A DNA stretch of 64,000 bases, from positions 3,855-67,854 of the forward strand of contig CAZUWR010000001.1 in NCBI GenBank assembly GCA_964624415.1, in the 5' to 3' direction. Shown piece by piece: positions 1 through 64,000 of the stretch (positions are counted from its first letter, which is position 1; every line of letters starts with the position of its first letter). The translations under genes were made by a program, and so were the position numbers. This stretch comes from an uncultured Bdellovibrionales bacterium (GTDB taxonomy: Bacteria; Patescibacteriota; Minisyncoccia; Moranbacterales; UBA1568). The notes below the pieces were generated by a model. The model was not told the origin of the DNA, did not search any database, and saw nothing but the letters and a program-made list of their open reading frames with translations.

Positions 1-160
1 GGTGGAGGCGCCAGCTGATCGGGTGGCGTCTTTGGAAAAATACCAAGCACCGTCATACTTAGCAGGGTTTCCAATCGGGACTTTTTGAGGTATCGTGAAG
101 AAGTAGGCAGGAATAGGTTTTCATAGTACGGATTTTCATTCGACGTATAAGGATTTTTTT

Positions 161-1261
161 ATGCAATTCGCTCAACTCGACACAATACCACAGGTCGTCA
201 ACGTGCTCAAGGTGCTTTCCACCGGATTAATCGCTTTCATATTAGCTTTCGCTCTCACGCCATTATGGACGCATATTCTCTACAAATATAAAATCGGCAT
301 CAAGATCAAGAGTACGGATGTGAACGGTGAGAAATTGACCTATGTGAGCCAGTTGCATGCAAGCAAGTCAGGTACGCCGACAATGGGCGGGGTTATCGTG
401 TGGTTTTCCGTGTTCGTTCTGGCCTTCGCGTCACATTTTTTATTCCCCCTTATTGCCGAGTGGACGGGTAATAATGGTTGGGCGCGATTGGATTTTCTCC
501 GTCGTTCGCAGGTATGGCTGCCTTTGTTTGTGTTGGTGATGGGTGGGTTGCTGGGACTGCTCGATGACTGGATGAGCGTGCGCGGTATCGGCAAGAACAA
601 AGGTGGTGGTATGCGTTTCGCGATGCGCTTTTGGTGGCTCATCACCATAGCTTCCGCCGGCGCGTGGTGGTTTTATGCCAAGCTTGATTGGAATATACTC
701 CATATTCCCGGAGTGGGTGATTTTACCATCGGTTGGTGGTATATTCCTTTGTTTATTTTCGTCATCTTGTTTTCAGCGATTTCCTCCAATGAAACAGATG
801 GTTTGGATGGCCTCAATGGTGGCGTACTTTTGATCGCCTTCGCTTCATTCGCTCTCATCGCCTTTGCGCAGAATAAGATGGATCTTGCTTCGTTTTGCGT
901 GGCGACGACCGGGGCGCTCCTGGCCTTTTTGTGGTTCAATATCTATCCGGCGCGGTTTTTTATGGGAGACACCGGGGCGATGGCGCTCGGGACGACGCTG
1001 GGCGTGGTAGCGATGCTCACCAATTCCGTGATTGTGCTTTTCATTATTGTGTTTATCTATGTCTTGGAGTCGGGGAGCGCGGTTATTCAGCTCACCAGTA
1101 AACGGTTTTTCCATAAGAAGGTTTTTCTGGCAGCACCGTTGCACCATCATTTCGAGGCTCTGGGATGGCCAGAGCCCAAGGTGGTGATGCGCGCGTGGAT
1201 ATTTACGATTGTGACCGCGATGATCGGGGTTATTATCGGCATCCTCGGCATGGGTCGCTAG
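161..1261 (+). CDS. mraY: phospho-N-acetylmuramoyl-pentapeptide transferase (MraY)
   Basis: 366-aa polytopic membrane ORF carrying the MraY signature motifs NETDGLDGL and GDTGAMALG. Confidence 0.9.
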   Translation: MQFAQLDTIPQVVNVLKVLSTGLIAFILAFALTPLWTHILYKYKIGIKIKSTDVNGEKLTYVSQLHASKSGTPTMGGVIVWFSVFVLAFASHFLFPLIAEWTGNNGWARLDFLRRSQVWLPLFVLVMGGLLGLLDDWMSVRGIGKNKGGGMRFAMRFWWLITIASAGAWWFYAKLDWNILHIPGVGDFTIGWWYIPLFIFVILFSAISSNETDGLDGLNGGVLLIAFASFALIAFAQNKMDLASFCVATTGALLAFLWFNIYPARFFMGDTGAMALGTTLGVVAMLTNSVIVLFIIVFIYVLESGSAVIQLTSKRFFHKKVFLAAPLHHHFEALGWPEPKVVMRAWIFTIVTAMIGVIIGILGMGR

Positions 1262-1303
1262 AAAGAGGATTCTTCTATTTGGTACATTATTATAAAAATC
1301 TAT

Positions 1304-2359
1304 ATGAAATTACGAAATATCGGAGAGGTTAAAGAAATTGCGGGCAAGAAGATATTGGTGCGGGTGGATTTCAATATCGAGCTTGATGCCGCGCAGAATG
1401 CTGAAGAGCAATTCAAACTCGATGTCGCTAAAAAAACCATAGATTATCTTTTCAAGCGCGGCGCGGCAGCCATTGCTGTGGCGAGTCACTTCGGTCGTCC
1501 GGATGGTAAGCGTGATGAAAAGTTCTCTTTGCAGCCGCTTACGGATGATGCGCAGCGTGCCTTGGGTCGCCCGGTACGGTTCGTCGCCGATTGTCTCGGT
1601 GAGAATGTTGTCAAAGCGCTGGACGCTCTTCCAGTAGGAGAAGTGCTCCTCTTGGAAAACCTTCGTTTTTACGCCGGTGAGGAGGCGAATGATGTCGATT
1701 TCGCTGTTCGGCTTGCTGGACCGTTCGATATGTTCGTCAATGAAGCCTTCAGTGTCTGTCATCGCGCACATGCTTCCGTCGTAGCAATCACGCAGTACCT
1801 TCCCAGCTATGCCGGCTTCCGTTTGATTGAAGAAGTGGCGCAGTTGGAAACGCTGCGTGTCAGTCCGCAGCACCCGGCGGTCGCGATTATCGGGGGTGCC
1901 AAGATCGAAACGAAACTTCCGATTATCAGGATGTTTGAAAAATTATACGATTCAGTGTTGGTGGGTGGTATGATTGCTAATGAGGCAATCGATCAAAAAA
2001 TAGAGTTCGATAGCAATGTCATTTTGCCGCAGGATTTTGTCGGCGAGGGGCGTTTGGATATCGGAGCGAACACTATCGCGCAGTTTGCGGAAGTGATTGC
2101 GACCGCGAAGACTATCGTATGGAATGGCCCGATGGGTAAGTTTGAAGAGAAGCCCTACGATGCCGGTACGCATGGCGTCTTGCAGGCTATTTTGACCAAC
2201 AAGGATGCGCATGTGGTAATCGGCGGCGGAGAATCGCTCGCGGCGGTGGGACGGGAAAATGCCATCGATCGCATTGGTTTCGTGTCCACAGGAGGAGGAG
2301 CGATGCTGGACTTTTTCGGAGGTGTGACGATGCCGGGACTGGATGTATTGAAGGCTTAG
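1304..2359 (+). CDS. pgk: phosphoglycerate kinase
   Basis: 351-aa ORF; N-terminal KILVRVDFN substrate motif and C-terminal GPMGKFE...GGGES motifs typical of PGK. Confidence 0.9.
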   Translation: MKLRNIGEVKEIAGKKILVRVDFNIELDAAQNAEEQFKLDVAKKTIDYLFKRGAAAIAVASHFGRPDGKRDEKFSLQPLTDDAQRALGRPVRFVADCLGENVVKALDALPVGEVLLLENLRFYAGEEANDVDFAVRLAGPFDMFVNEAFSVCHRAHASVVAITQYLPSYAGFRLIEEVAQLETLRVSPQHPAVAIIGGAKIETKLPIIRMFEKLYDSVLVGGMIANEAIDQKIEFDSNVILPQDFVGEGRLDIGANTIAQFAEVIATAKTIVWNGPMGKFEEKPYDAGTHGVLQAILTNKDAHVVIGGGESLAAVGRENAIDRIGFVSTGGGAMLDFFGGVTMPGLDVLKA

Positions 2360-2383
2360 CAGAAGCATTTTCTGTTAATGAAC

Positions 2384-2412
2384 TTGACAAGAGGCTTTTC
2401 TTGATGTATAAT
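2384..2412 (+). promoter_or_regulatory. sigma-70 promoter for the downstream lipoprotein gene
   Basis: TTGACA, 17-nt spacer, TATAAT; perfect consensus about 70 nt upstream of the GTG start. Confidence 0.5.
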
Positions 2413-2483
2413 GGAAAATCGCCCTGGCAGTGTCTGGAGCGAGTTATTTACCAACAATCACAACTTACCCTAAGGAGGTCATT

Positions 2484-3032
2484 GTGAAAAAATGTGTGAG
2501 AGGAATGCTGATACTTTTGGCATCAGTAAGTTTGATCGGATGTTTTCCGCCGTATGATTTTGAACGCTCGGCCATCGAGAGTTCAAGCCGTTTCGATAAC
2601 AGCTTGATAGTAGATGATTTGGAACGCGAAGCGATGGAGAAGCAAGCTGGTGAAGCGATCATTTATCGCAACGGTGAGTTTGCTTATCAAGTCACACCAT
2701 TGCAAATGCGGTATGACAATCGCACGGGCAAAGTGTGTCGCGATTACCAGACCGATGTCATCTTCCGTGGCGATCAAAAATCCGCAAGGAAAACAGCTTG
2801 CAAGTATAGCGGGCAGTGGTATATCGTCAGTATCGATGGAAGATCCACGATACAGTCACGACCACGGTATGCTGTTGTGCAGAATTGGTATATGAATTAC
2901 GGCTCTCCGGGATTCGGTGTACCGGCATGGGCGCAGGGTTTCGGGTATGTCAGTCCGATGTTCGGCCCCATGTTCGGCGGATATCCCCGTACCGGTTTTG
3001 GAGGCGGGGTATATTTTAACGGACGATGGTGA
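2484..3032 (+). CDS. hypothetical lipoprotein with Gly-rich C-terminus
   Basis: GTG start 5 nt after an AAGGAGG SD; signal peptide ending in a LIGC lipobox; the ORF track extends the frame upstream to 2430 without an SD. Confidence 0.5.
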   Translation: MKKCVRGMLILLASVSLIGCFPPYDFERSAIESSSRFDNSLIVDDLEREAMEKQAGEAIIYRNGEFAYQVTPLQMRYDNRTGKVCRDYQTDVIFRGDQKSARKTACKYSGQWYIVSIDGRSTIQSRPRYAVVQNWYMNYGSPGFGVPAWAQGFGYVSPMFGPMFGGYPRTGFGGGVYFNGRW

Positions 3033-3154
3033 AGTATATGAGGCGTTTGGATGGAGTGATATTTGCACAAGCAAGTACGCTTTCATTCCAAACGCTTTTT
3101 TCTTTGGCAAAAAACACGCTGTCGTGCGCAAACAAAGTCTTCTACCGATATATA

Positions 3155-3163
3155 TGCTATACT
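3155..3163 (+). promoter_or_regulatory. extended -10 promoter element (TGcTATACT) upstream of eno
   Basis: the string ATATGCTATACT lies about 30 nt upstream of the eno start; the same 12-mer recurs at two other putative promoters (43.5 kb and 45.15 kb, minus strand). Confidence 0.35.
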
Positions 3164-3192
3164 ATGACCGTAATATGTTAAGGAGATAATGT

Positions 3193-4458
3193 ATGTCAAA
3201 GGTACAGACGATTGTAGGACGAGAGATCCTTGATTCACGAGGGAACCCGACCGTGGAAGTGGCAGTAACACTGGAAAGCGGCGTGTCCGCGGTGGCGATG
3301 GTGCCCTCCGGAGCCTCGACCGGCGAGTGGGAGGCAGTGGAGCTGCGTGATGGTGATGCCAAACGCTATGGCGGCAAGGGTGTTTTGAACGCCGTGAAGA
3401 ATGTGAATACGGAATTGGCGCAAGCGGTTATCGGTATGGACGCTTCCGAACAACGAGCGATCGATGAGGCGATGATTGCCGTGGATGGAACGGAAAATAA
3501 AGGACGATTGGGTGCTAACGCCATCTTGGGTGTTTCTTTGGCCGTGGCTCGCGCACATGCCCTCGATTCCAAACAAACCCTGTATACCCATATCAATACG
3601 CTGCTGGCAAATGAGAGCAAAGTTGCTTTGCCGGTGCCGATGTTTAATGTCCTCAATGGCGGTATGCACAGTGACTCCGGTCTTGCGATTCAGGAATTTA
3701 AGATTGTGCCGATCGGTATCAAGCCGTACGCTGAGCAGTTGCGTGCCGGGAGCGAAATCTTTCATGCGCTGAAAAAAATCCTCGAAAAGGACGGTTTTGT
3801 AACCAGTGTGGGCGATGAAGGCGGATTCGCGCCAAGACTCCAGAGCAATGCGCAGGCCTTCGAAGTCATCATCCAGGCTATCAAAGCGGCCGGTTATGAG
3901 CCGGGCACACAGGTGGCGCTCGGCATCGATGCAGCAGCCAGCTCTTTTTACAACGATACCGAAGATCAGTATGTGCTCAAGCCCGAAGGTGTGAATATGT
4001 CTCGTGAGAGTCTGATCGCAATGTATCGTGAGTGGATGAGTAAGTACTTCATCATTTCCATCGAGGATGGTCTGCACGAGAATGACTGGGAAGGCTGGGC
4101 TACGATGAAGGAGAAACTGGAGAAGGAAAATGCCGACATAATGCTTATCGGTGATGATCTACTCGTGACCAATCCGAAACGTTTGGCCCGTGCTATCGAG
4201 GAGAAGTCTTGCAATGCGGTGCTTATCAAGCTCAATCAGATCGGTACGCTGAGCGAAACACTTGAGTGTATCCGTATGGCCCAAGCGAACAACTATCGCG
4301 TGGTGGTGTCGCATCGCTCCGGTGAGACAACGGATGATTTTATCGCCGATCTGGCCGCAGGTACCGGCGCCGGCTTCATCAAAACCGGATCGCTGTCCCG
4401 AGGAGAGCGCCTGGCGAAGTACAATCGCTTGCTCGCGATCGAAACGGAAATCGCGTAA
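3193..4458 (+). CDS. eno: enolase
   Basis: 421-aa ORF with the SHRSGETED-type motif (SHRSGETTD) and conserved enolase N-terminus; AGGAG SD upstream. Confidence 0.95.
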   Translation: MSKVQTIVGREILDSRGNPTVEVAVTLESGVSAVAMVPSGASTGEWEAVELRDGDAKRYGGKGVLNAVKNVNTELAQAVIGMDASEQRAIDEAMIAVDGTENKGRLGANAILGVSLAVARAHALDSKQTLYTHINTLLANESKVALPVPMFNVLNGGMHSDSGLAIQEFKIVPIGIKPYAEQLRAGSEIFHALKKILEKDGFVTSVGDEGGFAPRLQSNAQAFEVIIQAIKAAGYEPGTQVALGIDAAASSFYNDTEDQYVLKPEGVNMSRESLIAMYREWMSKYFIISIEDGLHENDWEGWATMKEKLEKENADIMLIGDDLLVTNPKRLARAIEEKSCNAVLIKLNQIGTLSETLECIRMAQANNYRVVVSHRSGETTDDFIADLAAGTGAGFIKTGSLSRGERLAKYNRLLAIETEIA

Positions 4459-4486
4459 GCATACCGTATCGGAATCGGTTTCGAAT

Positions 4487-4520
4487 AAGACCCGGGAGCA
4501 ACATATGTTCCCGGGTCTTT
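4487..4520. terminator. bidirectional intrinsic terminator between eno and the convergent gene
   Basis: 9-bp GC-rich stem GACCCGGGA/TCCCGGGTC followed by a T run; A run upstream. Confidence 0.5.
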
Positions 4521-4546
4521 AGTTATTTCGATGGTTGTAATGCTAG

Positions 4547-5299
4547 TTAATAGCGAGTGCCTTTTGAACGGAGTTGTTGAGTAAAATAAGCGCGTAATTC
4601 GCCATAGGTTTCGATTGTTTTTGGAAATGTTATCCGCAAACTGCATCCCGGGCAGTGCACTATTTTTGATATACCATTTTCATAGCAAAAAATCAATTCG
4701 GAACCGCAGCCATGATTTTTATGAATCCCTAATACTTTCCCTTTTTTTGGCAGAGGATTCTCATCGCGTGTGTGATCAAATATGCCAGGAAGAAATCGAT
4801 CCGGGGGATTGTTCTTGTCCGGAGGAATTTCCGTCAGACAATCGCCCTCGGATGTGATGCGTATGAGTGGTAACGGTTGCGCACGCAGGATCTCTTCTTG
4901 TGTGCGTGATGCCAACACCTCATTGAGATTTTCTGTGCTGGTTTTTCGGGACACATCTGCCAGGATGCTGAACAGGCAATCCAGCCAACCCGTCATCCAT
5001 GCAGCGTTATCTCCTCTTCCGACACGCAGTATTATTTCATCGGAATACCTTGTTTGTGAAGTAAGAACGCGGAAGGGACAATGCGTGTTCACGGTAGCGT
5101 CCTCATAATCATATCCTCGTATTTCATCCATTTTTCCGACTTCGACATGATTCACATCGAAGCCTGCTGATTGCACGACCTCTAGGAGCAATGCCAGTAC
5201 TTCTTTGGAATAGGTATTCCCCTCTGAGGGACGTGTAAAGAATTTCGCGTAAAATTCTGCGAAACGTTTTGCAATATCGGTAACATTTTGAGTGTTCAT
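4547..5299 (-). CDS. hypothetical protein with C-terminal Cys cluster (HGCG...C...HCPGC)
   Basis: start set at the internal ATG (MNTQNV) preceded by a GGAGGG SD; the track ORF extends to 5476 with no SD; no recognisable family. Confidence 0.45.
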   Translation of the reverse strand: MNTQNVTDIAKRFAEFYAKFFTRPSEGNTYSKEVLALLLEVVQSAGFDVNHVEVGKMDEIRGYDYEDATVNTHCPFRVLTSQTRYSDEIILRVGRGDNAAWMTGWLDCLFSILADVSRKTSTENLNEVLASRTQEEILRAQPLPLIRITSEGDCLTEIPPDKNNPPDRFLPGIFDHTRDENPLPKKGKVLGIHKNHGCGSELIFCYENGISKIVHCPGCSLRITFPKTIETYGELRAYFTQQLRSKGTRY

Positions 5300-5609
5300 A
5301 TTCCCTCCAAAAGGAATGTAGTTGAAAGAACAAATACGTATCTTGGAAACAAGATAGCTATCAGACTCTAGCATAACAAGGCATATTTGTCCAATTGAAA
5401 GAACCGCCTCGTCCACTTGAGGCGATTTTTGAAGAATGCTATAGTAAAAGCATATCTCGGGTATTTTTTGAGGCAATGTAAGGAAGTCAGTTGTCCTAAA
5501 AAATCAGACAACTAAAATTGGAATGGGAGTGGTAGTGTAGTAAATAAGAAAAACATGAAAGTTTGACACAGCAAGCCGAGAAGTTTCTTATCAAATAAAA
5601 AATAATCGC

Positions 5610-6047
5610 ATGACCTTACATCAACTTCAAAAGATAGGTAACTCCTTAGACTGCCCCGTTGCCATTATTGTAAAAAATGGGAAAATTCTTCATGGTCTCA
5701 GGAATTATACTGAAGACAAGTGGAAAAAAATATCTGTCTGGACGCTTCCGGGAGGTCGATGTGACGAAGGTGAGACATTGGAACAAACTCTTCGCAGGGA
5801 AGTTGAGGAAGAGACCGGTATAACCGAGCTTAAAATTATGGATTATATCGGTGAGACTCCAGGCGCTAAAGAAGGGGATAATGCTTTTATATTTTTTGCA
5901 ACGACTAAACAGGAAGCGATACTTATGGAGCCGGAAAAATTTTCTGAATGGCGATGGGTATCGATTGATGAATACTTGCAAGGAGGCTTGTACAGCTTAA
6001 TGAATCCAGCTGCGCATGTGATGATTAGCAATTACTTAAAGAAATAA
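5610..6047 (+). CDS. NUDIX hydrolase
   Basis: Nudix box GGRCDEGETLEQTLRREVEEETGI (G-x5-E-x7-REUxEExGU). Confidence 0.8.
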   Translation: MTLHQLQKIGNSLDCPVAIIVKNGKILHGLRNYTEDKWKKISVWTLPGGRCDEGETLEQTLRREVEEETGITELKIMDYIGETPGAKEGDNAFIFFATTKQEAILMEPEKFSEWRWVSIDEYLQGGLYSLMNPAAHVMISNYLKK

Positions 6048-6051
6048 CCAT

Positions 6052-7056
6052 ATGTCAAAAATCATTTGTATCGGGTCGGCGTCGAAGGATATCTTCTTTC
6101 CTACGGGAGAGGGGATTTTGATGGACACTCCGGAAGATATCACCGCGCAGAAAAAGGTGGCTTTTGAAGTGGGAGCGAAGTATCAGGTGGAAGATCGTTT
6201 TGAGGCAGTGGGCGGTGTGGCGGCCAACTGCGCGCAGGGCTTGGCGCGTTTGGGGCTGGAAGTGTCGACGTATTCGTGTGTGGGCGATGATCAGATCGGC
6301 GATTGGGTGGTGGAGTCGCTACGCGATGAGCATGTCGGGACGGAGTTGGTTGAGCGAAGGCCAGGCGCGCAGACGGACCTTTCGGCTATTTTGGTGTTCA
6401 CTCAAAACGGCGAACGGACGATTTTTTTCAACCGCGATGCCAATGAGCTCTTGCAAGTAGATGGAGAGAAATTATCGGGTGCGGAGTGGATTTTTGTGAG
6501 TGCACTCAATGGGGCATGGCAGGAGAATCTGCGGACAGCAGTGGCTGCCGCACAAGAAAACAACATCAAGCTCGCCCTCAATCCCGGTCAGCGCAATATG
6601 AAAGACGATGTGGCGACAGTACTTGAAGCGGTGAAGGTAGCGGATGTATTGCTCGTGAATAAAGATGAAGCGATAGAGCTCGTGCTCGGCATGGGACAAG
6701 CTTCTTCGGAAGCCTTGCAGGATGAGTTGTTTCTTATTAAGTCATTGCACGCGTATGGCGCGAAAGTGATCGGGATGACGGACGGTATTCGTGGAGCGTG
6801 GGGCTATGATGGCGAGTGTATCATCTTTGTCGATGTGCTCAGGCAGAAGGCGGTCGATGCGACCGGATCGGGTGATGCGTTCGGGAGCGGATTTTTGGCA
6901 GCGCAGATACAGGGGCTCGGATTAGAGCAATCGCTCCGCTTCGGTATCGTGAATGGTGGCAATGTCGTGCGTTTCTATGGCGCCAAGGAAGGATTGCTTC
7001 ATGCGGATGTTATCGAGGCGCTGGCGCAGCAGGTGAATGTTACGACGCTCTTGTAG
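6052..7056 (+). CDS. PfkB-family carbohydrate kinase (ribokinase-like)
   Basis: PfkB C-terminal signature DATGSGDAFGSGFLA; 334 aa. Confidence 0.75.
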   Translation: MSKIICIGSASKDIFFPTGEGILMDTPEDITAQKKVAFEVGAKYQVEDRFEAVGGVAANCAQGLARLGLEVSTYSCVGDDQIGDWVVESLRDEHVGTELVERRPGAQTDLSAILVFTQNGERTIFFNRDANELLQVDGEKLSGAEWIFVSALNGAWQENLRTAVAAAQENNIKLALNPGQRNMKDDVATVLEAVKVADVLLVNKDEAIELVLGMGQASSEALQDELFLIKSLHAYGAKVIGMTDGIRGAWGYDGECIIFVDVLRQKAVDATGSGDAFGSGFLAAQIQGLGLEQSLRFGIVNGGNVVRFYGAKEGLLHADVIEALAQQVNVTTLL

Positions 7057-7116
7057 ACGCGTTTTGGTGCTATCAGGCTGGGAATAACCGATTAGAGAGG
7101 CTTTTTTGGTCACTTC

Positions 7117-7145
7117 TTGACAAAATTCGTTTTATGCGCTACACT
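7117..7145 (+). promoter_or_regulatory. sigma-70 promoter of the cold-shock gene
   Basis: TTGACA, 17 nt, TACACT, followed by an approximately 80-nt 5' UTR as is typical for csp genes. Confidence 0.5.
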
Positions 7146-7223
7146 GTAGAGGTGTATAGACACGAAAACAGAGTCGAGTTTTTAGCCGTTAGTATATAAA
7201 TAAGAAGTTTTAAGGAAAATCGT

Positions 7224-7421
7224 ATGCAAGGAACAATTAAGACGCTCACAGACAAGGGATTTGGTTTCATTTCTCGCGAAGGTGAGACAAAGGATCTTTT
7301 CTTCCACTCTAAGGAGTTGGTAGGAGTAACTTTCGAGGAATTGAAGGTTGGTGATGTGGTTACTTTCGAGTTGGTAGACACCCAGAAGGGTCCTGCCGCA
7401 ACAAACGTATCCCTCGCGTAA
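7224..7421 (+). CDS. cspA: cold-shock protein (CspA family)
   Basis: 65 aa; KGFGFI RNP1 motif and DLFFH RNP2-like motif. Confidence 0.9.
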   Translation: MQGTIKTLTDKGFGFISREGETKDLFFHSKELVGVTFEELKVGDVVTFELVDTQKGPAATNVSLA

Positions 7422-7444
7422 GCTTTTATAGCTTGAGAAAAAAC

Positions 7445-7469
7445 ACTCCCCTCACGGGGGGTGTTTTTT
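7445..7469 (+). terminator. intrinsic terminator after csp
   Basis: CTCCCC-TCAC-GGGGGG hairpin followed by a T7 run. Confidence 0.65.
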
Positions 7470-7646
7470 TGACGCTCATTTTCAAAGAAGCTATACTGAG
7501 AGGAGAAAGACCTTTTGAAAATAAAGTGTATTTCTTTATGAAAAGTATTTTTTCTCAGCCGAGGCGAGTACGCCAATGGCTTAAGAAAAAATCTTTTCAC
7601 AAGAAATACTATTCGAATTGTACGTATCACTAAAATAGTCTCAGCT

Positions 7647-8207
7647 ATGAATGTATCAAAGACAGCAATAGAAGGATTGCTCATTATCGAACCGAAGGCC
7701 TTTGCGGATGATCGGGGGTTTTTTATGGAAGTATATAATCACGATCGGTATGTGGAGGCAGGTATCACCGAACTGTTTGTGCAGGACAATGTCTCGGTGT
7801 CCAAGAAGGGGACACTGCGCGGACTGCATTATCAGGTGCCTCCGTTCGCTCAAGGTAAGCTGGTGCAGGTATTGCGCGGATCGGTACTCGATGTGGCAGT
7901 GGATATCCGAAGCGGCTCACCGACATTCGGGAAATATGTTGCGGTCGAGCTTTCGGCGGAGAACAAAAAACAGTTCTGGATTCCAGCGGGTTTCGCTCAT
8001 GGTTTTGTCGCTTTGGAAGACGAAACGATTTTCAGTTACAAGTGCACCAATCCGTATTCGCCGGAACATGATCGAGGTATTGTGTGGAGTGATTCGGAAA
8101 TCGGTATACAGTGGCCGTTTTCGGTTTCGGAGCTCTTGATTTCCGAGAAAGATGCCGCGCAGCCAAAGCTTAAGGATATCGCACGTGAATTCGTGCAATC
8201 GATTTGA
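7647..8207 (+). CDS. rfbC: dTDP-4-dehydrorhamnose 3,5-epimerase
   Basis: 186 aa; conserved RmlC cupin motifs (RGLHYQ, FWIPAGFAHGF). Confidence 0.85.
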   Translation: MNVSKTAIEGLLIIEPKAFADDRGFFMEVYNHDRYVEAGITELFVQDNVSVSKKGTLRGLHYQVPPFAQGKLVQVLRGSVLDVAVDIRSGSPTFGKYVAVELSAENKKQFWIPAGFAHGFVALEDETIFSYKCTNPYSPEHDRGIVWSDSEIGIQWPFSVSELLISEKDAAQPKLKDIAREFVQSI

Positions 8208-8255
8208 TTTTTCTCTGCTGTAATCGCTGGGGTATGCATAAGAAAATAGGGGCAA

Positions 8256-8306
8256 GAATTTTTCAGAACCACATGCGTACTCGCATCGGTCTTGAAAAAT
8301 TACTTG
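8256..8306. repeat. copy R1 of an approximately 50-nt imperfect-palindrome hairpin element
   Basis: TTTTTCAGAACC-ACATGCG-TACT-CGCAT-CGGTCTTGAAAAA; near-identical copy at 50794..50846 with compensatory changes. Confidence 0.4.
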
Positions 8307-8350
8307 AACATATTTTCTGACACACTTATACGAATAATAATTGTATTTTT

Positions 8351-9331
8351 ATGAAACTTTTAGTCACGGGCGGAGCGGGATTTATCGGGTCCAATTTCAT
8401 CCACTATATCCTCAAGAAATATCCCGAGTACAGCGTGGTCAATCTGGATGCTTTGACGTATGCAGGCAATCCGGAAAACGTGCGGGAGTGGGAAGGTGAC
8501 CCGCGGTATACTTTCGTTAAGGGGGATATTTGCGATGCAGAGCTTGTGGAAAAATTGGTGCAAGGTGTCGATGCTATCGTACACTTTGCTGCCGAGTCGC
8601 ATGTCGATCGCTCTATCTTGGATGCGCATTCATTCGTGCAGACCAATGTGATTGGAACGCAAACGCTTTTGGATGCCGCTCTGCACAATGACAAGAAGCG
8701 TTTTCATCATGTCTCGACCGACGAGGTCTTCGGTGCGCTCAAACCAGAAGATGAGCCGTTTTCAGAGAAGACACCCTATGACCCGCGCAGCCCGTACAGC
8801 GCTTCGAAGGCCGGATCCGATCATCTGGTGCGGGCGTATTTCCACACCCACGGACTACCGGTGACGATTTCCAATTGTTCCAATAATTATGGCCCGTATC
8901 ATTTTCCGGAAAAGCTGATACCACTGGCAATTACTAATCTAATGGAAGGGAAGCAGGTGCCGGTCTATGGCGACGGGATGCAGGTGCGCGATTGGCTTTT
9001 TGTCGAGGATCACTGCCGTGCCATCGATTTGATCGTGCATCAGGGGGCGCTCGGTGAGACCTACTGTGTGGGTGGGGCATCGGAGCGCGCCAATATCGAT
9101 ATCGTGAAGCAGCTGCTCAAGCTTATGGGCAAGGATGAAACGAGTATTGAGTATGTGACCGACCGGCTCGGGCATGATCGGCGCTATGCTATCGATTTTT
9201 CAAAAATCAAAAAAGAACTCGGATGGGAGCCGACCGTGACCCTCGAAGATGGACTCAAGCAGACCGTTGAGTGGTTTACAGAGAACGAAGGCTGGTGGCA
9301 GCGCATCAAGTCGGGGGAGTATAGAAAATAA
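8351..9331 (+). CDS. rfbB: dTDP-glucose 4,6-dehydratase
   Basis: MKLLVTGGAGFIGSNF Rossmann N-terminus; YxxxK catalytic dyad of the SDR family; 326 aa. Confidence 0.9.
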   Translation: MKLLVTGGAGFIGSNFIHYILKKYPEYSVVNLDALTYAGNPENVREWEGDPRYTFVKGDICDAELVEKLVQGVDAIVHFAAESHVDRSILDAHSFVQTNVIGTQTLLDAALHNDKKRFHHVSTDEVFGALKPEDEPFSEKTPYDPRSPYSASKAGSDHLVRAYFHTHGLPVTISNCSNNYGPYHFPEKLIPLAITNLMEGKQVPVYGDGMQVRDWLFVEDHCRAIDLIVHQGALGETYCVGGASERANIDIVKQLLKLMGKDETSIEYVTDRLGHDRRYAIDFSKIKKELGWEPTVTLEDGLKQTVEWFTENEGWWQRIKSGEYRK

Positions 9332-9340
9332 TGAAATAGT

Positions 9341-9829
9341 ATGCCTGATAAAAATACGGTAGTGTTACTCGAGAAAACATACCAAACAATGGTAAAGAAT
9401 AGCGAAGGAACGAAAATGTTCAACTCTCTTTTTGTTCAAACTAAAGAAACAGGGATGGTTCAGGATATTCTTCAGGACGGAATGTATTCGTGTGCGTTTT
9501 TTGTGAGTACGCTTCTTGTTATGTTTCGTGTTATTGATGAACCTTGCACGACAGTAAACTCATTACAGAAAAAAATTATTCAAGGTAAGCAAAAGTTTTA
9601 CCAAATTTCTCAGCCTGAATGTGGTGATATTGTTTTTTGGGAAGAGATTACTTTTGAGGATGGATCAAAAAACAAGCATGTCGGGCTTGCTCTCAATGCA
9701 CAAGAGGCAGTATCAACCAATTTTAGGGAAAAAAAGGTTTCTAAACATCATATAACCTTTGGAATGGATAAAGAGGGTAATCCAAAAAGAAAGATTATTG
9801 AAATGTATCGGATAAAATTTGAATCATAA
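9341..9829 (+). CDS. hypothetical protein, possible NlpC/P60-superfamily (papain-fold Cys/His) hydrolase
   Basis: AT-rich gene wedged between rmlB and rmlD; pattern YSCAFFVS ... GDIVFWEE ... HVGLAL matches the Cys ... GDLVFF ... HVGIY arrangement of NlpC/P60 enzymes; no signal peptide. Confidence 0.35.
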   Translation: MPDKNTVVLLEKTYQTMVKNSEGTKMFNSLFVQTKETGMVQDILQDGMYSCAFFVSTLLVMFRVIDEPCTTVNSLQKKIIQGKQKFYQISQPECGDIVFWEEITFEDGSKNKHVGLALNAQEAVSTNFREKKVSKHHITFGMDKEGNPKRKIIEMYRIKFES

Positions 9830-9835
9830 AAGACT

Positions 9836-10717
9836 ATGATTCAAAAAGTGTTGATTATAGGTGCACAGGGGATGCTCGGACAGGAATTGGTCCGGGTGTT
9901 TTCCGCTGACTTGCGGTATGAGGTGCACGGATGGGACAAAGATGAAATCGATGTGACGGATTTTGTTTCCGCGGAGGAGCAGATTCGCGCGCTCGGCCCG
10001 AGCATTATCCTCAATGCCGTGGCGTATAACGCTGTGGATGCATGCGAGGAAAATGATGAGGAATATGCCAAAGCGATGCTGCTCAATGCTGATGCGCCCA
10101 AGTTCTTGGCAGGCCTGTCCCGGGATATCGGAGCGATATTTGTGCACTATTCGACGGACTATGTTTTTGGCGGCAGTGAGGCGGGAGAAAACAACAAACA
10201 GGGCTTTGATGAAAGTATCGAGCCGATACCGGTGTGTCGGTACGCGGTCAGCAAACGCGAAGGGGAGAAACAAGTGCAGGCAGTGGGCGGAAAGCATTAT
10301 ATCATCCGTCTCTCGAAACTCTTCGGGAAACCAGCCTTGTCCGCAGCGGGTAAAAAGAGCTTCTTTGATGTGATGCTCGTGGCAGGCAAGACGAAGACGC
10401 AGGTCAGTGTGGTGGATGATGAAATGAGTTGTTTTACCTATGCGCCGGATCTGGCTCAAGCAAGCAAAGAACTCGTCGAATCGAGCGATGCGTATGGTGT
10501 GTATCATTTGATCAATGAGTCTCCGGTCACGTGGTTTGAAGGCGTGAAGGAACTGTATAAGCAGGCCGGAATCGCTACCGAGGTCATCCCTGTGACCAGC
10601 GATGCTTTCCCTCGCCCTGCCAAGCGCCCGACTTTTTCGGTGCTGCGCAATACTAAACGCCCACTTCTGCGTTCATATGAAAAAGCTTTGAAAGAGTTCT
10701 TACAGAAAATAGTCTAA
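9836..10717 (+). CDS. rfbD: dTDP-4-dehydrorhamnose reductase
   Basis: 293 aa; VLIIGAQGMLG N-terminus and YAxSK motif typical of RmlD. Confidence 0.85.
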   Translation: MIQKVLIIGAQGMLGQELVRVFSADLRYEVHGWDKDEIDVTDFVSAEEQIRALGPSIILNAVAYNAVDACEENDEEYAKAMLLNADAPKFLAGLSRDIGAIFVHYSTDYVFGGSEAGENNKQGFDESIEPIPVCRYAVSKREGEKQVQAVGGKHYIIRLSKLFGKPALSAAGKKSFFDVMLVAGKTKTQVSVVDDEMSCFTYAPDLAQASKELVESSDAYGVYHLINESPVTWFEGVKELYKQAGIATEVIPVTSDAFPRPAKRPTFSVLRNTKRPLLRSYEKALKEFLQKIV

Positions 10718-10722
10718 AAGAA

Positions 10723-10757
10723 AGGCCTCTTGGAAATTACCGAAGAGGCCTTTTTTT
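10723..10757. terminator. bidirectional intrinsic terminator shared by rmlD and the convergent sigma factor gene
   Basis: 9-bp stem AGGCCTCTT/AAGAGGCCT with an A run before and a T7 run after. Confidence 0.6.
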
Positions 10758-11640
10758 ACAGCAGATCACTGTATTGGTATCCTAATTCTTGAATTTTTTC
10801 CTGCATTAAAGCGAGTGCGGAATTTATTTTTTGGCGGATACTTTCACCAGAAACAGCATATATTTCCCCAATTTCAGCGTAGGTATGTTTGGAGTAAGTG
10901 TTCAATCCAAACTTTCGACATATCATCTCACGTATATTGGCATCGAATGTCGAGAGTACGTGATTGAGAAGAGTGGTTCTGAGTTCTTGTTTGTCGTTTA
11001 TGTCAGCGCCGATTACCTGTGTTTCTCTCCATTCACCATACTCTGATGAATGCATCAAAAGAGCGTCAAAAGATATCGCATCTTGTAAACATTTGAGAGT
11101 AAGAAGGTTTTGAACCCTATCAGCAGTCATTTTAGCAGAATCAGCCGCAGAATCTTTGTGATTCTTTGCTGCCTGTTCGTTAAGGTATTGAGCTATCTCT
11201 TCATTTGAGACATTTTCTTTGACTCTTTCAAGATAATTGCGCGCTTTAGCAGCTCTGCTTATTTGCAAAAATAAATCATGAGGGACTCCTATGAGGTTTG
11301 ATTGTTTTGCAGTGTCGCAACCGATAGCATCGCGTATCCACCATGTCGCGTAGGTGGCGAAACTAACTTCTTTTTGAGGATCGAATTTTTCTACTGCATT
11401 GATGAGTCCTAGAACACCCATCTGCCAGAGGTCATCTGCTTCAAGTAATCCTCCTTGTGTAGCCCTTTGGTATTTTGTAGTGTACCATATCACTGGTTTA
11501 TTGATGAGTCCGAGATTGGAAACAATCATTTTTTGAAACGCTTTTACATCTCCTTGTTGCGCCTGAATGCAAAGTTCGGTCTGTTCTTCTTGGTTGAGAT
11601 AAAACTTCTTTTTTGTAGCGCGTCTTTTAACGTTACTCAT
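10756..11640 (-). CDS. RNA polymerase sigma factor, sigma-70 family (short, RpoD-like regions 2-4)
   Basis: region 2.3/2.4 YATWWIRDAIG and region 4.2 helix-turn-helix TYAEIGEIYAVSGESIRQ; 294 aa with no region 1.1. Confidence 0.8.
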   Translation of the reverse strand: MSNVKRRATKKKFYLNQEEQTELCIQAQQGDVKAFQKMIVSNLGLINKPVIWYTTKYQRATQGGLLEADDLWQMGVLGLINAVEKFDPQKEVSFATYATWWIRDAIGCDTAKQSNLIGVPHDLFLQISRAAKARNYLERVKENVSNEEIAQYLNEQAAKNHKDSAADSAKMTADRVQNLLTLKCLQDAISFDALLMHSSEYGEWRETQVIGADINDKQELRTTLLNHVLSTFDANIREMICRKFGLNTYSKHTYAEIGEIYAVSGESIRQKINSALALMQEKIQELGYQYSDLL

Positions 11641-11782
11641 AACAATACTCCTTACGAGGTTGTATTTGGAAAGGTTCTGATGTTTTTCGGTTTAGAGTGT
11701 TGAGACCTCATAGACCTTAAAAGCGGTTTAAGTATACCATTTTTCGAAATCGTCTTCAAGGCGTGTCGAAGGCAGAAAAAAG

Positions 11783-11791
11783 TGGTATACT
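11783..11791 (+). promoter_or_regulatory. extended -10 promoter (TGgTATACT) upstream of glyA
   Basis: TGn-TATACT about 55 nt upstream of the glyA start. Confidence 0.35.
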
Positions 11792-11845
11792 GGTTTTGTA
11801 TTCAGGCAATCAGGTCAGTAATTCGTGAGAAATAAGAGTAAAAGT

Positions 11846-13090
11846 ATGTTTACCTATACGGCGATAAAAAAAGAGGATAAAGAGGTATTGAAGGCTATCA
11901 AGGGGGAAATGAAGCGTCAGGAAGAGGGATTGGAGATGATTGCTTCGGAGAATTATGCTTCGGAAGCGGTGATTGAGGCGCTCGGGACGGTTTTGACCAA
12001 TAAATACGCCGAAGGATATCCAGGAAAGCGCTACTATGGCGGACAGGAGTTTACGGATGCGGTGGAAATCTTGGCTATACAGCGAGCGAAGAAGCTCTTC
12101 GGTGCCGAGCATGCCAATGTGCAGCCACTATCGGGTGCGGCAGCCAATATCGCTGCGTATATGGCCGTGCTCGAGCCGGGGGATACGGTGCTCGGGATGG
12201 ATCTTTCGCACGGCGGACACTTGACCCACGGGCATCCGGTGACCTCGATGTCGAAGATCTACAATTTTGTGCGGTACAAAACCGAAGCGGACGGGACTAT
12301 CGATTACAAAAAACTCGAGGCGCTCGCGATGGAAGTGAAACCCAAGCTTATCTTGGCGGGATTTTCTTCGTACACAAGACAGTTGGACTACAAGAAGTTC
12401 GCCGCTATCGGCAAGAAAGTGAAAGCGATCACGATGATGGATATGGCGCATATCGCCGGTTTGGTGGCGGGAAAGGTCGTCGATAATCCGGTCGAGTATT
12501 TCGACATCGTGACCACGACGACACACAAGACACTGCGCGGACCTCGCGGAGGAATGATTTTGTGTCGGGAAAAATTTGCTCAAGCTATCGATAAATCGGT
12601 TTTCCCAGGATTTCAGGGCGGACCGCATATGAATATCATTGCCGCCAAAGCAATCGCTTTCGGAGAGGCTTTGCAGAAGGAATTCAAAAGCTATGCCAAA
12701 CAGACGCTGAAAAATGCCAAAACACTGGAGAATGAGCTGCGTAAGCGCGGATACGAAATCGCTTTTGGCGGGACGGAAAACCATATGGTAGTAGTGGATG
12801 TGTTTGCGACACTCGGTATCGGCGGCAAAGAAGCGCAGCATATTCTGGACGAAATCGGCATCTCGGTGAATAAAAATATGATTCCCGATGATACGCGCAG
12901 CCCGTTTGATCCGAGTGGTTTGCGTATCGGTGTGCCGGCGCTCACGACGCGCGGTATGAAGGAGCGGGAAGTGAAGCTTATCGTGCAGTGGATGGATGAA
13001 GCGCTTCGCGGTCGTGAGGTCAAGAAGGTTTCCCGCGCTTTGCATCGGGAGGTCAAAGATCTGTGCGCGCGATTTCCCCTGTATGCGTAA
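11846..13090 (+). CDS. glyA: serine hydroxymethyltransferase
   Basis: SHGGHLTHG pyridoxal-phosphate motif; start placed at MFTYT (the track ORF begins 7 codons earlier at 11825). Confidence 0.9.
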   Translation: MFTYTAIKKEDKEVLKAIKGEMKRQEEGLEMIASENYASEAVIEALGTVLTNKYAEGYPGKRYYGGQEFTDAVEILAIQRAKKLFGAEHANVQPLSGAAANIAAYMAVLEPGDTVLGMDLSHGGHLTHGHPVTSMSKIYNFVRYKTEADGTIDYKKLEALAMEVKPKLILAGFSSYTRQLDYKKFAAIGKKVKAITMMDMAHIAGLVAGKVVDNPVEYFDIVTTTTHKTLRGPRGGMILCREKFAQAIDKSVFPGFQGGPHMNIIAAKAIAFGEALQKEFKSYAKQTLKNAKTLENELRKRGYEIAFGGTENHMVVVDVFATLGIGGKEAQHILDEIGISVNKNMIPDDTRSPFDPSGLRIGVPALTTRGMKEREVKLIVQWMDEALRGREVKKVSRALHREVKDLCARFPLYA

Positions 13091-13141
13091 TCGATATCCT
13101 TGGTAGTATAAATAAAATTAATCAATTCTCATTGCGTTTTT

Positions 13142-13396
13142 ATGAATCAGGATATACAAAGTATACTTATTTTCACAGCATTTTTCATTTTTTTGAACGC
13201 AGTTTTTTTCGGTGGATTTATGAAGGGGAAGTTTGCCGACAAAGCTTATGATTGGAGAATGAAGCGACATTTGATAGTAGATGGCGTGAGCAAAGAAGAA
13301 TATGTTCGCAGTATAAAGAAAATCATCCCTATTTTGTTGTTTTTTGGAAATATGTTATACGCATTGTTCATCGTCGGTGTTTTATGGAGAGTTTAA
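13142..13396 (+). CDS. hypothetical small membrane protein (2 TM)
   Basis: 84 aa with two hydrophobic helices; no homology recognised. Confidence 0.3.
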   Translation: MNQDIQSILIFTAFFIFLNAVFFGGFMKGKFADKAYDWRMKRHLIVDGVSKEEYVRSIKKIIPILLFFGNMLYALFIVGVLWRV

Positions 13397-13556
13397 GTTA
13401 TCGTTGTAGCTTTTTATCAAGTCATATTTGTCAAAAATGGAAAGAAGTGGTACACTTGTTCCAGTAAGAGACGAGTGAAGACTTTCGTGTTGAATTTGTT
13501 TCTTTTTTGCTTTTAATAAGCAGATTTTACTGTATAACCCCGTTAAGTGATATTTT

Positions 13557-13757
13557 ATGCCGGTACAAAAGCAACACCACACCAAAATGCGTCAAAAGCG
13601 CGGACGAGTCGGCCTGAAGGTTGTGCTCAAAAATACGCAGGAATGCCCGAAATGTAAAGCTCCTGTGCTTTCTCACAAGATGTGCCCGAAATGCGGTACC
13701 TATAAGGGAAAAGAGTTTGTCGATACCCTCAAGAAAGTCGCTCCAAAAAAGAAATAA
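13557..13757 (+). CDS. rpmF: 50S ribosomal protein L32
   Basis: N-terminal basic MPVQKQHHTKMRQKRGR followed by a CPKC...CPKCG zinc ribbon, as in Gram-positive L32. Confidence 0.8.
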   Translation: MPVQKQHHTKMRQKRGRVGLKVVLKNTQECPKCKAPVLSHKMCPKCGTYKGKEFVDTLKKVAPKKK

Positions 13758-13774
13758 CAGTTTTTTAAAATACT

Positions 13775-14305
13775 ATGGCAAATCGTCATCTTCAGAGGTC
13801 GCTGGCTATGCAGTCGCTTTTTGAGTGGGATTTTCAAGGTCAAGACAAGAATCGGACGGAGGAAATCGTGGATCGAAACGTTTTGGAGTTCGCTCTCGGA
13901 CTCGAGGATGCTTCATTTACCAAAAAGCTGGTGCAGGGCGTGATGGATCATCAGGAAGCTATCGATGCGATGATTGTACAGTGTGCCCCCGAGTGGCCTT
14001 TGGATCAGGTGACGGTTATCGATCGCAATATCTTGCGCATTGGCATTTACGAATTGGTGCATGGCAGCTATGACGATGCGCCTCCGAAGGTGGCTATCAA
14101 TGAGGCGATAGAGCTTGCTAAGACGTTCGGCGGGGATAACTCAGCCCGTTTTGTCAATGGCGTGCTCGGGACAGTCTATCGCAATATCGGCGAGCCGCTC
14201 AAGGATGACTCGACGTTCAAGCGGAAAATAGCCAAGGGAAAGAAAATGAAGGAGGAGAAAAAGGAAGAGATTGAAGAAGTTGAAACGAAACCAGTTACCG
14301 AATAA
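13775..14305 (+). CDS. nusB: transcription antitermination factor NusB with K/E-rich C-terminal tail
   Basis: conserved NusB core (ARFVNGVLG) plus a low-complexity KKMKEEKKEE tail. Confidence 0.8.
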   Translation: MANRHLQRSLAMQSLFEWDFQGQDKNRTEEIVDRNVLEFALGLEDASFTKKLVQGVMDHQEAIDAMIVQCAPEWPLDQVTVIDRNILRIGIYELVHGSYDDAPPKVAINEAIELAKTFGGDNSARFVNGVLGTVYRNIGEPLKDDSTFKRKIAKGKKMKEEKKEEIEEVETKPVTE

Positions 14306-14309
14306 CAGT

Positions 14310-15002
14310 ATGGATATGTTTAATGCGGACAATGTAGCAAAAAAATTGGGCATCCTTATTCATAATAAGGATCTTTTTCAGATGGCGGTCACGCATCGTT
14401 CGTATCTGAATGAGCATCGTGATCACCCTCTTAATCACAATGAACGGCTTGAATTCTTGGGTGATGCGGTTTTGGAATTGATCGTAACGGAGTATCTGTA
14501 TCACAACTATCCGAATCCGGAAGGGGAATTGACCAGTTGGCGGGCGGCGCTGGTGAACGGCGAAATGCTGGCCGTGGTGGCGCGCAGTATCGGCGTGGAG
14601 GAGTTTTTGATGATGAGCAAGGGCGAGGCCAAAGATACGGGACGAGCGAGGCAATACCTTTTGGCCAATGCGATGGAGGCGATTATCGGGGCCATCTATT
14701 TGGATCAGGGGTATGACGCTGCCAAAGACTTTATCACCAAGACGGTCTTAATTCACCTTGATGAAGTATTGAAGAGCAAGTCCTATGCCGATCCCAAGAG
14801 CCGTTTCCAAGAAGAGGCTCAGGAGCGTATGGGCATCACGCCCAATTATCACGTGTTGCGCGAGAAGGGTCCCGATCACGACAAGCATTTCGTTTCCGGG
14901 GCTTTCCTTGGGGAAGAATTGATTGCGGAAGGCGAGGGTCAATCCAAGCAAGAGGCGCAACGAGAGGCTGCCAAGAACGCCCTGGAGAAGAAGGGGTGGT
15001 AG
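14310..15002 (+). CDS. rnc: ribonuclease III
   Basis: RNase III signature ERLEFLGDAVLEL plus a C-terminal dsRBD; start taken at the ATG 5 nt after the nusB stop (the track begins at 14271, overlapping nusB). Confidence 0.85.
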   Translation: MDMFNADNVAKKLGILIHNKDLFQMAVTHRSYLNEHRDHPLNHNERLEFLGDAVLELIVTEYLYHNYPNPEGELTSWRAALVNGEMLAVVARSIGVEEFLMMSKGEAKDTGRARQYLLANAMEAIIGAIYLDQGYDAAKDFITKTVLIHLDEVLKSKSYADPKSRFQEEAQERMGITPNYHVLREKGPDHDKHFVSGAFLGEELIAEGEGQSKQEAQREAAKNALEKKGW

Positions 15003-15052
15003 GGGTTTGGTGAAGTAGTATTTTTAACAACCAAAGTGAGAGAGGTGGGAAA

Positions 15053-15292
15053 ATGAAACAAGATGTGATGGCGTTTTTGTATTATGCGATTGGCAGGATA
15101 TTCTTTCAGAAGAAGGTGTATCCACCGCAAATGGGCACTATCGACTATTATATAGCCAATTTTCGAGAGGCTTATATCAACTGGCTCCGAAGCGAACTCG
15201 AGCGAGAAGACCCTGTTTTTAGGGAGCAGCAAGAAATGAGGGTCTTTGCGAATGCAGTAAAATCCGCGGAGAATCCAAGTAGCGGTAAATAG
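15053..15292 (+). CDS. hypothetical protein
   Basis: 79-aa ORF with a GAGGTGGG SD; no homology recognised. Confidence 0.3.
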   Translation: MKQDVMAFLYYAIGRIFFQKKVYPPQMGTIDYYIANFREAYINWLRSELEREDPVFREQQEMRVFANAVKSAENPSSGK

Positions 15293-15350
15293 CAGTCCAG
15301 TGGATGAATATTACCCTAACTGGAATTGAAAGTAACCTTTACGATTGTAG

Positions 15351-15383
15351 AGGCTGGTATGCAATATGACCAGCCTTTTTTTC
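15351..15383 (+). terminator. intrinsic terminator
   Basis: AGGCTGGT/ACCAGCCT stem followed by a T8 run. Confidence 0.55.
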
Positions 15384-15446
15384 TTTGCTTTTCTTCTCAG
15401 TCATAATAAGGTACACTGAAATAAAGTCATTTGTGGCCATTTTTCT

Positions 15447-17738
15447 ATGTATCTCAAAAAACTTGAAATTTCCGGGTTCAAATCATTCGCCAACAAAACT
15501 GTGTTGGATTTTTCGTGTGACGGCAAGAGCGGCATCACGGCGGTGGTGGGGCCCAATGGGTCGGGAAAGTCCAATATCGCAGACGCTATCCGTTGGGCGC
15601 TCGGCGAGCAATCGCTCAAGAATTTGCGCGGGAAAAAATCCGAGGACGTCATTTTTGCCGGCTCGGGTTTGAAGGCGCGTTTGGGCAGCGCCTCGGTGAC
15701 GCTTCATTTCGACAATACCGACAAACGCATCCCGCTTGAGTTCGCGGATGTCGCTATCACCCGGAAACTCTTCCGGAGCGGAGAGAGTGAATACCTCATC
15801 AATGGCAGTCGTGTACGCCTTTTGGATATCGTGGATGTTTTGGCCAAGTCCGGTATCGGCAAAGACAGCTACTGCGTCATCACACAGGGTATGTCGGACG
15901 CTATCCTCAATGCCTCGCCTCTGGAACGGCGTGGGATATTTGAGGATGCGGCGGGCGTGAAGCATTATCAGATTCAAAAAGAACGATCGCTTCGCAAAAT
16001 GGAGAGCACGAAGGACAATCTGATACGGGTGGACAGCCTGCTTTTGGAAATCGAACCGCATTTGAAGAATCTCAAGCGTCAAGCGGAAAAAGCATCGCAG
16101 GGCAAGGATGTGGCAGCGTTGCTCCGTGCCAAGCAGCTGCAACTCTTCGGTTTTTTGTGGCATCGTTTCGATAGCGAGCGCTCCGGATTGGCGAGTGAGC
16201 GCGATGCATTGACGGCTAAGCTTGCTTTAATCGAAGCTCAGGTTCAGGCGCTTGATGTATCGCTTGCCAATGAATCGATACAGGCGGAAGACCAGGGCGC
16301 TATCAATGCCCTCGAGCGGCGTATCCGGGATACGCGTATCCATCTCAATGATGCAGAGCGCAATATTGCTATTGTGGACGGACGCATACAAATTGAGCAG
16401 GAACGCCGCGCGCCCAAAGAAGTGACGCAGAGCACCCCTGTTGATTTGGCCTATGTGCGGACGCGTTTGGCGGAGTTTCGCAAGGATCAGGAAACATTGA
16501 TTACTCGGCTGGGCAATGTCGAAGACCTTTCGGAGCTTCAGGATTTGAAAGAATTGGCACGAGTCATTCAGACGCGGATGTTTGAGTTGCATGAGGACGC
16601 AGGCAAAGGCGTCATCGTGACCAAGCAGACGATTACGCTGCCGGAAGAAGAGCTGCGAGCGAGCGATGTCCGGCTGGCCGAGCTTCAGTCTAAGAAAGCT
16701 ACCTTGAAACAGGAAAGCGAAGTATTCAGGAAAGAAATAGGTGAGAGTGAGACAGCTATCGCCGATGAACGAGAAAAGAGCCGGGCGAGTCGTGAGAAGT
16801 TTTTTGCTTTGGAAAAGCAGGCTCGCGAGAAGCATCACGAGCTCACTCTTCTGAAGGATGCGCTCAATGAAGCCAAGGTGCGATTGGCGCGCGTGGAAGT
16901 GCGCGAGGAAGATCTGATGGCGCAGATTAAAGAAGAGCTCGCATTGGAACCGTCGCAATTGAAGCATGATGGCGCAGCGGTCGATAAGGAAAGTATGGAG
17001 CGCGATATCGCACGTCTGAAGGTACAGCTCGAGCATATCGGCACTATCGATCCTCTGATCGTAGACGAGTATCAGGAAACACAGCAACGTTTCGAATTTT
17101 TGACCCAGGAATCGGCTGATCTGAAAAAGGCGATGGAGGCTTTACGAGAAGTGGTGCGCGAAATGGACGAGCGTATCCGCAAGGAATTCGATGTGGCTTT
17201 CAAACAGATTAGTACGGCTTTCGAGCACTATTTCTCTCTTATCTTCGGTGGAGGAAAGGCGCAGCTCGCGAGAGTACGCATCACCTCCAGGCTAAAGGAT
17301 CAGGAAGCGGATATTTCCGACGATGCCGTAGCCGATGAAACTGCCGAAACACAAGGGGATGAAAGCGCAATGCAAACGGGTATCGAAATTTTTGCGTGTC
17401 CTCCGGGGAAAAAGATTGCCAACCTCGCGATGCTTTCGGGCGGGGAGCGCTCGCTTACGTCGCTCGCCTTGCTGTTTGCCATTATCTCTCACAATCCGCC
17501 GCCATTTGCCGTGCTCGACGAGGTGGAGGCTGCTTTGGATGAGGCGAATTCACGAAAACTCAGCCGTGTTTTGCAGGAGCTTTCGCATCACACGCAATTC
17601 GTCGCCATCACGCACAATCGCGAGACCATGCGCCAGGCAACGCTCTTGTACGGTGTGACGATGGGTGAAGACGGTATTTCCAAGCTACTCTCCGTCCGTC
17701 TCGATCAGGTCGCTGATGATGGGAAAGTATTAGGGTAA
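15447..17738 (+). CDS. smc: SMC-family chromosome-partition ATPase, short form with no recognisable hinge
   Basis: N-terminal head FKSF...ITAVVGPNGSGKSNIADAIRWALGEQS, C-terminal LSGGERSLTSLALLFA signature, VLDEVEAALD Walker B and ITHN; only 763 aa, with an uninterrupted coiled coil between the heads. Confidence 0.75.
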   Translation: MYLKKLEISGFKSFANKTVLDFSCDGKSGITAVVGPNGSGKSNIADAIRWALGEQSLKNLRGKKSEDVIFAGSGLKARLGSASVTLHFDNTDKRIPLEFADVAITRKLFRSGESEYLINGSRVRLLDIVDVLAKSGIGKDSYCVITQGMSDAILNASPLERRGIFEDAAGVKHYQIQKERSLRKMESTKDNLIRVDSLLLEIEPHLKNLKRQAEKASQGKDVAALLRAKQLQLFGFLWHRFDSERSGLASERDALTAKLALIEAQVQALDVSLANESIQAEDQGAINALERRIRDTRIHLNDAERNIAIVDGRIQIEQERRAPKEVTQSTPVDLAYVRTRLAEFRKDQETLITRLGNVEDLSELQDLKELARVIQTRMFELHEDAGKGVIVTKQTITLPEEELRASDVRLAELQSKKATLKQESEVFRKEIGESETAIADEREKSRASREKFFALEKQAREKHHELTLLKDALNEAKVRLARVEVREEDLMAQIKEELALEPSQLKHDGAAVDKESMERDIARLKVQLEHIGTIDPLIVDEYQETQQRFEFLTQESADLKKAMEALREVVREMDERIRKEFDVAFKQISTAFEHYFSLIFGGGKAQLARVRITSRLKDQEADISDDAVADETAETQGDESAMQTGIEIFACPPGKKIANLAMLSGGERSLTSLALLFAIISHNPPPFAVLDEVEAALDEANSRKLSRVLQELSHHTQFVAITHNRETMRQATLLYGVTMGEDGISKLLSVRLDQVADDGKVLG

Positions 17739-17744
17739 ATAAAA

Positions 17745-17773
17745 CCCCCCTCAGTCAGTGACTGAGGGGGGGG
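17745..17773. terminator. bidirectional intrinsic terminator between smc and the convergent gene
   Basis: perfect hairpin CCCCCCTCAGTCAGTGACTGAGGGGGGG flanked by A4 and T4 runs. Confidence 0.7.
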
Positions 17774-17794
17774 TTTTGTTGAGGTGAGAAAAAA

Positions 17795-18712
17795 TTAGAT
17801 TTTATCTTGCGGCCAATGGATGAACCAGGCGGGGACTTTTTCGATGAACGGATTGTGTACACTGATAGTAAGCTCACCGTCGTGAAAAGTCTTTTTCATC
17901 ATGAGTTCTTTTTGCCAAAACACAGAGCTTTCATCTATCATTTTAAAGGTATTTTCAATTCCTCTTTCAAAGGTATTTTCTTCAGTGGTATGTATAGACT
18001 CAGTATCTTCAGTGATAGCATATCTCAATAAAACATCTATGTAATTACCTGGAAATGACATATCTGATGAAAAATCGCTGTTTTCATGTTGCGGTGTGAT
18101 ATTTTCTACAGCGACACAATGCCATATCAGCATCAATTCCCACAGAGCCTTCGCCACCTTGGCCGTCCGATCAATTTTCGCTTCGACTTCAGCGATAACG
18201 CTCAAGAACCAATCGATATCTTCCTTTATCCCCGCAATCAAATCGTCCGTCTGCGCTTTGAAATGAGCGTACGAAGAGTAACTAGTTGGACACAGACTTG
18301 CTACAGAGAGCGCATTCTTCACATCCGTTTCCAAATTGCTGAGACCTTCTTTATCGAAACCGATACATTCAAGCGGATACTTCTCGAAAGATTCCCGCTT
18401 GGCATACGCATTTTTCAGTTCTTCCTCCCGGTATGTTTTTACGCTTTGAAATTCGCGAAGCGTTTTTAGTATTTTGGCATCGGCTAAAATATACCAACAC
18501 ACAATAAAAAAGAGCAGACACATTACCAAAATGGGAATCAGTGCCGATTTTATGGAATCTGCAAGCGCAATTTTACCTGACATGATAATCATTGGTACTA
18601 AAAAGAGTAGTACCGCGAGTAGATCTAAGCGAGGGTGTTTGTTCTTGAATGTCCATAAGGTTATTCTGACCTTCCAGATCAAAGCCGACAGTTTTTTAAG
18701 CAGAGTATTCAT
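17795..18712 (-). CDS. hypothetical membrane protein (2 N-terminal TM helices)
   Basis: start set at MNTLLKK, preceded by a GGAGG SD (the track ORF extends to 18775). Confidence 0.45.
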   Translation of the reverse strand: MNTLLKKLSALIWKVRITLWTFKNKHPRLDLLAVLLFLVPMIIMSGKIALADSIKSALIPILVMCLLFFIVCWYILADAKILKTLREFQSVKTYREEELKNAYAKRESFEKYPLECIGFDKEGLSNLETDVKNALSVASLCPTSYSSYAHFKAQTDDLIAGIKEDIDWFLSVIAEVEAKIDRTAKVAKALWELMLIWHCVAVENITPQHENSDFSSDMSFPGNYIDVLLRYAITEDTESIHTTEENTFERGIENTFKMIDESSVFWQKELMMKKTFHDGELTISVHNPFIEKVPAWFIHWPQDKI

Positions 18713-18903
18713 GATGCCTCCAATGAGCATATTTGCGTAGGAACTAGTTTGTTGCCATATTTCGCAACGATTCATACTACCATATCAAGCGGAAAAGTCA
18801 AGGACAGAGCCTAGAGAGAACGATTTTTGACATATACACAGCACTCCATTTCTTCCATTCTTTTTTTATGGTAGACTGAAAAGAGTTACAATAAAGCTTT
18901 CTT

Positions 18904-19557
18904 ATGCATCGATTGGCCACCCTCAAAACCGCCTACTTCTTCTTAATGTATGCACTGGTACTGATTATTGTCCTGACACCCTTCCTAATACGAGGCGGCG
19001 TCTCTATTTTTTCCGAAGAGTTTGTGGAAGGAGGGCTTATTCTGTGTCTTTTAGCGGTCGGAGTGGGCATTAATTTTTTTTATGAGAGGGAATTGGACAA
19101 GCAAGAGCAATCCCTTCAGGATGCCTGGAAGCATATCGGCGCAGTCAATCTTTTAGTGGAACGGTTTCGGCTCGCTTTGACCGATGACACGGAGTATCCG
19201 AAAAACAAGAAAGAACTCCAGCTCTTTACGGCAATGATGCTCGGGAAAATACGCGGTGTCGTGCCTTGCGATGCCTTACTGCTTCGTGTGGTGGAAACGC
19301 AGACGCTCAAGACGATGTTTGAGTACAGTGAAGGTGAGGAGGTTGCTGTCCCGAAAATAGGGAATAAGGAATTGGTGAAGGAAATCAACCCTTTAGCAGA
19401 AGATATCGTTTCATCACAGTCCGATGAGGTCAAGATCAAGACCTTTGTCGTGTTCTCATCGACCGATACCACTCTGACCGAAGACCGGAGGATGTTGATA
19501 CAAAAAATCGTCAATGATTTTACTACCGTATACGTTATTTCCACGTATATACTTTAA
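18904..19557 (+). CDS. hypothetical membrane protein
   Basis: 217 aa with two N-terminal TM helices; no family recognised. Confidence 0.4.
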   Translation: MHRLATLKTAYFFLMYALVLIIVLTPFLIRGGVSIFSEEFVEGGLILCLLAVGVGINFFYERELDKQEQSLQDAWKHIGAVNLLVERFRLALTDDTEYPKNKKELQLFTAMMLGKIRGVVPCDALLLRVVETQTLKTMFEYSEGEEVAVPKIGNKELVKEINPLAEDIVSSQSDEVKIKTFVVFSSTDTTLTEDRRMLIQKIVNDFTTVYVISTYIL

Positions 19558-19578
19558 TACCTATCTCTCGATATTCGT

Positions 19579-20292
19579 ATGAACGATGTTTTGAAGAACA
19601 GAAGGAAAGATATCATCGTTTCCGTGGATGATTTCGGTATACGCCAGGTAGCGGAGGCTATCTTGCCGCTTGCCCAGAAAGGGAAGTTGGATCGAGTCTC
19701 CGTATTGGTCAATTATGTCGCCTCCAAAGAGCAAGCAGAGGCGCTTTTGGCGACAGGTGTCAAGATCGATCTGCATATGGAATTGATTAAACTGGTGAAA
19801 AGCGGTGAAAAAATGGAAGAGGGTGCTATATTTCGTGGGTTGAATTTTGTCATCCGGTATATGCTTGGATTCATCAAAGAGATTGATGTTGAGCGGTCAT
19901 GGACGCAGCAGATAGAGCGTTTTCATGAGCTCTTCGGACGCTATCCCGACGGTCTCAATTCTCACGAGCACCTTCACTATTTTCCAAAATTTTTCCGCAT
20001 CGCGGTGGCATTAGGTGCCCGGTATGAGATTCCTTTTGTGCGCTTTGCCCGGAAAAGCGTCGTAAGGCGACCTTTTGTCGTGGTTTCCCGGGTCATTGAT
20101 TTCTTTTGGAAGGCTGATAATAAACATTACAGCGAGCAGCGTCGTCCGAGAGATGCAGCGGATTTCTTTGTCAGCTATGACTGGTTGGATGATTTTGATG
20201 ATTTTTTGCTTCATTTGCCGCACGGGACCACGGAGATAGTTTTCCATCCCGAGCGCCCTGCCGAAGCAGCTGTCATAGAGAAGTATTTTTAG
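19579..20292 (+). CDS. YdjC/ChbG-family carbohydrate deacetylase-like protein
   Basis: N-terminal VDDFG motif and metal-binding NSHEHLH motif characteristic of the YdjC/ChbG/HpnK family. Confidence 0.55.
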   Translation: MNDVLKNRRKDIIVSVDDFGIRQVAEAILPLAQKGKLDRVSVLVNYVASKEQAEALLATGVKIDLHMELIKLVKSGEKMEEGAIFRGLNFVIRYMLGFIKEIDVERSWTQQIERFHELFGRYPDGLNSHEHLHYFPKFFRIAVALGARYEIPFVRFARKSVVRRPFVVVSRVIDFFWKADNKHYSEQRRPRDAADFFVSYDWLDDFDDFLLHLPHGTTEIVFHPERPAEAAVIEKYF

Positions 20293-20315
20293 CAGTTGAT
20301 GTGTAAATAAGGGGT

Positions 20316-22184
20316 ATGTTGCAGTTATTGAAGAGAATCAAAAGTGAATGGATACTTTTTTGCCTTGTCATTGCTTTGGGTATTTTCGTACGATCCTATC
20401 ATTTTTCGGATTGGCTTCACTTCGAGATAGATCAGTCGTATGATACGCGATTAGTCTCTCCCGGTGTCGAAAACGGCATCAGTAGCCTTCCTTTGCTTGG
20501 TCCGACGGCTGGTGGAGGCAGGACTTTGCGTCTCGGACCCGCTTTCTATTATCTTGAGTATCTTAGCGCGAAAGTATTCGGCAACACGCCTTCCGGACAT
20601 GCCGGTATAGTCTTGGTGCTTTCGCTGCTTTCTTTGCCGCTTTTTTATCTCCTGTGCCGGCGGTATTTTTCGCGGTACCTCGCGCTCAGCTTGCTGGCGA
20701 TTTTTTCGGTTTCTTTGTATATGGTTCTGTATTCGCGATTTTCGTGGAGCCCCAATGTGCTGCCATTTTTCATGATGCTGATTATGTATGCGCTCTTGCG
20801 AAGCGTATCTTTCGATGAAAAAAGACGCGAAGTATGGTTTCTGACAGCGGTAGCAGCGGTTGCAATCATTACGCAGATACATTTCAATGCGTTTTTTATC
20901 GTACCGCCGGTTGTAGCGATTTTCCTTATGATTAAGCGACCGCGTTTCGGATGGCAGACATGGCTTTCGGCGGTCGCAATCGTCTTAGTGGTATATGCGC
21001 CGGTGATTATCAGCGATATCAAGATGAACGGACAAAACACGATGTATTTTGTTGAAAGACTTGAATTTGGAGGGCAACACAATACGAAAGCACTGGAAAA
21101 GTTGGTTCAGATAACGCAGTATCATGCTGCCGATTATTTTTTGATTGATACGGGTATCGATAAGATCAATGGAAAAAAACTGATAGGGTATGGATGGCAA
21201 CCGCGAGGAATACTTCCTTGGAGACTTATCGCGCTTGCGCTTTTATTCGGTGAGCTGTATGTGCTTACCAGCAATATCCGCAAAGAAAAGGATACACACA
21301 GAAAAGATTTTCTTATTTTCTGCGGACTGCTTTTCTCTCTTTCGTTTCTCTATTTCTTCTCGCTTGCCAAGAGCGGATTCAATATTTATCCGCGATTCTT
21401 TCTTTTGGTCAGTCCATTGGCGATTATACTGCTCGGACTAATGCTTGAGACGCTGCACCCGGAAAGAAATCGGAAGCGGTTGGCGGTGTTTGCGGCAGTT
21501 ATAGCGCTTCTTGTCACATCCAATCTTTATAAGATTAATACATATTTTTCCCAACTGTCGCATACGCAAGAGCAGCCAAGTAAAGTGATGACTGAGGATG
21601 TGCTCCCTAATACGGCGCGTGCAACGCTGTCGGAGCAGCTGGCGGTCGTTGATTTCATCCAGTCCAAGCAAGAGGAGAATGGTTTCCCGGTCTATATCAA
21701 TGCGAAACATGAGTATGAGCCGGTATTTTGGTATCATCTGGAAAGGCGCGGCATCGCGTTTCATGAATCCATCAAAAACGATGTCGCTTATCGGGAGGCG
21801 AACTATTTTCTTATCACCTTTGCCGACAAAGGATTGAAGAGCTATGCATCGCGTTTCACGATCGCGGACAAAAAAACATGTGGTGTATTCAGCGTGTATA
21901 TGCTACGTCCGAATACGGAGAGTATCACCGCAGAGCGACAAACATCGGTAGGGGAAACGCCTATACAAACCCTGCAGATAAACGAGCTTTTCACCTGGAA
22001 TAAGTTGAGGTCATCATGGAATGCTGCGACGGATGCGGCTATCGAGGCGAAAATCCAGCAAGCGGAAACAACAGATATTCAAAATGATGTGACTCAAGGA
22101 CTTTCCAGTAGTGATGAAAACACGAACGGAGATGGCTCTGGTTCTCCTGATACTCCCATCGGTGCAGTCGATGATCTGGAGTAG
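20316..22184 (+). CDS. GT-C fold glycosyltransferase (family 39 / ArnT-PMT-like) with C-terminal soluble domain
   Basis: 622 aa with about 11 TM helices in the N-terminal 420 aa, followed by a soluble domain; architecture of ArnT/PMT-type lipid-linked-sugar transferases. Confidence 0.5.
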   Translation: MLQLLKRIKSEWILFCLVIALGIFVRSYHFSDWLHFEIDQSYDTRLVSPGVENGISSLPLLGPTAGGGRTLRLGPAFYYLEYLSAKVFGNTPSGHAGIVLVLSLLSLPLFYLLCRRYFSRYLALSLLAIFSVSLYMVLYSRFSWSPNVLPFFMMLIMYALLRSVSFDEKRREVWFLTAVAAVAIITQIHFNAFFIVPPVVAIFLMIKRPRFGWQTWLSAVAIVLVVYAPVIISDIKMNGQNTMYFVERLEFGGQHNTKALEKLVQITQYHAADYFLIDTGIDKINGKKLIGYGWQPRGILPWRLIALALLFGELYVLTSNIRKEKDTHRKDFLIFCGLLFSLSFLYFFSLAKSGFNIYPRFFLLVSPLAIILLGLMLETLHPERNRKRLAVFAAVIALLVTSNLYKINTYFSQLSHTQEQPSKVMTEDVLPNTARATLSEQLAVVDFIQSKQEENGFPVYINAKHEYEPVFWYHLERRGIAFHESIKNDVAYREANYFLITFADKGLKSYASRFTIADKKTCGVFSVYMLRPNTESITAERQTSVGETPIQTLQINELFTWNKLRSSWNAATDAAIEAKIQQAETTDIQNDVTQGLSSSDENTNGDGSGSPDTPIGAVDDLE

Positions 22185-22223
22185 GAAAGGTATAATTTCG
22201 ATAGCATATAAAGAATTACGCGT

Positions 22224-23324
22224 ATGAAATCGTTGGTCATCAAAGTTGTGGTATGGATAGCCATTGTAAATATTTTTGCGTTCGTGGCGCTCAACCGATT
22301 CAATCTCAATGCCGATACGGCCTATCGTTGGATTTCTCCCTCGCAGTTTCCTGCAGTGCAGAGTTTCGATTTCGTGAATATGCACAATCGGTGGGATTCG
22401 TACTGGTATCTGGATATCATCCAAAACGGGTACTATTTGAAGCAGGATAATACGCTTTCCAATGTCGTCTTTTTTCCCTTGTATCCGATGTTGATGAAAC
22501 TGGTCGGGACGATTCTTTTTGGGCACTTTATCTTGGCCGGGTGGCTGATCAGTAGCGTTTCGCTGGTACTGGCCTGCACGTACCTGTATCGGATCATACG
22601 CGAGTTTCATCCTGATATCGATCCGGAGCTTCCAGTACTTCTGATGCTCGTCTTTCCAACCGCTTTTTTCCTTAACGTCGTGTATACGGAAGCCTTGTTC
22701 CTGCTACTGACAACCGGGTGTTTTTACTACACATTGCGCCGGCAATTCTGGCATGCGGGAGCCTTTGCTCTTTTCGGTGCATTGACACACAGCAACGGTG
22801 TTTTTCTGGCACTGCCTATTTTCTGGGAGACGGTCCAGCTACATGGATGGAAATCGCTTTTCACGCAGAGAATTTTTCCGATGGCGCTCGCTCCGATAGG
22901 GATGATCTCATTTCTCGCTTTCGATTATTTCAAATTTCACGACCCGCTTTTGTTCTTCAAGATCGAGAGCGCCTGGGGACGATCGTTTTCTATTAATTAT
23001 GATCATTTCTCGCTTTTTTCGCATCCGTCGATTATCAATATGGGTATCGATATCGTATTTACGATACTTATTATCACAGCGGTAGTGCTGGTATACCAGC
23101 GTCTTTCGAGGATGTATGCCGTATTTATGTCATTGACCGTTTTCGCCGCGCTCTCATCGGGGACGCTGATGAGTATCGGCCGCTATAGTCTCGCTTTGTT
23201 TCCACTTTTCATCCTTCTTGCCACCATCAAGAACAAAACCGTTCTGCAGGCGTGGATTTTCGGTTCAGCTCTTTTTCTTGCGATGGACATCACGCTCTTT
23301 GTGACGAATTATTGGGCAGGGTAG
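22224..23324 (+). CDS. polytopic membrane protein, probable GT-C mannosyltransferase-like (PIG-V/GT87-like)
   Basis: 366 aa with multiple TM helices; the N-terminal motif WDSYWYLDIIQNGY resembles bacterial PIG-V-type mannosyltransferase homologues. Confidence 0.4.
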   Translation: MKSLVIKVVVWIAIVNIFAFVALNRFNLNADTAYRWISPSQFPAVQSFDFVNMHNRWDSYWYLDIIQNGYYLKQDNTLSNVVFFPLYPMLMKLVGTILFGHFILAGWLISSVSLVLACTYLYRIIREFHPDIDPELPVLLMLVFPTAFFLNVVYTEALFLLLTTGCFYYTLRRQFWHAGAFALFGALTHSNGVFLALPIFWETVQLHGWKSLFTQRIFPMALAPIGMISFLAFDYFKFHDPLLFFKIESAWGRSFSINYDHFSLFSHPSIINMGIDIVFTILIITAVVLVYQRLSRMYAVFMSLTVFAALSSGTLMSIGRYSLALFPLFILLATIKNKTVLQAWIFGSALFLAMDITLFVTNYWAG

Positions 23325-23668
23325 AAAATGATACCGGCTGTTCCTATGAATGTGAAAATTTTCGTAATACGGCGGATATTCATAGTTTCTTCATATTGGA
23401 TAAGTAAACTATATTCAGTAGACTTTTTACGAGTATGTGAATTATGAAAATTGAAACCGCTTATTCGAAATCAAATCGAACAGTCGAGTATAAGGATGCA
23501 ACAAAAAATGTTAAACAAGGTGCCTGAGATAACATTGTATTTTTTGGGTTATCAAGGTGTTGTGTGCGACGGTGGGTGAGACTATTTCCGATTTCCCTAA
23601 TGTCAAAAAGACGGGAGCATATTAGTATGGAGGTATTGTATCGGGTAATCAGTAAGCCGTTTTGTTTT

Positions 23669-24115
23669 ATGAAAAAATATGCCTACATCATGACACTTGC
23701 AGGGATGGCGTTTATCAATGCGGCTTACCTGAGTTACAAGGCCTATGTGTTTCAATATGTGAGCAAGGTTGATTTCTCGACCTTCTGCAGTTTCTCGGGC
23801 ACTAATTCGTGCTCCAATGTCTTAGCGAGTCCGTATTCTTTGGTATTCGGTATCCCATTCCCATGGATCGCTCTGATCGTCTATCCTGTCTTATTTTTCT
23901 TGGCTTGGCAAGGCTTCCGGAAATCCTCGTATGCTCAGGCGGAGATCTTGGCTGTGTTAGCGGGTCTTGGGATGTGCTTCAACGGGTTTATCATTTATAG
24001 AGAGATCACTATCATTCACGCGTACTGCCTCTTATGCCTTCTTTGTTCTATAATCATTATAACTATCTTTACGCTCTCATTGCTTCTCTTACGCGAAGCG
24101 AAACGGCTGCTTTAA
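23669..24115 (+). CDS. vitamin K epoxide reductase (VKOR)-family membrane protein
   Basis: loop cysteine pair (FCSFSGTNSC) and active-site CLLC in the last TM helix; start taken at MKKYAYIM (the track ORF starts at 23564). Confidence 0.45.
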   Translation: MKKYAYIMTLAGMAFINAAYLSYKAYVFQYVSKVDFSTFCSFSGTNSCSNVLASPYSLVFGIPFPWIALIVYPVLFFLAWQGFRKSSYAQAEILAVLAGLGMCFNGFIIYREITIIHAYCLLCLLCSIIIITIFTLSLLLLREAKRLL

Positions 24116-24126
24116 AAAGATTGCAT

Positions 24127-24792
24127 ATGCGTATCCTTATTGTGGAAGATAATCAAAAATTGGCGACCTATCTGAAGAAAGCTTTGGAAAGCCAAAGCTA
24201 TGCTGTCGATGTGGTGCATGATGGAATAAAAGGAGAAATTCGCGCAAGGTGCGGCGAATACGATGCTGTCATTTTGGATGTGATGCTACCAGAAAAAGAT
24301 GGTATCGCTGTTTGTAAAGGTTTACGCGAAGGGAACATCAATATGCCGGTACTGATGCTCACTGCCAAAGGGGACATTGGCGATAGGGTTGAGGGATTGG
24401 ATAGTGGTGCCGATGATTATCTGGTAAAACCCTTTGAGTTGGAAGAATTGTTGGCACGTATCCGAGCACTGCTTCGCCGACCTCAGGAGAAATATCCAGA
24501 GATTTTGACAGTGCGGGATATTATAATCAATAACGCTACTCGTTCGGTTGAGAAAAACGGGAAAATGATTTTGCTGACACTCAAAGAATATGCGGTATTG
24601 GAATATCTTATACTTAATAAAGGCCGAGCGATGACGAGAGAGCAGATATTGGAACATTGTTGGGATTTCGCGTTCGATTCTTTCAGTAATATCGTGGATG
24701 TGTATATCAAACAGGTAAGAAAAAAACTCAATGACAAAGATGGAATATATATTAAGACCGTTCGAGGTATTGGTTACAAGTTTGAGGATTAG
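24127..24792 (+). CDS. two-component response regulator, OmpR/PhoB family
   Basis: MRILIVEDN receiver N-terminus, phospho-acceptor Asp in LDVMLP, and a winged-helix C-terminus (TVRGIGYKF); start is the ATG at 24127 within the longer track ORF. Confidence 0.85.
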   Translation: MRILIVEDNQKLATYLKKALESQSYAVDVVHDGIKGEIRARCGEYDAVILDVMLPEKDGIAVCKGLREGNINMPVLMLTAKGDIGDRVEGLDSGADDYLVKPFELEELLARIRALLRRPQEKYPEILTVRDIIINNATRSVEKNGKMILLTLKEYAVLEYLILNKGRAMTREQILEHCWDFAFDSFSNIVDVYIKQVRKKLNDKDGIYIKTVRGIGYKFED

Positions 24793-25780
24793 CGCTATCA
24801 ATATAGCAAGAATCAAACTGACGATTTTTTATGAAGCGGTCGTTTTTTTGATACTAGCGCTTTTCAGTGTTGGCGTATACGGGCTCTTCGATAAATCGTT
24901 GGGTGAGGATTTGGGATATCCTCAGTTAGGTATCGGTATTCAGTTGCTGGGACATACCAAGACAGAGCTCGCCAAGGATATCATTGTGGAGGAAAAACAG
25001 AGATTGTTAGTTATTCTCCTGCTATTGGATGGCGTTATTCTTGTAGTTGCCGGAGGAATGAGCTTTGTTTTGGCAGGATATACATTGAAACCGATTCAGG
25101 AAAGTTATGATCGCCAGAAGAAGTTTTTGGCCGACGCTGCTCATGAGTTTCGGACGCCGCTTTCGGTAATGAAGACAGGTATGCAGGTCGCACTCAAAGA
25201 AAGGTTGAATCATGATGGGTATGCACGGATCATGAAAGAGTCCGTCGAGGAAATCGATTTTCTGAACGCGATGGTCGATGACCTTCTCTTTTTGGCGAAG
25301 AGCGACTATTCGAAAAAAACACCATTTACCGAGGTTGATTTTGAGGCGATGATTGAAAAACAGGTCACAGTTATGCAATCGTATGCGAAAGAGAAGCAGG
25401 TTACGCTAACGATTGAAGGGCTCGAGGGTATGAGGGTGTTTGGCAATGAGGCGCATCTGAAACGGCTTCTGACAAATCTGATACACAATGCCATCGATTA
25501 TAATATTCCCGGGGGGAAGGTAGGCGTTTCCTGCTGGAAGGATAGGCATTGGGCACACTTAACAGTGTTTGATACCGGCGTCGGTATTTCGCAGGGCAAT
25601 CTGAAACATATATTCGATCGATTTTATAAGGCGGATTCTTCCCGCGCGAAAAAATCAGGCGGGGCGGGTCTGGGGCTGTCTATCGTACAAGGAATCGTCA
25701 GATCCCATCATGGGCAGATTCATCTTGAGAGTATTGTTGGACAAGGAACAACCGTATTCATAATGTTGCCATTGGCGTAA
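24731..25780 (+). CDS. sensor histidine kinase
   Basis: 2 TM helices; H-box AHEFRTPLSVM, N-box LIHNAIDYN and G2 box GGAGLGLSIV; the true start is uncertain (a TTG at 24782 would reduce the overlap with the regulator to 11 nt). Confidence 0.8.
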   Translation: MTKMEYILRPFEVLVTSLRISAINIARIKLTIFYEAVVFLILALFSVGVYGLFDKSLGEDLGYPQLGIGIQLLGHTKTELAKDIIVEEKQRLLVILLLLDGVILVVAGGMSFVLAGYTLKPIQESYDRQKKFLADAAHEFRTPLSVMKTGMQVALKERLNHDGYARIMKESVEEIDFLNAMVDDLLFLAKSDYSKKTPFTEVDFEAMIEKQVTVMQSYAKEKQVTLTIEGLEGMRVFGNEAHLKRLLTNLIHNAIDYNIPGGKVGVSCWKDRHWAHLTVFDTGVGISQGNLKHIFDRFYKADSSRAKKSGGAGLGLSIVQGIVRSHHGQIHLESIVGQGTTVFIMLPLA

Positions 25781-25906
25781 TGATCCCAGAGAGAATATCT
25801 TCATGTGATTTTCATCTTTGCGTTCTATACTGTCTTATGTAATCCTTTATACGGAGTTGTTGATGTGTAACATAATACGGTTATGCGCGGCGGACTCATA
25901 AGAAGT

Positions 25907-26239
25907 ATGAATAAGAAAAAAGCGATGATGGTAGGCGGACTGGCAATGGCCATTATGTTGTCGAGCAATGTTCTCGGTGCCCATGCTTCGACGACGAAAA
26001 GCACGAGCGACAAAACCGAAAAAGGAACAGTCGTATCGGTCTCTTCGGATTCATTTGATCTGAAGGCGAACAATAAGACTTATACGGTAAAAACGAGTGA
26101 TACGACGGTATTTAAGGATAAGAAGGGCGCTACCACTATGAAGTTGAGCGACATCAAAAAAGGCGACACCGTAAAGGCGAAGGGTGTTTTGACCAAGATG
26201 AAGCTGTCTGCCAAAAGCGTAACCGAATTTTCTCGGTAA
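25907..26239 (+). CDS. small secreted protein, DUF5666-like
   Basis: signal peptide; domain pattern SFDLK...TYTVKTSDTTVF...LSDIKKGDTVKAKG shared with the ORF at 39260. Confidence 0.45.
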   Translation: MNKKKAMMVGGLAMAIMLSSNVLGAHASTTKSTSDKTEKGTVVSVSSDSFDLKANNKTYTVKTSDTTVFKDKKGATTMKLSDIKKGDTVKAKGVLTKMKLSAKSVTEFSR

Positions 26240-26260
26240 GTAGCTCCCGGAAGAGTTTAT

Positions 26261-26300
26261 ACAGGGAGTGATGTTTATGCATTACACTCCCTGTGTTTTC
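26261..26300 (+). terminator. intrinsic terminator
   Basis: 10-bp stem ACAGGGAGTG/CACTCCCTGT followed by GTTTTC. Confidence 0.5.
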
Positions 26301-26342
26301 TATTCAGAAAGATGTCTTTTTAGAACCAAAAAACTGCGCATA

Positions 26343-26371
26343 TTGACAGTTTTGAGGCTATAGAGTAGACT
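26343..26371 (+). promoter_or_regulatory. sigma-70 promoter of rpsP
   Basis: TTGACA, 17 nt, TAGACT. Confidence 0.45.
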
Positions 26372-26408
26372 AGGGGAAGACTTTAAACGGTGTAATCGAT
26401 AGTATATT

Positions 26409-26729
26409 ATGTTGACGATTCGTTTCAATCGAACAGGGAAAAAGAACCATGCCCAATTCCGCGTGGTAGTACAGGAACACACGGTGGCTCCCGGAGGACG
26501 CCATGTCGAGGTGCTCGGAAGCTATGATCCCCATCAGAAAAAGGCTGTACTGAAGGCAGAACGTATCACTTATTGGTTGGGACAGGGTGCTCAGATGTCC
26601 GATTCCGCGTTCAACTTATGCGTCAAAGAAGGTGTGGTCAAGGCCGACAAGAAACGCGCTGTGAAAATAGCTCGTCCGGTCAAGGCGGTTGAAGAAGCCC
26701 CAGCTCCTGTGGCTGAAGTAAAAGCATAG
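26409..26729 (+). CDS. rpsP: 30S ribosomal protein S16
   Basis: MLTIRFNRTGKKNHAQFRVVV N-terminus and YWLGQGAQMSD motif; A/K-rich C-terminal extension. Confidence 0.85.
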   Translation: MLTIRFNRTGKKNHAQFRVVVQEHTVAPGGRHVEVLGSYDPHQKKAVLKAERITYWLGQGAQMSDSAFNLCVKEGVVKADKKRAVKIARPVKAVEEAPAPVAEVKA

Positions 26730-26916
26730 AGAGGCTTCTGTCATTGTGGACAGAGTGCTGTATCGAGGTTTTCCCGGTACACTACCTTGTTCAGAATGAT
26801 AGAGTACAATCGAATATTTTCCGTAGATCCAAGGCATTTGTAAGTCCTTGAGAGGAAGTGCCGATAAACGAATCTCTAGAGGGATAGTATATCGGGTCGA
26901 GCTCTTGCTCTTATGT

Positions 26917-26943
26917 ATCTGCGGAAAAGAACGCAGATTTTTT
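26917..26943 (+). promoter_or_regulatory. terminator-like hairpin in the rplJ leader (candidate L10-leader attenuator)
   Basis: ATCTGCG-GAAAAGAA-CGCAGAT followed by a T6 run, 60 nt upstream of the rplJ ATG within a 270-nt untranslated leader. Confidence 0.4.
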
Positions 26944-27000
26944 AATGGAATAAAACTTTCTCATTTGGCACTCAAATGAAAAAGTTTTAAAGAAGAATGT

Positions 27001-27522
27001 ATGCAAACAAAAGTACAGAAAGAAGAATTGATTGCTCGTATCGTCGAGAAAATCACCGCTTCGAAAGCTATGGTGTTTGCTGATTTCAAGGGATTGACCG
27101 TGAAGGAAGTGACAACGCTCAAGCGAGAGTTGCGCACGACCGGATCCAGTATGGTCGTTCTGAAGAAAACATTACTCAATATCGCTTTGGAAAAGGCTGG
27201 TGTTGAGGTTAATGGTCGCAAATTGCATGGTCAGGTAGCAGTTGCTTTCTCTGCTGACGAGGTATCTGCCGCAAAGGCGGTCGCCAACTTTGCCAAGCCG
27301 TTCAAGGATAAGAAGATTATCGTTGGGGGATCATTGGGAACGAAGGCGTTGTCAGTTGAGGAGGTGAAGGCTTTGGCACTTCTGCCAACGCAAGACGAGA
27401 TGCGCGCCAAGCTCTTGGGAACATTGCAGGCGCCTATTGCCAGCTTTGTCCGCGTATTGGATGGCAATATCAGTGGTTTTGTCCGCGTGTTGCAAGCAGT
27501 TGCTGATAGCAAGACCGCATAG
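27001..27522 (+). CDS. rplJ: 50S ribosomal protein L10
   Basis: 173 aa; conserved L10 N-terminal region. Confidence 0.9.
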   Translation: MQTKVQKEELIARIVEKITASKAMVFADFKGLTVKEVTTLKRELRTTGSSMVVLKKTLLNIALEKAGVEVNGRKLHGQVAVAFSADEVSAAKAVANFAKPFKDKKIIVGGSLGTKALSVEEVKALALLPTQDEMRAKLLGTLQAPIASFVRVLDGNISGFVRVLQAVADSKTA

Positions 27523-27585
27523 CAGGAAGGATTTACGCGTTTGAACGTGGTTTTATAAAGGATAATTTATTGTAAGTATAATCGT

Positions 27586-27987
27586 ATGACTGAAGAGAAA
27601 AAAGACGTAGTAGTGCCGGCAAAGTTCGAGAAGATCGTTGCTGAGATCGAAAAGATGAGCGTGCTTGATTTGTCTGAGCTCGTGAAGGTGCTTGAGGACA
27701 AGTTCGGTGTTAGCGCTGCTGCTCCTGTTATGATGGGTGCTGCTCCTGCTGCTGCCGCTGAAGCCGCTGAAGAGAAGAGCGATTTCGATGTTGAATTGAC
27801 TGCTGCCGGTGCTCAGAAGATTAATGTTATCAAAGCTGTCCGTGAAATCACCGGACTTGGTTTGAAAGAAGCTAAGGACCTTGTTGACGCTGCTCCAAAG
27901 GTAATCAAGGAGAAGGTTGCTAAGACCGATGCTGAAACCATGAAGAAGAAGTTGGAAGAAGCTGGTGCTACCGTAGTATTGAAATAG
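27586..27987 (+). CDS. rplL: 50S ribosomal protein L7/L12
   Basis: Ala-rich hinge plus a conserved C-terminal domain ([24 protein letters not shown]). Confidence 0.9.
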
Positions 27988-28024
27988 TCTTTACTTTCAA
28001 GTATCAGTCTCAATCGCGCATAAA

Positions 28025-28052
28025 AGACGAGCCTTTCGGCTCGTCTTTTTGT
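28025..28052 (+). terminator. intrinsic terminator after rplL
   Basis: AGACGAGCC-TTTC-GGCTCGTCT followed by a T5 run. Confidence 0.7.
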
Positions 28053-28107
28053 TGTTTTTATGGTATCATTAAGACATATCGTTTTTATTTTCTAACACTT
28101 TATTCTC

Positions 28108-28749
28108 ATGGAATTTTTCGGATTCAACCTTATCGATTTTGTGAAAGCAGCAGGGTATACGGGCGTCTTTGCGGTTATCTTTGCTGAGACCGGACTCTTT
28201 TTGGGATTTTTTTTACCGGGAGATAGTCTTTTATTTGTCGCGGGTTTTCTTGCGTCACAAGGACTGCTCAATATCTGGGTACTGACCATTTTGCTTTTTG
28301 TGGCAGCGGTAACCGGCAATATCTTGGGATATGCTTTCGGGTACAAGATCGGCCCGGCAATTTTCAATAAGGAAGACTCGCTTCTTTTCAAACAGTCTCA
28401 CGTACGGAAGGCCCAACTTTTCTATGACAGGTACGGCGGGAAGGTGGTTATGATTGCAAGGTTCATTCCCATTGTCCGTACCTTTGCTCCGATTTTGGCC
28501 GGCGTAGCACAGATGAAAAAATCGGTATTTCTCTTTTACAATATTGTAGGGGCTTTGGTGTGGACACTCGGATTGACCCTGCTTGGCTTTTGGCTGGGGA
28601 ATGTGATTCCCAATATCGACCACTATCTGTTGCCGATTGTCGGGGCGATTATTGTCGCGTCTATCCTTCCGGGTGTTATAGGGTATTTCCGAGAGCGAAA
28701 CAAAACTCGCAACACGGTCGACGAAACCATCACTGGCGAAACGTCTTAA
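28108..28749 (+). CDS. DedA-family membrane protein
   Basis: conserved DedA/SNARE-associated motif FAETGLFLGFFLPGDSLLFVAGFLA. Confidence 0.75.
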   Translation: MEFFGFNLIDFVKAAGYTGVFAVIFAETGLFLGFFLPGDSLLFVAGFLASQGLLNIWVLTILLFVAAVTGNILGYAFGYKIGPAIFNKEDSLLFKQSHVRKAQLFYDRYGGKVVMIARFIPIVRTFAPILAGVAQMKKSVFLFYNIVGALVWTLGLTLLGFWLGNVIPNIDHYLLPIVGAIIVASILPGVIGYFRERNKTRNTVDETITGETS

Positions 28750-28918
28750 TCAACTGGTTTGAGGTATATAAAAAGGCCTCACGTTCCCTTGATTCTCTAC
28801 ACCCACTCTGGGTCAGGAATCCTTTGAAATGAAGCCTCTCGGAGGTCGGCTGGGTACTTCTCAGACCACTGCCTCCTCTACCTCGTGATACGCATATATT
28901 TCCATTTTATTTCACCCT

Positions 28919-29488
28919 ATGCCATTTGATGCATTGTTTGAAAGCAAGTCAGATGAGGAAATTGCGGAACTTGTTCCTGATAACAAGGAGTATTTCGGCG
29001 TGATTATCCGTCGGTATGAGGGTAAGTTGATGCGCTATGTAAAACGTATCGGCGGAGGGAGGCAGGAGTCGGTCGAGGATGTCGTGCAGAATATTTTTAT
29101 TAAGGCATACGTAAATATAGAGAGTTTTCGGAAGGGACAGAAGTTCTCGAGCTGGCTATACGGTATCGCCCATAATGAATGTATCGATTACTGGCGTCGG
29201 AATAAGAAACACACCAATATTTCTTTGGATGAAAATGTTGAGTTGGCAGCGGTTTTAGCCTCGAGCGAAGATATCGAGCACGATCTTTTTGTGAAAGAAG
29301 AAGGCTTGCTGGTAAGGAAGGCGCTTGATCAGTTGCCGGTGAAATTCAAAGAAGTGCTGGTATTGCGGTACTTGGAAGATAAGGATTATCAGGAGATAAG
29401 CGATATTCTCAAAAAACCGGTTTCAACGGTCGGCACGCTTATTCATCGGGCGAAGGCTTTGCTTAAGCAACTTATCAAGAATACGTAA
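28919..29488 (+). CDS. ECF (group 4) RNA polymerase sigma factor
   Basis: region 2 (FIKAYVNIESFRKGQKFSSWLYGIAHNECIDYWRR) and region 4 helix-turn-helix (YQEISDILKKPVSTVGTLIHRAK). Confidence 0.8.
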   Translation: MPFDALFESKSDEEIAELVPDNKEYFGVIIRRYEGKLMRYVKRIGGGRQESVEDVVQNIFIKAYVNIESFRKGQKFSSWLYGIAHNECIDYWRRNKKHTNISLDENVELAAVLASSEDIEHDLFVKEEGLLVRKALDQLPVKFKEVLVLRYLEDKDYQEISDILKKPVSTVGTLIHRAKALLKQLIKNT

Positions 29489-29941
29489 ATGGACCTCGAA
29501 CACAAGATACTGCAAAAAATCGAAAAGGAAAATATCCGCACTCGGTCACGGTGGTTTTTTTATGGAAAAGATGGTGGTAAAATCGCTATCGCGCTTATTT
29601 TGATTGCTGTCTCAGCCATATTTTGCGGGATATCGATTGCCTTGACCGTTCATCTGGCCAGGGAGATTTCTTTCGCGAATTTTCCGTACAGTTTGGTCAT
29701 ATTCTCTATGATTGCGGCATTTTTAGCTTATGAATCATTCGTTCGATCATTTTCTTTTTATAAAACGCAGATATCATTCGGTGTCGCGATTTTGTGTTTG
29801 ATCACATTCTCATTCGGATATGCTTTATTCACTTTCGGCCACGCAGAGCGATTGGAGCGGCGATTTCAGCATTCACCCGTTTATCATCGGGCGGTACCGC
29901 ATTCATTTCCGGAACACGAGCGATTTGAGAGAAGGGATTGA
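29489..29941 (+). CDS. putative anti-sigma factor (membrane protein, translationally coupled to the ECF sigma)
   Basis: ATG immediately follows the sigma stop codon; 3 TM helices; assigned by position only. Confidence 0.35.
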   Translation: MDLEHKILQKIEKENIRTRSRWFFYGKDGGKIAIALILIAVSAIFCGISIALTVHLAREISFANFPYSLVIFSMIAAFLAYESFVRSFSFYKTQISFGVAILCLITFSFGYALFTFGHAERLERRFQHSPVYHRAVPHSFPEHERFERRD

Positions 29942-29998
29942 ATTTGGTATACTGAAAAAAGAATACGACGGTTTCAACTAGCAATATAAAATACTTCT

Positions 29999-30394
29999 AT
30001 GGCAAATATACAAGCGCGTCTTTTATTAACCCTTATCACTTTGGTAGCATTTACGGGGCCGTTTATCGGCGTTATGATCCTTGAGAATGTGAAGCGTGAT
30101 ACTAAATTGATCGCCAATCAGGAAGCAGTCGCATCCGTGAAAAAAGATACTGATGCGGCTCGGTATGAGTATTATTTGGGTATAGCAGAGCAGCGGGAAG
30201 TGCTTCGGAAATCGATGGCGGATGCGAAAACCGAGTATGATAAGCTCATTTCCGACCAACCCCAGCTGGTTAAAGACAACCAAAAAACTGTGACTCAGAC
30301 GACGACGGTACCGGTAGTGACACAAAAGGTGACAAGCGTTCCCGTGACAACCTATAGCGCGCCAAAGAGCTCCACCAAGACGAAGACTTCATAA
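29999..30394 (+). CDS. hypothetical membrane-anchored protein with Thr/Val-rich tail
   Basis: N-terminal TM helix, coiled-coil-like middle, TTVPVVTQKVTSVPVTT tail. Confidence 0.35.
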   Translation: MANIQARLLLTLITLVAFTGPFIGVMILENVKRDTKLIANQEAVASVKKDTDAARYEYYLGIAEQREVLRKSMADAKTEYDKLISDQPQLVKDNQKTVTQTTTVPVVTQKVTSVPVTTYSAPKSSTKTKTS

Positions 30395-30402
30395 AGATAC
30401 CT

Positions 30403-30912
30403 ATGATGATGCCTATGCGATTTTCATTGAAAGCATTTCTTTTTTTCGTAAGCGCCTCGATACTGGGTGTTGTTTCGGGTAATTTTGTGTCGAAATCTTT
30501 GTGGTATCAAGGCCCGGTCGTTTCCGTGGCATCGGCTGAAGATGATGAGTATGAAAATGAAAGTGATGATGATAATCGTTCGTCATCTTCCGGTACGTCG
30601 ACATCAGGCTCGAAAGCTACAGCGACAACTACGATGAAGCAAGTGGTACAGAATGTCACGACGTATAAGCAGGTCACCACAACCACAGAGGTTACTCCTG
30701 AAGAATATCAGAGGGATACGGATGGCGATGGGCTAGTGGATGCCATTGATCCCAATCCTTCCGTCAAGCAGAATGAGTTTTTTACTGATATTGATGGAGA
30801 TGGTGTCCCAAATGCCTTCGATAAGCACCATGATGAGGATGATTTTGCGTTTTTTGATGATATGGATACCGATACAAATAACAACGGCATACTCGATTCG
30901 TATGAGCAGTAA
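30403..30912 (+). CDS. secreted protein with thrombospondin-type-3-like calcium-binding Asp repeats
   Basis: signal peptide; repeats DTDGDGLVDAIDPNP and DIDGDGVPNAFDKHHDEDD (DxDxDG); acidic. Confidence 0.4.
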   Translation: MMMPMRFSLKAFLFFVSASILGVVSGNFVSKSLWYQGPVVSVASAEDDEYENESDDDNRSSSSGTSTSGSKATATTTMKQVVQNVTTYKQVTTTTEVTPEEYQRDTDGDGLVDAIDPNPSVKQNEFFTDIDGDGVPNAFDKHHDEDDFAFFDDMDTDTNNNGILDSYEQ

Positions 30913-30929
30913 TGGGTGAGTAATATTGT

Positions 30930-31856
30930 ATGGATGAATGGACGAGTGTCAGAAAAGAAGTGTTTGGGGATATTATGAACACGGACATTGTCTGTGAAAT
31001 TATGTGTATGAGGGGCGATGAGGACCAGGCCAAGCTTCTACTGGAAGAAACTTTCACGATGTTTCGTGATTTCGAGTCGCGGTATAGCCGATTTGTCAAG
31101 GAGAATGAATTGTGGCAGCTCAATATCAGCGAAAAAATAGCGGTTTCCGAGGAATTGTTCGAGATATTGCGTGAGGCGAAGCGGTATTATGAGATGACAG
31201 GAGGTATTTTTGATCCCAGTATACTGCAAGCGCTCGAGTCTTCCGGGTATGTTGGCGCGTACGATAGCCATTTTTTCTCTCAAGAACAGTGCGATTTTTC
31301 GCAAGTCATACTCGATGAATCAAAACTAATTATAACAAAACCCAAAAACCTGATGATTGATTTGGGGGGTATTGGTAAAGGATTCATAGTAGATAAGGCC
31401 GCACGCTTTCTTGGTACGCATTTTGAAAACGTGTTGGTTGATGCAGGTGGGGACATTGCGGTGCGAGGAGTGAATGTCAAGGAAGGGTATGCCTATTGGG
31501 CTGTTGATATTGAAGATCCAGAGCATCCGGAAGGATCCGTAGCGCTGCTTCTTTTGAAAGACTGCGCTGTGGCGACATCCGGCAGGAACCGCAAACGCTG
31601 GGTACAGGATGGTCGGACAAAGCATCATATTATCGATCCAGCGACCGGAGTGAGTGCTTCAGAGGAACTGCTCTCAGTGAGCGTCATCGCTCCGAACGCT
31701 ATAGAAGCCGATGTGTTTGCTAAGACGCTGTTTATCGCCGGCAAAGAAAAAGGGATGGCGATGGCCGAAGATTTGAAACTGCCGGCTGTATTCATCGACA
31801 AGGAAGGTCTGGTCACACGTAATCATTATACACAAACCTATGTTTGGAAACCGTAA
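30930..31856 (+). CDS. apbE: FAD:protein FMN transferase (ApbE family)
   Basis: ApbE signature DLGGIGKGFIVDKAA and a conserved C-terminal region. Confidence 0.7.
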   Translation: MDEWTSVRKEVFGDIMNTDIVCEIMCMRGDEDQAKLLLEETFTMFRDFESRYSRFVKENELWQLNISEKIAVSEELFEILREAKRYYEMTGGIFDPSILQALESSGYVGAYDSHFFSQEQCDFSQVILDESKLIITKPKNLMIDLGGIGKGFIVDKAARFLGTHFENVLVDAGGDIAVRGVNVKEGYAYWAVDIEDPEHPEGSVALLLLKDCAVATSGRNRKRWVQDGRTKHHIIDPATGVSASEELLSVSVIAPNAIEADVFAKTLFIAGKEKGMAMAEDLKLPAVFIDKEGLVTRNHYTQTYVWKP

Positions 31857-32295
31857 TATTTTTTCTTTAAGTTCACATTTACTCATTATTGCGGCAGTGT
31901 TTGCGATGAGCACATGTACGACGCATGCCGCACTCAAAGATAGCGATGTGGACGGTATCACCGATGAGGCGGAAACCGCCACCTATAACACCAATCCGCA
32001 GAAAAGCGATACGGACGGTGATGGTTTTGATGATGGATATGAGGTGGTCAACCACACTGATCCGCTCGATGCAAAAAGCACGCCGTTTGCGGTACCGGAA
32101 ACTTCTTCCGGCGTGGTTCGCATCGCGCATTCCATACCGAACACGTGGCTGCTGGGTATACTTGGCGGAATGACAGTCATAGTTTTGCTCTCAGTGATGT
32201 TGCTGAGGCGTTTTCGCCCTCAAACGGAATCAGCTGTAGCGGCGCCAACACCAATACCATCGGTATCGGCATCGACACCACCCACTGTACAATAG
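31840..32295 (+). CDS. secreted/anchored protein with TSP3-like Asp repeats and C-terminal TM helix
   Basis: signal peptide; DSDVDGITDEAE and SDTDGDGFDDGYE repeats; C-terminal TM helix and RRFR stop-transfer. Confidence 0.4.
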   Translation: MFGNRNIFSLSSHLLIIAAVFAMSTCTTHAALKDSDVDGITDEAETATYNTNPQKSDTDGDGFDDGYEVVNHTDPLDAKSTPFAVPETSSGVVRIAHSIPNTWLLGILGGMTVIVLLSVMLLRRFRPQTESAVAAPTPIPSVSASTPPTVQ

Positions 32296-32359
32296 GACTC
32301 TTTGTATCGGCGTGATATACTAAACGAGTCAATAATTCATATATAATAGAGTTACATTT

Positions 32360-32635
32360 ATGGAAAAGAAAAATGTGGGAAAATGCGATCGAATGATACG
32401 CATCGTAGTCGGTATCGTATTGATTGTTCTGGCATTCAATGTGCTCAAAGGATTATTCTCAGCGCTCGCTTATCTGGTGGCGGCAATCGTTTTGGTGACC
32501 GGCTTGGCAAGGTACTGCCCGATGTATAGGGTTTTTGGTTGTGACTCAACTAAGTGCTGCTGCAAGATGTGCGGATCGTGCAAGAATGAGAATAAAGATG
32601 TATCGGTAGAGGAAGAGAAGAAAATGCAGGAGTAA
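32360..32635 (+). CDS. DUF2892 (YgaP-like) membrane protein with Cys-rich tail
   Basis: GKCDRMIRIVVG...LVTGLARYCPMYRVFG matches the YgaP transmembrane-domain motif; CCCKMCGSC tail. Confidence 0.45.
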   Translation: MEKKNVGKCDRMIRIVVGIVLIVLAFNVLKGLFSALAYLVAAIVLVTGLARYCPMYRVFGCDSTKCCCKMCGSCKNENKDVSVEEEKKMQE

Positions 32636-32795
32636 TGTGTCTGATATAAGTAACCATCTATAATCTTTTCGTTTTTTGCTTTTGTATAGTGTTCTTTCGA
32701 ACTGCCGGGTCAAAGACGAAAGGTGAGAAAAAATACTATCAAAAGCCAAAAAACCAAGAGGTAGAAGATTTTGAACAGTTGCTAAGAGTATTATT

Positions 32796-33146
32796 ATGAA
32801 AAAATACACGGGCAGTTGCCACTGCGGAGCAGTTCGATATGAGGTTGAAACGGATCTGGCAAAGGTTATCTCCTGCAATTGTTCGCATTGTCATAAGAAA
32901 GGATTTCTGCTTCATTTTGTGCCTGCGACGCAGTTCATCCTGCTTTCCGGGGAAGAGAATCTGACGGATTATCGGTTCAATACCGAAAAGATTGCGCACT
33001 TGTTTTGCAAGACATGCGGGGTGCAGTCATTTGGAAGAGGCGCGGGCAAGGATGGCGTGCCTATGGTGGCGGTAAACGCGCGTTGTCTGGATAATGTAGA
33101 TACCGACACACTGGAAGTCACTAAGGTGGATGGCAAGAGTATGTGA
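32796..33146 (+). CDS. GFA-family (glutathione-dependent formaldehyde-activating / CENP-V-like) zinc protein
   Basis: cysteine pattern CHCGAV...CNCSHC...CKTCG characteristic of the GFA domain. Confidence 0.65.
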   Translation: MKKYTGSCHCGAVRYEVETDLAKVISCNCSHCHKKGFLLHFVPATQFILLSGEENLTDYRFNTEKIAHLFCKTCGVQSFGRGAGKDGVPMVAVNARCLDNVDTDTLEVTKVDGKSM

Positions 33147-33148
33147 CC

Positions 33149-33244
33149 TTGACAAAAGTCAATTATGGGTGTATAAAGAAATGTCTTATCAGTGAGATGC
33201 CTTACTGATCGAAAGACCAATGAAATTGAAATGAGGAGAAAAAG
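33149..33244 (+). promoter_or_regulatory. promoter-plus-leader cassette, copy A (consensus sigma-70 promoter, hairpin, strong SD)
   Basis: TTGACA, 17 nt, TATAAA, then ATCAGTGA...ACTGAT hairpin, GAAAGACCAATGAA and a GAGGAG SD; about 80 percent identical to 34172..34261. Confidence 0.5.
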
Positions 33245-33415
33245 ATGGCCCTGTTACCGTATCCCATTGAGTGTCTTATTTGTAAATACATGAAAATGGA
33301 GGATCCTTGCCCTAGGTGTAAGGGCGAGCGTTCAGAAGATCGAGAACCTTCTGATGTCGAGATACAAAAACAACTCTTTGAACAGGATGTTGAGGAGGTT
33401 GCACAAAATTGTTAA
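33245..33415 (+). CDS. small 4-Cys zinc-ribbon protein (56 aa) with acidic C-terminus
   Basis: CLIC and CPRC pairs; GAGGAG SD 7 nt upstream; below the ORF-track cutoff; driven by cassette copy A. Confidence 0.4.
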   Translation: MALLPYPIECLICKYMKMEDPCPRCKGERSEDREPSDVEIQKQLFEQDVEEVAQNC

Positions 33416-33457
33416 AAGGGTTCGCGTCGGAAGGTATATGCCATTCGACGCGCTTTT

Positions 33458-34168
33458 TTATTCCCGGATACTGATGGAATCGAGATAGGGAAGCATTGTT
33501 TTTCGGATGGCATGCAGGTCGAGCTTATGTGTACCGATACGCTCGCGGAGGGTTTCGTCGGCAATTTTGAGCGGGCGGAAAGCCTGGAGGACATAGCTTT
33601 CGGCGCCGGCGATCCACTGCGCGATATCGAGGAAATCTTCGGGCGTGTGGATGCTGGGGACGACGGTGGTACGAAATTCATACGGCATACCGGAGGACAT
33701 CAGCAGTTTCACGGACTTCTCGAAGCGTTTGATGGGGATGGATGTGACACCGGATGCGAGCGGATACTTTTTTTGGCTGTGCTTGATATCCATCGCCCAA
33801 AAGTCCACCAAACCCGTGGCGAGGAGCGCTTCCACCTTGTCGGGGAAGATGCCGTTGGTATCGAGCTTGACGAGAAAGCCAAGGTCTTTGACACGGCGGA
33901 TGAAGTCGAGCAGGTCGGCGTGCAAGGTGGGCTCGCCGCCGGTAATGACCACGCCCTCGAGCAGTCCTTGGCGGGTCGCGAGAAATTCGAAAAACTCCTC
34001 TTCGCGATTGACGGTGAACAATTCCGAGGGACTGCCCGGGACGGCAGTGATGAGCTCGGGGTTGTGGCAATAGGGGCAACGAAGCGCGCAACCGGGCGTG
34101 AACACGATAGTGGCCAAGTGATCAGGGTAGTCGATAAGGGTGAGCGGTTCGAAGCCAGCGATACGCAT
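33458..34168 (-). CDS. nrdG: anaerobic ribonucleoside-triphosphate reductase activating protein (radical SAM)
   Basis: GCALRCPYCHNPEL radical-SAM cluster motif of the NrdG/PflA activase type; adjacent to nrdD. Confidence 0.75.
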   Translation of the reverse strand: MRIAGFEPLTLIDYPDHLATIVFTPGCALRCPYCHNPELITAVPGSPSELFTVNREEEFFEFLATRQGLLEGVVITGGEPTLHADLLDFIRRVKDLGFLVKLDTNGIFPDKVEALLATGLVDFWAMDIKHSQKKYPLASGVTSIPIKRFEKSVKLLMSSGMPYEFRTTVVPSIHTPEDFLDIAQWIAGAESYVLQAFRPLKIADETLRERIGTHKLDLHAIRKTMLPYLDSISIRE

Positions 34169-34171
34169 AGG

Positions 34172-34261
34172 ATTGACAAAAGTCGGTTACGGGTGTATAA
34201 TACGGTGTCTTATCAGTGAGGAATCTGACTGAGGAAAGACCAATGAACGAGGAGAGTACAA
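34172..34261 (+). promoter_or_regulatory. promoter-plus-leader cassette, copy B
   Basis: TTGACA, 17 nt, TATAAT, then CAGTGAGG...CTGACTGAGG hairpin, GAAAGACCAATGAA and a GAGGAG SD; paralogue of 33149..33244. Confidence 0.5.
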
Positions 34262-34630
34262 ATGAATATAGCTTTTTTACAAGTACCAGAGATTGACGAT
34301 TTGGCCGCTTTTGAGGATTGGCTCAAAGGAGAGGGGTATTTTCTCTCACAGATAGCTATAGAAGCCACTGTGAAAGAAATGATAGAGATCGAGCATACAC
34401 CGTGTATCGTCGTGTCAGTAGATGATATTAGTTTAGATCCTAGTTTACTAGTGCTAGACTGTCACAATCAAAGATTTATTATTTGGAGCACTCTCGAAAA
34501 TGAACTTGCGAATATTTCTGATATGTTTGGCTACTCTTATTGGGTGGCGGTGAATGTGGAAAATCAAGAACAGGATCCTTTAACTGAATCAGATGATAAG
34601 GATGATTTGGAAAATTATCTTTGGAATTGA
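34262..34630 (+). CDS. hypothetical acidic protein (122 aa), AT-rich, lying between nrdD and nrdG on the opposite strand
   Basis: ORF with a strong SD driven by cassette copy B; no family recognised. Confidence 0.4.
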   Translation: MNIAFLQVPEIDDLAAFEDWLKGEGYFLSQIAIEATVKEMIEIEHTPCIVVSVDDISLDPSLLVLDCHNQRFIIWSTLENELANISDMFGYSYWVAVNVENQEQDPLTESDDKDDLENYLWN

Positions 34631-34686
34631 CGCCCGCGCGCCGGAGAGAGGTTAGCAACCTTTCTCCCGGCGCTGTTTTTTTATCC

Positions 34687-36900
34687 TCACATCCGTGTCG
34701 CTTCCGCAGTGGCGAGAGAGATGTCCGAGACATACTCATTGCGATCGCCATACTCGGCGCGCTTGCCATTGTTCCACTGCTCGACGGGGCGGATATAGCC
34801 CACGACGCGTGAGTAGACTTCGGCTGGGCGCTCGCAGTGCGGGCAGATCGGTTGTTCGCCGGTCAAGTAGCCGTGCTCGGCGCAGATGCTGAAGGTCGGT
34901 GTGAGGGTGAAGTATGGCAGACTGTATTTTTCGGTGATAAGCTTGACCAGTTTTTTGGCTGTTTCGATGCCGTTGATTTTCTCTCCCAAAAATCCGTGTA
35001 GCACCGTGCCTCCCGTGTAGAGGGTTTGGAGGCCGTCTTGCAGATCGAGCGCTTCGAAGATATCGCTCGTGTGCCCCACGGGAATATGCGATGAGTTGGT
35101 GTAGTATGGGGCGGTTTGCTCGGATTGTACGGAAGCCTCATTGGCCACGATAATGTCTGGGTGGAATTTCTTGTCCAAAAGAGCGAGGCGATAAGCGGTG
35201 CCTTCGGCCGGTGTGGCTTCGAGGTTGTAGAGATTGCCGGTTTCTTTCTGATAGCCTTCCAGACGCTTGCGCATATGCGTGAGGATTTTTTTCGCGAAGG
35301 CTTGGCCTTTGGCGGTAGTGATATCGACTTGCGCGCCGAGGAGATTTTGGATGGCTTCGTTGGTGCCGACCAAACCGATAGTGCCGAAGTGATTTTGCCA
35401 GTAGGTGCCGAAGCGTTCCTTGATAGCGGAGAGGTAGAATTTGGTGTAGGGGTACAGACCCTTGTCCGTGAGGCGCTCGACGACGGTGCGCTTCATCTCA
35501 AGGCTTGTCTTGGCAAGGTCCATCTGATGGTCGAGTCGCGCGAAGAAGTCTTTTTCACTGGAAGCAAGATAGCCCAGGCGAGGAAGGTTGATGGTCACCA
35601 CACCAATGGAACCGGTGAGGGGATTGGCGCCGAAGAGTCCGCCACCGCGCTTGCGCAGTTCGCGATTATCGAGGCGCAATCGACAACACATACTGCGTGC
35701 ATCATCGGGATGCATATCCGAATTGACGAAGTTGGCGAAGTATGGGATGCCGTATTTGACCGTCATCTCCCACACGGGATTGAAGCTCTTGTCGTCCCAA
35801 TCAAAGTCCTTGGTGATATTGTAGGTCGGAATCGGGAAAGTGAAGATGCGTCCCGAGGCATCGCCTTCTGTCATCACTTCGGCGAAGGCGCGGTTGATCA
35901 TCGCCATTTCTTTGGGAAAATCGGCGTAGGTTTCTTTCTGGACTTCGCCTCCGCGGACGACATGTTCTTTGGCGAGCATCGCGGGCGCGGTGATGTCCAT
36001 CGTGATATTGGAAAACGGTGTCTGGAAGCCGACGCGCGTGGCGACATTCATATTGAACACGAAGGATTGGATGTCTTGCTTGACCTGCGCGTAACTGAGT
36101 TTGTCGTAGCGGATGAACGGGGCGAGCAGGGTGTCGAAACTCGAGAAGGCCTGCGCTCCGGCCACTTCGCCTTGGAGAGTGTAGATGAAATTGACCATCT
36201 GCCCGAGGATGGCGCTGAAGTGTTTGGCGGGTTTGCACGCCACCTTGCCTGGGACACCGGTGAAGCCGCGACGGATAAGGTCTTGCAGATCCCAACCGCA
36301 ACAGTATGCGGCGACGAGCTGCAAATCGTGGATGTGCAGGTCGCCCGATTCGTGCGCTTCGCGGATATCGGCCGTGTAGATGCGATTCATCCAGTACTTG
36401 GCACTGATAGCAGACGAAACATAGTTGTTCAGTCCCTGGAGAGAATAAGCCATATTGGCATTTTCTTTGACCTTCCAGTCGAGATTGCCGAGATAGTTGT
36501 CGATGAGCGAGACAGCATTGTCCAGAGCGGTTTCCGCTTCGCGTGCTTGACGCCTTTGCTCGCGGTAGAGGATGTAGGCTTTGGCGGTTTCTTCGAAGTC
36601 CAGTATCATCAGGACTTTTTCGGTGCAGTCCTGTACATTCTCGATAGTCGGCACAAAGGATTTCTTGGTGGCTTTGTGAAAGGTGCGCGCCTGTTTGTCT
36701 AGGAGTGCGACGACTTTTTTTGAAATACGTCGCGCATCCTTAAGAGATCCTTCCTGAGTAGCTTTGAAAGCCTTGCTGACGGCTTGGGTTATTTTGTCCG
36801 CTTTGAAAGAAACTCTGCGGCCGTCGCGTTTGATGAGGTGTTTGACACAGACGGCTTTGGACGAAACAGTGGCGGACGGCGTGGCGATAGTGCGTGGCAT
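34687..36900 (-). CDS. nrdD: anaerobic ribonucleoside-triphosphate reductase (class III)
   Basis: N-terminal ATP cone (VIKRDGRRVSF), C-terminal CPHC zinc site and glycyl-radical motif SRVVGYIRP; start at MPRTIA (the track extends to 36960). Confidence 0.85.
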   Translation of the reverse strand: MPRTIATPSATVSSKAVCVKHLIKRDGRRVSFKADKITQAVSKAFKATQEGSLKDARRISKKVVALLDKQARTFHKATKKSFVPTIENVQDCTEKVLMILDFEETAKAYILYREQRRQAREAETALDNAVSLIDNYLGNLDWKVKENANMAYSLQGLNNYVSSAISAKYWMNRIYTADIREAHESGDLHIHDLQLVAAYCCGWDLQDLIRRGFTGVPGKVACKPAKHFSAILGQMVNFIYTLQGEVAGAQAFSSFDTLLAPFIRYDKLSYAQVKQDIQSFVFNMNVATRVGFQTPFSNITMDITAPAMLAKEHVVRGGEVQKETYADFPKEMAMINRAFAEVMTEGDASGRIFTFPIPTYNITKDFDWDDKSFNPVWEMTVKYGIPYFANFVNSDMHPDDARSMCCRLRLDNRELRKRGGGLFGANPLTGSIGVVTINLPRLGYLASSEKDFFARLDHQMDLAKTSLEMKRTVVERLTDKGLYPYTKFYLSAIKERFGTYWQNHFGTIGLVGTNEAIQNLLGAQVDITTAKGQAFAKKILTHMRKRLEGYQKETGNLYNLEATPAEGTAYRLALLDKKFHPDIIVANEASVQSEQTAPYYTNSSHIPVGHTSDIFEALDLQDGLQTLYTGGTVLHGFLGEKINGIETAKKLVKLITEKYSLPYFTLTPTFSICAEHGYLTGEQPICPHCERPAEVYSRVVGYIRPVEQWNNGKRAEYGDRNEYVSDISLATAEATRM

Positions 36901-37111
36901 AATTGTGTTTTTATTAGGCAACCTGATGAATAAATTCCCCCAATAAACATTTTTCAACACGACGTCTTGTGGTAAAAAATGAAGAAACGCTACGACAGGT
37001 AGTGGTTTCTGACTCTATTATAGTCCTCTTGAGAAACTGCGCAAGTTTGGCTTTGCAGGGCTTAGGGTGTAAGATGGAAGGGAACTTCGTAACCATTTTT
37101 GTATCAATCAT

Positions 37112-37552
37112 ATGGAGATAAAAGAACTCGGACACATCGTTTTGTACGTGACCAATTTGGCTCGTTTGGCCGATTTTTACCGAGATACCCTAGGGTTTCG
37201 GGAAATCTCCCGCGACCGGCAGACAGCGCTTTTTTCCTCCGGTCGTACGCATCACGAGTTGCTCTTGATCGAAATCGGGGGCGCGCCGAAAAGCAAGCAC
37301 GGCGTCGAGCCCGGACTCTACCATATCGGGCTGAAAATAGGGGATAGCACGGAGAGTGTGAAGCAGGCCTACCAGGAATTGACAGAAAAGGGCGTGACCA
37401 TCGTCGGATCCGCCGATCACAGTGTTACTCACAGCCTCTATATTCTCGATCCTGACGGCAATGAACTGGAACTGTATGCTGATGTGTCCGATGAGTGGAA
37501 AACGAACCCCAAGGCCATTCTGAAACCGACGCAGTACCTTTCTTTGGAATAA
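37112..37552 (+). CDS. VOC-family protein (glyoxalase/bleomycin-resistance/dioxygenase fold)
   Basis: GHIVLYVTNLARLADFYRDTLGF N-terminus typical of the VOC beta-alpha-beta-beta-beta module. Confidence 0.65.
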   Translation: MEIKELGHIVLYVTNLARLADFYRDTLGFREISRDRQTALFSSGRTHHELLLIEIGGAPKSKHGVEPGLYHIGLKIGDSTESVKQAYQELTEKGVTIVGSADHSVTHSLYILDPDGNELELYADVSDEWKTNPKAILKPTQYLSLE

Positions 37553-37556
37553 TCGT

Positions 37557-38132
37557 ATGATTTACACAGAGAAAATACTGCGAGCAATCAAATTCGCTAT
37601 CAAGACGCACGACGTCTATCAGAAGCAGACCCGCAAAGGAAAGGGTATTGCGTATATCACGCATCCTTTGACTGCAGGGATTATCCTCTCGAGCGCTGGT
37701 GCCTCCGAGGATGTGGTGGTGGCGGGGATTTTGCACGATACCATCGAAGATAGTATTTCCGAGAAAAAAGTGACCGAGGCGATGCTTTCAGAGCGATTTG
37801 GTGCGCATGTATCGCAATTGGTCTCAAGCGTAACAGAACACGATAAGGATTTGTCCTGGGATGAACGCAAGCAGGCAGCGCTCGAACATATCACACACTT
37901 TTCGCATGATTCGCTTCTGGTGAAATCGGCGGATATCGTCAGTAATGTGTCCGAGCTTATTGATGATTACGCACGGCATAAGGATGCGGTATTTTCCCGC
38001 TTCAATGCTCCGAAAGAAAAAGTGCTCAGACACCAAATAGCGATTATTGATGCCATTCTTTTGTGTTGGCCGGACAATCCTTTGGCGGCGGACCTGGCAT
38101 ATTTGCAGGATGGCTTGAGGATGATGCAATGA
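37557..38132 (+). CDS. HD-domain hydrolase, RelA/SpoT-type (small alarmone hydrolase-like)
   Basis: YITHPLTAGIIL and GILHDTIEDS motifs match the (p)ppGpp hydrolase HD domain; 191 aa with no synthetase domain. Confidence 0.5.
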   Translation: MIYTEKILRAIKFAIKTHDVYQKQTRKGKGIAYITHPLTAGIILSSAGASEDVVVAGILHDTIEDSISEKKVTEAMLSERFGAHVSQLVSSVTEHDKDLSWDERKQAALEHITHFSHDSLLVKSADIVSNVSELIDDYARHKDAVFSRFNAPKEKVLRHQIAIIDAILLCWPDNPLAADLAYLQDGLRMMQ

Positions 38133-38219
38133 GATCGTTTGCGATAAGGAAAAAGATTGACACTCGTTTTGATGTGGCGTACGATGGGAGCAGTTCTTTT
38201 TGAGAGGGTAGGTATAGGT

Positions 38220-38876
38220 ATGAAAAGGGTTATTGTAACCTGCGGCCCGCGTGGGGCTGGAAAATCAACGTTTTGTGATGCTGTAGCAGAAGCGTATCCT
38301 CATATACGCATAGTCAGCCGGGATGCGATCTCTTTAGAGCGTTTTGGAACCGTCTGTTTGGATCCACGTTCCGGATTGCAAGAGCGCGTGATGAAGCTGT
38401 CATATGCGGCAGTGCAGAATATTTTATCGGATACGTTTAGTGACAGTTTTATTATCTTCGATTGTTGGAACGGGTTTCCTCAGCAGCGCAGACAGATAGT
38501 GCGCAAACTCAGAAGACTAGGGGCTGAGAGCGTATGGGCATGGTATTTTATAACGCCGGTGGAGGTGTGTTCTGATTGGTTTTGCAAGCGTGAGTCTTTG
38601 GAGTACGGAGCACTGAGTGCAGAAGTTCTCGCGCAAAGATGCGTTGTGGGCTATGATCTGTTTCATGGTCAAGCGTATGATTTGAAGGAACAGTGCGATA
38701 CTTTGCTCGATAATAAGTACGAGGCTGGCTTGCCGCGAAGCTGCTCTGATGATGACGCATTCGATTATGTGCAATGCATCAACCCTGCGCAGAATCTATC
38801 ATTATTATCGGAGGTCTTACTCCCTATGAATCATAGTGGCATAAGCGGTTTTCACGATTATGCCAACATACATTAA
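38220..38876 (+). CDS. P-loop NTPase / kinase-like protein
   Basis: Walker A CGPRGAGKST immediately after the start MKRVIV (the track ORF begins upstream at 38157). Confidence 0.5.
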   Translation: MKRVIVTCGPRGAGKSTFCDAVAEAYPHIRIVSRDAISLERFGTVCLDPRSGLQERVMKLSYAAVQNILSDTFSDSFIIFDCWNGFPQQRRQIVRKLRRLGAESVWAWYFITPVEVCSDWFCKRESLEYGALSAEVLAQRCVVGYDLFHGQAYDLKEQCDTLLDNKYEAGLPRSCSDDDAFDYVQCINPAQNLSLLSEVLLPMNHSGISGFHDYANIH

Positions 38877-38940
38877 TATATAGCTAGAGCACAATGGTGC
38901 CCTAGCTATTTTTTGTAAAAGAGTATCATTTGTAGGGATG

Positions 38941-39108
38941 TTACATTCCCCGAGCAAACTTATACGCGAAGTAGATGCCGGCGATGCCTCCGACACCGCT
39001 CCAAAAGACGGATTCCATCGAGAAAGCGCTACCACCCCACAAAAGAGGGAGGACACTGCCCGCGTAGGTGCCGATCATACCCCCCGTCATAACAATGGTT
39101 TTTTGCAT
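38941..39108 (-). CDS. possible small Gly-zipper membrane protein (55 aa)
   Basis: GGMIGTYAGSVLPLLWGGSAFS...GVGGIAGIYFAYKF; start at the internal ATG; the longer track ORF would overlap the upstream region of the 39260 gene. Confidence 0.25.
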   Translation of the reverse strand: MQKTIVMTGGMIGTYAGSVLPLLWGGSAFSMESVFWSGVGGIAGIYFAYKFARGM

Positions 39109-39259
39109 ATCGCAAGTGTTAATACGTATGCTTTCAGTATAGCGTGATGCGGCTTTTGTGTCTAAAAGATGAGAAAGCGTGAGATTTTTCCCCTGCGGAT
39201 GCGTATGAGACTGTGTGGCAGATACAGAGTCTGGCACGTTAATATAATGTAATACAGAG

Positions 39260-39748
39260 ATGAGTATGAATAAGAAACAAGTAATCATCGCTTTTGTCGG
39301 CGGTGTGTTGGTTTTGGTAGTCGGTGTTGGCGCTGGCTTTTACGGTGGGATGAAGGCATCGTCTAAGCGCAGCGCGTTTGCTGGCATATCACAGAATGAG
39401 GGAGGATATTCTCGCGGTATGATGAATGGTCAGGGCCCTCAACAGGGTCGCCAGTGGAGCAATGATGCCGATGGTCAGCGAGGAGCTGGTCGTCAGGGCG
39501 GTATGATGGGTAATCGCGGCGGTCTGCTGATGGGAGAAATCGTCTCCAAGGATGATAAGAGCTTCAATGTGAAGATGGCGGATGGAAGTTCGAAAATCAT
39601 CTTTTACGCGGATGCGACTACGGTGGGCAAGTCGACACCGGCAACCGCTTCCGATCTTTCGGTCGGGCAGCAGGTGAGGATCAATGGTCAGGATAATGCC
39701 GATGGCAGTGTCCTCGCACAGAATATCCAGATTACGCAGGGACAGTAA
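39260..39748 (+). CDS. secreted Gly/Met/Gln-rich protein with C-terminal DUF5666-like domain
   Basis: signal peptide; low-complexity GMMNGQGPQQGRQ region; C-terminal SFNVKMADGSSKIIFYADATTV...LSVGQQVRINGQ resembles the 25907 gene. Confidence 0.45.
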   Translation: MSMNKKQVIIAFVGGVLVLVVGVGAGFYGGMKASSKRSAFAGISQNEGGYSRGMMNGQGPQQGRQWSNDADGQRGAGRQGGMMGNRGGLLMGEIVSKDDKSFNVKMADGSSKIIFYADATTVGKSTPATASDLSVGQQVRINGQDNADGSVLAQNIQITQGQ

Positions 39749-39787
39749 TTGTATTCCCGCTCTCCATTTGGAGTGTAGAGAATAACC

Positions 39788-39818
39788 AAAAAACCACCTT
39801 TTCGGAGCGTGGTTTTTT
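39788..39818. terminator. bidirectional terminator
   Basis: AAAAACCAC / GTGGTTTTTT stem around an 11-nt loop, between convergent genes. Confidence 0.5.
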
Positions 39819-39826
39819 GGTGTAGT

Positions 39827-40660
39827 TTATTTGTCGGATTCCGATTCAATGAGATTTATCGGTTCTATGTCGTGACGAAACTCAAGCGCTGCCAGTGTTG
39901 TTTTATCAAACTTCGTTACCGCTCCAATAGCATTGCGCAATTTTTTTCTTCGTAAAGTAAGACTATTAAATTGTTCTTCGGTTAGATCTCCATTTGAATT
40001 CCATTGTCTCAGAGATTCTCCGGGTGTTATTTTACTCAGAGTTTGTATTTGTGTAGTAATACTGTTAAGAAGAGGCTTTACTTCTTCTCGGATCGATCTG
40101 GCGAGTTCGATATTTGTTTGCTCTCGAGCTATCACATCGTCGAGGTTTGTGGATCCGAAAATTTGCTCCGCTTCAGTGAGTACGTTTTCTAAATGAGTAA
40201 TAGCAAGCTCGATGCTTTCTGCGTCGATATTTTCGTTTGGCAATTCCGTCTCTTGTGATACTTTTTGAGATAATTCATTCGTTTTTTTATCGATATTTTT
40301 AGCAATATCTGTCCATGACTCAGTGGTTTCATCATACTCAGATATATTTTCTGCACTGCACGGATAGCCAGTCTCCAATGTTCCTACATAGTATGCGACA
40401 TCAATACAGGTTTGCGCCGATTGAGTTTCTAAATAATCGCCTTTGCGTTTGTAGGTATATTGTGAAGCATCGCCGGCTTCGTCTACGGTCGCAACTTCGT
40501 AAAGATACACGCCTTTTTCATCTTCAAGCGTGCGCAACACTTCGAAATTTTCTTGACCGATAAGACTTTCCATCTTTACTTTGATTTCCTCCAAAGAGGG
40601 GATGTGAGGTTCTGTTTCGATGTTTGGCGTTGGGTTTTCAAAAGGATTTCCAAAAGACAT
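39827..40660 (-). CDS. hypothetical acidic cytoplasmic protein
   Basis: 277 aa, AT-rich; no family recognised. Confidence 0.45.
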   Translation of the reverse strand: MSFGNPFENPTPNIETEPHIPSLEEIKVKMESLIGQENFEVLRTLEDEKGVYLYEVATVDEAGDASQYTYKRKGDYLETQSAQTCIDVAYYVGTLETGYPCSAENISEYDETTESWTDIAKNIDKKTNELSQKVSQETELPNENIDAESIELAITHLENVLTEAEQIFGSTNLDDVIAREQTNIELARSIREEVKPLLNSITTQIQTLSKITPGESLRQWNSNGDLTEEQFNSLTLRRKKLRNAIGAVTKFDKTTLAALEFRHDIEPINLIESESDK

Positions 40661-40880
40661 AGGCGTATATGGAAGGAAGTTATGCGAGAGGGAAGCGACT
40701 TAAACTTAGCTATGAAGCATGATAAAAGCGACAAGCTTGGGTACCCAGAACTTGGTCGTGGCCAAAAGCCCAATACCGAGGATGATGAGAACAAGCAGAA
40801 TGATCTGCAAGGTGCTCGGATGCGCGTGCTCGCAGTTTTCTTGTTGGCAGTTGAGGTGCATAGAGGTTATTGTTAGTTTT

Positions 40881-41552
40881 TTAAAGCCTAATTCTTGCTA
40901 ATTTTTTTAATTTTTGACCTATAACACTGAATGAGATGTTTAAATTTAAGTCTTTTATGTGTTGTTTGGCGTCATTAATTGGCTTCATTGGCTTATAATC
41001 AGCGATATATTGTCTTTGCATAAAAGCGTCGTCAAATATCTTTGTTCTTTGAAAAAAATCATTAATTTTTTCTTCCGCATTTCCAGGTGAGTCAATAAAC
41101 TCTTTTGTATAGTCAGCAAAAATTCTGTATTTATTGGCCCTTATTTGCTCTTCGTTTTTCTGAAAAAACGTTTTATTATATCTTATCGCCTCATCAATTA
41201 GTGCACATTTATTATAGAAATCGGTTATTGTATCCCATTCATCCCTATCGAAATCTTTGATAAATTGGTACTTATATTTACTCCAACTTTCTGTTTGCAT
41301 TGGATATATATTTTCTAATAGGAATGACGGTTCTTGATCAAGAGTGTCCTTGATTATTCTTAATGTTTTTTCCGCACTTCTTAATTCATAAAAGATAGTA
41401 TTTGCTGCTGCTCTTTTGTGATCACCTTGCTGTATGCGATAGAGTAAAAAAATTCCTAATCCTACAATAGCAACAAAGAAATTCGAGTCAAAAAATCGGA
41501 TTAAGACTGTAAATAATTCTGAATGAAGAATACTGGAAAGTACTTGAACCAT
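40881..41552 (-). CDS. hypothetical membrane-anchored protein, very AT-rich
   Basis: 223 aa with an N-terminal TM helix; Lys/Asp/Phe/Tyr-rich. Confidence 0.4.
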   Translation of the reverse strand: MVQVLSSILHSELFTVLIRFFDSNFFVAIVGLGIFLLYRIQQGDHKRAAANTIFYELRSAEKTLRIIKDTLDQEPSFLLENIYPMQTESWSKYKYQFIKDFDRDEWDTITDFYNKCALIDEAIRYNKTFFQKNEEQIRANKYRIFADYTKEFIDSPGNAEEKINDFFQRTKIFDDAFMQRQYIADYKPMKPINDAKQHIKDLNLNISFSVIGQKLKKLARIRL

Positions 41553-41609
41553 TTTATAGAATCATAGTGTTTATGGTTTGTTGGTGTTTACACACAAGGA
41601 TATTGTTGT

Positions 41610-41680
41610 TGGGGAGGAAGGGATCGAACCTTCGCATGGGGGCTTCAAAGGCCCCTGCCTTACCGCTTGGCTACTCCCCA
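41610..41680 (-). tRNA. tRNA-Gln (anticodon UUG)
   Basis: 71-nt cloverleaf on the minus strand: acceptor TGGGGAG/CTCCCCA with U1-A72; T arm GAAGG-TTCGATC-CCTTC; anticodon stem GGGGC/GCCCC with loop CUUUGAA; 3-bp D stem as in bacterial tRNA-Gln; CCA not encoded. Confidence 0.8.
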
Positions 41681-41707
41681 ATAATGACTTTTTCTCTTAT
41701 AGACAAA

Positions 41708-41734
41708 GATCCTTCGACTACGCTCAGGATGACA
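41708..41734 (+). repeat. dispersed 27-nt repeat, copy 1
   Basis: GATCCTTCGACTACGCTCAGGATGACA between dnaX and tRNA-Gln; identical copy at 59189..59215 and a 20/21 inverted copy at 51643..51663. Confidence 0.6.
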
Positions 41735-41843
41735 ATCATGAGTTTTTTGTAAATATTCAGAGAAGAGACTCTGAAACGACCTGCCCGAAATGCAACGCAT
41801 AACTTTGCAGGCGGGGTTCAGAATAACATCCTCATTTCAAAAA

Positions 41844-43508
41844 TCAGGCGACGATCTCACCACCGAGAATGCTCATCGCTTCGGTCAAAATCGGGCTGAT
41901 CGGAGCTTGCGCGACGGGTGCTGATTGAGGTGTCGCGCTCTCGTCCAAGACCACTTTGATCTTTGTTTTTGACTCTAAAATTGTATCAAAAGCGCTCTCT
42001 ACTGTCAATTTGTTCTCGACGGCATTGATTTTGTCTTTGTACATCGGGAACTTGGCGCCGAGCACGACACTACCGCCATCGCCGATATACAAGGGTCTGC
42101 AATTGCCGAGAGTGAGGGCGAGCGAGGAGTTGAGCTCGCGCACTTTGGCGATGATAGATTGCCAGTGGTCTTTGACCGTGTCTATGCTTACGGCAGCTGT
42201 TTCTGTGGGTGCAGTTGTTGGTATGACCGGTTCGGCGGCTGGCGAGGTGAGGGGTTGTGTGCCGATTACATAGGGGGCTGCGGGTTCTTTAACAAGCGAT
42301 GCTTGAGTAAGTGTTGTTTGTTGTTTGTTGTTTGTTGTTAATTGTTGACTGTTCTCCGTTTTCTGTTTATTGTTCACTGTTTGCTGTTGATTGCTCACGG
42401 ACTCAGGCACAAGAAACTTGACCACAGCGATTTCGAGCGGGAACTGGGCGATGGAGGCAATACGGATTTCTTTGCGCGCCGATGAGAAGAGATCGATGAG
42501 CGTGATGATCCCGGAGGTGGTGAGGCTTTCCGCACAAGCGGTGAGCGTATCGATGTGCTCTCGCGTCATTTCGAGGGCGAGGGTGTCGGCAAGGGTGCGG
42601 TCGACACTGATAAGAAGCATCTGCCGAAGCGAGTGTAGGAGGGAATTGACGAAGATATACAGATCGGCACCAGTTTCCACCAGTTGATTGATAAGGGCGA
42701 TAGCATTTTCCATCTCCCCGTGCGTGAGATGCGCCAGAAGCGTATCGACTTTTTGTTGATCGGTGATGCCGAGTATGGAGGAGACTTCGTCGGTCGTGAT
42801 AGTTTTGTCTTCGAGACTGATGACCTGCGTGAGGAGGGATTCGGCATCGCGCATACCACCCTCGGCGGCAAGGGCGATCATCTCGAGCGCAGGCTTGTCG
42901 ATAGCTACTCCCTCGCTTGCAGCGATACCGGCGAGCTTTTCGATGATATGATCGAGCGGAAGGCGTGAGAAATCGAAGCGCTGGCAGCGGGAAAGGATGG
43001 TCTCGGGGACTTTGTGTAAAGAGGTGGTAGCGAGAATGAAGATGACATGCTTGGGTGGCTCCTCGAGTGTCTTAAGGAGCGCGTTGAAAGCGCCGATGGA
43101 GAGCATATGTACTTCATCGATGATATAGACCTTGAAGGGCGCTTGTGTTGGGAGGAGTTTGATAGAGTCGCGCAGTTCGCGAATATTGTCCACGCCGGTA
43201 TTGGAAGCGGCATCGATTTCAATTACATCAAGCGAGCTTCCGCTCGCCATAGCGAGGCAGTGAGCGCACTGAAGACAGGGTTCCACACCTTTCCGATCAA
43301 GACAGGTGACTGCTTTTGCCAAAAGCCTGGCAGTGGTGGTTTTACCGGTACCGCGCGGCCCCGTAAAGAGATAAGCCTGGCCGAGGCGATCGTTTTTGAG
43401 GGCATTGGTGATGGTTTTGATGATATGGGTTTGCCCGATGACATCGGAAAATTGTTGCGGGCGGTATTTGCGGTACAGTGTATTGGTAGACATAAGGAAT
43501 AGGGTCAA
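41844..43508 (-). CDS. dnaX: DNA polymerase III subunit gamma/tau
   Basis: YRPQQFSDVIGQ, Walker A GPRGTGKTT and zinc module CLQCAHC; start may instead be MSTNT at 43493. Confidence 0.85.
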   Translation of the reverse strand: MTLFLMSTNTLYRKYRPQQFSDVIGQTHIIKTITNALKNDRLGQAYLFTGPRGTGKTTTARLLAKAVTCLDRKGVEPCLQCAHCLAMASGSSLDVIEIDAASNTGVDNIRELRDSIKLLPTQAPFKVYIIDEVHMLSIGAFNALLKTLEEPPKHVIFILATTSLHKVPETILSRCQRFDFSRLPLDHIIEKLAGIAASEGVAIDKPALEMIALAAEGGMRDAESLLTQVISLEDKTITTDEVSSILGITDQQKVDTLLAHLTHGEMENAIALINQLVETGADLYIFVNSLLHSLRQMLLISVDRTLADTLALEMTREHIDTLTACAESLTTSGIITLIDLFSSARKEIRIASIAQFPLEIAVVKFLVPESVSNQQQTVNNKQKTENSQQLTTNNKQQTTLTQASLVKEPAAPYVIGTQPLTSPAAEPVIPTTAPTETAAVSIDTVKDHWQSIIAKVRELNSSLALTLGNCRPLYIGDGGSVVLGAKFPMYKDKINAVENKLTVESAFDTILESKTKIKVVLDESATPQSAPVAQAPISPILTEAMSILGGEIVA

Positions 43509-43592
43509 AAATCAAAGCATATACACCTAGTATAGCATATGCAAAACCTCCCTGTTCAGGAGGCTTTGTAGAAAGATGATATGTCTGCGCTC

Positions 43593-44201
43593 TTATCGTT
43601 TGAATACCCAGAGTTTGTACCCGATGAAGTTCCAGGTCAGGACGAGTATGGAAGCGGTGGCGGAAGCGATGGAAGCCCAGGCTTTGTCGGTGATATTTCC
43701 GGGAGAGGTGACGATGTTGATCATTATCCAGGTGATACCGGCATTGATAACGAGGCCGACGATACTGACGAGCCAGAATTGGAGCACTTCTTTGCTCTTC
43801 GCCTCGCCTTGTTTTTCAAATGACCAGTACTTGTTCCAGATAAAGCTATTGATGATAGCAGCATTGACCGAGACGATTTTGAATCCGAGTATCGCGTTTC
43901 CGGTCGCGATATCCGTCATATAGATGAAAACATTGAAAATACCCAAATCAATAATGGTATTGGTCACGCCGATGATGCCGAATTTGCTGAGTTGGAAAAA
44001 AAACCTGAGGCGGTTGATGCGAGAGGCGATGAAATACGCGAGACTGATGCCGAGTGTGGCGAGAAGCGCGATGATAAAAACGAAAGCGAGATAGGGGATA
44101 GGAATTTTTGATCCGAGATTGGTGATGATGATAGGAGCTAAAAGTCCGATAAAGGCGCCGTTGATAGCGGCGAATGACAGGTCACGGAGGCGTAGGGTCA
44201 T
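43593..44201 (-). CDS. GtrA-family membrane protein
   Basis: FGIIGVTNTIIDLGIFNVF GtrA-like motif; 4-6 TM helices. Confidence 0.45.
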   Translation of the reverse strand: MTLRLRDLSFAAINGAFIGLLAPIIITNLGSKIPIPYLAFVFIIALLATLGISLAYFIASRINRLRFFFQLSKFGIIGVTNTIIDLGIFNVFIYMTDIATGNAILGFKIVSVNAAIINSFIWNKYWSFEKQGEAKSKEVLQFWLVSIVGLVINAGITWIMINIVTSPGNITDKAWASIASATASILVLTWNFIGYKLWVFKR

Positions 44202-44259
44202 AGCGGTGAGGGTAAGTGTGATGAGTTAGGGATGAGGATGAGAGTGATGTGCTGTATTA

Positions 44260-45075
44260 CTATTCGCTTTTTTTCATTTCATTTTCGATTTCTTCAAGAT
44301 CCTTGACCCACTCATCGACGACCGCCTGCTTGTCTTCATCAGGAGCAGCTTCTTTGGCTTTGGATTTCTTGGCTGGTTTGGCTTTTTCTTCTGTTTCTTC
44401 TGGGTCGGTGGCTTCCGTATGAGTCGGCGCATCATCGTGCAAGTCTTCTTTCCACGCATGCATATCTTGCGGAGCAGCGTGCTCTCGAGGAGGCATCCAA
44501 TGCGACATTTTTTGGCTGCCTTTCTGGAGGATGTTTTCGATCGATGCCCAGGTGGCCTCGGTATCGCGCGGGAAGACGATAGCGACTTCATCGCCCGGCT
44601 CGCCCTTGAAATATGTGACGGATGCGAGAAGGACTTTGTATGGCCGTCCATCAGCGAGGATGCAGTAGTTGCCGTTTTCATCCTGACTGATGATACCCAA
44701 AGCGTGCTTGCGCTCGACTGGGCCGATCTGCTTGTAGATGAAAGAACCTTCGGGAGTGATGGTCAATTTGAGTACATCGCCTTCGATGAGTTTTGATTTG
44801 GAAGCGTAGTTGGCAGGGACAGGGTATTGCTTGCCATCGGTACCGAGCATGATCTGCCCGTCAAACATGCCTTCAACGACGGTGCCATCGGTCACTTCTT
44901 CTACCTTTCGTTTGCGACCGACTTTCTTCTTGCCTTCAATCTGAAGCAGCATGGCCTTGGCGCCCTGTATGGTTTTTTCCGCGCTGTTGATCATATCGCG
45001 CAGAGCCTGAATTTTTTGAGTAGCCTCTTTTTCTTTGGTTTCCGCGTCTTGAGGCGCATCGTTGTGTTGTATCAT
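44260..45075 (-). CDS. hypothetical protein with N-terminal coiled coil and acidic/Lys-rich C-terminus
   Basis: 271 aa; no family recognised; preceded by a minus-strand TGCTATACT promoter element at about 45150. Confidence 0.45.
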   Translation of the reverse strand: MIQHNDAPQDAETKEKEATQKIQALRDMINSAEKTIQGAKAMLLQIEGKKKVGRKRKVEEVTDGTVVEGMFDGQIMLGTDGKQYPVPANYASKSKLIEGDVLKLTITPEGSFIYKQIGPVERKHALGIISQDENGNYCILADGRPYKVLLASVTYFKGEPGDEVAIVFPRDTEATWASIENILQKGSQKMSHWMPPREHAAPQDMHAWKEDLHDDAPTHTEATDPEETEEKAKPAKKSKAKEAAPDEDKQAVVDEWVKDLEEIENEMKKSE

Positions 45076-45247
45076 CTTGTTTGCGGCGAATCACTTTTCA
45101 TTTCTCTAAAGTATGAAAAGCGTCTGCTTTTTTATTTTTATTTTACATATTCAGTATAGCATATTCTCTCTCAAGCGAGCAAGAGAATTTTAGTATAGAG
45201 TTTGCGACGGTAAATTTTGTAATGTATAGTGAAGTTAATTATTTATT

Positions 45248-47218
45248 ATGAATTATATGTATACACGAAGAGTATTATTGGCAGGCATCGGAGTATGTGT
45301 AGGTCTGTTTATTCTGGCGTGGTTTTGGGTAGCTCGATCGATATTTTTTCGCTCTACCGATATGACTATTCCTACGCAGAACATCTCTTCAGTTCACGTA
45401 CCTTCCTCAACGAAGGATGTAGAAAATATAACGGTGCCTGTTGGTGAATCCTCTGCATACGCACCTCCGGAAATGAAAACCTTCACAGAGTTTTCCAAGG
45501 ACGATATCCGTAAGGGGCAAGTGACATGGCAGGAACCTCAGGATATGGGTGATTTGGGGTGGACCTCTCACGATGTGTATACTGGAAAATATCAGAGTAA
45601 GAATGGGTATGCTTACTCCGGGGGTGTTAAATATTTGAAAGTTGGTACAGTGAAAGAGGGGATGTACACCGGGTCTGAAGTCATCGTCGTTTTTTCTTGG
45701 CTCTACACCGGAGATTTTCCAAGGGGTGAGTCGCCTGATATTCAGCATTACTTACGAAAAGATGGTAAGGTAACGCTGCTTACACATGCTGCTACGGCTA
45801 ATGGAGTCGAAGTTCCTTTGCCGACTTCAGATGTTAAGGCTGATGATTCCTCTCAAGATGATGATGCAAAAGCATTAATCCTGAAAGCTTCGAATGAAGT
45901 TGTTGATAATGAAACAAGAATTGAGGATTTAGCTCTGTATCCAACCGAATTCCAGGGTAGGAATAGCCGTGAAACATTTGTTAATAATGGGTATGCTGAT
46001 AGAGCGGTTTTTTCAAGTAAGGGTCTTAAGCTAGCGTTTGAAAGTTTGGAATTTGGACAGGTGTGGATGACGGATACGTCGTTCAAGGGAGAAATCCGCA
46101 CAGAGTTAAATAGTTATCAGGGTCGCGTGTATGATTCTAAGCCAGATAAAGATGGTAAAGACACTTTTAAAAGAGTAAAGAAGTATTACGATCCAGTTGT
46201 ATCGGGTGGATTTTATCTGAAACGTCCGGATGGTATTATGGAGGCGTACCGTTTGAAGTTCGATATTTTCGATATATTTGATCGACAAGGTGTACTCCAG
46301 GCGACATGGAATGATGGCTCAAAGAACACAACTTCGTATGAAGAATATCCGGGAGGATGTGGTATGACGGAGTATGTGTACGATAAGACAAACAGTGTCA
46401 GTATTAAAAAGGATTTAGTGATAATCGGAAAGACGGAGCAAGGAGATCTTTTGTATGGGTATAGGGAAAGCAATTCTGCATTGAAAAAGTATTTTGATGA
46501 AACATACTTACCGTCCCTTGGCAGGCAATCAAGTGCGGATTTGGGCATGGACAGAAATCAGCTTTGGAAAGAATTTCTGCAGAAGCGCCCAATAGTGTTG
46601 TGGCAGGATTCTTTTGGCCGCTTACTGGCGTTCTATAATACTGATACCATACCTTTGGCTGAATGCGGTAAACCGGTAGTATATCTGTACCCGGAAAAGA
46701 GTGCGGATGTTTCGGTAAGAGTCTTTCCGAGCGAAGGTGTGAGTGTTTCTGATCCTGCTTACAATGATGGTTGGGATGTTGTGGCGCAGCCAGATGGTAC
46801 CCTTATGAATAAGATGGATGGAAAAAATTACCCCTATCTATTTTGGGAAGGCGGAAGTGATACGCTTTACCAGACTCCTGAACAAGGATTTGTGGCTGCA
46901 AAAGAAGATCTGAGTGTATTTTTTGATGAGAAATTAAGCCAGCTTGGACTCTCAGCTAAAGAATCATCTGATTTCAAAGAATTTTGGATTCCGAAGATGA
47001 CCGAGAAAAGTAAGCCTTACTATTTCATTACTTTTCTTTCTCGTGCACAAATTGATAGATTGGCTCCTCTTGCAATAAATCCGAAGCCAGATACGATTAT
47101 CCGTGTCATGATGGATTATGAAGGACTGGATTCGTGGAAGGCTGTGCCGGGTTATGCTATCAAAACACCGAAGAGAGAAGGGTTTACCGCGGTTGAATGG
47201 GGGGGAAGAATGAAATAA
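45248..47218 (+). CDS. hypothetical large membrane-anchored extracytoplasmic protein
   Basis: 656 aa with a single N-terminal TM helix; 8 nt upstream of the Memo/CapA-like gene (likely an operon). Confidence 0.5.
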   Translation: MNYMYTRRVLLAGIGVCVGLFILAWFWVARSIFFRSTDMTIPTQNISSVHVPSSTKDVENITVPVGESSAYAPPEMKTFTEFSKDDIRKGQVTWQEPQDMGDLGWTSHDVYTGKYQSKNGYAYSGGVKYLKVGTVKEGMYTGSEVIVVFSWLYTGDFPRGESPDIQHYLRKDGKVTLLTHAATANGVEVPLPTSDVKADDSSQDDDAKALILKASNEVVDNETRIEDLALYPTEFQGRNSRETFVNNGYADRAVFSSKGLKLAFESLEFGQVWMTDTSFKGEIRTELNSYQGRVYDSKPDKDGKDTFKRVKKYYDPVVSGGFYLKRPDGIMEAYRLKFDIFDIFDRQGVLQATWNDGSKNTTSYEEYPGGCGMTEYVYDKTNSVSIKKDLVIIGKTEQGDLLYGYRESNSALKKYFDETYLPSLGRQSSADLGMDRNQLWKEFLQKRPIVLWQDSFGRLLAFYNTDTIPLAECGKPVVYLYPEKSADVSVRVFPSEGVSVSDPAYNDGWDVVAQPDGTLMNKMDGKNYPYLFWEGGSDTLYQTPEQGFVAAKEDLSVFFDEKLSQLGLSAKESSDFKEFWIPKMTEKSKPYYFITFLSRAQIDRLAPLAINPKPDTIIRVMMDYEGLDSWKAVPGYAIKTPKREGFTAVEWGGRMK

Positions 47219-47225
47219 AGCGGAT

Positions 47226-48836
47226 ATGAAAATATTGAGTGACCGCAAAATCATATACTATCTGTTGTTGGCTGGTGGCATAATCGCTACCAGCCTTTCG
47301 TACGCTTTTTTGAAAAGTGTTGATATTCAATCAAGCCTTACAAATGGAACGGAAAAAAAGAGCAGTGAACAATCTTTGTCAATCGTTTCTTTTATTACGC
47401 CCCATCATCTCGCTGCTAAAGAGTTTATGCATAAGATTTTTCATGATGTCAGCGATGCGGTCGGAGGTGATTCAATCGATCGTGTTATCTTGATAAGTCC
47501 GAATCATTTTAATATCGGAAAAAGTTGGGTGATCGGTTCTGAAAAAAGTTGGGAGACTCCCTTTGGTATGTTGTATGCGGATGCTGGTATGAGCAGTCAT
47601 CTTAAGGATGGGGTTTTTTTTGGCCAAGATATTTTTGAGCGTGAACATGGGATAAGGAATATCCTACCCTTCGTAAAAGAGTATTTTCCACAGGCTGCTG
47701 TAGTACCATTGGCTTTACGCGATGGATTTTCTGATGAAGGGGTAGATGCATTAGCACAAAGACTTGCACAATTATCAAGTCCGCATACGATCCTCATTGT
47801 TTCAGCTGACTTTTCTCATTACTTAGACTGGAATTTTTCTCGTTTTCATGATGCTAAAGCTAAAGAGATTCTCAGTCGTATGGATATGGATCATATCGGG
47901 TTACTGGACGTGGATTGCGCATCATGTTTGCGTGTCGCTATGCAATATTCAAGAATTCGCCATGCTGATCATTTTCAATTTGTTTCCCGATCGAGTTCTT
48001 TGGAGCTGGCTGGGTCAAATAGAGTCGGCGAAGAAACAAGTCATATAACCGGGTATTTTTCTTCGCAACTATCGCAGTCAGATGATGCATTGGATACAAC
48101 ACGTCTTCTGTTTTCCGGACAAGTCACACCGCAGGCCATGACTGAAAGTGCAAGAAGAATGTTTATGGGTCAAGATTTCAATATTTTTGAACAGGATGGC
48201 AGTATTGTATCGAATGTTTTCGATGACACTTCTTACAACTCGTCTTTGCATGTTTTGCAAAATTATTCACTGATGGATGATAAAGAATTATCTTCCGCAC
48301 GGATAATACACGGAAAACGGTTTGTGTTTGTTGATGCTGATATGCGAATTTCCGATGATGCCTCCGCGCAACGCGTATTGAATGAGGTGAGCGAGGCAAA
48401 ACAGCACAGTGATTTTGTGGTGGCTTTGTGGAGCAAAGATAAACAATCCCGAGGTTCTATGGGAAATGCTGACGCACAAAGGAAGCAGGCTCATGATCTT
48501 ATCGATGCAGGAGCGGATGTTGTGATTGGTTTGCGGGCTCAGAATTTTGAACCGATCGAGATATATAATAATAAAGCGATTTTTTCTTCTTTGGGCTATA
48601 ATGCCTCGCAGTGTAGGCTTTACAATCGTATGTGTGCAGGCGTGCAACTAGGGATAGGTTTTTCTTCGGATGCGATAGAATATGTTCTTATGCCCATTAT
48701 GAAGCAAAAAGATGGGCAAATTGTATTAGCAAAAAGTCCGGAAAGGGATATTATCCTTAAAAAGTTATCGGATACAAGGATCAGTAATTCGATGAAGCAA
48801 TCACTGCAAGAGGGGATGTTTACCTTACATAAATAG
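47226..48836 (+). CDS. Memo-like (AmmeMemoRadiSam protein B family) domain fused to a degenerate CapA/PGA_cap-like domain
   Basis: N-terminal half has Memo motifs (ITPHHLAAKEF, DRVILISPNH, SADFSHY); C-terminal half resembles CapA (LIDAGADVVIG...IFSSLGYN) but lacks the HWG/HHPH metal-binding histidines. Confidence 0.5.
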   Translation: MKILSDRKIIYYLLLAGGIIATSLSYAFLKSVDIQSSLTNGTEKKSSEQSLSIVSFITPHHLAAKEFMHKIFHDVSDAVGGDSIDRVILISPNHFNIGKSWVIGSEKSWETPFGMLYADAGMSSHLKDGVFFGQDIFEREHGIRNILPFVKEYFPQAAVVPLALRDGFSDEGVDALAQRLAQLSSPHTILIVSADFSHYLDWNFSRFHDAKAKEILSRMDMDHIGLLDVDCASCLRVAMQYSRIRHADHFQFVSRSSSLELAGSNRVGEETSHITGYFSSQLSQSDDALDTTRLLFSGQVTPQAMTESARRMFMGQDFNIFEQDGSIVSNVFDDTSYNSSLHVLQNYSLMDDKELSSARIIHGKRFVFVDADMRISDDASAQRVLNEVSEAKQHSDFVVALWSKDKQSRGSMGNADAQRKQAHDLIDAGADVVIGLRAQNFEPIEIYNNKAIFSSLGYNASQCRLYNRMCAGVQLGIGFSSDAIEYVLMPIMKQKDGQIVLAKSPERDIILKKLSDTRISNSMKQSLQEGMFTLHK

Positions 48837-48930
48837 CTTGTTTGGTTATAGTAGTTAAGTGCCCCTCTCAGTTTTTGAGTATAAAAATAGCGGCTCAACA
48901 TACACAATCGTATGTTTCGCCGCACTCATT

Positions 48931-49272
48931 TCAATCTTCGCAGATAGTTCGTTTATTGCATTGTCGCCATTGGAGCACACATTTTTCTAGAACATCCAAA
49001 TAGTGTCGGACACAAATACCCTTACCACCCGATTCCAGGTCTAAAGGATTGCCTCTGGTGACCTGAAAGCTATTATCGTCATCCGGCGTCTCATGACAGA
49101 TGATTTTACCTTTGACTACGACGTAGCAGGCACCGCCGCCCATCATACCAATGTATGGTCCTGGCACCTCGACGGTTTGCCCTGGCGGAATCGCAACATC
49201 TTCGCCGTATCCTACTCTGGTATCAAAGCAGAACGCGATGATTGCATAACCCGTGTTATTTGTGACTTGCAT
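48931..49272 (-). CDS. hypothetical protein
   Basis: 113-aa ORF; no family recognised. Confidence 0.3.
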   Translation of the reverse strand: MQVTNNTGYAIIAFCFDTRVGYGEDVAIPPGQTVEVPGPYIGMMGGGACYVVVKGKIICHETPDDDNSFQVTRGNPLDLESGGKGICVRHYLDVLEKCVLQWRQCNKRTICED

Positions 49273-49502
49273 CTGTATCTTCTCTGAAAATGTCGGTAAC
49301 TTTCCGACAGCGTATTGTAGGACAGTAAGCCTTCGATGTCAATATATGGGGTATAGCGTGTTTCGTTTGACAATAAGGAATGATTGGAGTACACTGGTGA
49401 ATAGAAAAGCCTGTGGGGGCTTTTTAAAAAACCCAAATTTCCATATTTCCGTAAAGTGGCTTATACAAGCATTTTATAGACATATCGGACCCAATACACG
49501 CT

Positions 49503-49691
49503 ATGAGCAACATCCTGAAGTTTATACAAGAAGCGAAAGTCGAGCTGATGAAGGTCACCTGGCCAAACAAGCAGCAGATCATCCAAAGCACGGTGCTGGT
49601 GGTCGGTTTGACCTTTGTGATGGCGGTTTTCCTCGGAGGACTGGACTATGGTTTTGGATATATTCTCAAATCATTTATCACCACAAAGTAG
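49503..49691 (+). CDS. secE: preprotein translocase subunit SecE
   Basis: 62 aa, a single TM helix and conserved KVTWP motif; immediately upstream of nusG. Confidence 0.75.
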   Translation: MSNILKFIQEAKVELMKVTWPNKQQIIQSTVLVVGLTFVMAVFLGGLDYGFGYILKSFITTK

Positions 49692-49748
49692 GACTTTTGA
49701 ATTTGGCACCTAATACATCGGTTTAAACATATTTTTAAATAACATCGT

Positions 49749-50294
49749 ATGGCAAAGCAAACTCAACATCACGGACGCGCCTGGTATGTGCTCCATACCT
49801 ATTCGGGATACGAGGACAATGTGTCCCGCAACCTCAAGCAGCGTATCGAATCTATGGATATGCAGGAGCTCATCTTCGATGTCATCGTCCCGAAGGAGAA
49901 GAAGATCAAGATCAAGGCGGGTAAGCGCACAGTGATCGAGGAGCGCATTTATCCGGGGTATGTGCTGGTGGATATGGTGGTGACGGACGCATCCTGGTAT
50001 GTGGTACGCAATACGCCAAATGTGACCGGTTTCATCGGACTGGGTACGACACCGACACCGGTAGACCCACGAGAAATCGAGCAGCTCAAGAAGCGTATGG
50101 GTGTGGAAGAGCCGAAGTACAAGATGGACGTCAAGCTCAATGATCCTGTCAAAATCACCGAAGGACCGTTCAAGAACTTCGAGGGCAAGATTCAGGAAGT
50201 GGACGAAGAGCGAGGCAAGGTTAAAGTGTTGGTTTCCTTGTTCGGACGTGAGACACCGGTTGAATTGGACTTCCTCCAGATTAAAAAGGTGTAA
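49749..50294 (+). CDS. nusG: transcription termination/antitermination factor NusG
   Basis: NGN domain AWYVLHTYSGYE and a C-terminal KOW domain. Confidence 0.9.
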   Translation: MAKQTQHHGRAWYVLHTYSGYEDNVSRNLKQRIESMDMQELIFDVIVPKEKKIKIKAGKRTVIEERIYPGYVLVDMVVTDASWYVVRNTPNVTGFIGLGTTPTPVDPREIEQLKKRMGVEEPKYKMDVKLNDPVKITEGPFKNFEGKIQEVDEERGKVKVLVSLFGRETPVELDFLQIKKV

Positions 50295-50339
50295 TGACAG
50301 TATTTCAGGTATAATAAGGTTTGCTAAAGAATTAAAGTT

Positions 50340-50765
50340 ATGGCGAAGAAAATCAAGACGATTATCAAGTTGCAAATCCAGGGCGGAAAGGCGAATCCAG
50401 CTCCTCCAGTCGGACCAGCACTCGGTCAGCACGGTCTCAATATCCAGGATTTTTGCGCGAAGTTCAATGACGCGACCCGGGATAAGATGGGCGATGTGAT
50501 TCCTGCAGAAATCACCGTATACGATGATCGCACTTTCACGTTCGTACTCAAGACTCCTCCTGCTGCTGAGCTGCTCAAGAAGGCTGCCAAGGCAACTAAG
50601 GGTGCTGCTAATCCGCTCAAAGAAAAGGTGGGAACGGTTACAACAGAGCAGTTGCGAGAAATCGCGGAGACCAAGATGGAGGATTTGAACGCGAACGATG
50701 TGGATATGGCGATGCGAATCGTCGCCGGAACTGCCCGTTCGATGGGTATTAAGGTAAGCGAGTAG
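50340..50765 (+). CDS. rplK: 50S ribosomal protein L11
   Basis: [33 protein letters not shown]-terminus. Confidence 0.9.
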
Positions 50766-50793
50766 TTTTTGTAAGTAATTTTCTTGTGAAAAA

Positions 50794-50846
50794 GATTTTT
50801 TCATGACCACATGTGTACTCACATCGGTCTGGAAAAAATACTTTTT
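50794..50846. repeat. copy R2 of the approximately 50-nt hairpin element
   Basis: TTTTTTCATGACC-ACATGTG-TACT-CACAT-CGGTCTGGAAAAAA; inner stem differs from R1 by paired substitutions (GCG/CGC to GTG/CAC). Confidence 0.4.
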
Positions 50847-50942
50847 TAGCAAGAAAATAGCAACATTAAATATTGAGGAAGAGATTAATTTTTATCACAG
50901 TGGGAGCTTCGTTCGGCGAGGCGTCTGTACCACAACAAACAT

Positions 50943-51632
50943 ATGATACGAGGAAAAAAATACCGCGCAGCCGTTGAGAAGATCGAGAAGGAAAAAGACT
51001 ATTCTTTGGAAGAAGCTTTGACTTTCGTGAAGAGCAATGTGCTTGCAAAATTCGACGAGTCTGTTGAAGTGCACTTTAAGCTCGGCATCAACCCAAGCAA
51101 GGGTGAGGAGCAGGTCCGCTCTACCGCTATTTTGCCGCACGGTGTCGGACGATCCAAGAAGGTGGCCGTCATCACGACGACCAAGATGTCTGAGGCCAAG
51201 GAGGCTGGCGCCGATCTGATCGGTGGCGAAGAATTGATCGAGGATATCAAAAACGGGAAAGTGGTCGCCGGTGTCGATTTTGATATCGTTGTGGCTACTC
51301 CGGAAGCGATGCCGAAGCTCGCGAGTGTCGCGAAAATCCTCGGACCGAAAGGTTTGATGCCGAACCCGAAGACGGAAACGGTGACGACCAAGGTCAAGGA
51401 CGTCGTGGATGCCTTGAAGAAGGGAAGTAAGGTAAGCTTCAAAAACGACAAGAGCGGAAACATCCATCAGGTGATCGGTAAGCTTTCATTTGATGTCGCG
51501 CAGCTCAAAGACAATTATCAGGCAGTATTCGATGTTCTGCAAAAAGCCAAGCCCGAGACGATGAAGGGTTGCTATATCCAGTCTATCGCTCTGTGCTCGA
51601 CTATGGGACCGGCTGTCAAAATCAAGGCGTAA
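50943..51632 (+). CDS. rplA: 50S ribosomal protein L1
   Basis: 229 aa; conserved L1 motifs. Confidence 0.9.
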   Translation: MIRGKKYRAAVEKIEKEKDYSLEEALTFVKSNVLAKFDESVEVHFKLGINPSKGEEQVRSTAILPHGVGRSKKVAVITTTKMSEAKEAGADLIGGEELIEDIKNGKVVAGVDFDIVVATPEAMPKLASVAKILGPKGLMPNPKTETVTTKVKDVVDALKKGSKVSFKNDKSGNIHQVIGKLSFDVAQLKDNYQAVFDVLQKAKPETMKGCYIQSIALCSTMGPAVKIKA

Positions 51633-51642
51633 CGTTTGGCGC

Positions 51643-51663
51643 TGTCATACTGAGCGTAGTCGA
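51643..51663 (-). repeat. dispersed repeat, copy 3 (inverted, 20/21 core)
   Basis: TGTCATACTGAGCGTAGTCGA just after rplA; reverse complement of the 41708 and 59189 core with one mismatch. Confidence 0.45.
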
Positions 51664-51748
51664 CCGCGTGTCGCCTTTAGCTTTAGCGGTGGCACAAGGA
51701 TCTTAAGTTGATAGAAGATGTCAAAATGAATTCGGCATGACAGACAAG

Positions 51749-51775
51749 AATCGCTCTTTTGGGAGCGGTTTTTTG
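51749..51775 (+). terminator. intrinsic terminator downstream of rplA
   Basis: ATCGCTC-TTTTGG-GAGCGGT followed by a T6 run. Confidence 0.5.
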
Positions 51776-51804
51776 TTGACAATCAAGTGATAGTGGGTAA
51801 TAAT
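51776..51804 (+). promoter_or_regulatory. sigma-70 promoter
   Basis: TTGACA, 17 nt, AATAAT, directly after the terminator. Confidence 0.4.
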
Positions 51805-51863
51805 GGAATATCCATTCGTGGATAGGCAGACAGTTATTTTCAAATTAAATAGAGGGGGATGAT

Positions 51864-52190
51864 ATGGATGATAGATTATCTGAGGAAATAGTGTCTCATA
51901 AAGAGTGCCAGCGATTGTTCTACGAAGCTATTTTACGGGTCTTGGGAGAAAAACAGGTAAACAGACTTTCCTATACGGAAGTCCAGAGAATATTTGTAGA
52001 AAGTGGTTTTTGTAAGATATCTGGACATAGGGGCTCTCAGTTGGCGATTGTTTTATATGCCGGAAAAGTTTCAAGAAGTCGCAAGAAGGTATATTTTGAA
52101 GAACTGGGTATATGCGAACGCGCATATACCTTTAATGTGGCGATAATTCGTCAAAAACTTGAAATTGAGGAGATACAAAATGAAAAATAA
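51864..52190 (+). CDS. hypothetical protein
   Basis: 108 aa, AT-rich; stop overlaps the start of the next gene. Confidence 0.4.
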   Translation: MDDRLSEEIVSHKECQRLFYEAILRVLGEKQVNRLSYTEVQRIFVESGFCKISGHRGSQLAIVLYAGKVSRSRKKVYFEELGICERAYTFNVAIIRQKLEIEEIQNEK

Positions 52191-52947
52191 TCCATATATC
52201 GGAGTAACTGGTTTTATGCAGAGAGGGGAAGTGGATGCAGTTCTCCAATCTGTTCCCGAAGAAGCGAAGCGATGGCTGATGATCGGCGTCCTGGTCAGCT
52301 CCAAAACGCTCGATGGTGTTCCGAATAAGTGGCCGGGAAGATATCCGAGTGTCGATACGATTGCAGGAATTTTTCACGAACATCCGGCGGCGTTTAATCT
52401 CGTCCATTTTTCTACCGATACGCCCGAGCGATTGCTTGAGCAGATGGTGAGAATTACAGAATTGGGTGGCGAGCATTTCCATGGCTTTCAGTTGAATATG
52501 AAATGGCCGGATTCTGGAATTATCCGTAGATATAAGGATGAGTTCCCTGATAAAGCTATCGTGCTTCAATGCGGTCACTCGGCCTTGAAGGCGGTTGGTT
52601 TTAATCCATCACGACTTTCTGCGGCGGTGAGAAATTACGAGGGTATCTGCGACTATGTACTCATTGATCTTAGTGGCGGCCTTGGAAAACCGCTGGATGT
52701 TTATGATAGTGCCCGGTACTTGGCCTATTTGAATGTTGATATCTCGATGAATCTGGGAATTGCCGGTGGATTGAACGCGGATACGCTTACCGAATTGTTT
52801 GTGCCGATTGCGAGGGCATTTCCAAATATAAGTATAGATGCGGAGGGGAAGCTTCGTACTGATACTGACAATCTCGATATTCAAAAGGCAAAAGCCTTTG
52901 TCTCTTCTGCTTATGATATTTGTAGCAAGTATGATGATGAATTCTAA
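52180..52947 (+). CDS. TrpF-like TIM-barrel protein (phosphoribosylanthranilate isomerase family)
   Basis: YIGVTGF (compare KICGIT), VLIDLSGGLGKPLD (compare LLDS.GGTGK.FDW) and IAGGLNADTL (compare LAGGLNPENV); start at MKNNPY preceded by a GAGGAG SD. Confidence 0.4.
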   Translation: MKNNPYIGVTGFMQRGEVDAVLQSVPEEAKRWLMIGVLVSSKTLDGVPNKWPGRYPSVDTIAGIFHEHPAAFNLVHFSTDTPERLLEQMVRITELGGEHFHGFQLNMKWPDSGIIRRYKDEFPDKAIVLQCGHSALKAVGFNPSRLSAAVRNYEGICDYVLIDLSGGLGKPLDVYDSARYLAYLNVDISMNLGIAGGLNADTLTELFVPIARAFPNISIDAEGKLRTDTDNLDIQKAKAFVSSAYDICSKYDDEF

Positions 52948-53125
52948 ATAGCTGCCAATGAGCGGTACGGTCGAAAGCGAGGTGTCTTATATAAGCACCT
53001 TGCTTTTTTCTTTCTACTCGAAAGTGAGAGCATCTTTTCGCCTGATGAGGGCGGTTTTTTGTTTTGTCCGGATATGATACAATAGGTGAGTAGAGTCAAA
53101 TATAAGCCTTTAAAGAGATACTGCT

Positions 53126-53806
53126 ATGGCGCATTTTGAGATAGAAATCAAAAGTTTACTGGGTGATGTGGCTAATGCCGACGCTTTTCGCGAGAAGCTT
53201 TTCGCCTTGCCGGACGGCGCGAAATTGAAAGGGAAAAACTCCCAATTGAATCACTACTTCATCCTGGACGATGCTCAGACATTGCTTGATGCCGTGGCGC
53301 ATTTTTTTTCCGAGGAACATCAGGCGAGTTTGAAAAAAGTTTTGCTAGAAGGAAAGAAGCATTCTATTCGGACACGCGAAGTCGATGGGAAAGTCCTGCT
53401 CGTCGTGAAAGCATCCATTGGTGATGATGGATCGAGCTCGAACGGCATATCGAGAATGGAATTTGAGCAGGAAGTCCCGGGCGTTTCTTTGGTGGCATTG
53501 GACGAGGTGCTCTTGAAGGCTGGTCTGAAGTATCAGGCGAAGTGGTCTCGGGAGCGCGAGGAATACACGCTGGGCGATGTGTCTGTGTGTCTGGATAAGA
53601 ATGCCGGCTACGGGTATCTGGTCGAATTTGAGAAGGTGATCCACGATGCGAGCGAAGCGGAGGAGACAAAGCGATCGCTCTTTGAGTTGATGGAGAAGCT
53701 TGATGTCGAAGAATTACCGCAGGATCGATTGGAGAGGATGTTCGCCCATTACAATGCGCACTGGGATGAATACTACGGGACAGATAATGTGTTTACTATA
53801 GAATAA
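53126..53806 (+). CDS. CYTH-domain (triphosphate tunnel metalloenzyme) protein
   Basis: N-terminal EIEIK motif diagnostic of CYTH/CyaB-like proteins; 226 aa. Confidence 0.5.
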   Translation: MAHFEIEIKSLLGDVANADAFREKLFALPDGAKLKGKNSQLNHYFILDDAQTLLDAVAHFFSEEHQASLKKVLLEGKKHSIRTREVDGKVLLVVKASIGDDGSSSNGISRMEFEQEVPGVSLVALDEVLLKAGLKYQAKWSREREEYTLGDVSVCLDKNAGYGYLVEFEKVIHDASEAEETKRSLFELMEKLDVEELPQDRLERMFAHYNAHWDEYYGTDNVFTIE

Positions 53807-53834
53807 ACAATAAATCATTTATTACAGTACGACT

Positions 53835-54398
53835 ATGTTTCTTTCGGATATCGATATACGCAAAGCGGTTGAGGATGGACGGATAACTATCAAGGATTTC
53901 GATGAGACGCGGTTGCAGCCGGCCAGTTACGATGTGCTCTTGGGGAATAAGTTTGTGATCACCGATGCTCACTCTACGGAGGCGATCGATCCAGTGAAAA
54001 AGGTTTTTCCCAAGACACGGGAGATTATCGTGGAGGACGGCGAGAGTTTCGTGCTGCATCCGCATATGTCGGTGCTCGGTACGCTCAAAGACTATGTCGG
54101 CACAAAAGAATTCCTCATTCAGCTGTCGGGCAAGAGCAGCTTGGCGCGTATAGGCCTGGCGGTGCACAATACGGCTGGCATCATCAATCCGGGTCATTTC
54201 CTGCATATGACGCTCGAGCTCGCCAATTTCAATACCGTGCCGATTATTTTGCGGCCTGGTATGCCGATCGCGCAGTTCACTTTCTCGGAACTGACGCATT
54301 CGGTGCAGCACGATTACAGCGAGGTCGGTCGGTTTAACGGCGATAACTGGAAAAAGAATTTCGCCCCTCCGAAGAAAAGAAAAGCCGTCAAAAAATAA
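53835..54398 (+). CDS. dcd: dCTP deaminase (dUTPase superfamily)
   Basis: 187 aa; trimeric dUTPase-fold motifs (GKSSLARIGL, IINPGH). Confidence 0.75.
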   Translation: MFLSDIDIRKAVEDGRITIKDFDETRLQPASYDVLLGNKFVITDAHSTEAIDPVKKVFPKTREIIVEDGESFVLHPHMSVLGTLKDYVGTKEFLIQLSGKSSLARIGLAVHNTAGIINPGHFLHMTLELANFNTVPIILRPGMPIAQFTFSELTHSVQHDYSEVGRFNGDNWKKNFAPPKKRKAVKK

Positions 54399-54417
54399 CT
54401 GATTTTCAAACACCATT

Positions 54418-55413
54418 ATGACTCCAAATAAACATCCTGAGCAGCAGTATCTGGATCTGTTGCAAGACATTCTCGACAATGGCATCAAACAGACGGATAA
54501 AGGCACGGGCGATGTGACATACAGCGTCTTTGGTCGGCAGATCCGATTCGATTTGAAAGACGGGTTCCCATTGCTCACAACCAAGAAAGTGTATTGGAAG
54601 GGTGTGCTGCATGAGTTGTATTGGTTCTTGTCAGGACAATCGAATGTGGAATACCTCATCGATAACGATGTGCATATTTGGGATGATTATCCATACAAGA
54701 TATATCGTGAGCGTGTGCTCAAAGAGGGTTTGCAAGAAATGACCAAAGAGGAATTTGTGGAGAAGGTAAAGACTGACGATGTGTTTGCAGAGAAGTATGG
54801 CACTCTGAAGCATATCTACGGTGAAATGTGGCGGCACTGGCCAGCTAAGGACGGCCGCGGAATCGACCAGCTTCGTTGGGCGGTCAACGAAATCACACAG
54901 GATCCGGATTGTCACAATGCTATTGTGAATTCATGGAATCCTGAATACTTGTACGCGATGGCAAAACCGGAAGAAGCATCGCGATTCCCGATCTGCCACA
55001 GTATGTATCAGCTCAATGTCAAAGATGGCAAAGTATCGCTTCAACTCTATCAACGATCGGCTGATATGTTTTTGGGTGTGCCGTTCAATATCGCCAGCTA
55101 TGCTTTGCTTGTATTGATTATTGCGCGAGCGACAGGTTATGAGCCTGGGGAATTCATCCACACGTTTGGGGATGTGCATATTTACGGTGATCATATCGAG
55201 CAGGTAAAAGAACAATTGGCGCGCAATCCTCATCCGTTTCCAACAGTAAATATCAGTGAAGACGTGAAAGATATCGATGACTTCCGACCTGAACACGCTA
55301 CGCTTTCGAACTATGTCTCGCATGACCCTATCAAAGCGAAGCTTGCCGCAGTGGGTGGTGTGACGACCGATGACTGGAAGCAGCATGTTGGTAAGAAAGA
55401 TAAAAATGCCTAA
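54418..55413 (+). CDS. thyA: thymidylate synthase (long form with insertions)
   Basis: active-site region CHSMYQLNV and DMFLGVPFNIASYALL; 331 aa. Confidence 0.85.
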   Translation: MTPNKHPEQQYLDLLQDILDNGIKQTDKGTGDVTYSVFGRQIRFDLKDGFPLLTTKKVYWKGVLHELYWFLSGQSNVEYLIDNDVHIWDDYPYKIYRERVLKEGLQEMTKEEFVEKVKTDDVFAEKYGTLKHIYGEMWRHWPAKDGRGIDQLRWAVNEITQDPDCHNAIVNSWNPEYLYAMAKPEEASRFPICHSMYQLNVKDGKVSLQLYQRSADMFLGVPFNIASYALLVLIIARATGYEPGEFIHTFGDVHIYGDHIEQVKEQLARNPHPFPTVNISEDVKDIDDFRPEHATLSNYVSHDPIKAKLAAVGGVTTDDWKQHVGKKDKNA

Positions 55414-55434
55414 GTTTGTATCAAAAGAACCTCT

Positions 55435-55929
55435 ATGAGACTTTCTATCATCGCCGCCATCGGCAAGCATCGCGAACTGGGCAAAAACAATGCGCTTCTG
55501 TGGGATATACCCGAGGATATGCGTCATTTTCGCGAGCTCACCACCGGGCATACGGTGCTGATGGGGCAGAAGACCTATGAATCCATCGGAAGGCCTCTGC
55601 CGAATCGCCGCAATATCATCCTGACGATAGACAAAAGTTTCACGGCCGAGGGGTGCATCATTTGCTATTCGCTGGAAGAAGCCTTGGCGAAAGCGCGGGA
55701 AATTGAGCCGGAAGAGGCGTTTGTTATCGGCGGAGGCTCAGTCTATGCGCAGGCGCTCCCTTTCGCGGAGAGACTGTACCTGACCCTGGTGGATGGTACA
55801 TTCGAAGCAGATGTCTTTTTCCCTTATTACAAAGCCTTTTCTCGGGTTATCGAGCGCAGGGATGGTGGTGATGAGAATTATAAGTATTCCTTTATTGTAT
55901 TGGAAAAGGTGGTTAAAGATTGTAAATAA
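55435..55929 (+). CDS. folA: dihydrofolate reductase
   Basis: IAAIGKHRELGKNNALLW and VLMGQKTYESIG motifs; 164 aa; 21 nt after thyA. Confidence 0.85.
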   Translation: MRLSIIAAIGKHRELGKNNALLWDIPEDMRHFRELTTGHTVLMGQKTYESIGRPLPNRRNIILTIDKSFTAEGCIICYSLEEALAKAREIEPEEAFVIGGGSVYAQALPFAERLYLTLVDGTFEADVFFPYYKAFSRVIERRDGGDENYKYSFIVLEKVVKDCK

Positions 55930-55953
55930 GCTCTAGTTGTGATATTTTAGGAA

Positions 55954-56277
55954 GTGAAGACCCTGTTAAATTTGAGGTGTATATGTATGGGAGAATTGGT
56001 TTGGAGAAGAATTATTGTTATATCATTGGTGAGTGTGATTATAGGTGGTTTTGCCGAAATCATTCTTATGCCAGTATTTTATAGGATCAGCTACTCTTTT
56101 GGTGGAGTGACCATGTTTTATTTTCCAGTTATTGCGAGTATACTTGGCGCTGTCATCTTATCATGCAGGAAGACTGATCGACACCGCATTCTTACTGGTA
56201 TCGTAACCTTTCTCATTTCGATCGCACTATTTTTTTTGTCTTTTCCTATCCTTTGGTATCTTTATTTTGGACTTTAG
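55954..56277 (+). CDS. hypothetical small membrane protein (3 TM)
   Basis: 107-aa hydrophobic ORF. Confidence 0.35.
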   Translation: MKTLLNLRCICMGELVWRRIIVISLVSVIIGGFAEIILMPVFYRISYSFGGVTMFYFPVIASILGAVILSCRKTDRHRILTGIVTFLISIALFFLSFPILWYLYFGL

Positions 56278-56304
56278 TTTTATTAAGCTGTTATCTGAAC
56301 TTTT

Positions 56305-57774
56305 ATGAAATACACACCTGTCATCGGCATGGAAGTGCATGTCGAATTGAAGACCAAATCCAAGATGTTTTGCTCGTGCAAGAACGGCTTGGGACTGGAG
56401 AAAACCCCCAATGTCAATATCTGCCCCGTGTGCACCGCGCAGCCGGGGACACTGCCCGTGCCCAATCGCCAGGCGATAGAATTCGTGCAGAAGGCCGGAC
56501 TGGCACTCAATTGTGATATACGCCTCTTGTCGAAATTCGATCGCAAGAACTATTTTTACCCGGATATTCCCAAGGGCTATCAGATTTCCCAGTACGATGA
56601 GCCGCTGTGCGAGAAAGGCGTCATCAGTATCGACGGGAAGGACATCCGCATCACGCGTATCCATATGGAGGAGGATACCGGGAAATCCAATCATCCCAAT
56701 GGCGCAGACTATACACTGGTAGATTTCAATCGTGCCGGTGTGCCGCTGATGGAATTGGTGACCGAGGCAGACTTGTCGAATGGCAAGGAAACTCGCGCTT
56801 TCTGTCAGCGCCTGCAGCAGACGCTGCGCTATATCGGTATCTCGGATGCGGATATGGAGAAAGGGCAGATGCGTTGCGAGGTGAACATATCCCTCCACAA
56901 GGAGGGTGCCGATCGCTTGAGCGGTACCAAAGCGGAGATCAAAAATATCAATTCATTCCGCGCTGTCGAACGGGCTATCGATTTCGAAATCAAGCGCCAG
57001 TCGGAGCTTTTGGATGCGGGAGAAAAAGTGGTGCAAGAAACTCGCGGGTGGGATGAAAACAAGAGCGCGACCGTCTCGCAGCGCAAGAAGGAATCCGCGC
57101 ATGACTATCGCTACTTCCCGGAGCCGGATATCCCGCCGCTTCACTTCACGCAAGACTATGTGGAGGCATTGCGCGCTTCTTTGCCGGAGCTTCCGCAGGC
57201 CAAAGAAGTGCGTTTCCAGGAGGAATACAAGCTCAATGTCGATGACGCGATTATGCTCGCTTCCGATAAGGATTTGGCGGCATATTTTGAAAATGTCATT
57301 ACCGAACTTTCAGCCAAGATCGATGCCAAAGAAGTGAGCGCGACCCTGGAGAAACTTGTCAAGCTCACCGCTAACTATATCATTTCAGAACTGCGCAAGC
57401 ACTTTATCAAGACCGGCGAAACCATCCGCGATATCCGTATCACTCCCGAGAACTTCGCCGAGCTCATCGGTTTCATCGGGGATGGCAAGATCAACTCCAG
57501 TGCCGCCCAGACGGTACTTGAAATTATGTATCAGGGTGAGGATAGCGATCCATCGCATATCATCGAGGAAAAAAACCTGGGACAGATGAGTGATGCCTCT
57601 GCGCTCGAAACCGTCGTAGATGCTGTCTTGGCAGCCAATCAGCAGTCGGTGGAGGACTACAAGAATGGCAAACAAGCGGCCTTCCAGTTCCTTATCGGGC
57701 AGGTGATGAAGGAAACCAAAGGCAAGGCCAATCCGCAGGTGGCGGGCGAATCGCTCAAGAAGCGTCTTCAGTAG
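56305..57774 (+). CDS. gatB: Asp-tRNA(Asn)/Glu-tRNA(Gln) amidotransferase subunit B
   Basis: MKYTPVIGMEVHVEL N-terminus; 489 aa with a conserved GatB/YqeY C-terminal domain. Confidence 0.9.
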   Translation: MKYTPVIGMEVHVELKTKSKMFCSCKNGLGLEKTPNVNICPVCTAQPGTLPVPNRQAIEFVQKAGLALNCDIRLLSKFDRKNYFYPDIPKGYQISQYDEPLCEKGVISIDGKDIRITRIHMEEDTGKSNHPNGADYTLVDFNRAGVPLMELVTEADLSNGKETRAFCQRLQQTLRYIGISDADMEKGQMRCEVNISLHKEGADRLSGTKAEIKNINSFRAVERAIDFEIKRQSELLDAGEKVVQETRGWDENKSATVSQRKKESAHDYRYFPEPDIPPLHFTQDYVEALRASLPELPQAKEVRFQEEYKLNVDDAIMLASDKDLAAYFENVITELSAKIDAKEVSATLEKLVKLTANYIISELRKHFIKTGETIRDIRITPENFAELIGFIGDGKINSSAAQTVLEIMYQGEDSDPSHIIEEKNLGQMSDASALETVVDAVLAANQQSVEDYKNGKQAAFQFLIGQVMKETKGKANPQVAGESLKKRLQ

Positions 57775-57795
57775 ATGTGCGATACAAAGAATACA

Positions 57796-57828
57796 AAAAC
57801 CGCTTTCCGGCTCAGGAGAGCGGTTTTT
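57796..57828 (+). terminator. intrinsic terminator after gatB
   Basis: AAAAACCGCT / AGCGGTTTTT stem around a 14-nt loop. Confidence 0.55.
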
Positions 57829-57851
57829 AAGTACACTTTTGTCACTATCTC

Positions 57852-57880
57852 TTGACAAAATGAGGAGAGGGTGCTATAGT
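57852..57880 (+). promoter_or_regulatory. consensus sigma-70 promoter of the small-ORF island
   Basis: TTGACA, 17 nt, TATAGT. Confidence 0.5.
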
Positions 57881-57939
57881 GAAGGAGCAGTACCCAAAAG
57901 ACAATAATTACATAAAAATCAAAAAACAGGAGAAGTGCT

Positions 57940-58038
57940 ATGAGCACGTTTTTAGAATTAGTATTTCTAGGGGTTATTTTTTTCTTTGTATTGAAGGCGC
58001 ATAAAAATAATACGGCGCCCTTAAATACTGATGAGTAG
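57940..58038 (+). CDS. small hydrophobic peptide (32 aa, one TM helix, charged C-terminus)
   Basis: AGGAG SD 6 nt upstream; MSTFLELVFLGVIFFFVLKAHKNNTAPLNTDE; below the ORF-track cutoff. Confidence 0.35.
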   Translation: MSTFLELVFLGVIFFFVLKAHKNNTAPLNTDE

Positions 58039-58047
58039 GAGAACGAA

Positions 58048-58224
58048 ATGACTGTAAAACAAATACTGGCTAAATTTTCAGCAAAAGAAGAGGGTGATAA
58101 TGGGAATTTTGGACTGGAAGATGCTCAAGAGCACAATGTCCAAGAGCATCAAAAAACTCTTCCCGCATTGCTCTTGCGGGATGCTGAAAATTTCAAAGAT
58201 TACCAGTGGCAACACTTTTTTTAA
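58048..58224 (+). CDS. small acidic protein (58 aa)
   Basis: AGGAGA SD; translationally close-coupled to the 32-aa ORF. Confidence 0.35.
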   Translation: MTVKQILAKFSAKEEGDNGNFGLEDAQEHNVQEHQKTLPALLLRDAENFKDYQWQHFF

Positions 58225-58309
58225 ATAGAGCTAGGCGCCGCGTACTGAACTTCAGTCCGGCGCCAAAAATTTTATTTGACAACTTTCTTAGGAGGAGTAT
58301 ACTTGAAAC

Positions 58310-58382
58310 TAATGAAAAGAAAGCTCAACATTTTAGCAGTCTATACGAAGTGATATCATCACCCCTGTGGGTGATTTTTTTT
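58310..58382 (+). ncRNA. candidate small RNA (about 70 nt) defined by a promoter and an intrinsic terminator
   Basis: TTGACA (58276), 17 nt, ATACTT, then about 50 nt, then hairpin ATCACCC-CTGT-GGGTGAT followed by a T9 run; contains only a 13-codon ORF. Confidence 0.3.
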
Positions 58383-58447
58383 GAGCCGATTTTCGCACTT
58401 GTTGTTTAACAACAGAATAATCAAATATTGAGTAAGGAGAATGTGTT

Positions 58448-58741
58448 ATGAATGATTCTAAAATGAGACAACCATCATTAAACTTTCTGGTAGAATCTCC
58501 AGCTTGTGACCTGATGCCCGATGGTGGTTGGTGTGATGTGCCTTTTCTACGGAGTTTACTCCCTTCAGAGCAAAGATGTAATTGCGCAAAGTACGGAAAG
58601 TGCATTATACGGGAATTGCCAAAAATCGATAATCATTCTATGGTTACGATACTTTTTTATAATCAAGCACAGGGAACCCCTGTTCCTGTTGATAAAATTC
58701 GATCAGCAATCAGTTTATATTGTGAAGCTCACAGTGTTTGA
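58448..58741 (+). CDS. small Cys-rich protein (97 aa)
   Basis: AAGGAG SD; 8 Cys including CNCAKYGKC; no family recognised. Confidence 0.4.
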   Translation: MNDSKMRQPSLNFLVESPACDLMPDGGWCDVPFLRSLLPSEQRCNCAKYGKCIIRELPKIDNHSMVTILFYNQAQGTPVPVDKIRSAISLYCEAHSV

Positions 58742-58752
58742 ATGGCACAATA

Positions 58753-58786
58753 AAAGGTGATGATATAAAATTCATCACCTTTTAGC
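58753..58786. terminator. bidirectional terminator between the Cys-rich ORF and miaA
   Basis: AAAGGTGATGA-TATAAAAT-TCATCACCTTT hairpin with flanking T runs. Confidence 0.55.
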
Positions 58787-58789
58787 TTT

Positions 58790-59779
58790 TTAGAAGAAGA
58801 TCTCTGTTTCCGAGGCAGCCTCTATCCAGTGGATATCAGCGCCCTGTTTTTCCCATCGGCGCAGCCAAGTGCGCTGTCTTTTGGCATAGTGGACGATGTC
58901 GAAGAAAAGTTTTTCTTTCATTGTCGGTTCGTCGATGTTTCCCTGCAAGAAGCGAGCTATCCATCGGTATTCAAGACCGAAGGCCTCCAGTTTTTCCCAT
59001 GCCGCGCCATGCTCGTGGAGGCGCCGCACTTCTTCGATCATGCCCTGATCGAAGCGTTCGTCCAGGCGTTTTCGTATATTCGCATCCAGGATGTCTTTTG
59101 GAGGATTGAACGCGATAATGAAATAGTTGCTTTGATTGATATATTGAGGTTTGGGATGTGTCATTCCGATCGTAGCGGAGGAATCCGAGATCCTTCGACT
59201 ACGCTCAGGATGACATATCATGGGGTTGCTCTGCAGTGAAGGGACTTTTCCAAGTGATTGTACGATTTCCAGAGCCCGGATAAGCCGGATGGGATTGTTT
59301 CTATCGATAGTTAGGGCTCTTTCCGGATCGATGGCTTGCAGTTTTGCAAAGAGTTCTTGGATAGAAAGGTGCGAAAGTTCTTTGCGCAGTATGAGATCGG
59401 GCAAGACCTCCGGGAAGGATTGGTTATCGATGAGCGCCTGCGCCCAAAAAAGCGTACCTCCGCAGAGGATGGGGAGTTTGCCGCGGCTTCGGATGTCTCG
59501 GATGATTGCTTGGGCATCACATTTGAAGTCCGTGACATTGTACTCCTCGTGCGGCTCGCGAATATCGAGGAGGTGATGCTGAGCGAGCGACTGCTCTTCG
59601 GTAGTCACCTTACCCGTCCCGATATCCATTCCGCAGTACACCTGTCGGCTGTCGGCTGAAATAATCTCGCCATCGTATTTGAGGGCCAGTGAAATTGCCA
59701 AAGAAGACTTGCCCGAGGCTGTCGGCCCGACGATGGCAAGGGTTTGTGATCTGTCGAATTTTCTTGACGTATGATTCAT
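58790..59779 (-). CDS. miaA: tRNA dimethylallyltransferase
   Basis: P-loop GPTASGKSS and DSRQVY motif; 329 aa; carries an approximately 20-aa insertion (CHPERSRRISDSSATIGMTHP) encoded by the dispersed repeat. Confidence 0.8.
   Translation of the reverse strand: MNHTSRKFDRSQTLAIVGPTASGKSSLAISLALKYDGEIISADSRQVYCGMDIGTGKVTTEEQSLAQHHLLDIREPHEEYNVTDFKCDAQAIIRDIRSRGKLPILCGGTLFWAQALIDNQSFPEVLPDLILRKELSHLSIQELFAKLQAIDPERALTIDRNNPIRLIRALEIVQSLGKVPSLQSNPMICHPERSRRISDSSATIGMTHPKPQYINQSNYFIIAFNPPKDILDANIRKRLDERFDQGMIEEVRRLHEHGAAWEKLEAFGLEYRWIARFLQGNIDEPTMKEKLFFDIVHYAKRQRTWLRRWEKQGADIHWIEAASETEIFF
59189..59215 (+). repeat. dispersed 27-nt repeat, copy 2 (inside the miaA coding sequence, in frame)
   Basis: identical to 41708..41734; on the miaA strand it reads CHPERSRRI. 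Confidence 0.6.
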
Positions 59780-59806
59780 AGTATGTTAGTATAGGCTATT
59801 CAGAAT

Positions 59807-59873
59807 GGAAATGCAAGCGGTTTTCTGAACGTAGAAAAAGTACTTGCTGAACGGGCTGAAGTTTGGCTCTTTA
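59807..59873 (+). promoter_or_regulatory. conserved structured 5' leader, E1
   Basis: GGAAATGCAAGCGG...; nested stems GCAAG/CTTGC and TTTTCT/AGAAAA; paralogues at 60731 and 61042. Confidence 0.45.
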
Positions 59874-59896
59874 TCAATTGAATACGAGGTAATGAT

Positions 59897-60280
59897 ATGC
59901 ATACTGTAGCGCAAAAATTGGCATTGCTAACAGCCATCGTAACGGTGATAGGAGGAGTTACAGCAAGTCTGTATTATAGGCAAGTATGGATACTACCTTT
60001 GACTGTGTTTGTCATGAGGGGAACAGAGATGCTTCTTCATATTGAAACAGAGATGACATTGATATATTCTTCGGAGGAACTCGGAAAAAGGGTTGCTCGA
60101 TGGATATTTATCTTGACTGTTCTTGCGGCGGTAATCGGTATTTTTGATACCACTACAGCAGGTATAGTCTGTTTTGTAATGATATTTCTCGTCTCATGTA
60201 AACTCGCTCAAACTCTGGCAATCTACATCAAAAAATATGATCAAATTTACGATTTCCACAAGGTTTTTAGTGAGGAATAA
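59897..60280 (+). CDS. hypothetical membrane protein (4 TM)
   Basis: 127-aa ORF with a GAGGT SD. Confidence 0.45.
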   Translation: MHTVAQKLALLTAIVTVIGGVTASLYYRQVWILPLTVFVMRGTEMLLHIETEMTLIYSSEELGKRVARWIFILTVLAAVIGIFDTTTAGIVCFVMIFLVSCKLAQTLAIYIKKYDQIYDFHKVFSEE

Positions 60281-60288
60281 GGAGTAGT

Positions 60289-60591
60289 GTGATGAAGAGA
60301 AAACAAAAAACGAAAACAAAAAAATGCATATCTATCTCCGAGGAGTATTTTCAGGAACTCCTAAACTTTCTTCAAAAATCGTATAAGAACTTACTCGAAT
60401 ACGCGTTTTATAAAGAGGCTGAGATCTTTTTGGGCGCTATAAAAGCCATGAAGAAAGGGTGTTTCGGAAAGGCAAAAAAACTTTTTCAAAGGTTAACTGC
60501 CGATGTCCAAAGAACTCTTAGCGAAGGGTATCAGGAGGATGATTACATGCGATCAGTACGTAATCTTAAGCCCGCGATAGATGAATTGTGA
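60289..60591 (+). CDS. hypothetical basic protein (100 aa)
   Basis: ORF 8 nt after the previous stop. Confidence 0.4.
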   Translation: MMKRKQKTKTKKCISISEEYFQELLNFLQKSYKNLLEYAFYKEAEIFLGAIKAMKKGCFGKAKKLFQRLTADVQRTLSEGYQEDDYMRSVRNLKPAIDEL

Positions 60592-60687
60592 TTTGAAAGA
60601 TGAAGATGTAAAGCCGAAACGTCAATGACGGAGTAGGCTTTTATACTACCCGAAAATGCTTCTTTGAGCCGTATTTGTCAGATATGA

Positions 60688-60716
60688 TTGACAAATGTTG
60701 CGGCGTATGCTATACT
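60688..60716 (+). promoter_or_regulatory. consensus sigma-70 promoter upstream of leader E2
   Basis: TTGACA, 17 nt, TATACT with an extended TGc. Confidence 0.55.
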
Positions 60717-60730
60717 GGGTTTTTCACGTC

Positions 60731-60794
60731 AGCAATGCGGGCAGTTTTCCCAAGACGGAAAAGCGCTTGCGAACTAACCTGAAAACAGGTTTTT
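60731..60794 (+). promoter_or_regulatory. conserved structured 5' leader, E2, with a terminator-like hairpin (candidate attenuator/riboswitch)
   Basis: stems GCGGGC/GCTTGC (with G-U pairs) and TTTTCC/GGAAAA, then CCTG-AAAA-CAGG followed by a T6 run, then a GGAGGA SD. Confidence 0.45.
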
Positions 60795-60819
60795 TGAAAC
60801 TCTTATGGAGGATGCAGCT

Positions 60820-60972
60820 ATGACGCTGTCAACAATACTGATATGGGTAGTTTTCCTTTTTATTGTCTATTTATTTTATCTGGCGATGAAGGGAACGAAA
60901 CCAGTAGGGTGTTCTGTGTGGGTACAAATGAATAAATATGCCCCGCACAAAACCGATACCACGTTCGATTAA
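60820..60972 (+). CDS. small membrane protein (50 aa, one TM helix)
   Basis: MTLSTILIWVVFLFIVYLFYLAMKG...; GGAGGA SD; below the ORF-track cutoff. Confidence 0.35.
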   Translation: MTLSTILIWVVFLFIVYLFYLAMKGTKPVGCSVWVQMNKYAPHKTDTTFD

Positions 60973-61041
60973 AATCAGTAGTCGACGACGGAGGTCTCAT
61001 ATTCTTACATCAAGAAGAGGCCTCCGAAAATTATTCACACC

Positions 61042-61107
61042 GGAAATGCGAGCGGTTTTCCGAAACGGAACAAATGCTTGCCGACCGGGCTGAAGTTTGG
61101 CTCTTTA
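61042..61107 (+). promoter_or_regulatory. conserved structured 5' leader, E3
   Basis: GGAAATGCGAGCGG...; stems GCGAG/CTTGC and TTTTCC/GGAACA; about 85 percent identical to E1. Confidence 0.45.
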
Positions 61108-61123
61108 AAAATTTTACGAGGAT

Positions 61124-61411
61124 ATGATTATGAATGTTGTATTTATGATAGAGTGTATAACACTTTGCGTAATGGGTCATGGACACGGATATGCTATGAA
61201 TTGGCTGGTAATTGAGGATATGACAGAAAATGATTTTAAAGACGAAAATATTCAAGAATGGATTCTATTGAATATTTTCAAAAAAGGAACAATACCAATT
61301 GGCCAGGATATTGTGACCGTGAAAAAATCGATGTTTTCTGATGGGCATGAAGTTGACGGATTCAGTGAATCCAAGAGCTTTAAGGTGAAGTTTTCACTAG
61401 AAAGAGTGTAG
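61124..61411 (+). CDS. hypothetical protein (95 aa)
   Basis: ORF with a GAGGA SD downstream of leader E3. Confidence 0.4.
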   Translation: MIMNVVFMIECITLCVMGHGHGYAMNWLVIEDMTENDFKDENIQEWILLNIFKKGTIPIGQDIVTVKKSMFSDGHEVDGFSESKSFKVKFSLERV

Positions 61412-61476
61412 TCAGCGATAAAGTCGCAAGAGCCTGCTTAAACATAAAAGCAGGCTCTTAAAAATGTGCAAAAAAC

Positions 61477-64000
61477 CTACTCCACACTGGCAACTCCGGC
61501 AATATCCGCGAGTTGTTTTTTTGTATCTTCGGTCGCTTCGATGGTGTGCGGGGTGTGTATGGTGGCGCCCTGGACGCGGACATAGACGGGCGTCTCGCCC
61601 TTGGGGAGACGGGCGAGGGTAGCGGAGACGGTTTCGAGGAGCTGTTTGCTTACAGCGCTGTCTTGGAGAGTGATGGTGAGGCGGAGATTTTTACCGGATC
61701 CCGCATCAAGTACGGGATGACTTAGATGATGTTGTCCGTTGGTTGTTGGTTGTTGATTGTTGACTGTCTGTGGTTCGTTTTTCGCTCGTGTCAAGAGGAC
61801 TCGCTTGAAAGTCTCGACGGACTGCAAATCGACTTTCTCGGCATCCTCGGCGAGTATTTTTGGGACGCCGTCTTCATTGGAAAGTCTGCCCTGCACGATG
61901 ACGAGTTCGTCTTCTATCCACATACCGCCGGTTTTTTCTACAGCGCGCGGGAAGACGAGCACTTCGACGCGCCCGGTCAGGTCTTCGAGGCTGACGAAAA
62001 ACATTTCTTGCTGGCGTTTGGTGTAGGTTTTGCGCACGGTGCTGATGACACCGCCCACTTTGACGCTGATACCGCTCTCTCGCTTTTCCAAATCATGAAT
62101 CGGAATGGTAATCTGATCGAAGTATTCCTTGAAATCGCTGACCGGATGATCGCTGACATAGAGGCCGAGGAGTTCCTTTTCCCACTTGAGCTTTTGTTTT
62201 TTCTCGATAGGTGGCACGTTTTCGAGGCGTAGCTCGGAGGTTTCGATCGGCATGCTTCCGAAGAGGCTGTCGGTGTGAGTTTCTTTTATCTTCTGCAGAT
62301 TGCGGGAGTGTTTGAGGATTTTGTCGATGCTGGCAAGGAGCTGACTGCGCTCGCCGAAAGCATCGAGGGCGCCCACTTTTGAGAGAGCTTCGAGGGATTT
62401 CTTGTTGAGGTCTTTGGTCTGGACACGCTCGACGAAATCGGCGATGGAGCGGAACTTTCCACCGCGCTTGCGCTCTTTGACGATTTCTTCAGCAGCTACT
62501 TTGCCGACGTTTTTGATGGCATTGAGTCCGAAGCGGATACGCTCTTTTCCTTCGGCATCCGGGACAACGGCAAATTCCTCGAAGCTTTCATTGACATCCG
62601 GTGGCAAGACCTCGATGCCCATCTCGCGGCATTCATTGACCTCGATAGCGATGCGATCCGTCGTGTCCTGGTCGGAGGTGAGGAGGGCGGCCATAAAGGA
62701 TGCCGGGTAATGTGCTTTAAGGTAGGCGGTCTGATAGCCGATGAGCGCATAGCAGGCAGCGTGCGAACGGTTGAAACCATATCCGGCGAACGGTTCGATA
62801 AACGCGAAGACTCCCTCGGCTATATCTTTGCTGATGCCTTGCTCACCGCAACGCGCCACGAATTTGATGCGCTGCTCTTGAATGAGCTCGAGGATTTTTT
62901 TGCCCATCGCTTTGCGAAGCACATCGGCTTCGCCGAGGGTGAAGCCGGCCAGGTCGCGGGCGATTTGCATCACTTGCTCCTGATAGACGGCCACGCCATA
63001 GGTAGTGGCGAGTATCGGTTCAAGTTTCGGGTGCAGGTACTTCACGGTTTTGCGTCCGTGTTTGCCATCGATAAAATCAGGGATCCAGTCCATCGGTCCC
63101 GGACGGTAGAGGGCGACCATAGCGATGATGTCTTCGAGGACGGTCGGCTTAAGCTGGCGCAGGTAGCGCTTCATACCATTGCTTTCCAGCTGGAAGACGC
63201 CGGTCGTGTGGGCCTTTTGGAGTAGCTCATAGGTTTTTTCGTCATCGATAGGGAGGCGATCCATAATGTCGGAAATGGAAGCGGTCTTCGGGTCAAGGCC
63301 GATACGGATGATGAGTTCGTCGAGTTTGCCCAATGCGCGGATGATGCGGATGGTGTTTTGCATGATGGTGAGGTTTTTGAGTCCCAAAAAGTCCATCTTG
63401 AGCAAGCCGATCTTTTCCACGGCGCTGAATTTGGTGGAGGAAGCATACTGTGTCACGGTGCCTTCTCGTGTGCCGGAGATTTTTTGGATGGGGGTGTATT
63501 CGGTGACCGGGTCTTTGGTGATCACCACGCCGCAGGCATGCATCGAGGCATGGCGCGCGAGACCTTCGAGGTTTTTGGCCACGTCGATGAGCTTGCGCGC
63601 TTCCGGATCCGCATCGTAGAGTTTTTTGAAATCCACCGCTTCTTCGAGCGCTTTTTTCATCGTGGAAAACATCGGGATGAGTTTGGCGACTTGATCGCAG
63701 AGCGCATACGAATAGCCCAGTGCACGACCCGTGTCGCGGATAGCCGCGCGCGCCGCCATTGTTCCGAAGGTGATGATCTGTGCGACGTGATCGTGGCCGT
63801 ATTTTTCGCGGACATAGTTGAGCACATCATCGCGACGATCATCGGCGAAGTCCATATCGACATCGGGCATCGAGATACGTTCCGGATTGAGGAATCGCTC
63901 GAAGAGGAGATCGTATTCGATTGGATCCATGTTGGTGATACCGGTGAGGTAGGCGACGAAACTTCCCGCCGCCGAGCCGCGTCCCGGCCCCACCATGATC
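61477..64000 (-). CDS. dnaE: DNA polymerase III alpha subunit, C-terminal part (5' end lies beyond the window)
   Basis: PHP domain (MPDVDMDFADDRRDDV), polymerase core and OB-fold regions; the ORF runs to the window edge. Confidence 0.85.
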   Translation of the reverse strand, partial: IMVGPGRGSAAGSFVAYLTGITNMDPIEYDLLFERFLNPERISMPDVDMDFADDRRDDVLNYVREKYGHDHVAQIITFGTMAARAAIRDTGRALGYSYALCDQVAKLIPMFSTMKKALEEAVDFKKLYDADPEARKLIDVAKNLEGLARHASMHACGVVITKDPVTEYTPIQKISGTREGTVTQYASSTKFSAVEKIGLLKMDFLGLKNLTIMQNTIRIIRALGKLDELIIRIGLDPKTASISDIMDRLPIDDEKTYELLQKAHTTGVFQLESNGMKRYLRQLKPTVLEDIIAMVALYRPGPMDWIPDFIDGKHGRKTVKYLHPKLEPILATTYGVAVYQEQVMQIARDLAGFTLGEADVLRKAMGKKILELIQEQRIKFVARCGEQGISKDIAEGVFAFIEPFAGYGFNRSHAACYALIGYQTAYLKAHYPASFMAALLTSDQDTTDRIAIEVNECREMGIEVLPPDVNESFEEFAVVPDAEGKERIRFGLNAIKNVGKVAAEEIVKERKRGGKFRSIADFVERVQTKDLNKKSLEALSKVGALDAFGERSQLLASIDKILKHSRNLQKIKETHTDSLFGSMPIETSELRLENVPPIEKKQKLKWEKELLGLYVSDHPVSDFKEYFDQITIPIHDLEKRESGISVKVGGVISTVRKTYTKRQQEMFFVSLEDLTGRVEVLVFPRAVEKTGGMWIEDELVIVQGRLSNEDGVPKILAEDAEKVDLQSVETFKRVLLTRAKNEPQTVNNQQPTTNGQHHLSHPVLDAGSGKNLRLTITLQDSAVSKQLLETVSATLARLPKGETPVYVRVQGATIHTPHTIEATEDTKKQLADIAGVASVE

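Follow-up and report, generated by a model that had tools for sequence, protein, structure and literature searches.

Gene Context of the Repeats

The window (the whole 64,000-nt stretch of DNA that was analysed) comes from a Patescibacteria/Moraniibacteriota bacterium and carries palindromic repeats at two loci. At the first, the order is rmlC (7647-8207), R1, and rmlB (8351-9331); at the second, it is rplK (50340-50765), R2, and rplA (50943-51632), with Pfam confirming the gene neighbours named in the original prediction. R1 (8256-8306) and R2 (50794-50846) had been described as a paired hairpin repeat of ∼50 nt. Both hairpins are real and their sequences were confirmed, with the ∼50 nt corresponding to the core of longer palindromes; the pair, on the other hand, is incomplete, since a third copy, R3, and many copies outside the window exist. 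The features are as follows.

7438..7469, + strand: ordinary intrinsic terminator of csp, AAAAAACACTCCCC..GGGGGGTGTTTTTT
7469..7497, + strand: conserved sigma-70-type promoter, TTGACG-17-TATACT, directly 3′ of the csp terminator
7528..7609, − strand: R3, third copy, in the rmlC 5′UTR, inverted relative to R1 and R2
8241..8318, + strand: R1, full palindromic element, in the rmlC-rmlB spacer, with arms of subfamily B type
14310..15002, + strand: rnc, RNase III with a dsRNA-binding domain (Ribonucleas_3_3, 1.5e-41; dsrm, 1.2e-15)
50778..50858, + strand: R2, full palindromic element, between rplK and the probable L1 site/rplA, with arms of subfamily A3 type
50900..50933, + strand: conserved hairpin motif GUGGGAGCUUCGUUCGGCGAGGCGUCUGUACCAC, immediately upstream of rplA

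Both hexamers of the rmlC promoter are identical in the window, L090, L110, L111, L113, and L114; the L108 contig starts at the −10 hexamer, so that only TATACT is visible there. The 5′UTRs behind this promoter differ by insertions among these loci, L108 included. The promoter position places R3 ∼30 nt into the rmlC transcript. Since csp has its own terminator, the organism uses canonical terminators and R3 is unnecessary for ending csp. Furthermore, with R3 downstream of a conserved promoter, in a 5′UTR, and R1 and R2 within operons, the elements are not strong terminators.

Sequence and Folding of R1, R2, and R3

A covariance model finds three copies in the window. R1 (arms AGAAAATA..CAAGAATTTTTC and GAAAAATTACTTG..TATTTTCT; 30 Watson-Crick pairs) scores 82 bits (E = 2e-16) and folds at −29.8 kcal/mol (z = −7.2), and R2 (arms ATTTTCTTGTGAAAAAGATTTTTTC and GAAAAAATACTTTTTTAGCAAGAAAAT) scores 86.6 bits (E = 1.8e-17) and folds at −32.7 kcal/mol (z = −8.7). 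R3 is more divergent (74.7 bits, E = 1e-14; −34.7 kcal/mol, z = −8.9). Together, the hairpins span 78-82 nt with 29-39 Watson-Crick pairs and folding z values of −7 to −9. The window has exactly two occurrences of the 25-nt core ACCACATGYGTACTCRCATCGGTCT, whereas shuffled sequences give an expectation of 0.00. R1 and R2 have in common a core variant that is unique to the window, and the R3 core, AGCCATTGGCGTACTCGCCTCGGCT, is close to the consensus of the copies in metagenome Ga0172379 described below, R3 being 83-94% identical to metagenome copies.

In the inner stem, R1 has ATGCG/CGCAT and R2 has ATGTG/CACAT, and the outer arms hold further compensatory differences, GAAUUUUU/AAAAAUUAC (R1) versus GAUUUUUU/AAAAAAUAC (R2) and CAAG/CUUG (R1) versus AAAA/UUUU (R2). 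The pairing-preserving change noticed originally in the inner stem therefore holds for R1 and R2, and it extends to the 24 distinct copies now available, in which both sides have changed in 10 of 23 pairs. The observed covariation values were reached by none of 500 shuffles, and pairing is 87.5%, compared with 50-55% in slid controls. Neither orientation nor strand gives a signal: 11 copies have the same orientation as transcription and 7 the opposite, and the sense strand shows no excess of G·U over A·C (11 versus 13).

A Dispersed Family of Foldback Elements

The pattern TTTTTCN{9,13}GTACTCNNNTCGGN{3,6}GAAAAA matched 23 JGI loci, 20 of them from metagenome Ga0172379. Within those 20 contigs the covariance model finds 23 copies. 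L097 and L105 are the only orthologous pair, which leaves 22 distinct sites; one further copy lies in L113, a third lineage. R1 and R2 are therefore not the only two copies, produced by local duplication, but members of a dispersed family, for which Rfam gave no family match.

The element is a near-perfect palindrome of 80-90 nt, with a long form of ∼165 nt. Its core of ∼50 nt is nearly invariant, consisting of GA(T/A)TTTTTC, short stems, a G-TACT-C tetraloop, and GAAAAA(A/T)TAC, and it has fixed bulges; the outer arms vary by subfamily (A1, A2, A3, and B, several copies each) yet stay self-complementary. The L090 copy has a 37-nt GC-rich hairpin nested in its loop. The element causes breaks or fold-backs in short-read assemblies.

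Such a core, far more conserved than the arms and with fixed asymmetries, might be a DNA-level binding site, recognised as a duplex or cruciform by a nucleoid-associated protein, a dimeric regulator, or a DNA-uptake or recombination protein. The element is orientation independent and gives no RNA-sense signal, and REP/BIME and Correia elements bind such proteins (CREE and IHF, PMC2649163). We nevertheless regard this reading as unlikely. The compensatory changes indicate that intrastrand pairing matters rather than a fixed duplex sequence, the flanking genes are functionally unrelated and show no regulon logic, close relatives are without the element, and no candidate protein was identified. 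The dyad operator for a dimeric regulator suggested originally is itself improbable, since the arms differ in sequence between copies but still pair.

Imperfect palindromes with conserved bulges downstream of ORFs also recall integron attC sites, and in each of three neighbouring pairs (R3/R1, L092a/b, and L100b/a) an A-type and a B-type copy stand head-to-head, so that cassette-type recombination sites could delimit mobile cassettes, such as rmlC between the inverted R3 and R1. This is very improbable: the copies are dispersed and form no co-oriented arrays, RYYYAAC/GTTRRRY core sites are absent, no integrase was seen, and the flanked genes belong to the core set, in a conserved synteny that relatives show without the element.

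Genomic Placement and Presence in Relatives

Every copy that could be classified (22) is intergenic, 18 in tandem and 4 in convergent spacers, and both orientations occur. None lies in a divergent spacer, against a background of 14-17% (P ∼0.02-0.04), with these context statistics resting on crude ORF calls. The flanks are housekeeping genes, including sufD/sufS, ppa/tig, rplK/rplA, and rmlC/rmlB. Since the family is dispersed over at least 22 other sites beside unrelated genes, in both orientations, specific cis-regulation of rmlB or rplA, as proposed originally, fails.

The rmlC-rmlB spacer is 143 nt with R1 and 7, 11, and 25 nt without it (L110, L113, and L114), and the csp-rmlC spacer is 225 nt with R3 and ∼105 nt in the same three relatives. 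L108, with an RmlC 93% identical, has neither R1 nor R3, and R3 was likewise not found in L110, L111, L113, or L114. R2 was not found in the 72-nt rplK-rplA spacer of L004, nor in 80 related rplA loci. The rplK-rplA spacer of L099 does hold a copy, which is nearer to R3 and to its own genome's consensus than to R2. The L113 copy lies between the smc stop and smc's own terminator, where the window has none. Core synteny (csp-rmlC-rmlB, rplK-rplA, and sufD-sufS) is kept in relatives without the element. Gain and loss of the element are thus independent of the flanking genes. Two species whose nucleotide sequences differ by ∼25% both carry copies in the rplK-rplA and csp-rmlC spacers, possibly a sign that selection has retained them over a long time.

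The Probable L1 Site Is Separate from R2

A GUGGGAG-hairpin-CGnnnnACCAC motif lies just upstream of rplA in 24 of the 30 Patescibacteria loci checked, 8-10 nt before the rplA ATG. In the window this motif, at 50900-50933, is downstream of R2 and separate from it. It is probably the L1 autoregulatory (rRNA-mimic) site, to which L1 would bind. The original prediction had considered R2 itself as a ribosomal-protein L1 autoregulatory mimic. Its location between rplK and rplA is the only point in favour, and R2 resembles the L1-binding mRNA leader of the rplKA operon in genomic neighbourhood only. The same element lies next to rmlC and at 22 unrelated sites, the 80 relatives without R2 keep GUGGGAG...ACCAC in their rplA leaders, and the conserved L1-type motif is a distinct hairpin with R2 inserted upstream. 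The mimic is, in effect, refuted.

Terminator-like Features and a Possible Host Function

It had been argued that the hairpin has no U-tract after it and is not a classical terminator. The first point is true only within the narrower boundaries used there, beyond which R2 has UAC-UUUUUU after the A-run and UC-UUUUU on the opposite strand. Subfamily A copies have UACUUUUUU after the inner hairpin on one strand and UCUUUUU on the opposite one, and those of subfamily B sit within an A6...T6 frame. The second point is broadly right, as a terminator scan flagged none of the copies, and R3 occupies a 5′UTR and R1 and R2 intra-operon positions. The element is like bidirectional intrinsic terminators in its dyad symmetry, its A-rich 5′ and T-rich 3′ flanks, and its location after stop codons with avoidance of divergent spacers. 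It differs in its very long, A/U-rich stem, its interrupted or stem-paired U-run, and its presence in a 5′UTR and operons; furthermore, its copies share sequence, unlike independent terminators. A terminator-like role would nonetheless fit the lack of copies in divergent spacers and the U-rich stretch that follows the inner stem in either orientation.

These features bear on a host-selected RNA element, namely an RNase III processing site, an mRNA-stabilising hairpin, or a leaky bidirectional terminator or attenuator setting the ratio of neighbouring cistrons, whose copies would spread or persist because they are useful. RNase III is the enzyme expected to cut RNA hairpins of 35-40 bp, and it is encoded in the window (rnc). 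Maintained pairing, the absence of copies from divergent spacers (0/22), the U-rich stretches of subfamily A and the A6...T6 frame of subfamily B, and the occupation of the same two spacers in two species also agree with this reading. However, close relatives do without the element (rmlC-rmlB spacers of 7-25 nt, rplK-rplA with the L1 motif only), ordinary terminators exist and the L113 copy lies upstream of a gene's own terminator, and near-identity over ∼50 nt among 20 copies is not needed for a structural role. Orientation is random relative to transcription without a sense-strand G·U bias, and R3 in a 5′UTR and R1 and R2 within operons run contrary to efficient termination. We consider host selection a possible but doubtful origin.

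A Probable New Family of Mobile Foldback Repeats

The observations are best explained if R1, R2, and R3 belong to a probably new, lineage-specific family of MITE/REP-like repeats that are small, non-coding, and foldback in structure. Within a Moraniibacteriota lineage the element has reached many intergenic sites, where it occupies 3′-flanking and intra-operon spacers and 5′UTRs in either orientation. Presumably, the folded hairpin is mobilised, or homogenised between copies, by some factor, which would explain the retained pairing, bulges, and core. No transposase or mobilising protein was found among 62 window ORFs scanned (1-52947; the genes at 53126-57774 are covered by precomputed Pfam labels, all housekeeping) or among 10 genes flanking metagenome copies, and no target-site duplication was definable. 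Conservation is highest at the centre and not at the termini, the reverse of a classical MITE, and this could point to a sequence-specific host function.

Since the spacers that hold R1, R2, and R3 are transcribed, the mRNAs would carry an A/U-rich hairpin of 30-39 bp, most likely either an RNase III substrate or a leaky element for pausing or termination and for stability, independent of orientation. In both cases the coupling of rmlC to rmlB and of rplK to rplA would be partly lost. Such an influence on expression would be a by-product of insertion and not the reason for the sequence, with a candidate RNase processing site as a plausible consequence of the element.

REP/BIME, ERIC/IRU, RUP, BOX, and similar repeats are imperfect palindromes scattered through intergenic DNA, and compensatory changes maintain their hairpin. 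Such repeats are found in both orientations between cistrons or 3′ of genes, where they stabilise mRNA, terminate transcription weakly, or bind proteins. The present family is likewise dispersed, intergenic, and imperfectly palindromic, with pairing kept and both orientations used. REPs, however, are 20-40 nt long, carry the tetranucleotide GTAG at the 5′ end, and often occur in clusters (BIMEs), and their RAYTs are HUH Y1 transposases, whereas the present element is 80-90 nt, A/T-rich, and mostly solitary with a GTAC-containing tetraloop, and the window showed no RAYT-like gene.

The Correia repeat-enclosed elements (CREE/NEMIS) of Neisseria are non-coding inverted-repeat elements of ∼100-150 bp, dispersed intergenically and co-transcribed with neighbours into long hairpins that RNase III binds or cuts, and strains differ in their insertions (PMC2649163). 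None of the TA duplication, IHF site, or end-generated promoter of CREE was demonstrated in the present family. The two are alike in size class, foldback shape, long and short forms, insertion in operons and UTRs, and presence or absence between relatives. They share no sequence similarity, the present host belongs to the Patescibacteria (CPR), and the most conserved part is the centre in the present family and the terminal repeats in CREE.

A long palindromic element in three copies

The hairpin repeats R1, between rmlC and rmlB, and R2, between rplK and rplA, were re-read in the window and have the sequences originally described. The window has exactly two occurrences of a 25-nt core, ACCACATGYGTACTCRCATCGGTCT (0.00 expected from shuffles), and the compensatory change noticed earlier in the inner stem is borne out, with AUGCG/CGCAU in R1 and AUGUG/CACAU in R2. 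The extents first assigned to the two repeats hold for the middle of each element, whereas the full palindromes reach further out, and the outer arms of R1 and R2 show additional compensatory differences. A third copy, R3, came to light in a scan for inverted repeats and with a covariance model based on the copies; it lies between the intrinsic terminator of csp and rmlC, in the orientation opposite to R1 and R2, and has compensated stems of its own (AGCC/GGCU for GACC/GGUC; GGCG/CGCC for AUGYG/CRCAU).

Copies of the element and their flanking genes in the window (genes from Pfam)
7528-7609, minus strand, R3; covariance model 74.7 bits; -34.7 kcal/mol, z = -8.9
7647-8207, rmlC
8241-8318, plus strand, R1; -29.8 kcal/mol, z = -7.2
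8351-9331, rmlB
50340-50765, rplK, preceded by nusG
50778-50858, R2; -32.7 kcal/mol, z = -8.7
50943-51632, rplA

The palindromes are 78-82 nt long, with 29-39 Watson-Crick pairs and no ORF inside. With filters off, the covariance model found no copy in the whole window beyond R1, R2 and R3; further matches to the outer-arm motif GGACTTACGCGTTTGAAA, at 22212 and 27529, are single and unpaired and were judged to be chance.

A family of subfamilies with conserved pairing

A protein search with RplA retrieved Candidatus Moraniibacteriota and other Patescibacteria MAGs, the top match being JAQTRS010000001 at 81% identity, and the window therefore comes from a CPR bacterium. A strict core pattern had no match in 185,579 species genomes (one per GTDB species), either because the species is not represented or because MAGs break at the element. 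A looser pattern, retaining only TTTTTC, the GTACTC loop, TCGG and GAAAAA, matched 23 JGI metagenome loci, 20 of them from a single metagenome, Ga0172379. The matches outside it (L091, L096 and L102), together with one in a viral locus (L107), have neither a palindrome nor a covariance-model score and were set aside as chance. On the 20 Ga0172379 contigs, which possibly represent more than one related population, the covariance model found 23 copies in all, at 51-70 bits except for one of 47.3 bits that carries a 37-nt insertion. Comparison of flanks gave 22 distinct sites, only the copies in L097 and L105 being orthologous.

Among these copies, a core of about 50 nt, GATTTTTTCAAAAGCCATTGGCGTACTCGACTCGGCTGTGAAAAAWTAC, is near-invariant. 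The outer arms vary by subfamily, yet they are complementary within each copy.

Outer arms of the subfamilies
A1, GTATTTCCAAYGAGAAAG
A2, ATTTCTCGTGAAAAAG
A3, TTTTCTTGTGAAAAAG
B, AAAAAAGYG..CAAGAATTTTTC

When 24 distinct copies were aligned on the model, pairing held in 87.5% of cells, against 50-55% with slid partners, and 10 of the 23 pairs show changes on both sides; none of 500 shuffles reached the observed values, the counts reflecting a limited number of events because the copies share descent. The invariant loop, G-TACT-C, contains GTAC, and the bulges are fixed, for instance an extra base in GAAAAAAT-A-C. In L113 and L092a, and in part in L098 and L087, an extra 22-bp inverted outer layer (AGGACTTACGCGTTTGAAAATA) lengthens the element to about 165 nt, the long form.

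Where copies are neighbours, one A-type and one B-type copy stand head-to-head, 33 nt to 2.1 kb apart (three of three cases), and each of the three true B-core copies (GACC...GGTC) has an A-type neighbour.

Head-to-head pairs
Window, R3 7528-7609 (-) and R1 8241-8318 (+)
L092, 2553-2615 (-) and 4743-4803 (+)
L100, 1534-1594 (-) and 1628-1690 (+)

A composite transposon or cassette was rejected for the paired copies, the enclosed genes being syntenic core genes.

Filled and empty orthologous sites

Synteny with the window extends to two Ga0172379 contigs: L099 matches 49366-51499 (77% nucleotide identity; RplA 86%) and L090 matches 6051-8195 (70% nucleotide identity; RmlC 80%). The rplK-rplA spacer of L099 holds a copy that begins directly at the rplK stop. 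In L090, the site of R3 is filled by a copy whose loop contains an inserted 37-nt GC-rich hairpin, and that of R1 holds no more than a half-element remnant. In other relatives the corresponding spacers are far shorter.

Spacers with and without the element
rmlC-rmlB, 143 nt in the window with R1; 7, 11 and 25 nt in L110, L113 and L114 (RmlC 80-85%)
csp-rmlC, 225 nt in the window with R3; about 105 nt in relatives
rplK-rplA, 177 nt in the window with R2; 72 nt in L004

The covariance model gave no significant match over 80 related Patescibacteria rplA loci (1.2 Mb), and an inverted-repeat scan of eight of these found no comparable long hairpins. L108, the nearest relative identified (RmlC 93%), is without R1 and R3 and has other insertions at both places. 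L113 is likewise without R1 and R3, but a long-form copy separates its smc stop from the terminator of smc itself, a site at which the window has the terminator only. The main rival explanation is a processing or terminator hairpin selected by the host, and it is favoured by the fact that two species have copies in the same two spacers. Against it stand sites that are empty in close relatives and a copy placed upstream of a gene's own terminator, and a purely structural role would not need identity over a 50-nt core.

The L099 copy is closer to R3 and to the consensus of its own genome than to its positional counterpart R2, and R1 and R2 have in common a core variant that is unique to the window. 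Since the presence of the element is out of step with host phylogeny and copies are similar to others in the same genome, we regard it as a mobile or converting repeat. The motif GTAAGT(T)AAT lies to the left of R2 and to the right of the L099 copy, a faint hint that the two may have inserted independently into one rplK-rplA spacer.

At the rmlC-rmlB junction of L108 (779-958), a 59-aa ORF with CxxC...C motifs (zinc-ribbon-like) stands in place of R1. With this ORF, the spacers of 7-25 nt in other relatives and the L090 remnant, the junction looks like an insertion hot spot.

Genomic placement and transcription

Of 22 classifiable copies, 18 lie in tandem spacers, four in convergent spacers and none in divergent ones (crude ORF calls); given a divergent-spacer background of 14-17%, the absence from the last class has P ~0.02-0.04. 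This avoidance is a further point in favour of a host-selected hairpin. The flanking genes are ordinary and mutually unrelated (rplK/rplA, rmlC/rmlB, sufD/sufS, ppa/tig, a pseudouridine synthase and an ABC-F protein). Judged by its loop and bulges, which are asymmetric, the element is oriented with transcription in 11 cases and against it in seven, and mismatches on the sense strand show no excess of G.U (11, against 13 A.C). Nothing indicates a strand-specific RNA function.

The promoter TTGACG-17-TATACT and the csp terminator are conserved in the window, L090, L110, L111, L113 and L114, and L108 shows the -10 hexamer; with this promoter upstream, R3 should be transcribed as part of the rmlC 5'UTR. 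R1 and R2 are placed inside operons, as the spacers of relatives are 7-25 nt long or contain only the L1 motif of the rplA leader. Canonical terminators are frequent in the window, and a consensus scan called that of csp and none of R1, R2 and R3. A strong intrinsic terminator, with a G+C-rich stem of 5-20 bp running straight into a U-run where the transcription unit ends, was rejected, R3 following a promoter and R1 and R2 being intra-operonic. Together, these observations show a multi-copy, subfamily-structured foldback repeat of polymorphic insertion that is kept, whichever way it points, in intergenic DNA predicted to be transcribed.

In the rmlC promoter (window 7469-7497), the -35 element TTGACG shares bases with the U-tract of the csp terminator (TTTTTTTGACGC), and this compact junction is kept across about 20% protein divergence (L090, L110, L111, L113 and L114).

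The probable L1 site is separate from R2

Autoregulation by ribosomal protein L1 through an rRNA-like site on its mRNA is established. A leader motif, GUGGGAG-variable hairpin-CGnnnnACCAC, is present 8-10 nt before the rplA ATG in 24 of the 30 Patescibacteria loci checked (among L004-L073), and had no Rfam match at E <= 10. In the window the motif follows downstream of R2, at 50900-50933, and L004, which lacks R2, carries it at 9947-9990. On the strength of the rRNA-like GGGAG/ACC signature and the position, this motif is the probable rRNA mimic for L1 autoregulation, located in the rplK-rplA spacer and not ahead of rplK. The original prediction had considered R2 itself as such a leader; R2 has no GGGAG...ACC motif, is absent in relatives and is distinct from the motif, and this role can be dropped. 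In annotation, the hairpin next to rplA should thus not be taken for the L1 site, which is probably the adjacent GUGGGAG...ACCAC.

The usual rplKAJL-rpoBC cluster is split in this genome, rplJ-rplL (27001-27987) being 23 kb from nusG-rplK-rplA (50340-51632), and rplA is followed by two ORFs without a Pfam match and then by CYTH, dCTP deaminase, thyA, folA and gatB. Just upstream of rplJ (27001), an A/T-rich, near-perfect 17-bp hairpin (TAAAACTTTCTCATTTG/CAAATGAAAAAGTTTTA; 26951-26989) scored E = 1.7 with the covariance model and is no family member; it could be an L10 leader or a terminator for rpsP.

Relation to known repeat families

The element has the features of a MITE or foldback element in being smaller than 300 bp and non-coding, with terminal inverted repeats, in having many dispersed copies (three in the 64-kb window; 22 sites on 20 contigs of one metagenome), and in having filled and empty orthologous sites (rmlC-rmlB, csp-rmlC and rplK-rplA empty in relatives; the smc 3' site filled in L113). 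Inspection of the flanks gave no consistent direct repeat, a 2-nt duplication being undetectable given the A/T-rich palindromic ends. Transposase domains were found neither in 62 window ORFs (1-52947; Pfam scan at E <= 1e-5, or E <= 1e-3 for ten ORFs) nor in 10 genes flanking metagenome copies, nor among the precomputed Pfam labels for 53126-57774, and Y1_Tnp had no match among the window ORFs scanned, up to 57774.

Correia/NEMIS elements of Neisseria are inverted-repeat elements that are co-transcribed into hairpins bound or cut by RNase III and that are polymorphic in insertion (PMC2649163). They are the nearest functional analogue of the element, a likeness of function only: membership, which would call for sequence homology, a 26-bp terminal repeat and a TA duplication, was rejected because the sequences are unrelated by inspection. 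REP/BIME, ERIC, RUP and BOX repeats are also close, yet the element is a member of none of these. It differs from Correia- and REP-type repeats in showing no sequence similarity, no GTAG, no demonstrated TA duplication and a conserved centre instead of conserved termini. At 80-90 nt and without GTAG ends, it does not qualify as a REP/RAYT repeat, a 20-40-nt hairpin with 5' GTAG and a RAYT gene that has REPs on its flanks. Integron attC sites (a co-oriented array next to intI, RYYYAAC/GTTRRRY) were rejected on the mixed orientations, dispersed sites, core genes at the flanks and ATTTC/GAAAT ends, and TIGR-Tas arrays, which surfaced in the literature, are tandem guide arrays and not dispersed hairpins.

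Phage and plasmid collections contained no meaningful blastn match. The element belongs to no Rfam family: in the window, only one tRNA passes the gathering threshold, and permissive scans returned sub-threshold matches to long-hairpin miRNA precursors and sRNAs. Full-text searches of a paper library found no description of MITE-like, REP-like or palindromic repeats in CPR, Patescibacteria or Moranbacteria. The element is a new family within a known kind, the dispersed palindromic repeats.

A second, GC-rich hairpin

A 36-nt GC-rich hairpin, CCYGCCYG(C/A)AACGCTWYGCGTAGCRWTKCGGGCRGG, is unrelated to the A/T-rich element and had no match in Rfam.

Occurrences of the 36-nt hairpin
L108, 79-114
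L090, 781-816
L043, 10724
L025, 7060, minus strand
L023, 2847
Window, about 41769-41826
Viral loci L116, L118, L119 and L120

It is near-identical in distant Patescibacteria (L043 equals L108; RplA only about 52% identical to that of the window) and also in IMG/VR contigs of 62-66% GC. In L090 it sits in the loop of a copy of the A/T-rich element, directly after GTAC, and in L108 it takes the place that R3 has in the rmlC 5'UTR of the window. The window copy, in the tRNA-dnaX interval, is degenerate and has CTGAAAC/GTTCAGA flanks.

Possible mechanism and consequences

We propose that a putative protein moves or homogenises the element in its folded hairpin form, and this would account for the kept pairing, the fixed bulges and the invariant GTAC-containing loop. 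We think it rather unlikely that the element is more than selfish DNA, with its invariant asymmetric core serving as the recognition site of a putative CPR protein on folded single-stranded nucleic acid. Candidates for such a protein would be a new type of hairpin-specific recombinase or transposase and a host factor by which the portable hairpin splits operons or insulates transcription in very compact genomes. For this reading, the nesting of one hairpin in another, the repeated striking of the rmlC 5'UTR and the rmlC-rmlB junction by different insertions, and the head-to-head pairing of A-type with B-type neighbours point toward insertion targeted to structure.

Transcribed copies would form A/U-rich RNA helices of 30-39 bp and are candidate substrates of RNase III, for which helices of this sort are standard substrates; the window encodes an RNase III with a dsRBD (rnc, 14310-15002). 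On either strand the inner stem is followed by a U-rich stretch, which is UACUUUUUU or UCUUUUU in subfamily A, and subfamily B has A6...T6 frames, so that partial, orientation-independent termination or 3'-end stabilisation is plausible too. Cleavage or termination would loosen the coupling of rmlC to rmlB and of rplK to rplA, effects that we regard as probable consequences of insertion and not as its cause.

The genomes of CPR/Patescibacteria are small and regarded as repeat-poor. A foldback family in the spacers and UTRs of rplK-rplA, rml and suf genes shows that they still host proliferating non-coding elements. The predicted RNA hairpins of 30-39 bp in the mRNAs of essential genes lend themselves naturally to tests of RNase III processing and of transcription read-through in hosts that are not yet genetically manipulable.

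Effects on assembly

MAGs probably under-represent the element and owe part of their fragmentation to it. As it breaks up short-read assemblies, absence from MAGs is weaker evidence than intact empty spacers. Three Logan contigs, from independent short-read assemblies, end inside R1 or R2 (L001 starts at window position 50822, L002 starts at 8277 and L003 ends at 8297). In L090 (10940-11115) and L104 (1-250), the contig ends are perfect fold-back palindromes of about 150 nt centred on a copy, and these are assembly artefacts caused by the element.

Follow-up and report, generated by a model that had tools for sequence, protein, structure and literature searches.

Cis-antisense arrangements in which transcription units on opposite strands overlap have been described in Listeria, where they are called excludons. 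Stem-loops at the 5' terminus stabilize several mRNAs, as for the E. coli ompA 5' UTR and the ermC and aprE leaders of B. subtilis. GrcA/YfiD are stand-alone "spare part" proteins for glycyl-radical enzymes. The nrd loci of T4-like phages are described in PMC2988022 as carrying mobile insertions in the form of free-standing homing endonuclease genes and introns.

The locus analyzed here encodes a class III ribonucleotide reductase (RNR) and its activase and lies within a 64-kb stretch of DNA (64,000 nucleotides, hereafter the window). Two related promoter-leader cassettes flank the activase gene nrdG, each followed by a small ORF on the strand opposite to nrdG. We document the anatomy, rarity and conservation of the cassette, its linkage to nrdG, and the coding status of one of the ORFs. 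Our preferred reading, which we hold to be somewhat more probable than not, is that the cassettes are copies of one clade-specific expression and regulatory module that co-expresses small nrd-linked proteins from terminator-insulated units.

Locus Layout and Gene Identities

Both nrd genes lie on the minus strand, as stated in the original prediction, and their profile matches are well above the cut-offs. nrdD matches PRK08270 with 1063.6 bits (cut-off 548) and Pfam PF13597 (NRDD) with E = 7e-194, in addition to PF03477 (ATP-cone), while nrdG matches NCBIfam TIGR02495 with 202.6 bits (cut-off 131) and Radical_SAM with E = 1.8e-22. The features of the locus are:

32796-33146, plus strand: GFA-family gene (context; Pfam PF04828 GFA, E = 6.2e-17)
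33149-33177, plus strand: copy A promoter, TTGACA, 17-nt spacer, TATAAA (sequence reading, promoter pattern search)
33183-33217, plus strand: copy A leader stem-loop, GUCUU/AAGAC and an upper stem of 8-9 bp (RNA fold -14.4 kcal/mol, z = -2.5)
33211-33238, plus strand: copy A conserved tract GAAAGACCAATGAA, A-rich linker and GAGGAG Shine-Dalgarno (SD) sequence at 33233-33238 (sequence reading, covariance model)
33245-33415, plus strand: ORF A, 56 aa, CxxC-x8-CxxC with an acidic tail (ORF listing; orphan)
33424-33460, plus strand: terminator of the ORF A unit, hairpin and U6 (RNA fold -22 kcal/mol, z = -3.4)
33458-34168, minus strand: nrdG, class III RNR activase (TIGR02495, Radical_SAM)
34173-34201, plus strand: copy B promoter, TTGACA, 17-nt spacer, TATAAT (promoter scan, 12/12 consensus positions)
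34207-34240, plus strand: copy B leader stem-loop (RNA fold; covariance model, 74 bits)
34234-34254, plus strand: copy B conserved tract GAAAGACCAATGAA and GAGGAG SD sequence at 34249-34254 (sequence reading, covariance model)
34262-34630, plus strand: ORF B, 122 aa, very acidic (small clade-specific protein family)
34638-34683, plus strand: terminator of the ORF B unit, 16-bp hairpin and U7 (RNA fold -27.2 kcal/mol, z = -4.5)
34687-36900, minus strand: nrdD, class III RNR with ATP-cone (PF13597, PF03477, PRK08270)
36901-37060, minus strand: conserved nrdD upstream region (context), TATAAT followed by an AGAAAC...GUUUCU hairpin and a GGGGGA block

The nrdD upstream region shows 75% mean column identity in an alignment of four lineages. 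The GFA gene, whose stop codon is found 2 nt before the -35 box of copy A, is absent from the corresponding position in the relatives L002, L003, and L083. In 66 of the 89 loci where nrdG was located, nrdD and nrdG overlap or are less than 100 nt apart. Larger gaps are found in three unrelated genomes (L005, L009, and L082), and there the gap genes, among them a glutaredoxin-like gene in L009, are on the same strand as their neighbors. The arrangement in the window, where an opposite-strand gene parts nrdD from nrdG, is thus unusual.

Anatomy and Rarity of the Cassette

Two plus-strand cassettes of about 95 nt with roughly 80% identity had been predicted, and alignment of copy A (33149-33244) with copy B (34173-34261) gives a mean column identity of 81%. 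Folding and reading of the sequence also bear out the short hairpin and the GAGGAG sequence in each. The promoter ascribed to both copies, TTGACA-17-TATAAT, is perfect in copy B, while copy A has TATAAA as its -10 box and matches 11 of the 12 consensus positions. In both copies the stem-loop begins 5 nt past the -10 box, that is, at about +1, and GAGGAG is placed 6-7 nt 5' of the ATG of both ORF A and ORF B.

Copy B was rightly placed directly upstream of nrdG: the nrdG ATG is 4 nt from the -35 box of copy B, and nrdG has neither an SD sequence nor a recognizable promoter of its own as judged by sequence reading. The placement of copy A had to be corrected. It follows the stop codon of the GFA gene and not that of nrdG, from which it is separated by ORF A and the terminator, and it is oriented toward the 3' end of nrdG, convergent with it, instead of away from it.

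The cassette is rare. The 64 kb contain exactly two matches to the 28-nt promoter pattern, as against 0.00 expected from shuffles, and just two TTGACA-N15-19-TAWNAT sites, of which the copy B promoter is one. Both GTCTTATCAGTGAG and GAAAGACCAATGAA are present in the window only at the two cassettes. With a leader covariance model the cassettes score 74 and 61 bits, the rest of the window giving at most 14 bits. A scan of JGI metagenomes recovered the leader on two contigs only, both nrd-linked, while none was found in the viral contigs of IMG/VR or in the approximately 725 kb of other nrdG neighborhoods examined. Five distinct cassette sequences are known in all.

A generic strong promoter, or a dispersed MITE-like repeat, could have come to lie next to nrdG by chance. 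The hexamers do correspond to the consensus, and a 5' hairpin right after the -10 box is also found at the nrdD promoter and in L002. However, the window contains only two copies, both flanking nrdG, the copies from the metagenome scan are exclusively nrd-linked, viral contigs and other nrdG neighborhoods have none, and no flanking terminal repeats were found at either unit in the window, although inverted repeats do bracket the L089 module. This explanation is thereby largely refuted, and we consider it very improbable. The view of the cassette as a module tied specifically to nrd, as opposed to a generic promoter, seems, on present sequence data, well supported.

Conservation and Placement across Lineages

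The same cassette, together with a homologue of the 122-aa ORF, is found in three further lineages, always beside nrdG and on the opposite strand. Cassette identity between lineages is 74-86%, and 75-91% in the hairpin region, while four-fold sites of the neighboring nrdG are 47-57% identical and its overall nucleotide identity is 75%. Conservation extends to the motif TTAYGGGTG in the promoter spacer. The four ORF-B-linked cassettes have 49 invariant positions in common, and copy A retains 44 of them. The cassette is by all appearances under purifying selection. The original prediction had left room for a recent lineage-specific insertion. The synteny comparison speaks against this, since the cassette and the ORF-B homologue are common to at least four lineages, between which the four-fold sites of nrdG have nearly saturated.

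In the window, L003, and L083-87, the cassette directly adjoins the start codon of nrdG. In L088/L089 the module is instead found 3' of nrdG and convergent with it, as is copy A in the window, and it lies there behind a terminator. Placement in the nrdD-nrdG gap is thus apparently not obligatory, one lineage having the module 3' of nrdG. The L089 module is bracketed by 29-nt inverted repeats that are 97% complementary. The closest relative, L002, has in place of the leader and ORF B a hairpin unrelated to that of the cassette and a membrane-anchored ORF of 186 aa, and it has no ORF A. Although its antisense ORF is unrelated, L002 still has a TTGACA promoter and a 5' hairpin in this position. 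Because of this replacement, ORF B would be dispensable for nrdDG function in the L002 lineage. The module is a modest, clade-specific feature found in a small set of uncultured bacteria of Moraniibacteria-like type.

The Encoded Proteins

Both small ORFs are found in the ORF listing where they had been predicted. Conservation holds for ORF B, whose family is found in at least four lineages, but for ORF A no homologue was detected. The ORF B homologues are P0006 (46% identity), P0010 (34-36%), and an ORF at 4442-4906 of L003 (38%); no further members were found by profile search of the examined loci. Among four homologues 22 columns are invariant, including W20, W75, and the motif YWVAV, and ORF B is, judging from this pattern, a conserved protein-coding gene. 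The locus would therefore not simply be an antisense device. The family is tiny and fast-evolving, its protein sequence being much less conserved than the leader. Searches of Pfam, PHROG, NCBIfam, and PADLOC and fold comparison gave no match to ORF B, and neither fold nor family ties ORF B to ribonucleotide reductase chemistry.

ORF A contains two CxxC knuckles and is in that respect zinc-ribbon-like, yet it has no match above noise in Pfam, PHROG, NCBIfam, or PADLOC. It has no homologue among 5.8 billion proteins and is the sole member of its own cluster. The knuckle spacing of rubredoxins is far longer than that of ORF A. The L083 cassette drives an operon made up of an ORF-B homologue and, after it, a 71-aa 4-Cys ORF. 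This parallels the pairing of ORF B and ORF A in the window, but there is no significant similarity between ORF A and the 71-aa ORF.

Neither ORF has a nuclease domain or motif (Pfam, PHROG) or a phage homologue (tblastn against 50,697 phage records), and the leader is absent from IMG/VR; a homing endonuclease or otherwise phage-derived gene was rejected on these grounds. An anti-phage defense component was also rejected, as no PADLOC model matched ORF A, ORF B, their relatives, or the L002 ORF.

The GC3 of the two ORFs is 0.33-0.37, as compared to 0.68-0.72 for nrdD and nrdG. This could mean that they are passengers at a permissive site, if the nrdG flanks are hot spots where small lineage-specific genes come and go, either bringing a strong promoter along or reusing one. 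Neither ORF would then have anything to do with ribonucleotide reduction, and the linkage to nrdG would reflect short-range rearrangement only. The contents of the gap and of the nrdG 3' flank do differ from relative to relative, with the 186-aa ORF in L002, a Host_attach/baeRF-like gene in L083, and the GFA gene and ORF A in the window, and unrelated insertions are found here also in the Moraniibacteriota loci L004 and L005. The orphan or fast-evolving nature of the proteins and the inverted repeats around the L089 module fit as well. However, the cassette and ORF B have stayed within about 300 nt of nrdG through synonymous saturation and at least one relocation, and the leader appears to be under strong purifying selection. 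Nor do the lack of terminal repeats at the window units and of phage or defense-system matches agree with such an origin, which we regard as possible but rather unlikely.

The Leader Hairpin as a Possible RNA Element or DNA Operator

The consensus leader structure has 13 pairs, and 98% of the cells are paired. Among the five near-invariant sequences the stem has no double-sided (compensatory) changes and two one-sided ones (G.U and A-U), and 413 of 500 shuffles of these five sequences reach the observed covariation score. The structure is thus without statistical support, since the shuffles match the observed covariation and the stems are almost invariant. The changes that do occur keep the pairing on the plus strand only and give C.A mismatches on the minus strand, so that the hairpin fits a plus-strand RNA. 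The loop length differs by one nucleotide between cassettes. In a cmscan of 32500-37500 with E-values up to 10, Rfam gave only noise and no match on either cassette, and at the gathering threshold only a tRNA was found in the relatives.

Operators that overlap +1 are in the classical position for a repressor, and the inverted repeat just 3' of the -10 box might be such an operator, bound by a dimeric repressor, with the two copies forming a two-promoter regulon. The conservation of the stem sequence, and not of pairing alone, and the lack of compensatory covariation are what an operator would predict, as is the conservation of TTAYGGGTG in the spacer. On the other hand, the distance between the half-sites shifts by 1 nt in L003, the observed stem changes yield G.U or A-U pairs in the plus-strand RNA, and the locus has no linked gene that might encode the regulator. 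An operator is therefore judged unlikely.

A bolder proposal is that the leader is a new cis-regulatory RNA, a stem-loop binding a specific protein or ligand, that ties a small-protein mini-regulon (the ORF-B family and the 4-Cys ORFs) to the class III RNR of Moraniibacteria-like CPR bacteria. If so, ORF B would be a previously unrecognized accessory or regulatory partner of NrdG/NrdD, and its antisense placement would constitute a built-in toggle between expression of the activase and of the accessory protein. We consider this quite doubtful.

Predicted Transcription across the nrdD-nrdG Junction

The ORF A terminator overlaps the nrdG stop codon, and its minus-strand U-run is weaker and displaced. 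The ORF B terminator is predicted to work one way only, since its hairpin has no U-tract on the minus strand. An equivalent terminator design is found in L083 and L003. As predicted, the layout places the copy B unit entirely antisense to an nrdD-nrdG co-transcript. Promoter activity, the transcription start site and co-transcription of nrdD and nrdG are here predicted from the anatomy of the locus. From this layout, antisense interference with nrdG would plausibly follow. The terminators look like insulation as much as interference.

The module could have been selected for such antisense control of the oxygen-sensitive RNR, the ORF products being secondary. Head-on transcription from copy B, and a full-length RNA duplex with nrdD-nrdG read-through, would then set or switch nrdG expression. 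That nrdG lacks an SD sequence and promoter of its own and starts 4 nt from the copy B -35 box is consistent with this, as are the missing minus-strand U-tract, which makes read-through from nrdD plausible, and the superior conservation of the leader over the ORF B protein. All four lineages that have the gap carry an antisense gene there, L002 included, and copy A and the L088 module are likewise opposite to the nrdG strand. However, simple tolerance predicts the antisense orientation too, because a sense unit with a terminator would sever nrdG from the nrdD promoter. ORF B is moreover conserved in a protein-like manner across four lineages, the L088/L089 module behind its terminator does not need to overlap the nrdD-nrdG junction, and the strong plus-strand terminators would halt antisense RNA short of the coding sequences of nrdD and nrdG. 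Selection for interference as such is accordingly considered improbable.

In the expression module that we favor, a near-consensus sigma-70-type promoter would give a transcript predicted to open directly with a 13-bp stem-loop, followed by a conserved A-rich single-stranded tract, GAAAGACYAAY, and the strong GAGGAG Shine-Dalgarno sequence. It would drive small, fast-evolving, probably non-enzymatic proteins kept beside nrdG in a Moraniibacteria-like CPR subclade, namely the acidic ORF-B family and, in two lineages, also differing small 4-Cys ORFs. ORF A and ORF B would be co-regulated because their separate transcripts have the same promoter and leader. The 5' stem-loop may act as an RNA element, either stabilizing the mRNA or serving as a protein-binding site. 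Terminators active on the plus strand only would close each unit and keep most antisense RNA out of the nrdD and nrdG coding regions, and minus-strand read-through from nrdD to nrdG could still take place. If a transcript from nrdD continues through the antisense of ORF B into nrdG, expression of ORF B and of nrdG would antagonize each other. The small proteins may act on or with the class III RNR.

Comparison with Known Systems

A small acidic protein encoded between nrdD and nrdG calls to mind NrdH and other redoxins encoded next to class III RNRs. ORF B, however, is encoded on the opposite strand, lacks both a CxxC motif and any conserved Cys, and gave no Pfam match. An NrdH-, glutaredoxin-, or thioredoxin-like protein was rejected on the missing CxxC and on the profile-profile probability of 0.07 against the L009 redoxin. 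With its approximately 120 aa, its acidity and its position beside a glycyl-radical enzyme and activase, ORF B also resembles GrcA/YfiD. The family, in contrast, has no conserved glycine or RVxG[FWY], its invariant motif being YWVAV, and a GrcA/YfiD-like protein was rejected since RVxG[FWY] is absent and the C-terminal half has no invariant glycine.

As described for the T4-like phages in PMC2988022, an nrd locus here seems to be a hot spot that gathers small self-contained genes between conserved neighbors, and its occupants turn over from one close relative to the next. The window ORFs differ in having no nuclease domain or phage context, and both occupant and leader are conserved across lineages.

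The copy B unit resembles an excludon in being wholly antisense to the path of an nrdD-to-nrdG transcript, and mutual interference and a long RNA duplex would therefore be expected. It differs in that the antisense unit would be a short protein-coding mRNA with its own terminator and not a long antisense 5' or 3' UTR, and one lineage has the unit at a place external to the operon. Like the ompA, ermC, and aprE leaders, the window transcripts would have a hairpin at the predicted +1, with an A-rich, unstructured stretch and a strong, accessible SD sequence behind it. A pure structural stabilizer does not, however, need a stem sequence that is nearly invariant across lineages, and this near-invariance suggests that the stem is recognized by a specific factor.

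The nrdD-nrdG Locus and Its Two Cassettes

The gene for the class III ribonucleotide reductase (RNR), nrdD, and that for its activase, nrdG, are both located on the minus strand, as originally predicted and as confirmed by their TIGR02495, PRK08270 and Pfam matches. The two related plus-strand cassettes, each consisting of a promoter, a leader stem-loop and a Shine-Dalgarno (SD) sequence, are real as well, and align with a mean column identity of 81%. The region is organized as follows:

32796-33146, GFA-family gene, its stop preceding copy A
33149-33244, plus strand, cassette copy A, related to copy B
33245-33415, plus strand, ORF A, 56 aa, CxxC-x8-CxxC and an acidic tail
33458-34168, minus strand, nrdG (TIGR02495, 202.6 bits against a cut-off of 131)
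34173-34261, plus strand, cassette copy B, related to copy A
34262-34630, plus strand, ORF B, 122 aa, very acidic
34687-36900, minus strand, nrdD (PRK08270, 1063.6 bits; Pfam NRDD and ATP-cone)

Both copies contain TTGACA followed by a 17-nt spacer with TTAYGGGTG at its end and then the -10. A TATAAT had been proposed for both; this is the -10 of copy B, while copy A has the imperfect TATAAA. The stem-loop (GUCUU/AAGAC plus an 8-bp upper stem) is found 5 nt past the -10, GAAAGACCAAUGAA lies 3' of it, and GAGGAG is positioned 6-7 nt 5' of the ATG. Both units are closed by a strong hairpin with a U-tract after it on the plus strand (-22 kcal/mol, z -3.4, for ORF A and -27.2 kcal/mol, z -4.5, for ORF B), and the hairpin 3' of ORF B has no U-tract when read on the minus strand. 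Copy A was earlier placed immediately after the nrdG stop and thought to transcribe away from the 3' end of nrdG. It is instead situated 3' of the stop of the GFA-family gene, and is directed towards the nrdG 3' end.

Distribution of the Module

A search of the 64 kb for the 28-nt promoter pattern gave two occurrences, where 0.00 were expected, and two leader 14-mers are confined to copies A and B. With a leader covariance model the copies reach 74 and 61 bits, and the rest of the window stays at 14 bits or below. The leader pattern matched two of all JGI metagenome contigs, both already known as nrd-linked, and had no match in IMG/VR. Outside the cassette-bearing relatives, a covariance-model search of about 725 kb around nrdG in other species gave no further copy. 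Based on these scans, which for the source genome cover the 64-kb window, the cassette is therefore not a common generic promoter. Neither copy matched Rfam at a permissive threshold. The nearest genomes are Candidatus Moraniibacteriota MAGs (CPR/Patescibacteria), and the exact sequences of ORF A and ORF B were found in one further contig only, a Logan assembly of the same sequence.

The cassette is carried by four lineages. In the comparison locus L003 (MAG STB_169; NrdG 76% identical to that of the window) it adjoins the nrdG ATG and drives a 154-aa ORF-B homologue, which is followed by a terminator and then the 3' end of nrdD. The loci L083-87 and L091 (five samples; NrdG 80% identical) are arranged in the same way, with an ORF-B homologue of 101 aa and, after it in the same operon, a 71-aa 4-Cys ORF. 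In L088-90 and L092, where the contig ends inside nrdG and no NrdG identity can be given, the cassette and a 139-aa ORF-B homologue are found 3' of nrdG and convergent with it, which is the position of copy A and ORF A in the window. The closest relative by both NrdD and NrdG, L002 (NrdG 87%), is a counter-example. It retains AGGATTGACAAAA beside the nrdG ATG, but all that follows is replaced by another hairpin, a perfect one of 15 bp, and by an unrelated membrane-anchored ORF of 186 aa, and it lacks the GFA gene and ORF A. At the left edge of the GFA/copy A/ORF A stretch missing in L002 there is a long AT-rich imperfect hairpin between the YgaP-like and GFA genes (window 32664-32761), which gave only sub-threshold noise in Rfam.

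Repeats were seen at two of these loci. In L089, 29-nt inverted repeats (1-29/740-768; 97% complementary) bracket the cassette and ORF-B unit, as does a 22-nt direct repeat (19-40/706-727); a REP- or TIR-like palindrome is present in each arm. These repeats may explain the move of the module to the 3' side of nrdG. L083 has a palindromic insertion of about 155 nt (9027-9182; -77.9 kcal/mol, z = -7.7) that separates the nrdD promoter region from the glyoxalase gene. This element is absent from the window and was called as a 56-aa ORF by one pipeline. It looks like a MITE-like element or a structured RNA, and had no Rfam match at gathering thresholds.

Conservation of the Cassette and ORF B

In comparisons of L003, L083 and the window, nrdG has a nucleotide identity of 75%, and its four-fold sites one of 47-57%. 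Identity in the non-coding cassette amounts to 74-86%, with 75-91% in the hairpin portion. The four cassettes linked to ORF B share 49 invariant columns out of 74, of which copy A keeps 44. At the 25 free columns copy A equals copy B at 15 and the others at 11-13, so that an origin of copy A within the window lineage is the simplest reading, although the duplication is not recent.

The ORF-B proteins are 34-46% identical with 22 invariant columns, including W20, W75 and YWVAV, and their length differences are limited to loops and tails. Judged from this alignment, ORF B is a real, fast-evolving protein. Of the two small ORFs, ORF B is conserved and ORF A is an orphan. GC3 is 0.37 for ORF A and 0.33 for ORF B, 0.72 for nrdG and 0.68 for nrdD, and about 0.5 for the neighbouring genes.

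RNA Element or Operator

The stem-loop starts at the expected transcription start, and the SD sequence is unsequestered in the predicted folds. Covariation gives no statistical support, because the stems are almost invariant. The main alternative to an RNA structure is a DNA operator overlapping +1. The two stem changes that do occur give G.U and A-U pairs in the plus-strand RNA, while their minus-strand equivalents would be C.A mismatches, and the loop is variable in sequence and differs in length by 1 nt. The predicted +1 position, the stem changes and the variable loop favour a plus-strand RNA element over the operator. Such an RNA element could be a 5'-terminal stabiliser, which is a well-known device, or, given the invariance of the stem sequence, a specific protein-binding site.

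The Small Proteins

Among 1.84 billion representatives, a full HMMER search with ORF B recovered two true relatives; the remaining matches were biased and lay in long repetitive proteins. The ORF-B profile found no distant relatives at E <= 10 in other nrdG neighbourhoods. The family is tiny. Neither ORF A, ORF B, the relatives nor the ORF in the L002 gap matched Pfam, PHROGs, NCBIfam or PADLOC. In a word-index protein search ORF A, ORF B and the 4-Cys ORF of L083 each matched only themselves, and the L083 ORF is, like ORF A, an orphan. Homology between these two is not supported (BLASTP E = 3; 416 of 2000 shuffles scored equally well). The idea of small zinc-ribbon ORFs as a general nrdDG companion was dropped, as none was seen in the other nrdG neighbourhoods searched.

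An AlphaFold2 model of ORF B from a three-sequence alignment is of medium confidence (pLDDT 68, pTM 0.56) and has no meaningful fold neighbour; nor did a PDB profile search match a solved structure (best E = 1.6). A beta-alpha pattern and a 'TPC' resembling a cis-Pro motif suggested a degenerate thioredoxin fold or NrdH-like redoxin. This idea was dropped because the hhalign probability against an nrd-linked glutaredoxin was 0.07. A GrcA-like glycyl-radical spare part was ruled out on motif. The Cys spacing of ORF A and the lack of a profile match speak against a rubredoxin. A phage origin was rejected, the leader being absent from IMG/VR, and for defence there was no PADLOC match.

Spacing and Transcription of nrdD and nrdG

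Class III RNR genes normally form a tight nrdD-nrdG operon. Indeed, the two genes overlap or lie at most 100 nt apart in 66 of the 89 loci where nrdG was located. Besides the studied Moraniibacteriota-like group, gaps above 300 nt were found in L005, L009 and L082, three genomes whose gap genes are all co-oriented. Among the loci compared, an opposite-strand gap occupant is specific to the studied clade. In L009 and L082 the gap is taken up by putative nucleotide-metabolism genes. That of L009 (1201-1452, plus strand) is glutaredoxin-like, with CPNC and Pfam PF00462, while that of L082 (3209-4999, plus strand) encodes 596 aa and, judged by eye, resembles an intein-interrupted dCTP deaminase. 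The L005 gap contains a split nrdD and other genes. NrdD seems to be split in the Moraniibacteriota-like L004 and L005, where the main body is cut short, and the zinc ribbon and the glycyl-radical motif (…TRVVGYIRPVEQWNKGK…) are found in an ORF of their own, of 83-112 aa (L004 4744-4995, L005 2839-3177, both plus strand). This ORF is just upstream of nrdG in L004, while a 420-aa HEAT-repeat ORF and a 139-aa ORF separate it from nrdG in L005.

In the window nrdG has neither an SD sequence nor a recognisable promoter, the -35 of copy B is only 4 nt from its ATG, and the hairpin between ORF B and nrdD is able to terminate plus-strand transcripts only. The simplest inference is that transcription of nrdD would continue into nrdG, passing antisense over ORF B on the way. 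The expression programmes of ORF B and nrdG would then work against each other, because polymerases would collide and the RNAs would form a duplex of about 470 bp. The antisense interference that was originally proposed between the copy B unit and the nrdD-nrdG transcript is plausible. As the purpose of the arrangement it is weakened by the protein-like conservation of ORF B, by the location of the L088 module outside the operon, and by the terminators that insulate the plus-strand units. Simple tolerance predicts the antisense orientation as well, since a sense unit with a terminator would separate nrdG from its promoter.

The region upstream of nrdD (36901-37111, read on the minus strand) is conserved in four lineages with 75% column identity. 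It displays TATAAT, followed by a hairpin (AGAAACCACUAC…GUAGCGUUUCU) near +1 and two blocks, CACAAGACG and GGGGGA, the latter around 35 nt before the ATG; no SD adjoins the annotated nrdD start. The glyoxalase gene has a divergent promoter, GGGTGTAAGAT, at 37065-37075, of the GGGTG-plus--10 form also found in the cassette. No convincing operator common to the cassette and the region upstream of nrdD emerged; the recurrence of GGTGTA(W)NAT at 37066 is not significant.

Opposite nrdG, the plus strand contains a shadow ORF of 235 aa (33512-34219), and its equivalent (234-259 aa) is called in place of nrdG by several public assemblies and pipelines (Logan, ENA). The exact NrdG sequence has no entry in the protein collection. 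Public gene calls at the nrd locus are unreliable.

Significance

The module is real and specific: a clade-restricted, strongly conserved combination of promoter, leader and SD sequence that is closely tied to nrdG and occurs twice in this genome. It is predicted to express small proteins outside known families, and no described RNA or protein family fitted it in any of the membership tests run. Since the nrdD-nrdG operon is normally tight, its persistent interruption by an opposite-strand gene in one clade is a natural experiment, and the promoter and leader of this gap gene are better conserved than the adjacent coding DNA. The arrangement is relevant to the control, in very small genomes, of an oxygen-sensitive enzyme and the activase that serves it. 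Should ORF B or the 4-Cys ORFs act on NrdG or NrdD, they would count as new accessory factors of the RNR, in organisms not known to possess most of the established electron-donor systems. Otherwise, the locus would still offer CPR bacteria a defined module of promoter, leader and SD sequence that can be transferred, and would illustrate how small genes turn over at a conserved site. A combined reading, in which the leader acts as a new cis-regulatory RNA, the antisense layout as a toggle and the small proteins as new class III RNR accessory factors, we consider rather improbable. Among known devices, the leader resembles a 5' stabilising hairpin, and the layout of the module resembles a nested antisense gene or excludon.

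What the first reader, a model, noticed from the sequence alone, without database searches (positions are those of the whole stretch)
45248..48836. Memo-like domain fused to a catalytically degenerate CapA-like domain, in an operon with a 656-aa surface protein
**N-terminal half.** The 47226 ORF carries Memo (AmmeMemoRadiSam protein B family) motifs: HHLAA, DRVILISPNH and SADFSHY.

**C-terminal half.** The last roughly 230 aa align to the CapA / poly-gamma-glutamate synthesis metallophosphatase-like domain (LIDAGADVVIG...SSLGYN). The metal-binding histidines are replaced: the HWG position reads LWS and HHPH reads LRAQ.

**Assessment.** No Memo-CapA fusion is known to me. A degenerate CapA is more likely a binding or scaffold module than an enzyme. 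The gene sits 8 nt downstream of an uncharacterised 656-aa membrane-anchored extracytoplasmic protein. Together they may form a cell-surface polymer or cell-envelope remodelling module.
Basis: partly seen in the sequence, partly recalled or inferred. Interest (0 to 1): 0.5.

Follow-up and report, generated by a model that had tools for sequence, protein, structure and literature searches.

The report
Memo enzyme with dead CapA domain
This candidate-phyla-radiation bacterium encodes a membrane-anchored Memo-type metal-binding domain fused to a CapA-type domain that has lost its whole active site, co-transcribed with a large surface protein of unknown fold; the pair is a widespread but undescribed two-gene module of these bacteria.

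Summary
ORF 47226-48836 (536 aa) has three parts:
- an N-terminal membrane anchor;
- a Memo domain (Pfam E 1.6e-15; MEMO1 fold E 8e-11);
- a CapA/PGA_cap-type calcineurin-fold domain (Pfam E 3e-11; MslH fold E 1e-8).

All metal-ligand and catalytic positions of the CapA half are replaced or deleted.

The fusion is not unique. About 100 protein clusters and dozens of Patescibacteria species carry it. Most have an intact CapA site (29/29 for each of seven ligand or catalytic columns). They are auto-annotated as "AmmeMemoRadiSam protein B" or "CapA".

The query belongs to a monophyletic Moranbacteria clade of 16 clusters. This clade lost the site and about 64 aa but kept a folded, conserved domain. 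Such inactivation happened at least three times independently.

The 656-aa neighbour has no Pfam model and no structural match. Its family has at least 7,971 clusters at 50% identity. It is a true conserved partner: 27 of 34 partner genes with full flanks sit beside a Memo-family gene on the same strand. Where it is absent, a DUF3160 secreted protein usually takes its place.

The gene belongs neither to a radical-SAM/AMMECR1 system nor to a poly-gamma-glutamate operon.

Best reading: an extracytoplasmic Memo-centred module with a pseudoenzyme CapA scaffold. Its chemistry is unknown.

The parts
45202..45230 (+). Sigma-70-like promoter candidate (TTGCGA-17-TATAGT) 18 nt upstream of the first gene of the pair
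   Evidence: 9 of 12 matches. The number of such sites in the region is no higher than in shuffles, so this is weak evidence. The divergent upstream gene (44260-45075, minus strand) makes this 172-nt spacer the likely promoter region.
45248..47218 (+). Partner A gene: 656-aa membrane-anchored protein of a very large orphan family
45260..45346 (+). N-terminal transmembrane anchor of partner A (aa 5-33)
   Evidence: AF2 helix 3-33. Single hydrophobic 19-mer in the query; an N-terminal hydrophobic segment is present in 72 of 76 family members.
45473..46642 (+). Beta-rich ectodomain region of partner A (aa 76-465)
   Evidence: AF2 secondary structure. Only weak beta-sandwich or propeller-like similarities.
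46655..47215 (+). Conserved C-terminal alpha/beta domain of partner A (aa 470-656; AECGKPVxYLYP ... YPYLFWEG ... EWGG)
   Evidence: Densest block of nearly invariant residues. Occurs as a stand-alone protein and in other architectures. No Pfam hit even at E<=10.
47226..48836 (+). Memo-CapA fusion gene (536 aa), 7 nt downstream of partner A
47235..47315 (+). N-terminal transmembrane anchor (aa 4-30)
   Evidence: AF2 helix 4-30. Single hydrophobic segment in the query; an N-terminal hydrophobic segment is present in 108 of 116 family members.
47376..48071 (+). Memo (LigB-superfamily) domain, aa 51-282, with conserved H60, H94, H141, D195, H198, D230 and C231
   Evidence: PF01875 E 1.6e-15 and TIGR04336 E 3e-25. 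Foldseek to MEMO1 7kq8, E 8e-11. H49/H81/H131/D189/H192 of MEMO1 map to H60/H94/H141/D195/H198. These residues are at least 90% conserved in 116 sequences.
48093..48833 (+). Degenerate, shortened CapA/PGA_cap (calcineurin-fold) domain, aa 290-536
   Evidence: PF09587 E 3e-11, partial match. MslH sequence E 2e-5 and fold E 1e-8. All ligand and catalytic columns lost, and about 64 aa shorter than intact relatives. pLDDT mostly above 90.

Best explanation
**What it is**
- The two genes form one transcription unit. It encodes two single-pass, membrane-anchored proteins whose bulk lies outside the cytoplasmic membrane of a Patescibacteria (Moranbacteria-type) cell.
- The 536-aa protein belongs to a Patescibacteria-wide family: N-terminal anchor, Memo domain, CapA/PGA_cap domain.

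**What each domain does**
- The Memo domain keeps the His/His/Asp/His constellation of MEMO1-type metal sites. It is the functional core.
- It is retained in every lineage, including lineages that lack CapA altogether.
- The CapA domain is ancestrally an intact one-metal acid/base site of the MslH/PgsA type. The only activities documented for that family concern the stereochemistry of peptide-bound amino acids.
- In the query's clade the CapA domain is a pseudoenzyme. Every ligand and both catalytic dyads are gone and the NNH-bearing segment is deleted.
- The fold and a set of non-catalytic polar residues (R311, D317, D427, D431, E445, Y447) are still preserved.
- It therefore most likely serves as a structural or binding platform for the Memo domain, the partner, or both.

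**How it works**
- The Memo(-CapA) protein acts together with, or on, its co-encoded large surface protein. That is partner A here and a DUF3160 protein in other lineages.

**Shown and inferred**
- Shown: domain identities, loss of the active site, family distribution, conserved gene pairing, and independence from radical-SAM/AMMECR1 and pgsBC genes.
- Inferred: extracytoplasmic location, physical or functional interaction with the partner, and metal binding.
- Unknown: the chemistry performed.
For: **Domains**
- Profile hits. Solved-structure sequence hits.
- AF2 model: pLDDT 90.4, pTM 0.87.
- Fold matches: MEMO1 E 8e-11 and MslH E 1e-8.

**Loss of the CapA site**
- Ligand and catalytic columns are D/E/N/H/H/H/H in 29/29 intact relatives. 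They are retained in 0-1 of 16 sequences in the query clade.
- About 64 aa are deleted.
- The MslH residues that define the site come from PMC10406935.

**Retention under constraint**
- 33 positions are conserved in at least 14 of 16 clade members.
- 20 of these are shared with intact forms.
- pLDDT of the CapA-like half is high.

**Shift of constraint**
- Within the clade, identity is 57% in the Memo half and 36% in the CapA-like half.
- In intact forms the figures are 42% and 47%.

**Repeated inactivation**
- At least three independent inactivations, plus Memo-only forms.

**Gene pairing**
- The partner is adjacent on the same strand, with small gaps or overlaps in most cases, in the window and in L001-L006.
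- Of 66 species loci, 24 sit next to partner A and 31 next to DUF3160.
- Reverse test: 27 of 34 partner genes with full flanks have a Memo-family neighbour.

**Topology**
- N-terminal hydrophobic anchors are present in 108 of 116 and 72 of 76 family members.
- DUF3160 partners carry lipoprotein or transmembrane N-termini.
Against: - There is no experimental or co-folding evidence that the two proteins interact.
- Orientation in the membrane is inferred. The K/R bias is ambiguous family-wide (60 of 108).
- The third MEMO1 metal ligand (C244) could not be mapped by sequence. The candidate D230/C231 is an inference, and position 231 is Ser in many relatives.
- Neither MEMO1 nor any bacterial Memo has a known reaction (PMC11081632).
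- 11 of 66 loci show neither partner within the flanks held. Four of those have truncated flanks.
- The CapA remnant could have acquired a new, unrecognised site.
Confidence: 0.6

Rival explanations
1. The CapA-like half is not dead but neo-functionalised. It would use a different set of residues, for example the clade-specific conserved R310, C470 and R507 together with the retained D317, D427, D431 and E445, for a new catalytic or metal-binding activity.
For: 13 of the 33 clade-conserved positions are clade-specific. The domain is well folded and conserved across 16 clusters.
Against: All seven canonical ligand or catalytic columns are variable within the clade, with no replacement consensus. 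Constraint on this half dropped relative to the Memo half. Other lineages lost the site independently or lack the domain entirely.
Confidence: 0.1
2. The CapA-like half is an eroding relic with no function of its own, on its way to deletion as in the Memo-only relatives.
For: Memo-only versions exist and still pair with the partners. The domain is shortened and constraint is relaxed.
Against: It is retained across a diverse monophyletic clade with 36% mean identity and 33 conserved positions. These include polar residues that are invariant in intact forms. The fold prediction is confident and pTM is 0.87 for the two-domain unit.
Confidence: 0.12
3. It is subunit B of an AmmeMemoRadiSam system, as NCBI names its relatives, working with AMMECR1 and a radical-SAM enzyme in the cytoplasm.
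For: TIGR04336 scores 89 bits against a cut-off of 26. NCBI names homologues this way.
Against: There is no AMMECR1 motif in the 64-kb window. The only radical-SAM gene there is the NrdG-type activase next to NrdD. Among 81 related loci, the rSAM-Memo-AMMECR1 triad appears only in the distant, unfused L077. The protein has an N-terminal membrane anchor and secreted or lipoprotein partners.
Confidence: 0.03
4. It is the CapA/PgsA component of a poly-gamma-glutamate capsule synthetase.
For: PF09587 hit. JGI names relatives this way. It has an N-terminal anchor like PgsA.
Against: No Mur-ligase-type (PgsB) or CapC Pfam families are among the called neighbours in five annotated loci. No PgsB-like P-loop motif occurs in 81 loci. 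The CapA site is destroyed. NF038314 and the other equivalog models score far below their cut-offs.
Confidence: 0.03

Closest known systems
MEMO1 / Memo family (PF01875; LigB class III extradiol dioxygenase superfamily)
   Same: Same fold (Foldseek E 8e-11, TM about 0.64 on the target). Conserved equivalents of H49, H81, H131, D189 and H192.
   Different: This protein is membrane-anchored and predicted to be extracytoplasmic. It is fused to a calcineurin-fold domain. The third ligand (C244) is not mapped. It is paired with large secreted proteins rather than cytosolic partners. MEMO1's own reaction is unknown.
AmmeMemoRadiSam system protein B (TIGR04336)
   Same: Scores above the model cut-off.
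   Different: It lacks the defining genomic association with AMMECR1 and radical-SAM genes. It has a membrane anchor and a different conserved partner.
MslH lasso-peptide C-terminal Trp epimerase and PgsA/CapA (PF09587, calcineurin-like fold)
   Same: Homologous fold and sequence. Intact relatives of the query keep the D11, E44, N87/H88, H259 and H295 equivalents. The N-terminal anchor resembles that of PgsA.
   Different: The query has none of these residues and lacks the NNH segment. There is no RiPP or pgsBC context. NF038314 scores 39 bits against a cut-off of 700.
Catalytically inert metallophosphoesterase-fold scaffolds such as Vps29 (analogy only)
   Same: A calcineurin-type fold retained without a working metal site and used, by this inference, as an interaction platform. 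Weak fold matches, E about 4e-3.
   Different: There is no specific homology beyond the superfold. Scaffold function has not been demonstrated here.
DUF3160 (PF11369) secreted proteins
   Same: They occupy the same operonic position next to Memo(-CapA) genes in other Patescibacteria. They are extracytoplasmic.
   Different: They are not homologous to the window's partner A (hhalign probability 0.2%). No DUF3160 gene lies at this locus.

Membership tests
Memo (PF01875) | Profile score above the Pfam gathering threshold | tested here: met
   57.5 bits against 27, E 1.6e-15.
Memo (PF01875) | MEMO1/LigB-type fold | tested here: met
   Foldseek to 7kq8, 7l5c and 3bcz at E about 1e-10. LigB-type dioxygenases at E 1e-6 to 1e-5. 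Model pLDDT 90.4.
Memo (PF01875) | Metal ligands H49 and H81 | tested here: met
   They map to H60 and H94. Both are at least 90% conserved in 116 sequences.
Memo (PF01875) | Third metal ligand (C244 in MEMO1, Glu in LigB) | tested here: inconclusive
   The sequence alignment stops before this position. The candidate is D230/C231. D230 is at least 90% conserved, while position 231 is Cys in the query clade and Ser in many others.
AmmeMemoRadiSam system protein B (TIGR04336) | HMM score above the cut-off | tested here: met
   89 bits against 26.
AmmeMemoRadiSam system protein B (TIGR04336) | Encoded with AMMECR1 and a radical-SAM enzyme | tested here: not met
   None in the 64-kb window or in 80 of the 81 related loci scanned. 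The triad was detected only in the unfused control L077. The rest of the genome could not be searched.
CapA/PgsA, PGA_cap (PF09587) | Profile score above the gathering threshold | tested here: met
   43.7 bits against 27, but only profile positions 171-249 of 255 match.
CapA/PgsA, PGA_cap (PF09587) | Calcineurin-like fold | tested here: met
   Foldseek to MslH 8ith/8gq9 at E 1e-8 to 4e-8, and to the YmdB-like 1t70 at E 2e-4.
CapA/PgsA, PGA_cap (PF09587) | Metal-binding and catalytic residues (GD, NLE, NNH, HWG, HPH; MslH D11, E44, N87, H88, H259, H295) | tested here: not met
   The query has Q299, D324, a deletion, a gap in a segment without His, and Q439. The clade retains 0-1 of 16 at each column, against 29/29 in intact relatives.
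CapA/PgsA, PGA_cap (PF09587) | Operon with pgsB (Mur-ligase-like) and pgsC | tested here: not met
   No such Pfam families among the called neighbours in five annotated loci. No PgsB-like motif in 81 loci.
MslH-type lasso peptide epimerase (NF038314) | Equivalog score and His/Asp catalytic dyads | tested here: not met
   39 bits against a cut-off of 700. Equivalents of H88/D91 and H295/D11 are absent.
Patescibacteria Memo(-CapA) plus partner A two-gene module (defined here) | Same-strand adjacency of a Memo-family gene and a partner A gene | tested here: met
   In the window the gap is 7 nt. Also seen in L001-L006 and 24 of 66 species loci, and in 27 of 34 partner-selected loci with full flanks.

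The most novel reading that the evidence does not exclude
Memo(-CapA) proteins of Patescibacteria are dedicated extracytoplasmic maturation or modification enzymes for the giant surface proteins they are encoded with (partner A or DUF3160).

One possible scheme is a Memo-catalysed, metal-dependent oxidation or cleavage, plus CapA-catalysed epimerisation of a peptide terminus in lineages with an intact site. In the query's clade the CapA domain would be kept only as the docking platform.

If true, this would give the first defined substrate and role for a bacterial Memo protein. It would also give functional context to DUF3160 and to an orphan family of more than 7,900 clusters.
Probability: 0.2. 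Interest if true: 0.75.

Novelty: new variant of a known kind. Interest (0 to 1): 0.5.

Why it matters
**An open question becomes approachable.** The molecular function of Memo proteins is open in humans (MEMO1) and in bacteria. Here a Memo domain has a fixed, identifiable partner protein and a predicted location outside the cell. That gives a concrete pair to co-express, co-fold and assay.

**A natural experiment.** The family contains intact, inactivated (at least three times) and absent CapA domains on the same Memo core. Comparing them can separate the contributions of the two domains.

**Dark matter placed in context.** Partner A is one of the larger protein families with no Pfam model and no structural relative. 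Its tight link to Memo places a piece of candidate-phyla-radiation dark matter into a functional setting.

**Annotation.** Current automatic names ("AmmeMemoRadiSam system protein B", "poly-gamma-glutamate synthesis protein") are misleading for this family.

Tried and rejected
**Partner A: searches that found nothing**
- Pfam and NCBIfam on the whole protein and on its two halves, up to E 10.
- PDB profile search.
- The afdb50 fold library was unavailable.
- Longer family members were checked for informative fusions. Only ankyrin, TIG and CarboxypepD_reg combinations with the C-terminal domain appeared.

**Partner A and DUF3160**
- Possible distant homology was rejected. hhalign probability is 0.2%.

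**Literature**
- No paper holds both 'Memo' and 'PGA_cap'.
- 'AmmeMemoRadiSam' appears only as an annotation label.
- DUF3160 appears once, as a 'secreted enzyme'.
- The broad Patescibacteria/CapA/Memo search was swamped by word-start matches.
- The Burroughs/Aravind LigB-superfamily paper is not held.

**Other attempts**
- The first genome scan with alignment A1 failed because it had no sufficiently conserved stretch. It was repeated with the tighter A3.
- C244 of MEMO1 could not be placed by sequence alignment.
- The promoter and terminator scan gave nothing above shuffle expectation.
- The pseudogene or artefact reading was rejected. The ORF is intact, is identical to a database protein, and is conserved across 16 clusters.
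Full report
**1. Observation**

The window carries two same-strand ORFs: 45248-47218 (656 aa) and 47226-48836 (536 aa). They are separated by 7 nt.

Surrounding genes point to a Patescibacteria (candidate phyla radiation) genome:
- dnaX, a GtrA-like gene, nusG-rplK-rplA and nrdD/nrdG;
- closest homologues from Moranbacteria MAGs.

The 536-aa protein matches these models:

| Model | E-value | Bits / cut-off | Region matched |
|---|---|---|---|
| Memo PF01875 | 1.6e-15 | 57.5 / 27 | aa 54-225 |
| TIGR04336 | 3e-25 | 89 / 26 | aa 47-265 |
| PGA_cap PF09587 | 3.2e-11 | 43.7 / 27 | aa 377-457, profile 171-249 of 255 |

The only solved-structure relative found by single-sequence search is the lasso-peptide epimerase MslH (E 2e-5).

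**2. Structure**

An AlphaFold2 model built on 116 homologues is confident, with pLDDT 90.4 and pTM 0.87. It shows:
- an N-terminal helix (aa 4-30);
- a Memo-fold domain (about aa 51-282);
- a second alpha/beta domain (about aa 290-536).

Foldseek against the PDB returns:
- MEMO1 (7kq8, E 8e-11) and LigB-type dioxygenases for the first domain;
- MslH (8ith, E 1e-8), a YmdB-like phosphatase and, weakly, Vps29 for the second.

**3. The fusion is a family, and the query is its degenerate branch**

The homologue search found 116 clusters. About 90 carry both Pfam domains, and nearly all named ones are Patescibacteria.

Most are 585-630 aa. They carry the full CapA motif set: GDxMLDR, NLEG, NNH, HWGxEY, GSHPH and SLGNFxFDQ.

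A profile of the family aligns to MslH so that these motifs correspond to D11, E44, N87/H88, H259 and H295. According to PMC10406935, those are the metal ligands and the two His/Asp catalytic dyads.

In 29 intact relatives, each of seven ligand or catalytic columns is 100% conserved. In the 16 clusters of the query's clade (504-541 aa), they are retained in 0-1 sequences.

The query itself reads:

| Motif (MslH residue) | Query |
|---|---|
| GD (D11) | Q299 |
| NLE (E44) | D324 |
| NNH (N87/H88) | deleted |
| HWG (H259) | gap; neighbouring segment ALWSKD has no His |
| HPH (H295) | Q439 |

The stretch between the GD and HWG positions is about 64 aa shorter than in intact relatives.

**4. The remnant is conserved, not decaying**

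Mean pairwise identity by half:

| Group | Memo half | CapA-like half |
|---|---|---|
| Query clade | 57% | 36% |
| Intact forms | 42% | 47% |

So constraint shifted away from the CapA half but did not vanish.
- 33 positions are conserved in at least 14 of 16 clade members.
- 20 of those are the same residues conserved in intact forms. They include the polar R311, D317, D427, D431, E445 and Y447.
- No replacement consensus appears at the lost ligand columns.

**5. Repeated loss**

A neighbour-joining tree on the Memo half places the query clade as a monophyletic group. It is sister to intact fusions P0017 and P0020.

A second degenerate clade (P0075-P0091) and two further degenerate lineages (P0064/P0067, and P0073) sit elsewhere among intact forms.

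Memo-only versions of about 300 aa also exist. The Memo domain is the constant element, and the CapA activity is dispensable.

**6. Memo site**

MEMO1 binds Fe or Cu through H49, H81 and C244. H131, D189 and H192 lie nearby (PMC11081632).

Profile alignment gives these equivalences:

| MEMO1 | Query |
|---|---|
| H49 | H60 |
| H81 | H94 |
| H131 | H141 |
| D189 | D195 |
| H192 | H198 |

That alignment used my recalled MEMO1 sequence. Its score reproduces the PDB search score. All five query residues are at least 90% conserved in the family.

C244 could not be mapped. D230/C231 at the start of the following helix is a candidate by inference only.

**7. The neighbour is a real partner**

The 656-aa protein has:
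- no Pfam or NCBIfam hit;
- no PDB sequence hit;

Its family is very large: 7,971 representatives at 50% identity with E<=1e-3, and 4,817 with E<=1e-30.

Its C-terminal domain of about 190 aa also occurs alone and with ankyrin, TIG or CarboxypepD_reg domains.

Homologues of it flank Memo-CapA genes on the same strand with small gaps or overlaps:
- upstream in Moranbacteria (the window, and L001 at 56% identity);
- immediately downstream in other lineages (L002-L006, at 38% identity for L002).

Thirteen pairs of hits from the two independent protein searches share the same longest-contig length.

In the reverse test, 80 metagenome loci were chosen only by the partner. Of 34 full-length partner genes with at least 1.7 kb on both sides, 27 have a Memo-family gene adjacent on the same strand. 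These comprise 18 intact fusions, 4 degenerate fusions, 4 Memo-only genes and 1 CapA-only gene.

**8. An alternative partner**

66 GTDB species loci have a strong family match.

| Neighbour | Loci |
|---|---|
| Partner A | 24 |
| DUF3160 | 31 |
| Neither | 11 (4 with truncated flanks) |

- The DUF3160 gene lies immediately upstream on the same strand. It encodes about 850-900 aa and matches PF11369 at E 1e-98 to 1e-162.
- The DUF3160 proteins carry lipoprotein-type or transmembrane N-termini.
- They are not homologous to partner A (hhalign probability 0.2%).
- Degenerate fusions pair with partner A in 5 of 6 loci and never with DUF3160.
- The only literature note on DUF3160 calls it a secreted enzyme (PMC4158269).

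**9. What it is not**

Not an AmmeMemoRadiSam system:
- The window has no AMMECR1 signature.
- Its only radical-SAM gene is the NrdG-type activase beside nrdD.
- Among 81 related loci, the rSAM-Memo-AMMECR1 triad appears once, in the distant unfused L077. That locus serves as a positive control for the motif scan.

Not a poly-gamma-glutamate operon:
- No Mur-ligase or CapC families occur among the called neighbours in five Pfam-annotated loci.
- No PgsB-like motif occurs in 81 loci.

**10. Mechanism (committed, with gradation)**

Shown:
- a two-gene unit encoding two N-terminally anchored proteins;
- an intact Memo site;
- a dead but conserved CapA fold.

Inferred:
- Both ectodomains lie outside the membrane. 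The basis is the single N-terminal hydrophobic segment in 108 of 116 and 72 of 76 family members, analogy with the known topology of PgsA, and the lipoprotein signals of the alternative partners.
- The Memo domain is the metal-dependent working part.
- The CapA remnant is a docking or structural module.
- The protein acts with or on its co-encoded surface protein.

For lineages with an intact CapA site, the only documented activities of that family concern stereochemistry:
- MslH epimerises a peptide C-terminal residue.
- pgsA is needed for the D-Glu content of gamma-PGA, with a D/L ratio of 75/25 with pgsA and 5/95 without it (PMC6029982).

Memo-like domains fused to RiPP recognition elements have been noted (PMC12710340). 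That fits a peptide or protein substrate, but this remains speculation.

**11. Novelty and limits**

- Both domain families are known. The fusion is present, though mislabelled, in public annotation.
- I found no paper describing the fusion, its inactivated variants or the gene pairing.
- The finding is therefore a new variant of a known kind, set within an undescribed conserved module.
- The chemistry, the interaction and the localisation remain untested.
- Only 64 kb of the genome could be inspected for distant partner genes.

Noticed in passing
L020-L073 (for example L054:799-3315, L027:763-3273): In 31 Patescibacteria loci, the Memo or Memo-CapA gene is preceded on the same strand by a DUF3160 (PF11369) protein of about 850-900 aa, instead of the window's partner family. 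Many of these proteins have lipobox N-termini. The two partner families are unrelated (hhalign probability 0.2%).
   Followed up: partly
window 46655-47215 (aa 470-656 of the 656-aa protein): The C-terminal domain of about 190 aa (AECGKPVxYLYP ... YPYLFWEG ... EWGG) is a separate module. It occurs as stand-alone proteins of 190-340 aa. It occurs in three copies with ankyrin repeats in P0278 (1120 aa). It also occurs with TIG (P0360) or CarboxypepD_reg (P0416, P0418), and once outside Patescibacteria (Crocinitomicaceae, P0426). It has no Pfam model.
   Followed up: partly
L077:2245-4716: A canonical three-gene arrangement in a Patescibacteria MAG (UBA10108): radical-SAM (Cx3Cx2C), unfused Memo and AMMECR1 (LRGCIG motif). 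The phylum therefore has both the classical cytoplasmic system and the anchored fusion family.
   Followed up: no
L022, L028, L029, L038, L059, L062, L071: Seven Memo or Memo-CapA loci have full flanks but neither partner A nor DUF3160 within 3.5 kb. A third partner type, or unlinked partners, may exist.
   Followed up: no
window 33458-36960 (minus strand): Anaerobic ribonucleotide reductase NrdD (757 aa, with ATP-cone) and its radical-SAM activase (236 aa). This is the only radical-SAM gene in the window.
   Followed up: yes
window 44260-45075 (minus strand) and 48931-49272 (minus strand): The flanking genes (271 aa and 113 aa) have no Pfam or NCBIfam match. The 271-aa gene is divergently oriented from the pair. 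It is followed by a GtrA-like membrane protein (43593-44201) and dnaX. None of these neighbours is conserved in related loci.
   Followed up: partly
window 49710-50852 (minus strand): A 380-aa ORF runs antisense to nusG and rplK. It is almost certainly a spurious ORF.
   Followed up: no
window 1-64000: ARAGORN finds only one tRNA gene (tRNA-Gln, 41608-41680, minus strand) in 64 kb.
   Followed up: no
L008, L015, L017, L020-L023 and other record titles: Several TPA metagenome bins are titled 'uncultured Bdellovibrionales', 'Gammaproteobacteria' or 'archaeon'. They carry this Patescibacteria-type gene pair with the same gene order (L008: 44% identity, partner upstream). The record titles probably mislabel the taxon.
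   Followed up: no
window 20316-22184: A 622-aa PMT_2 (dolichyl-phosphate-mannose-type glycosyltransferase family) membrane protein. This is another envelope-modification gene in the window, not linked to the pair.
   Followed up: no
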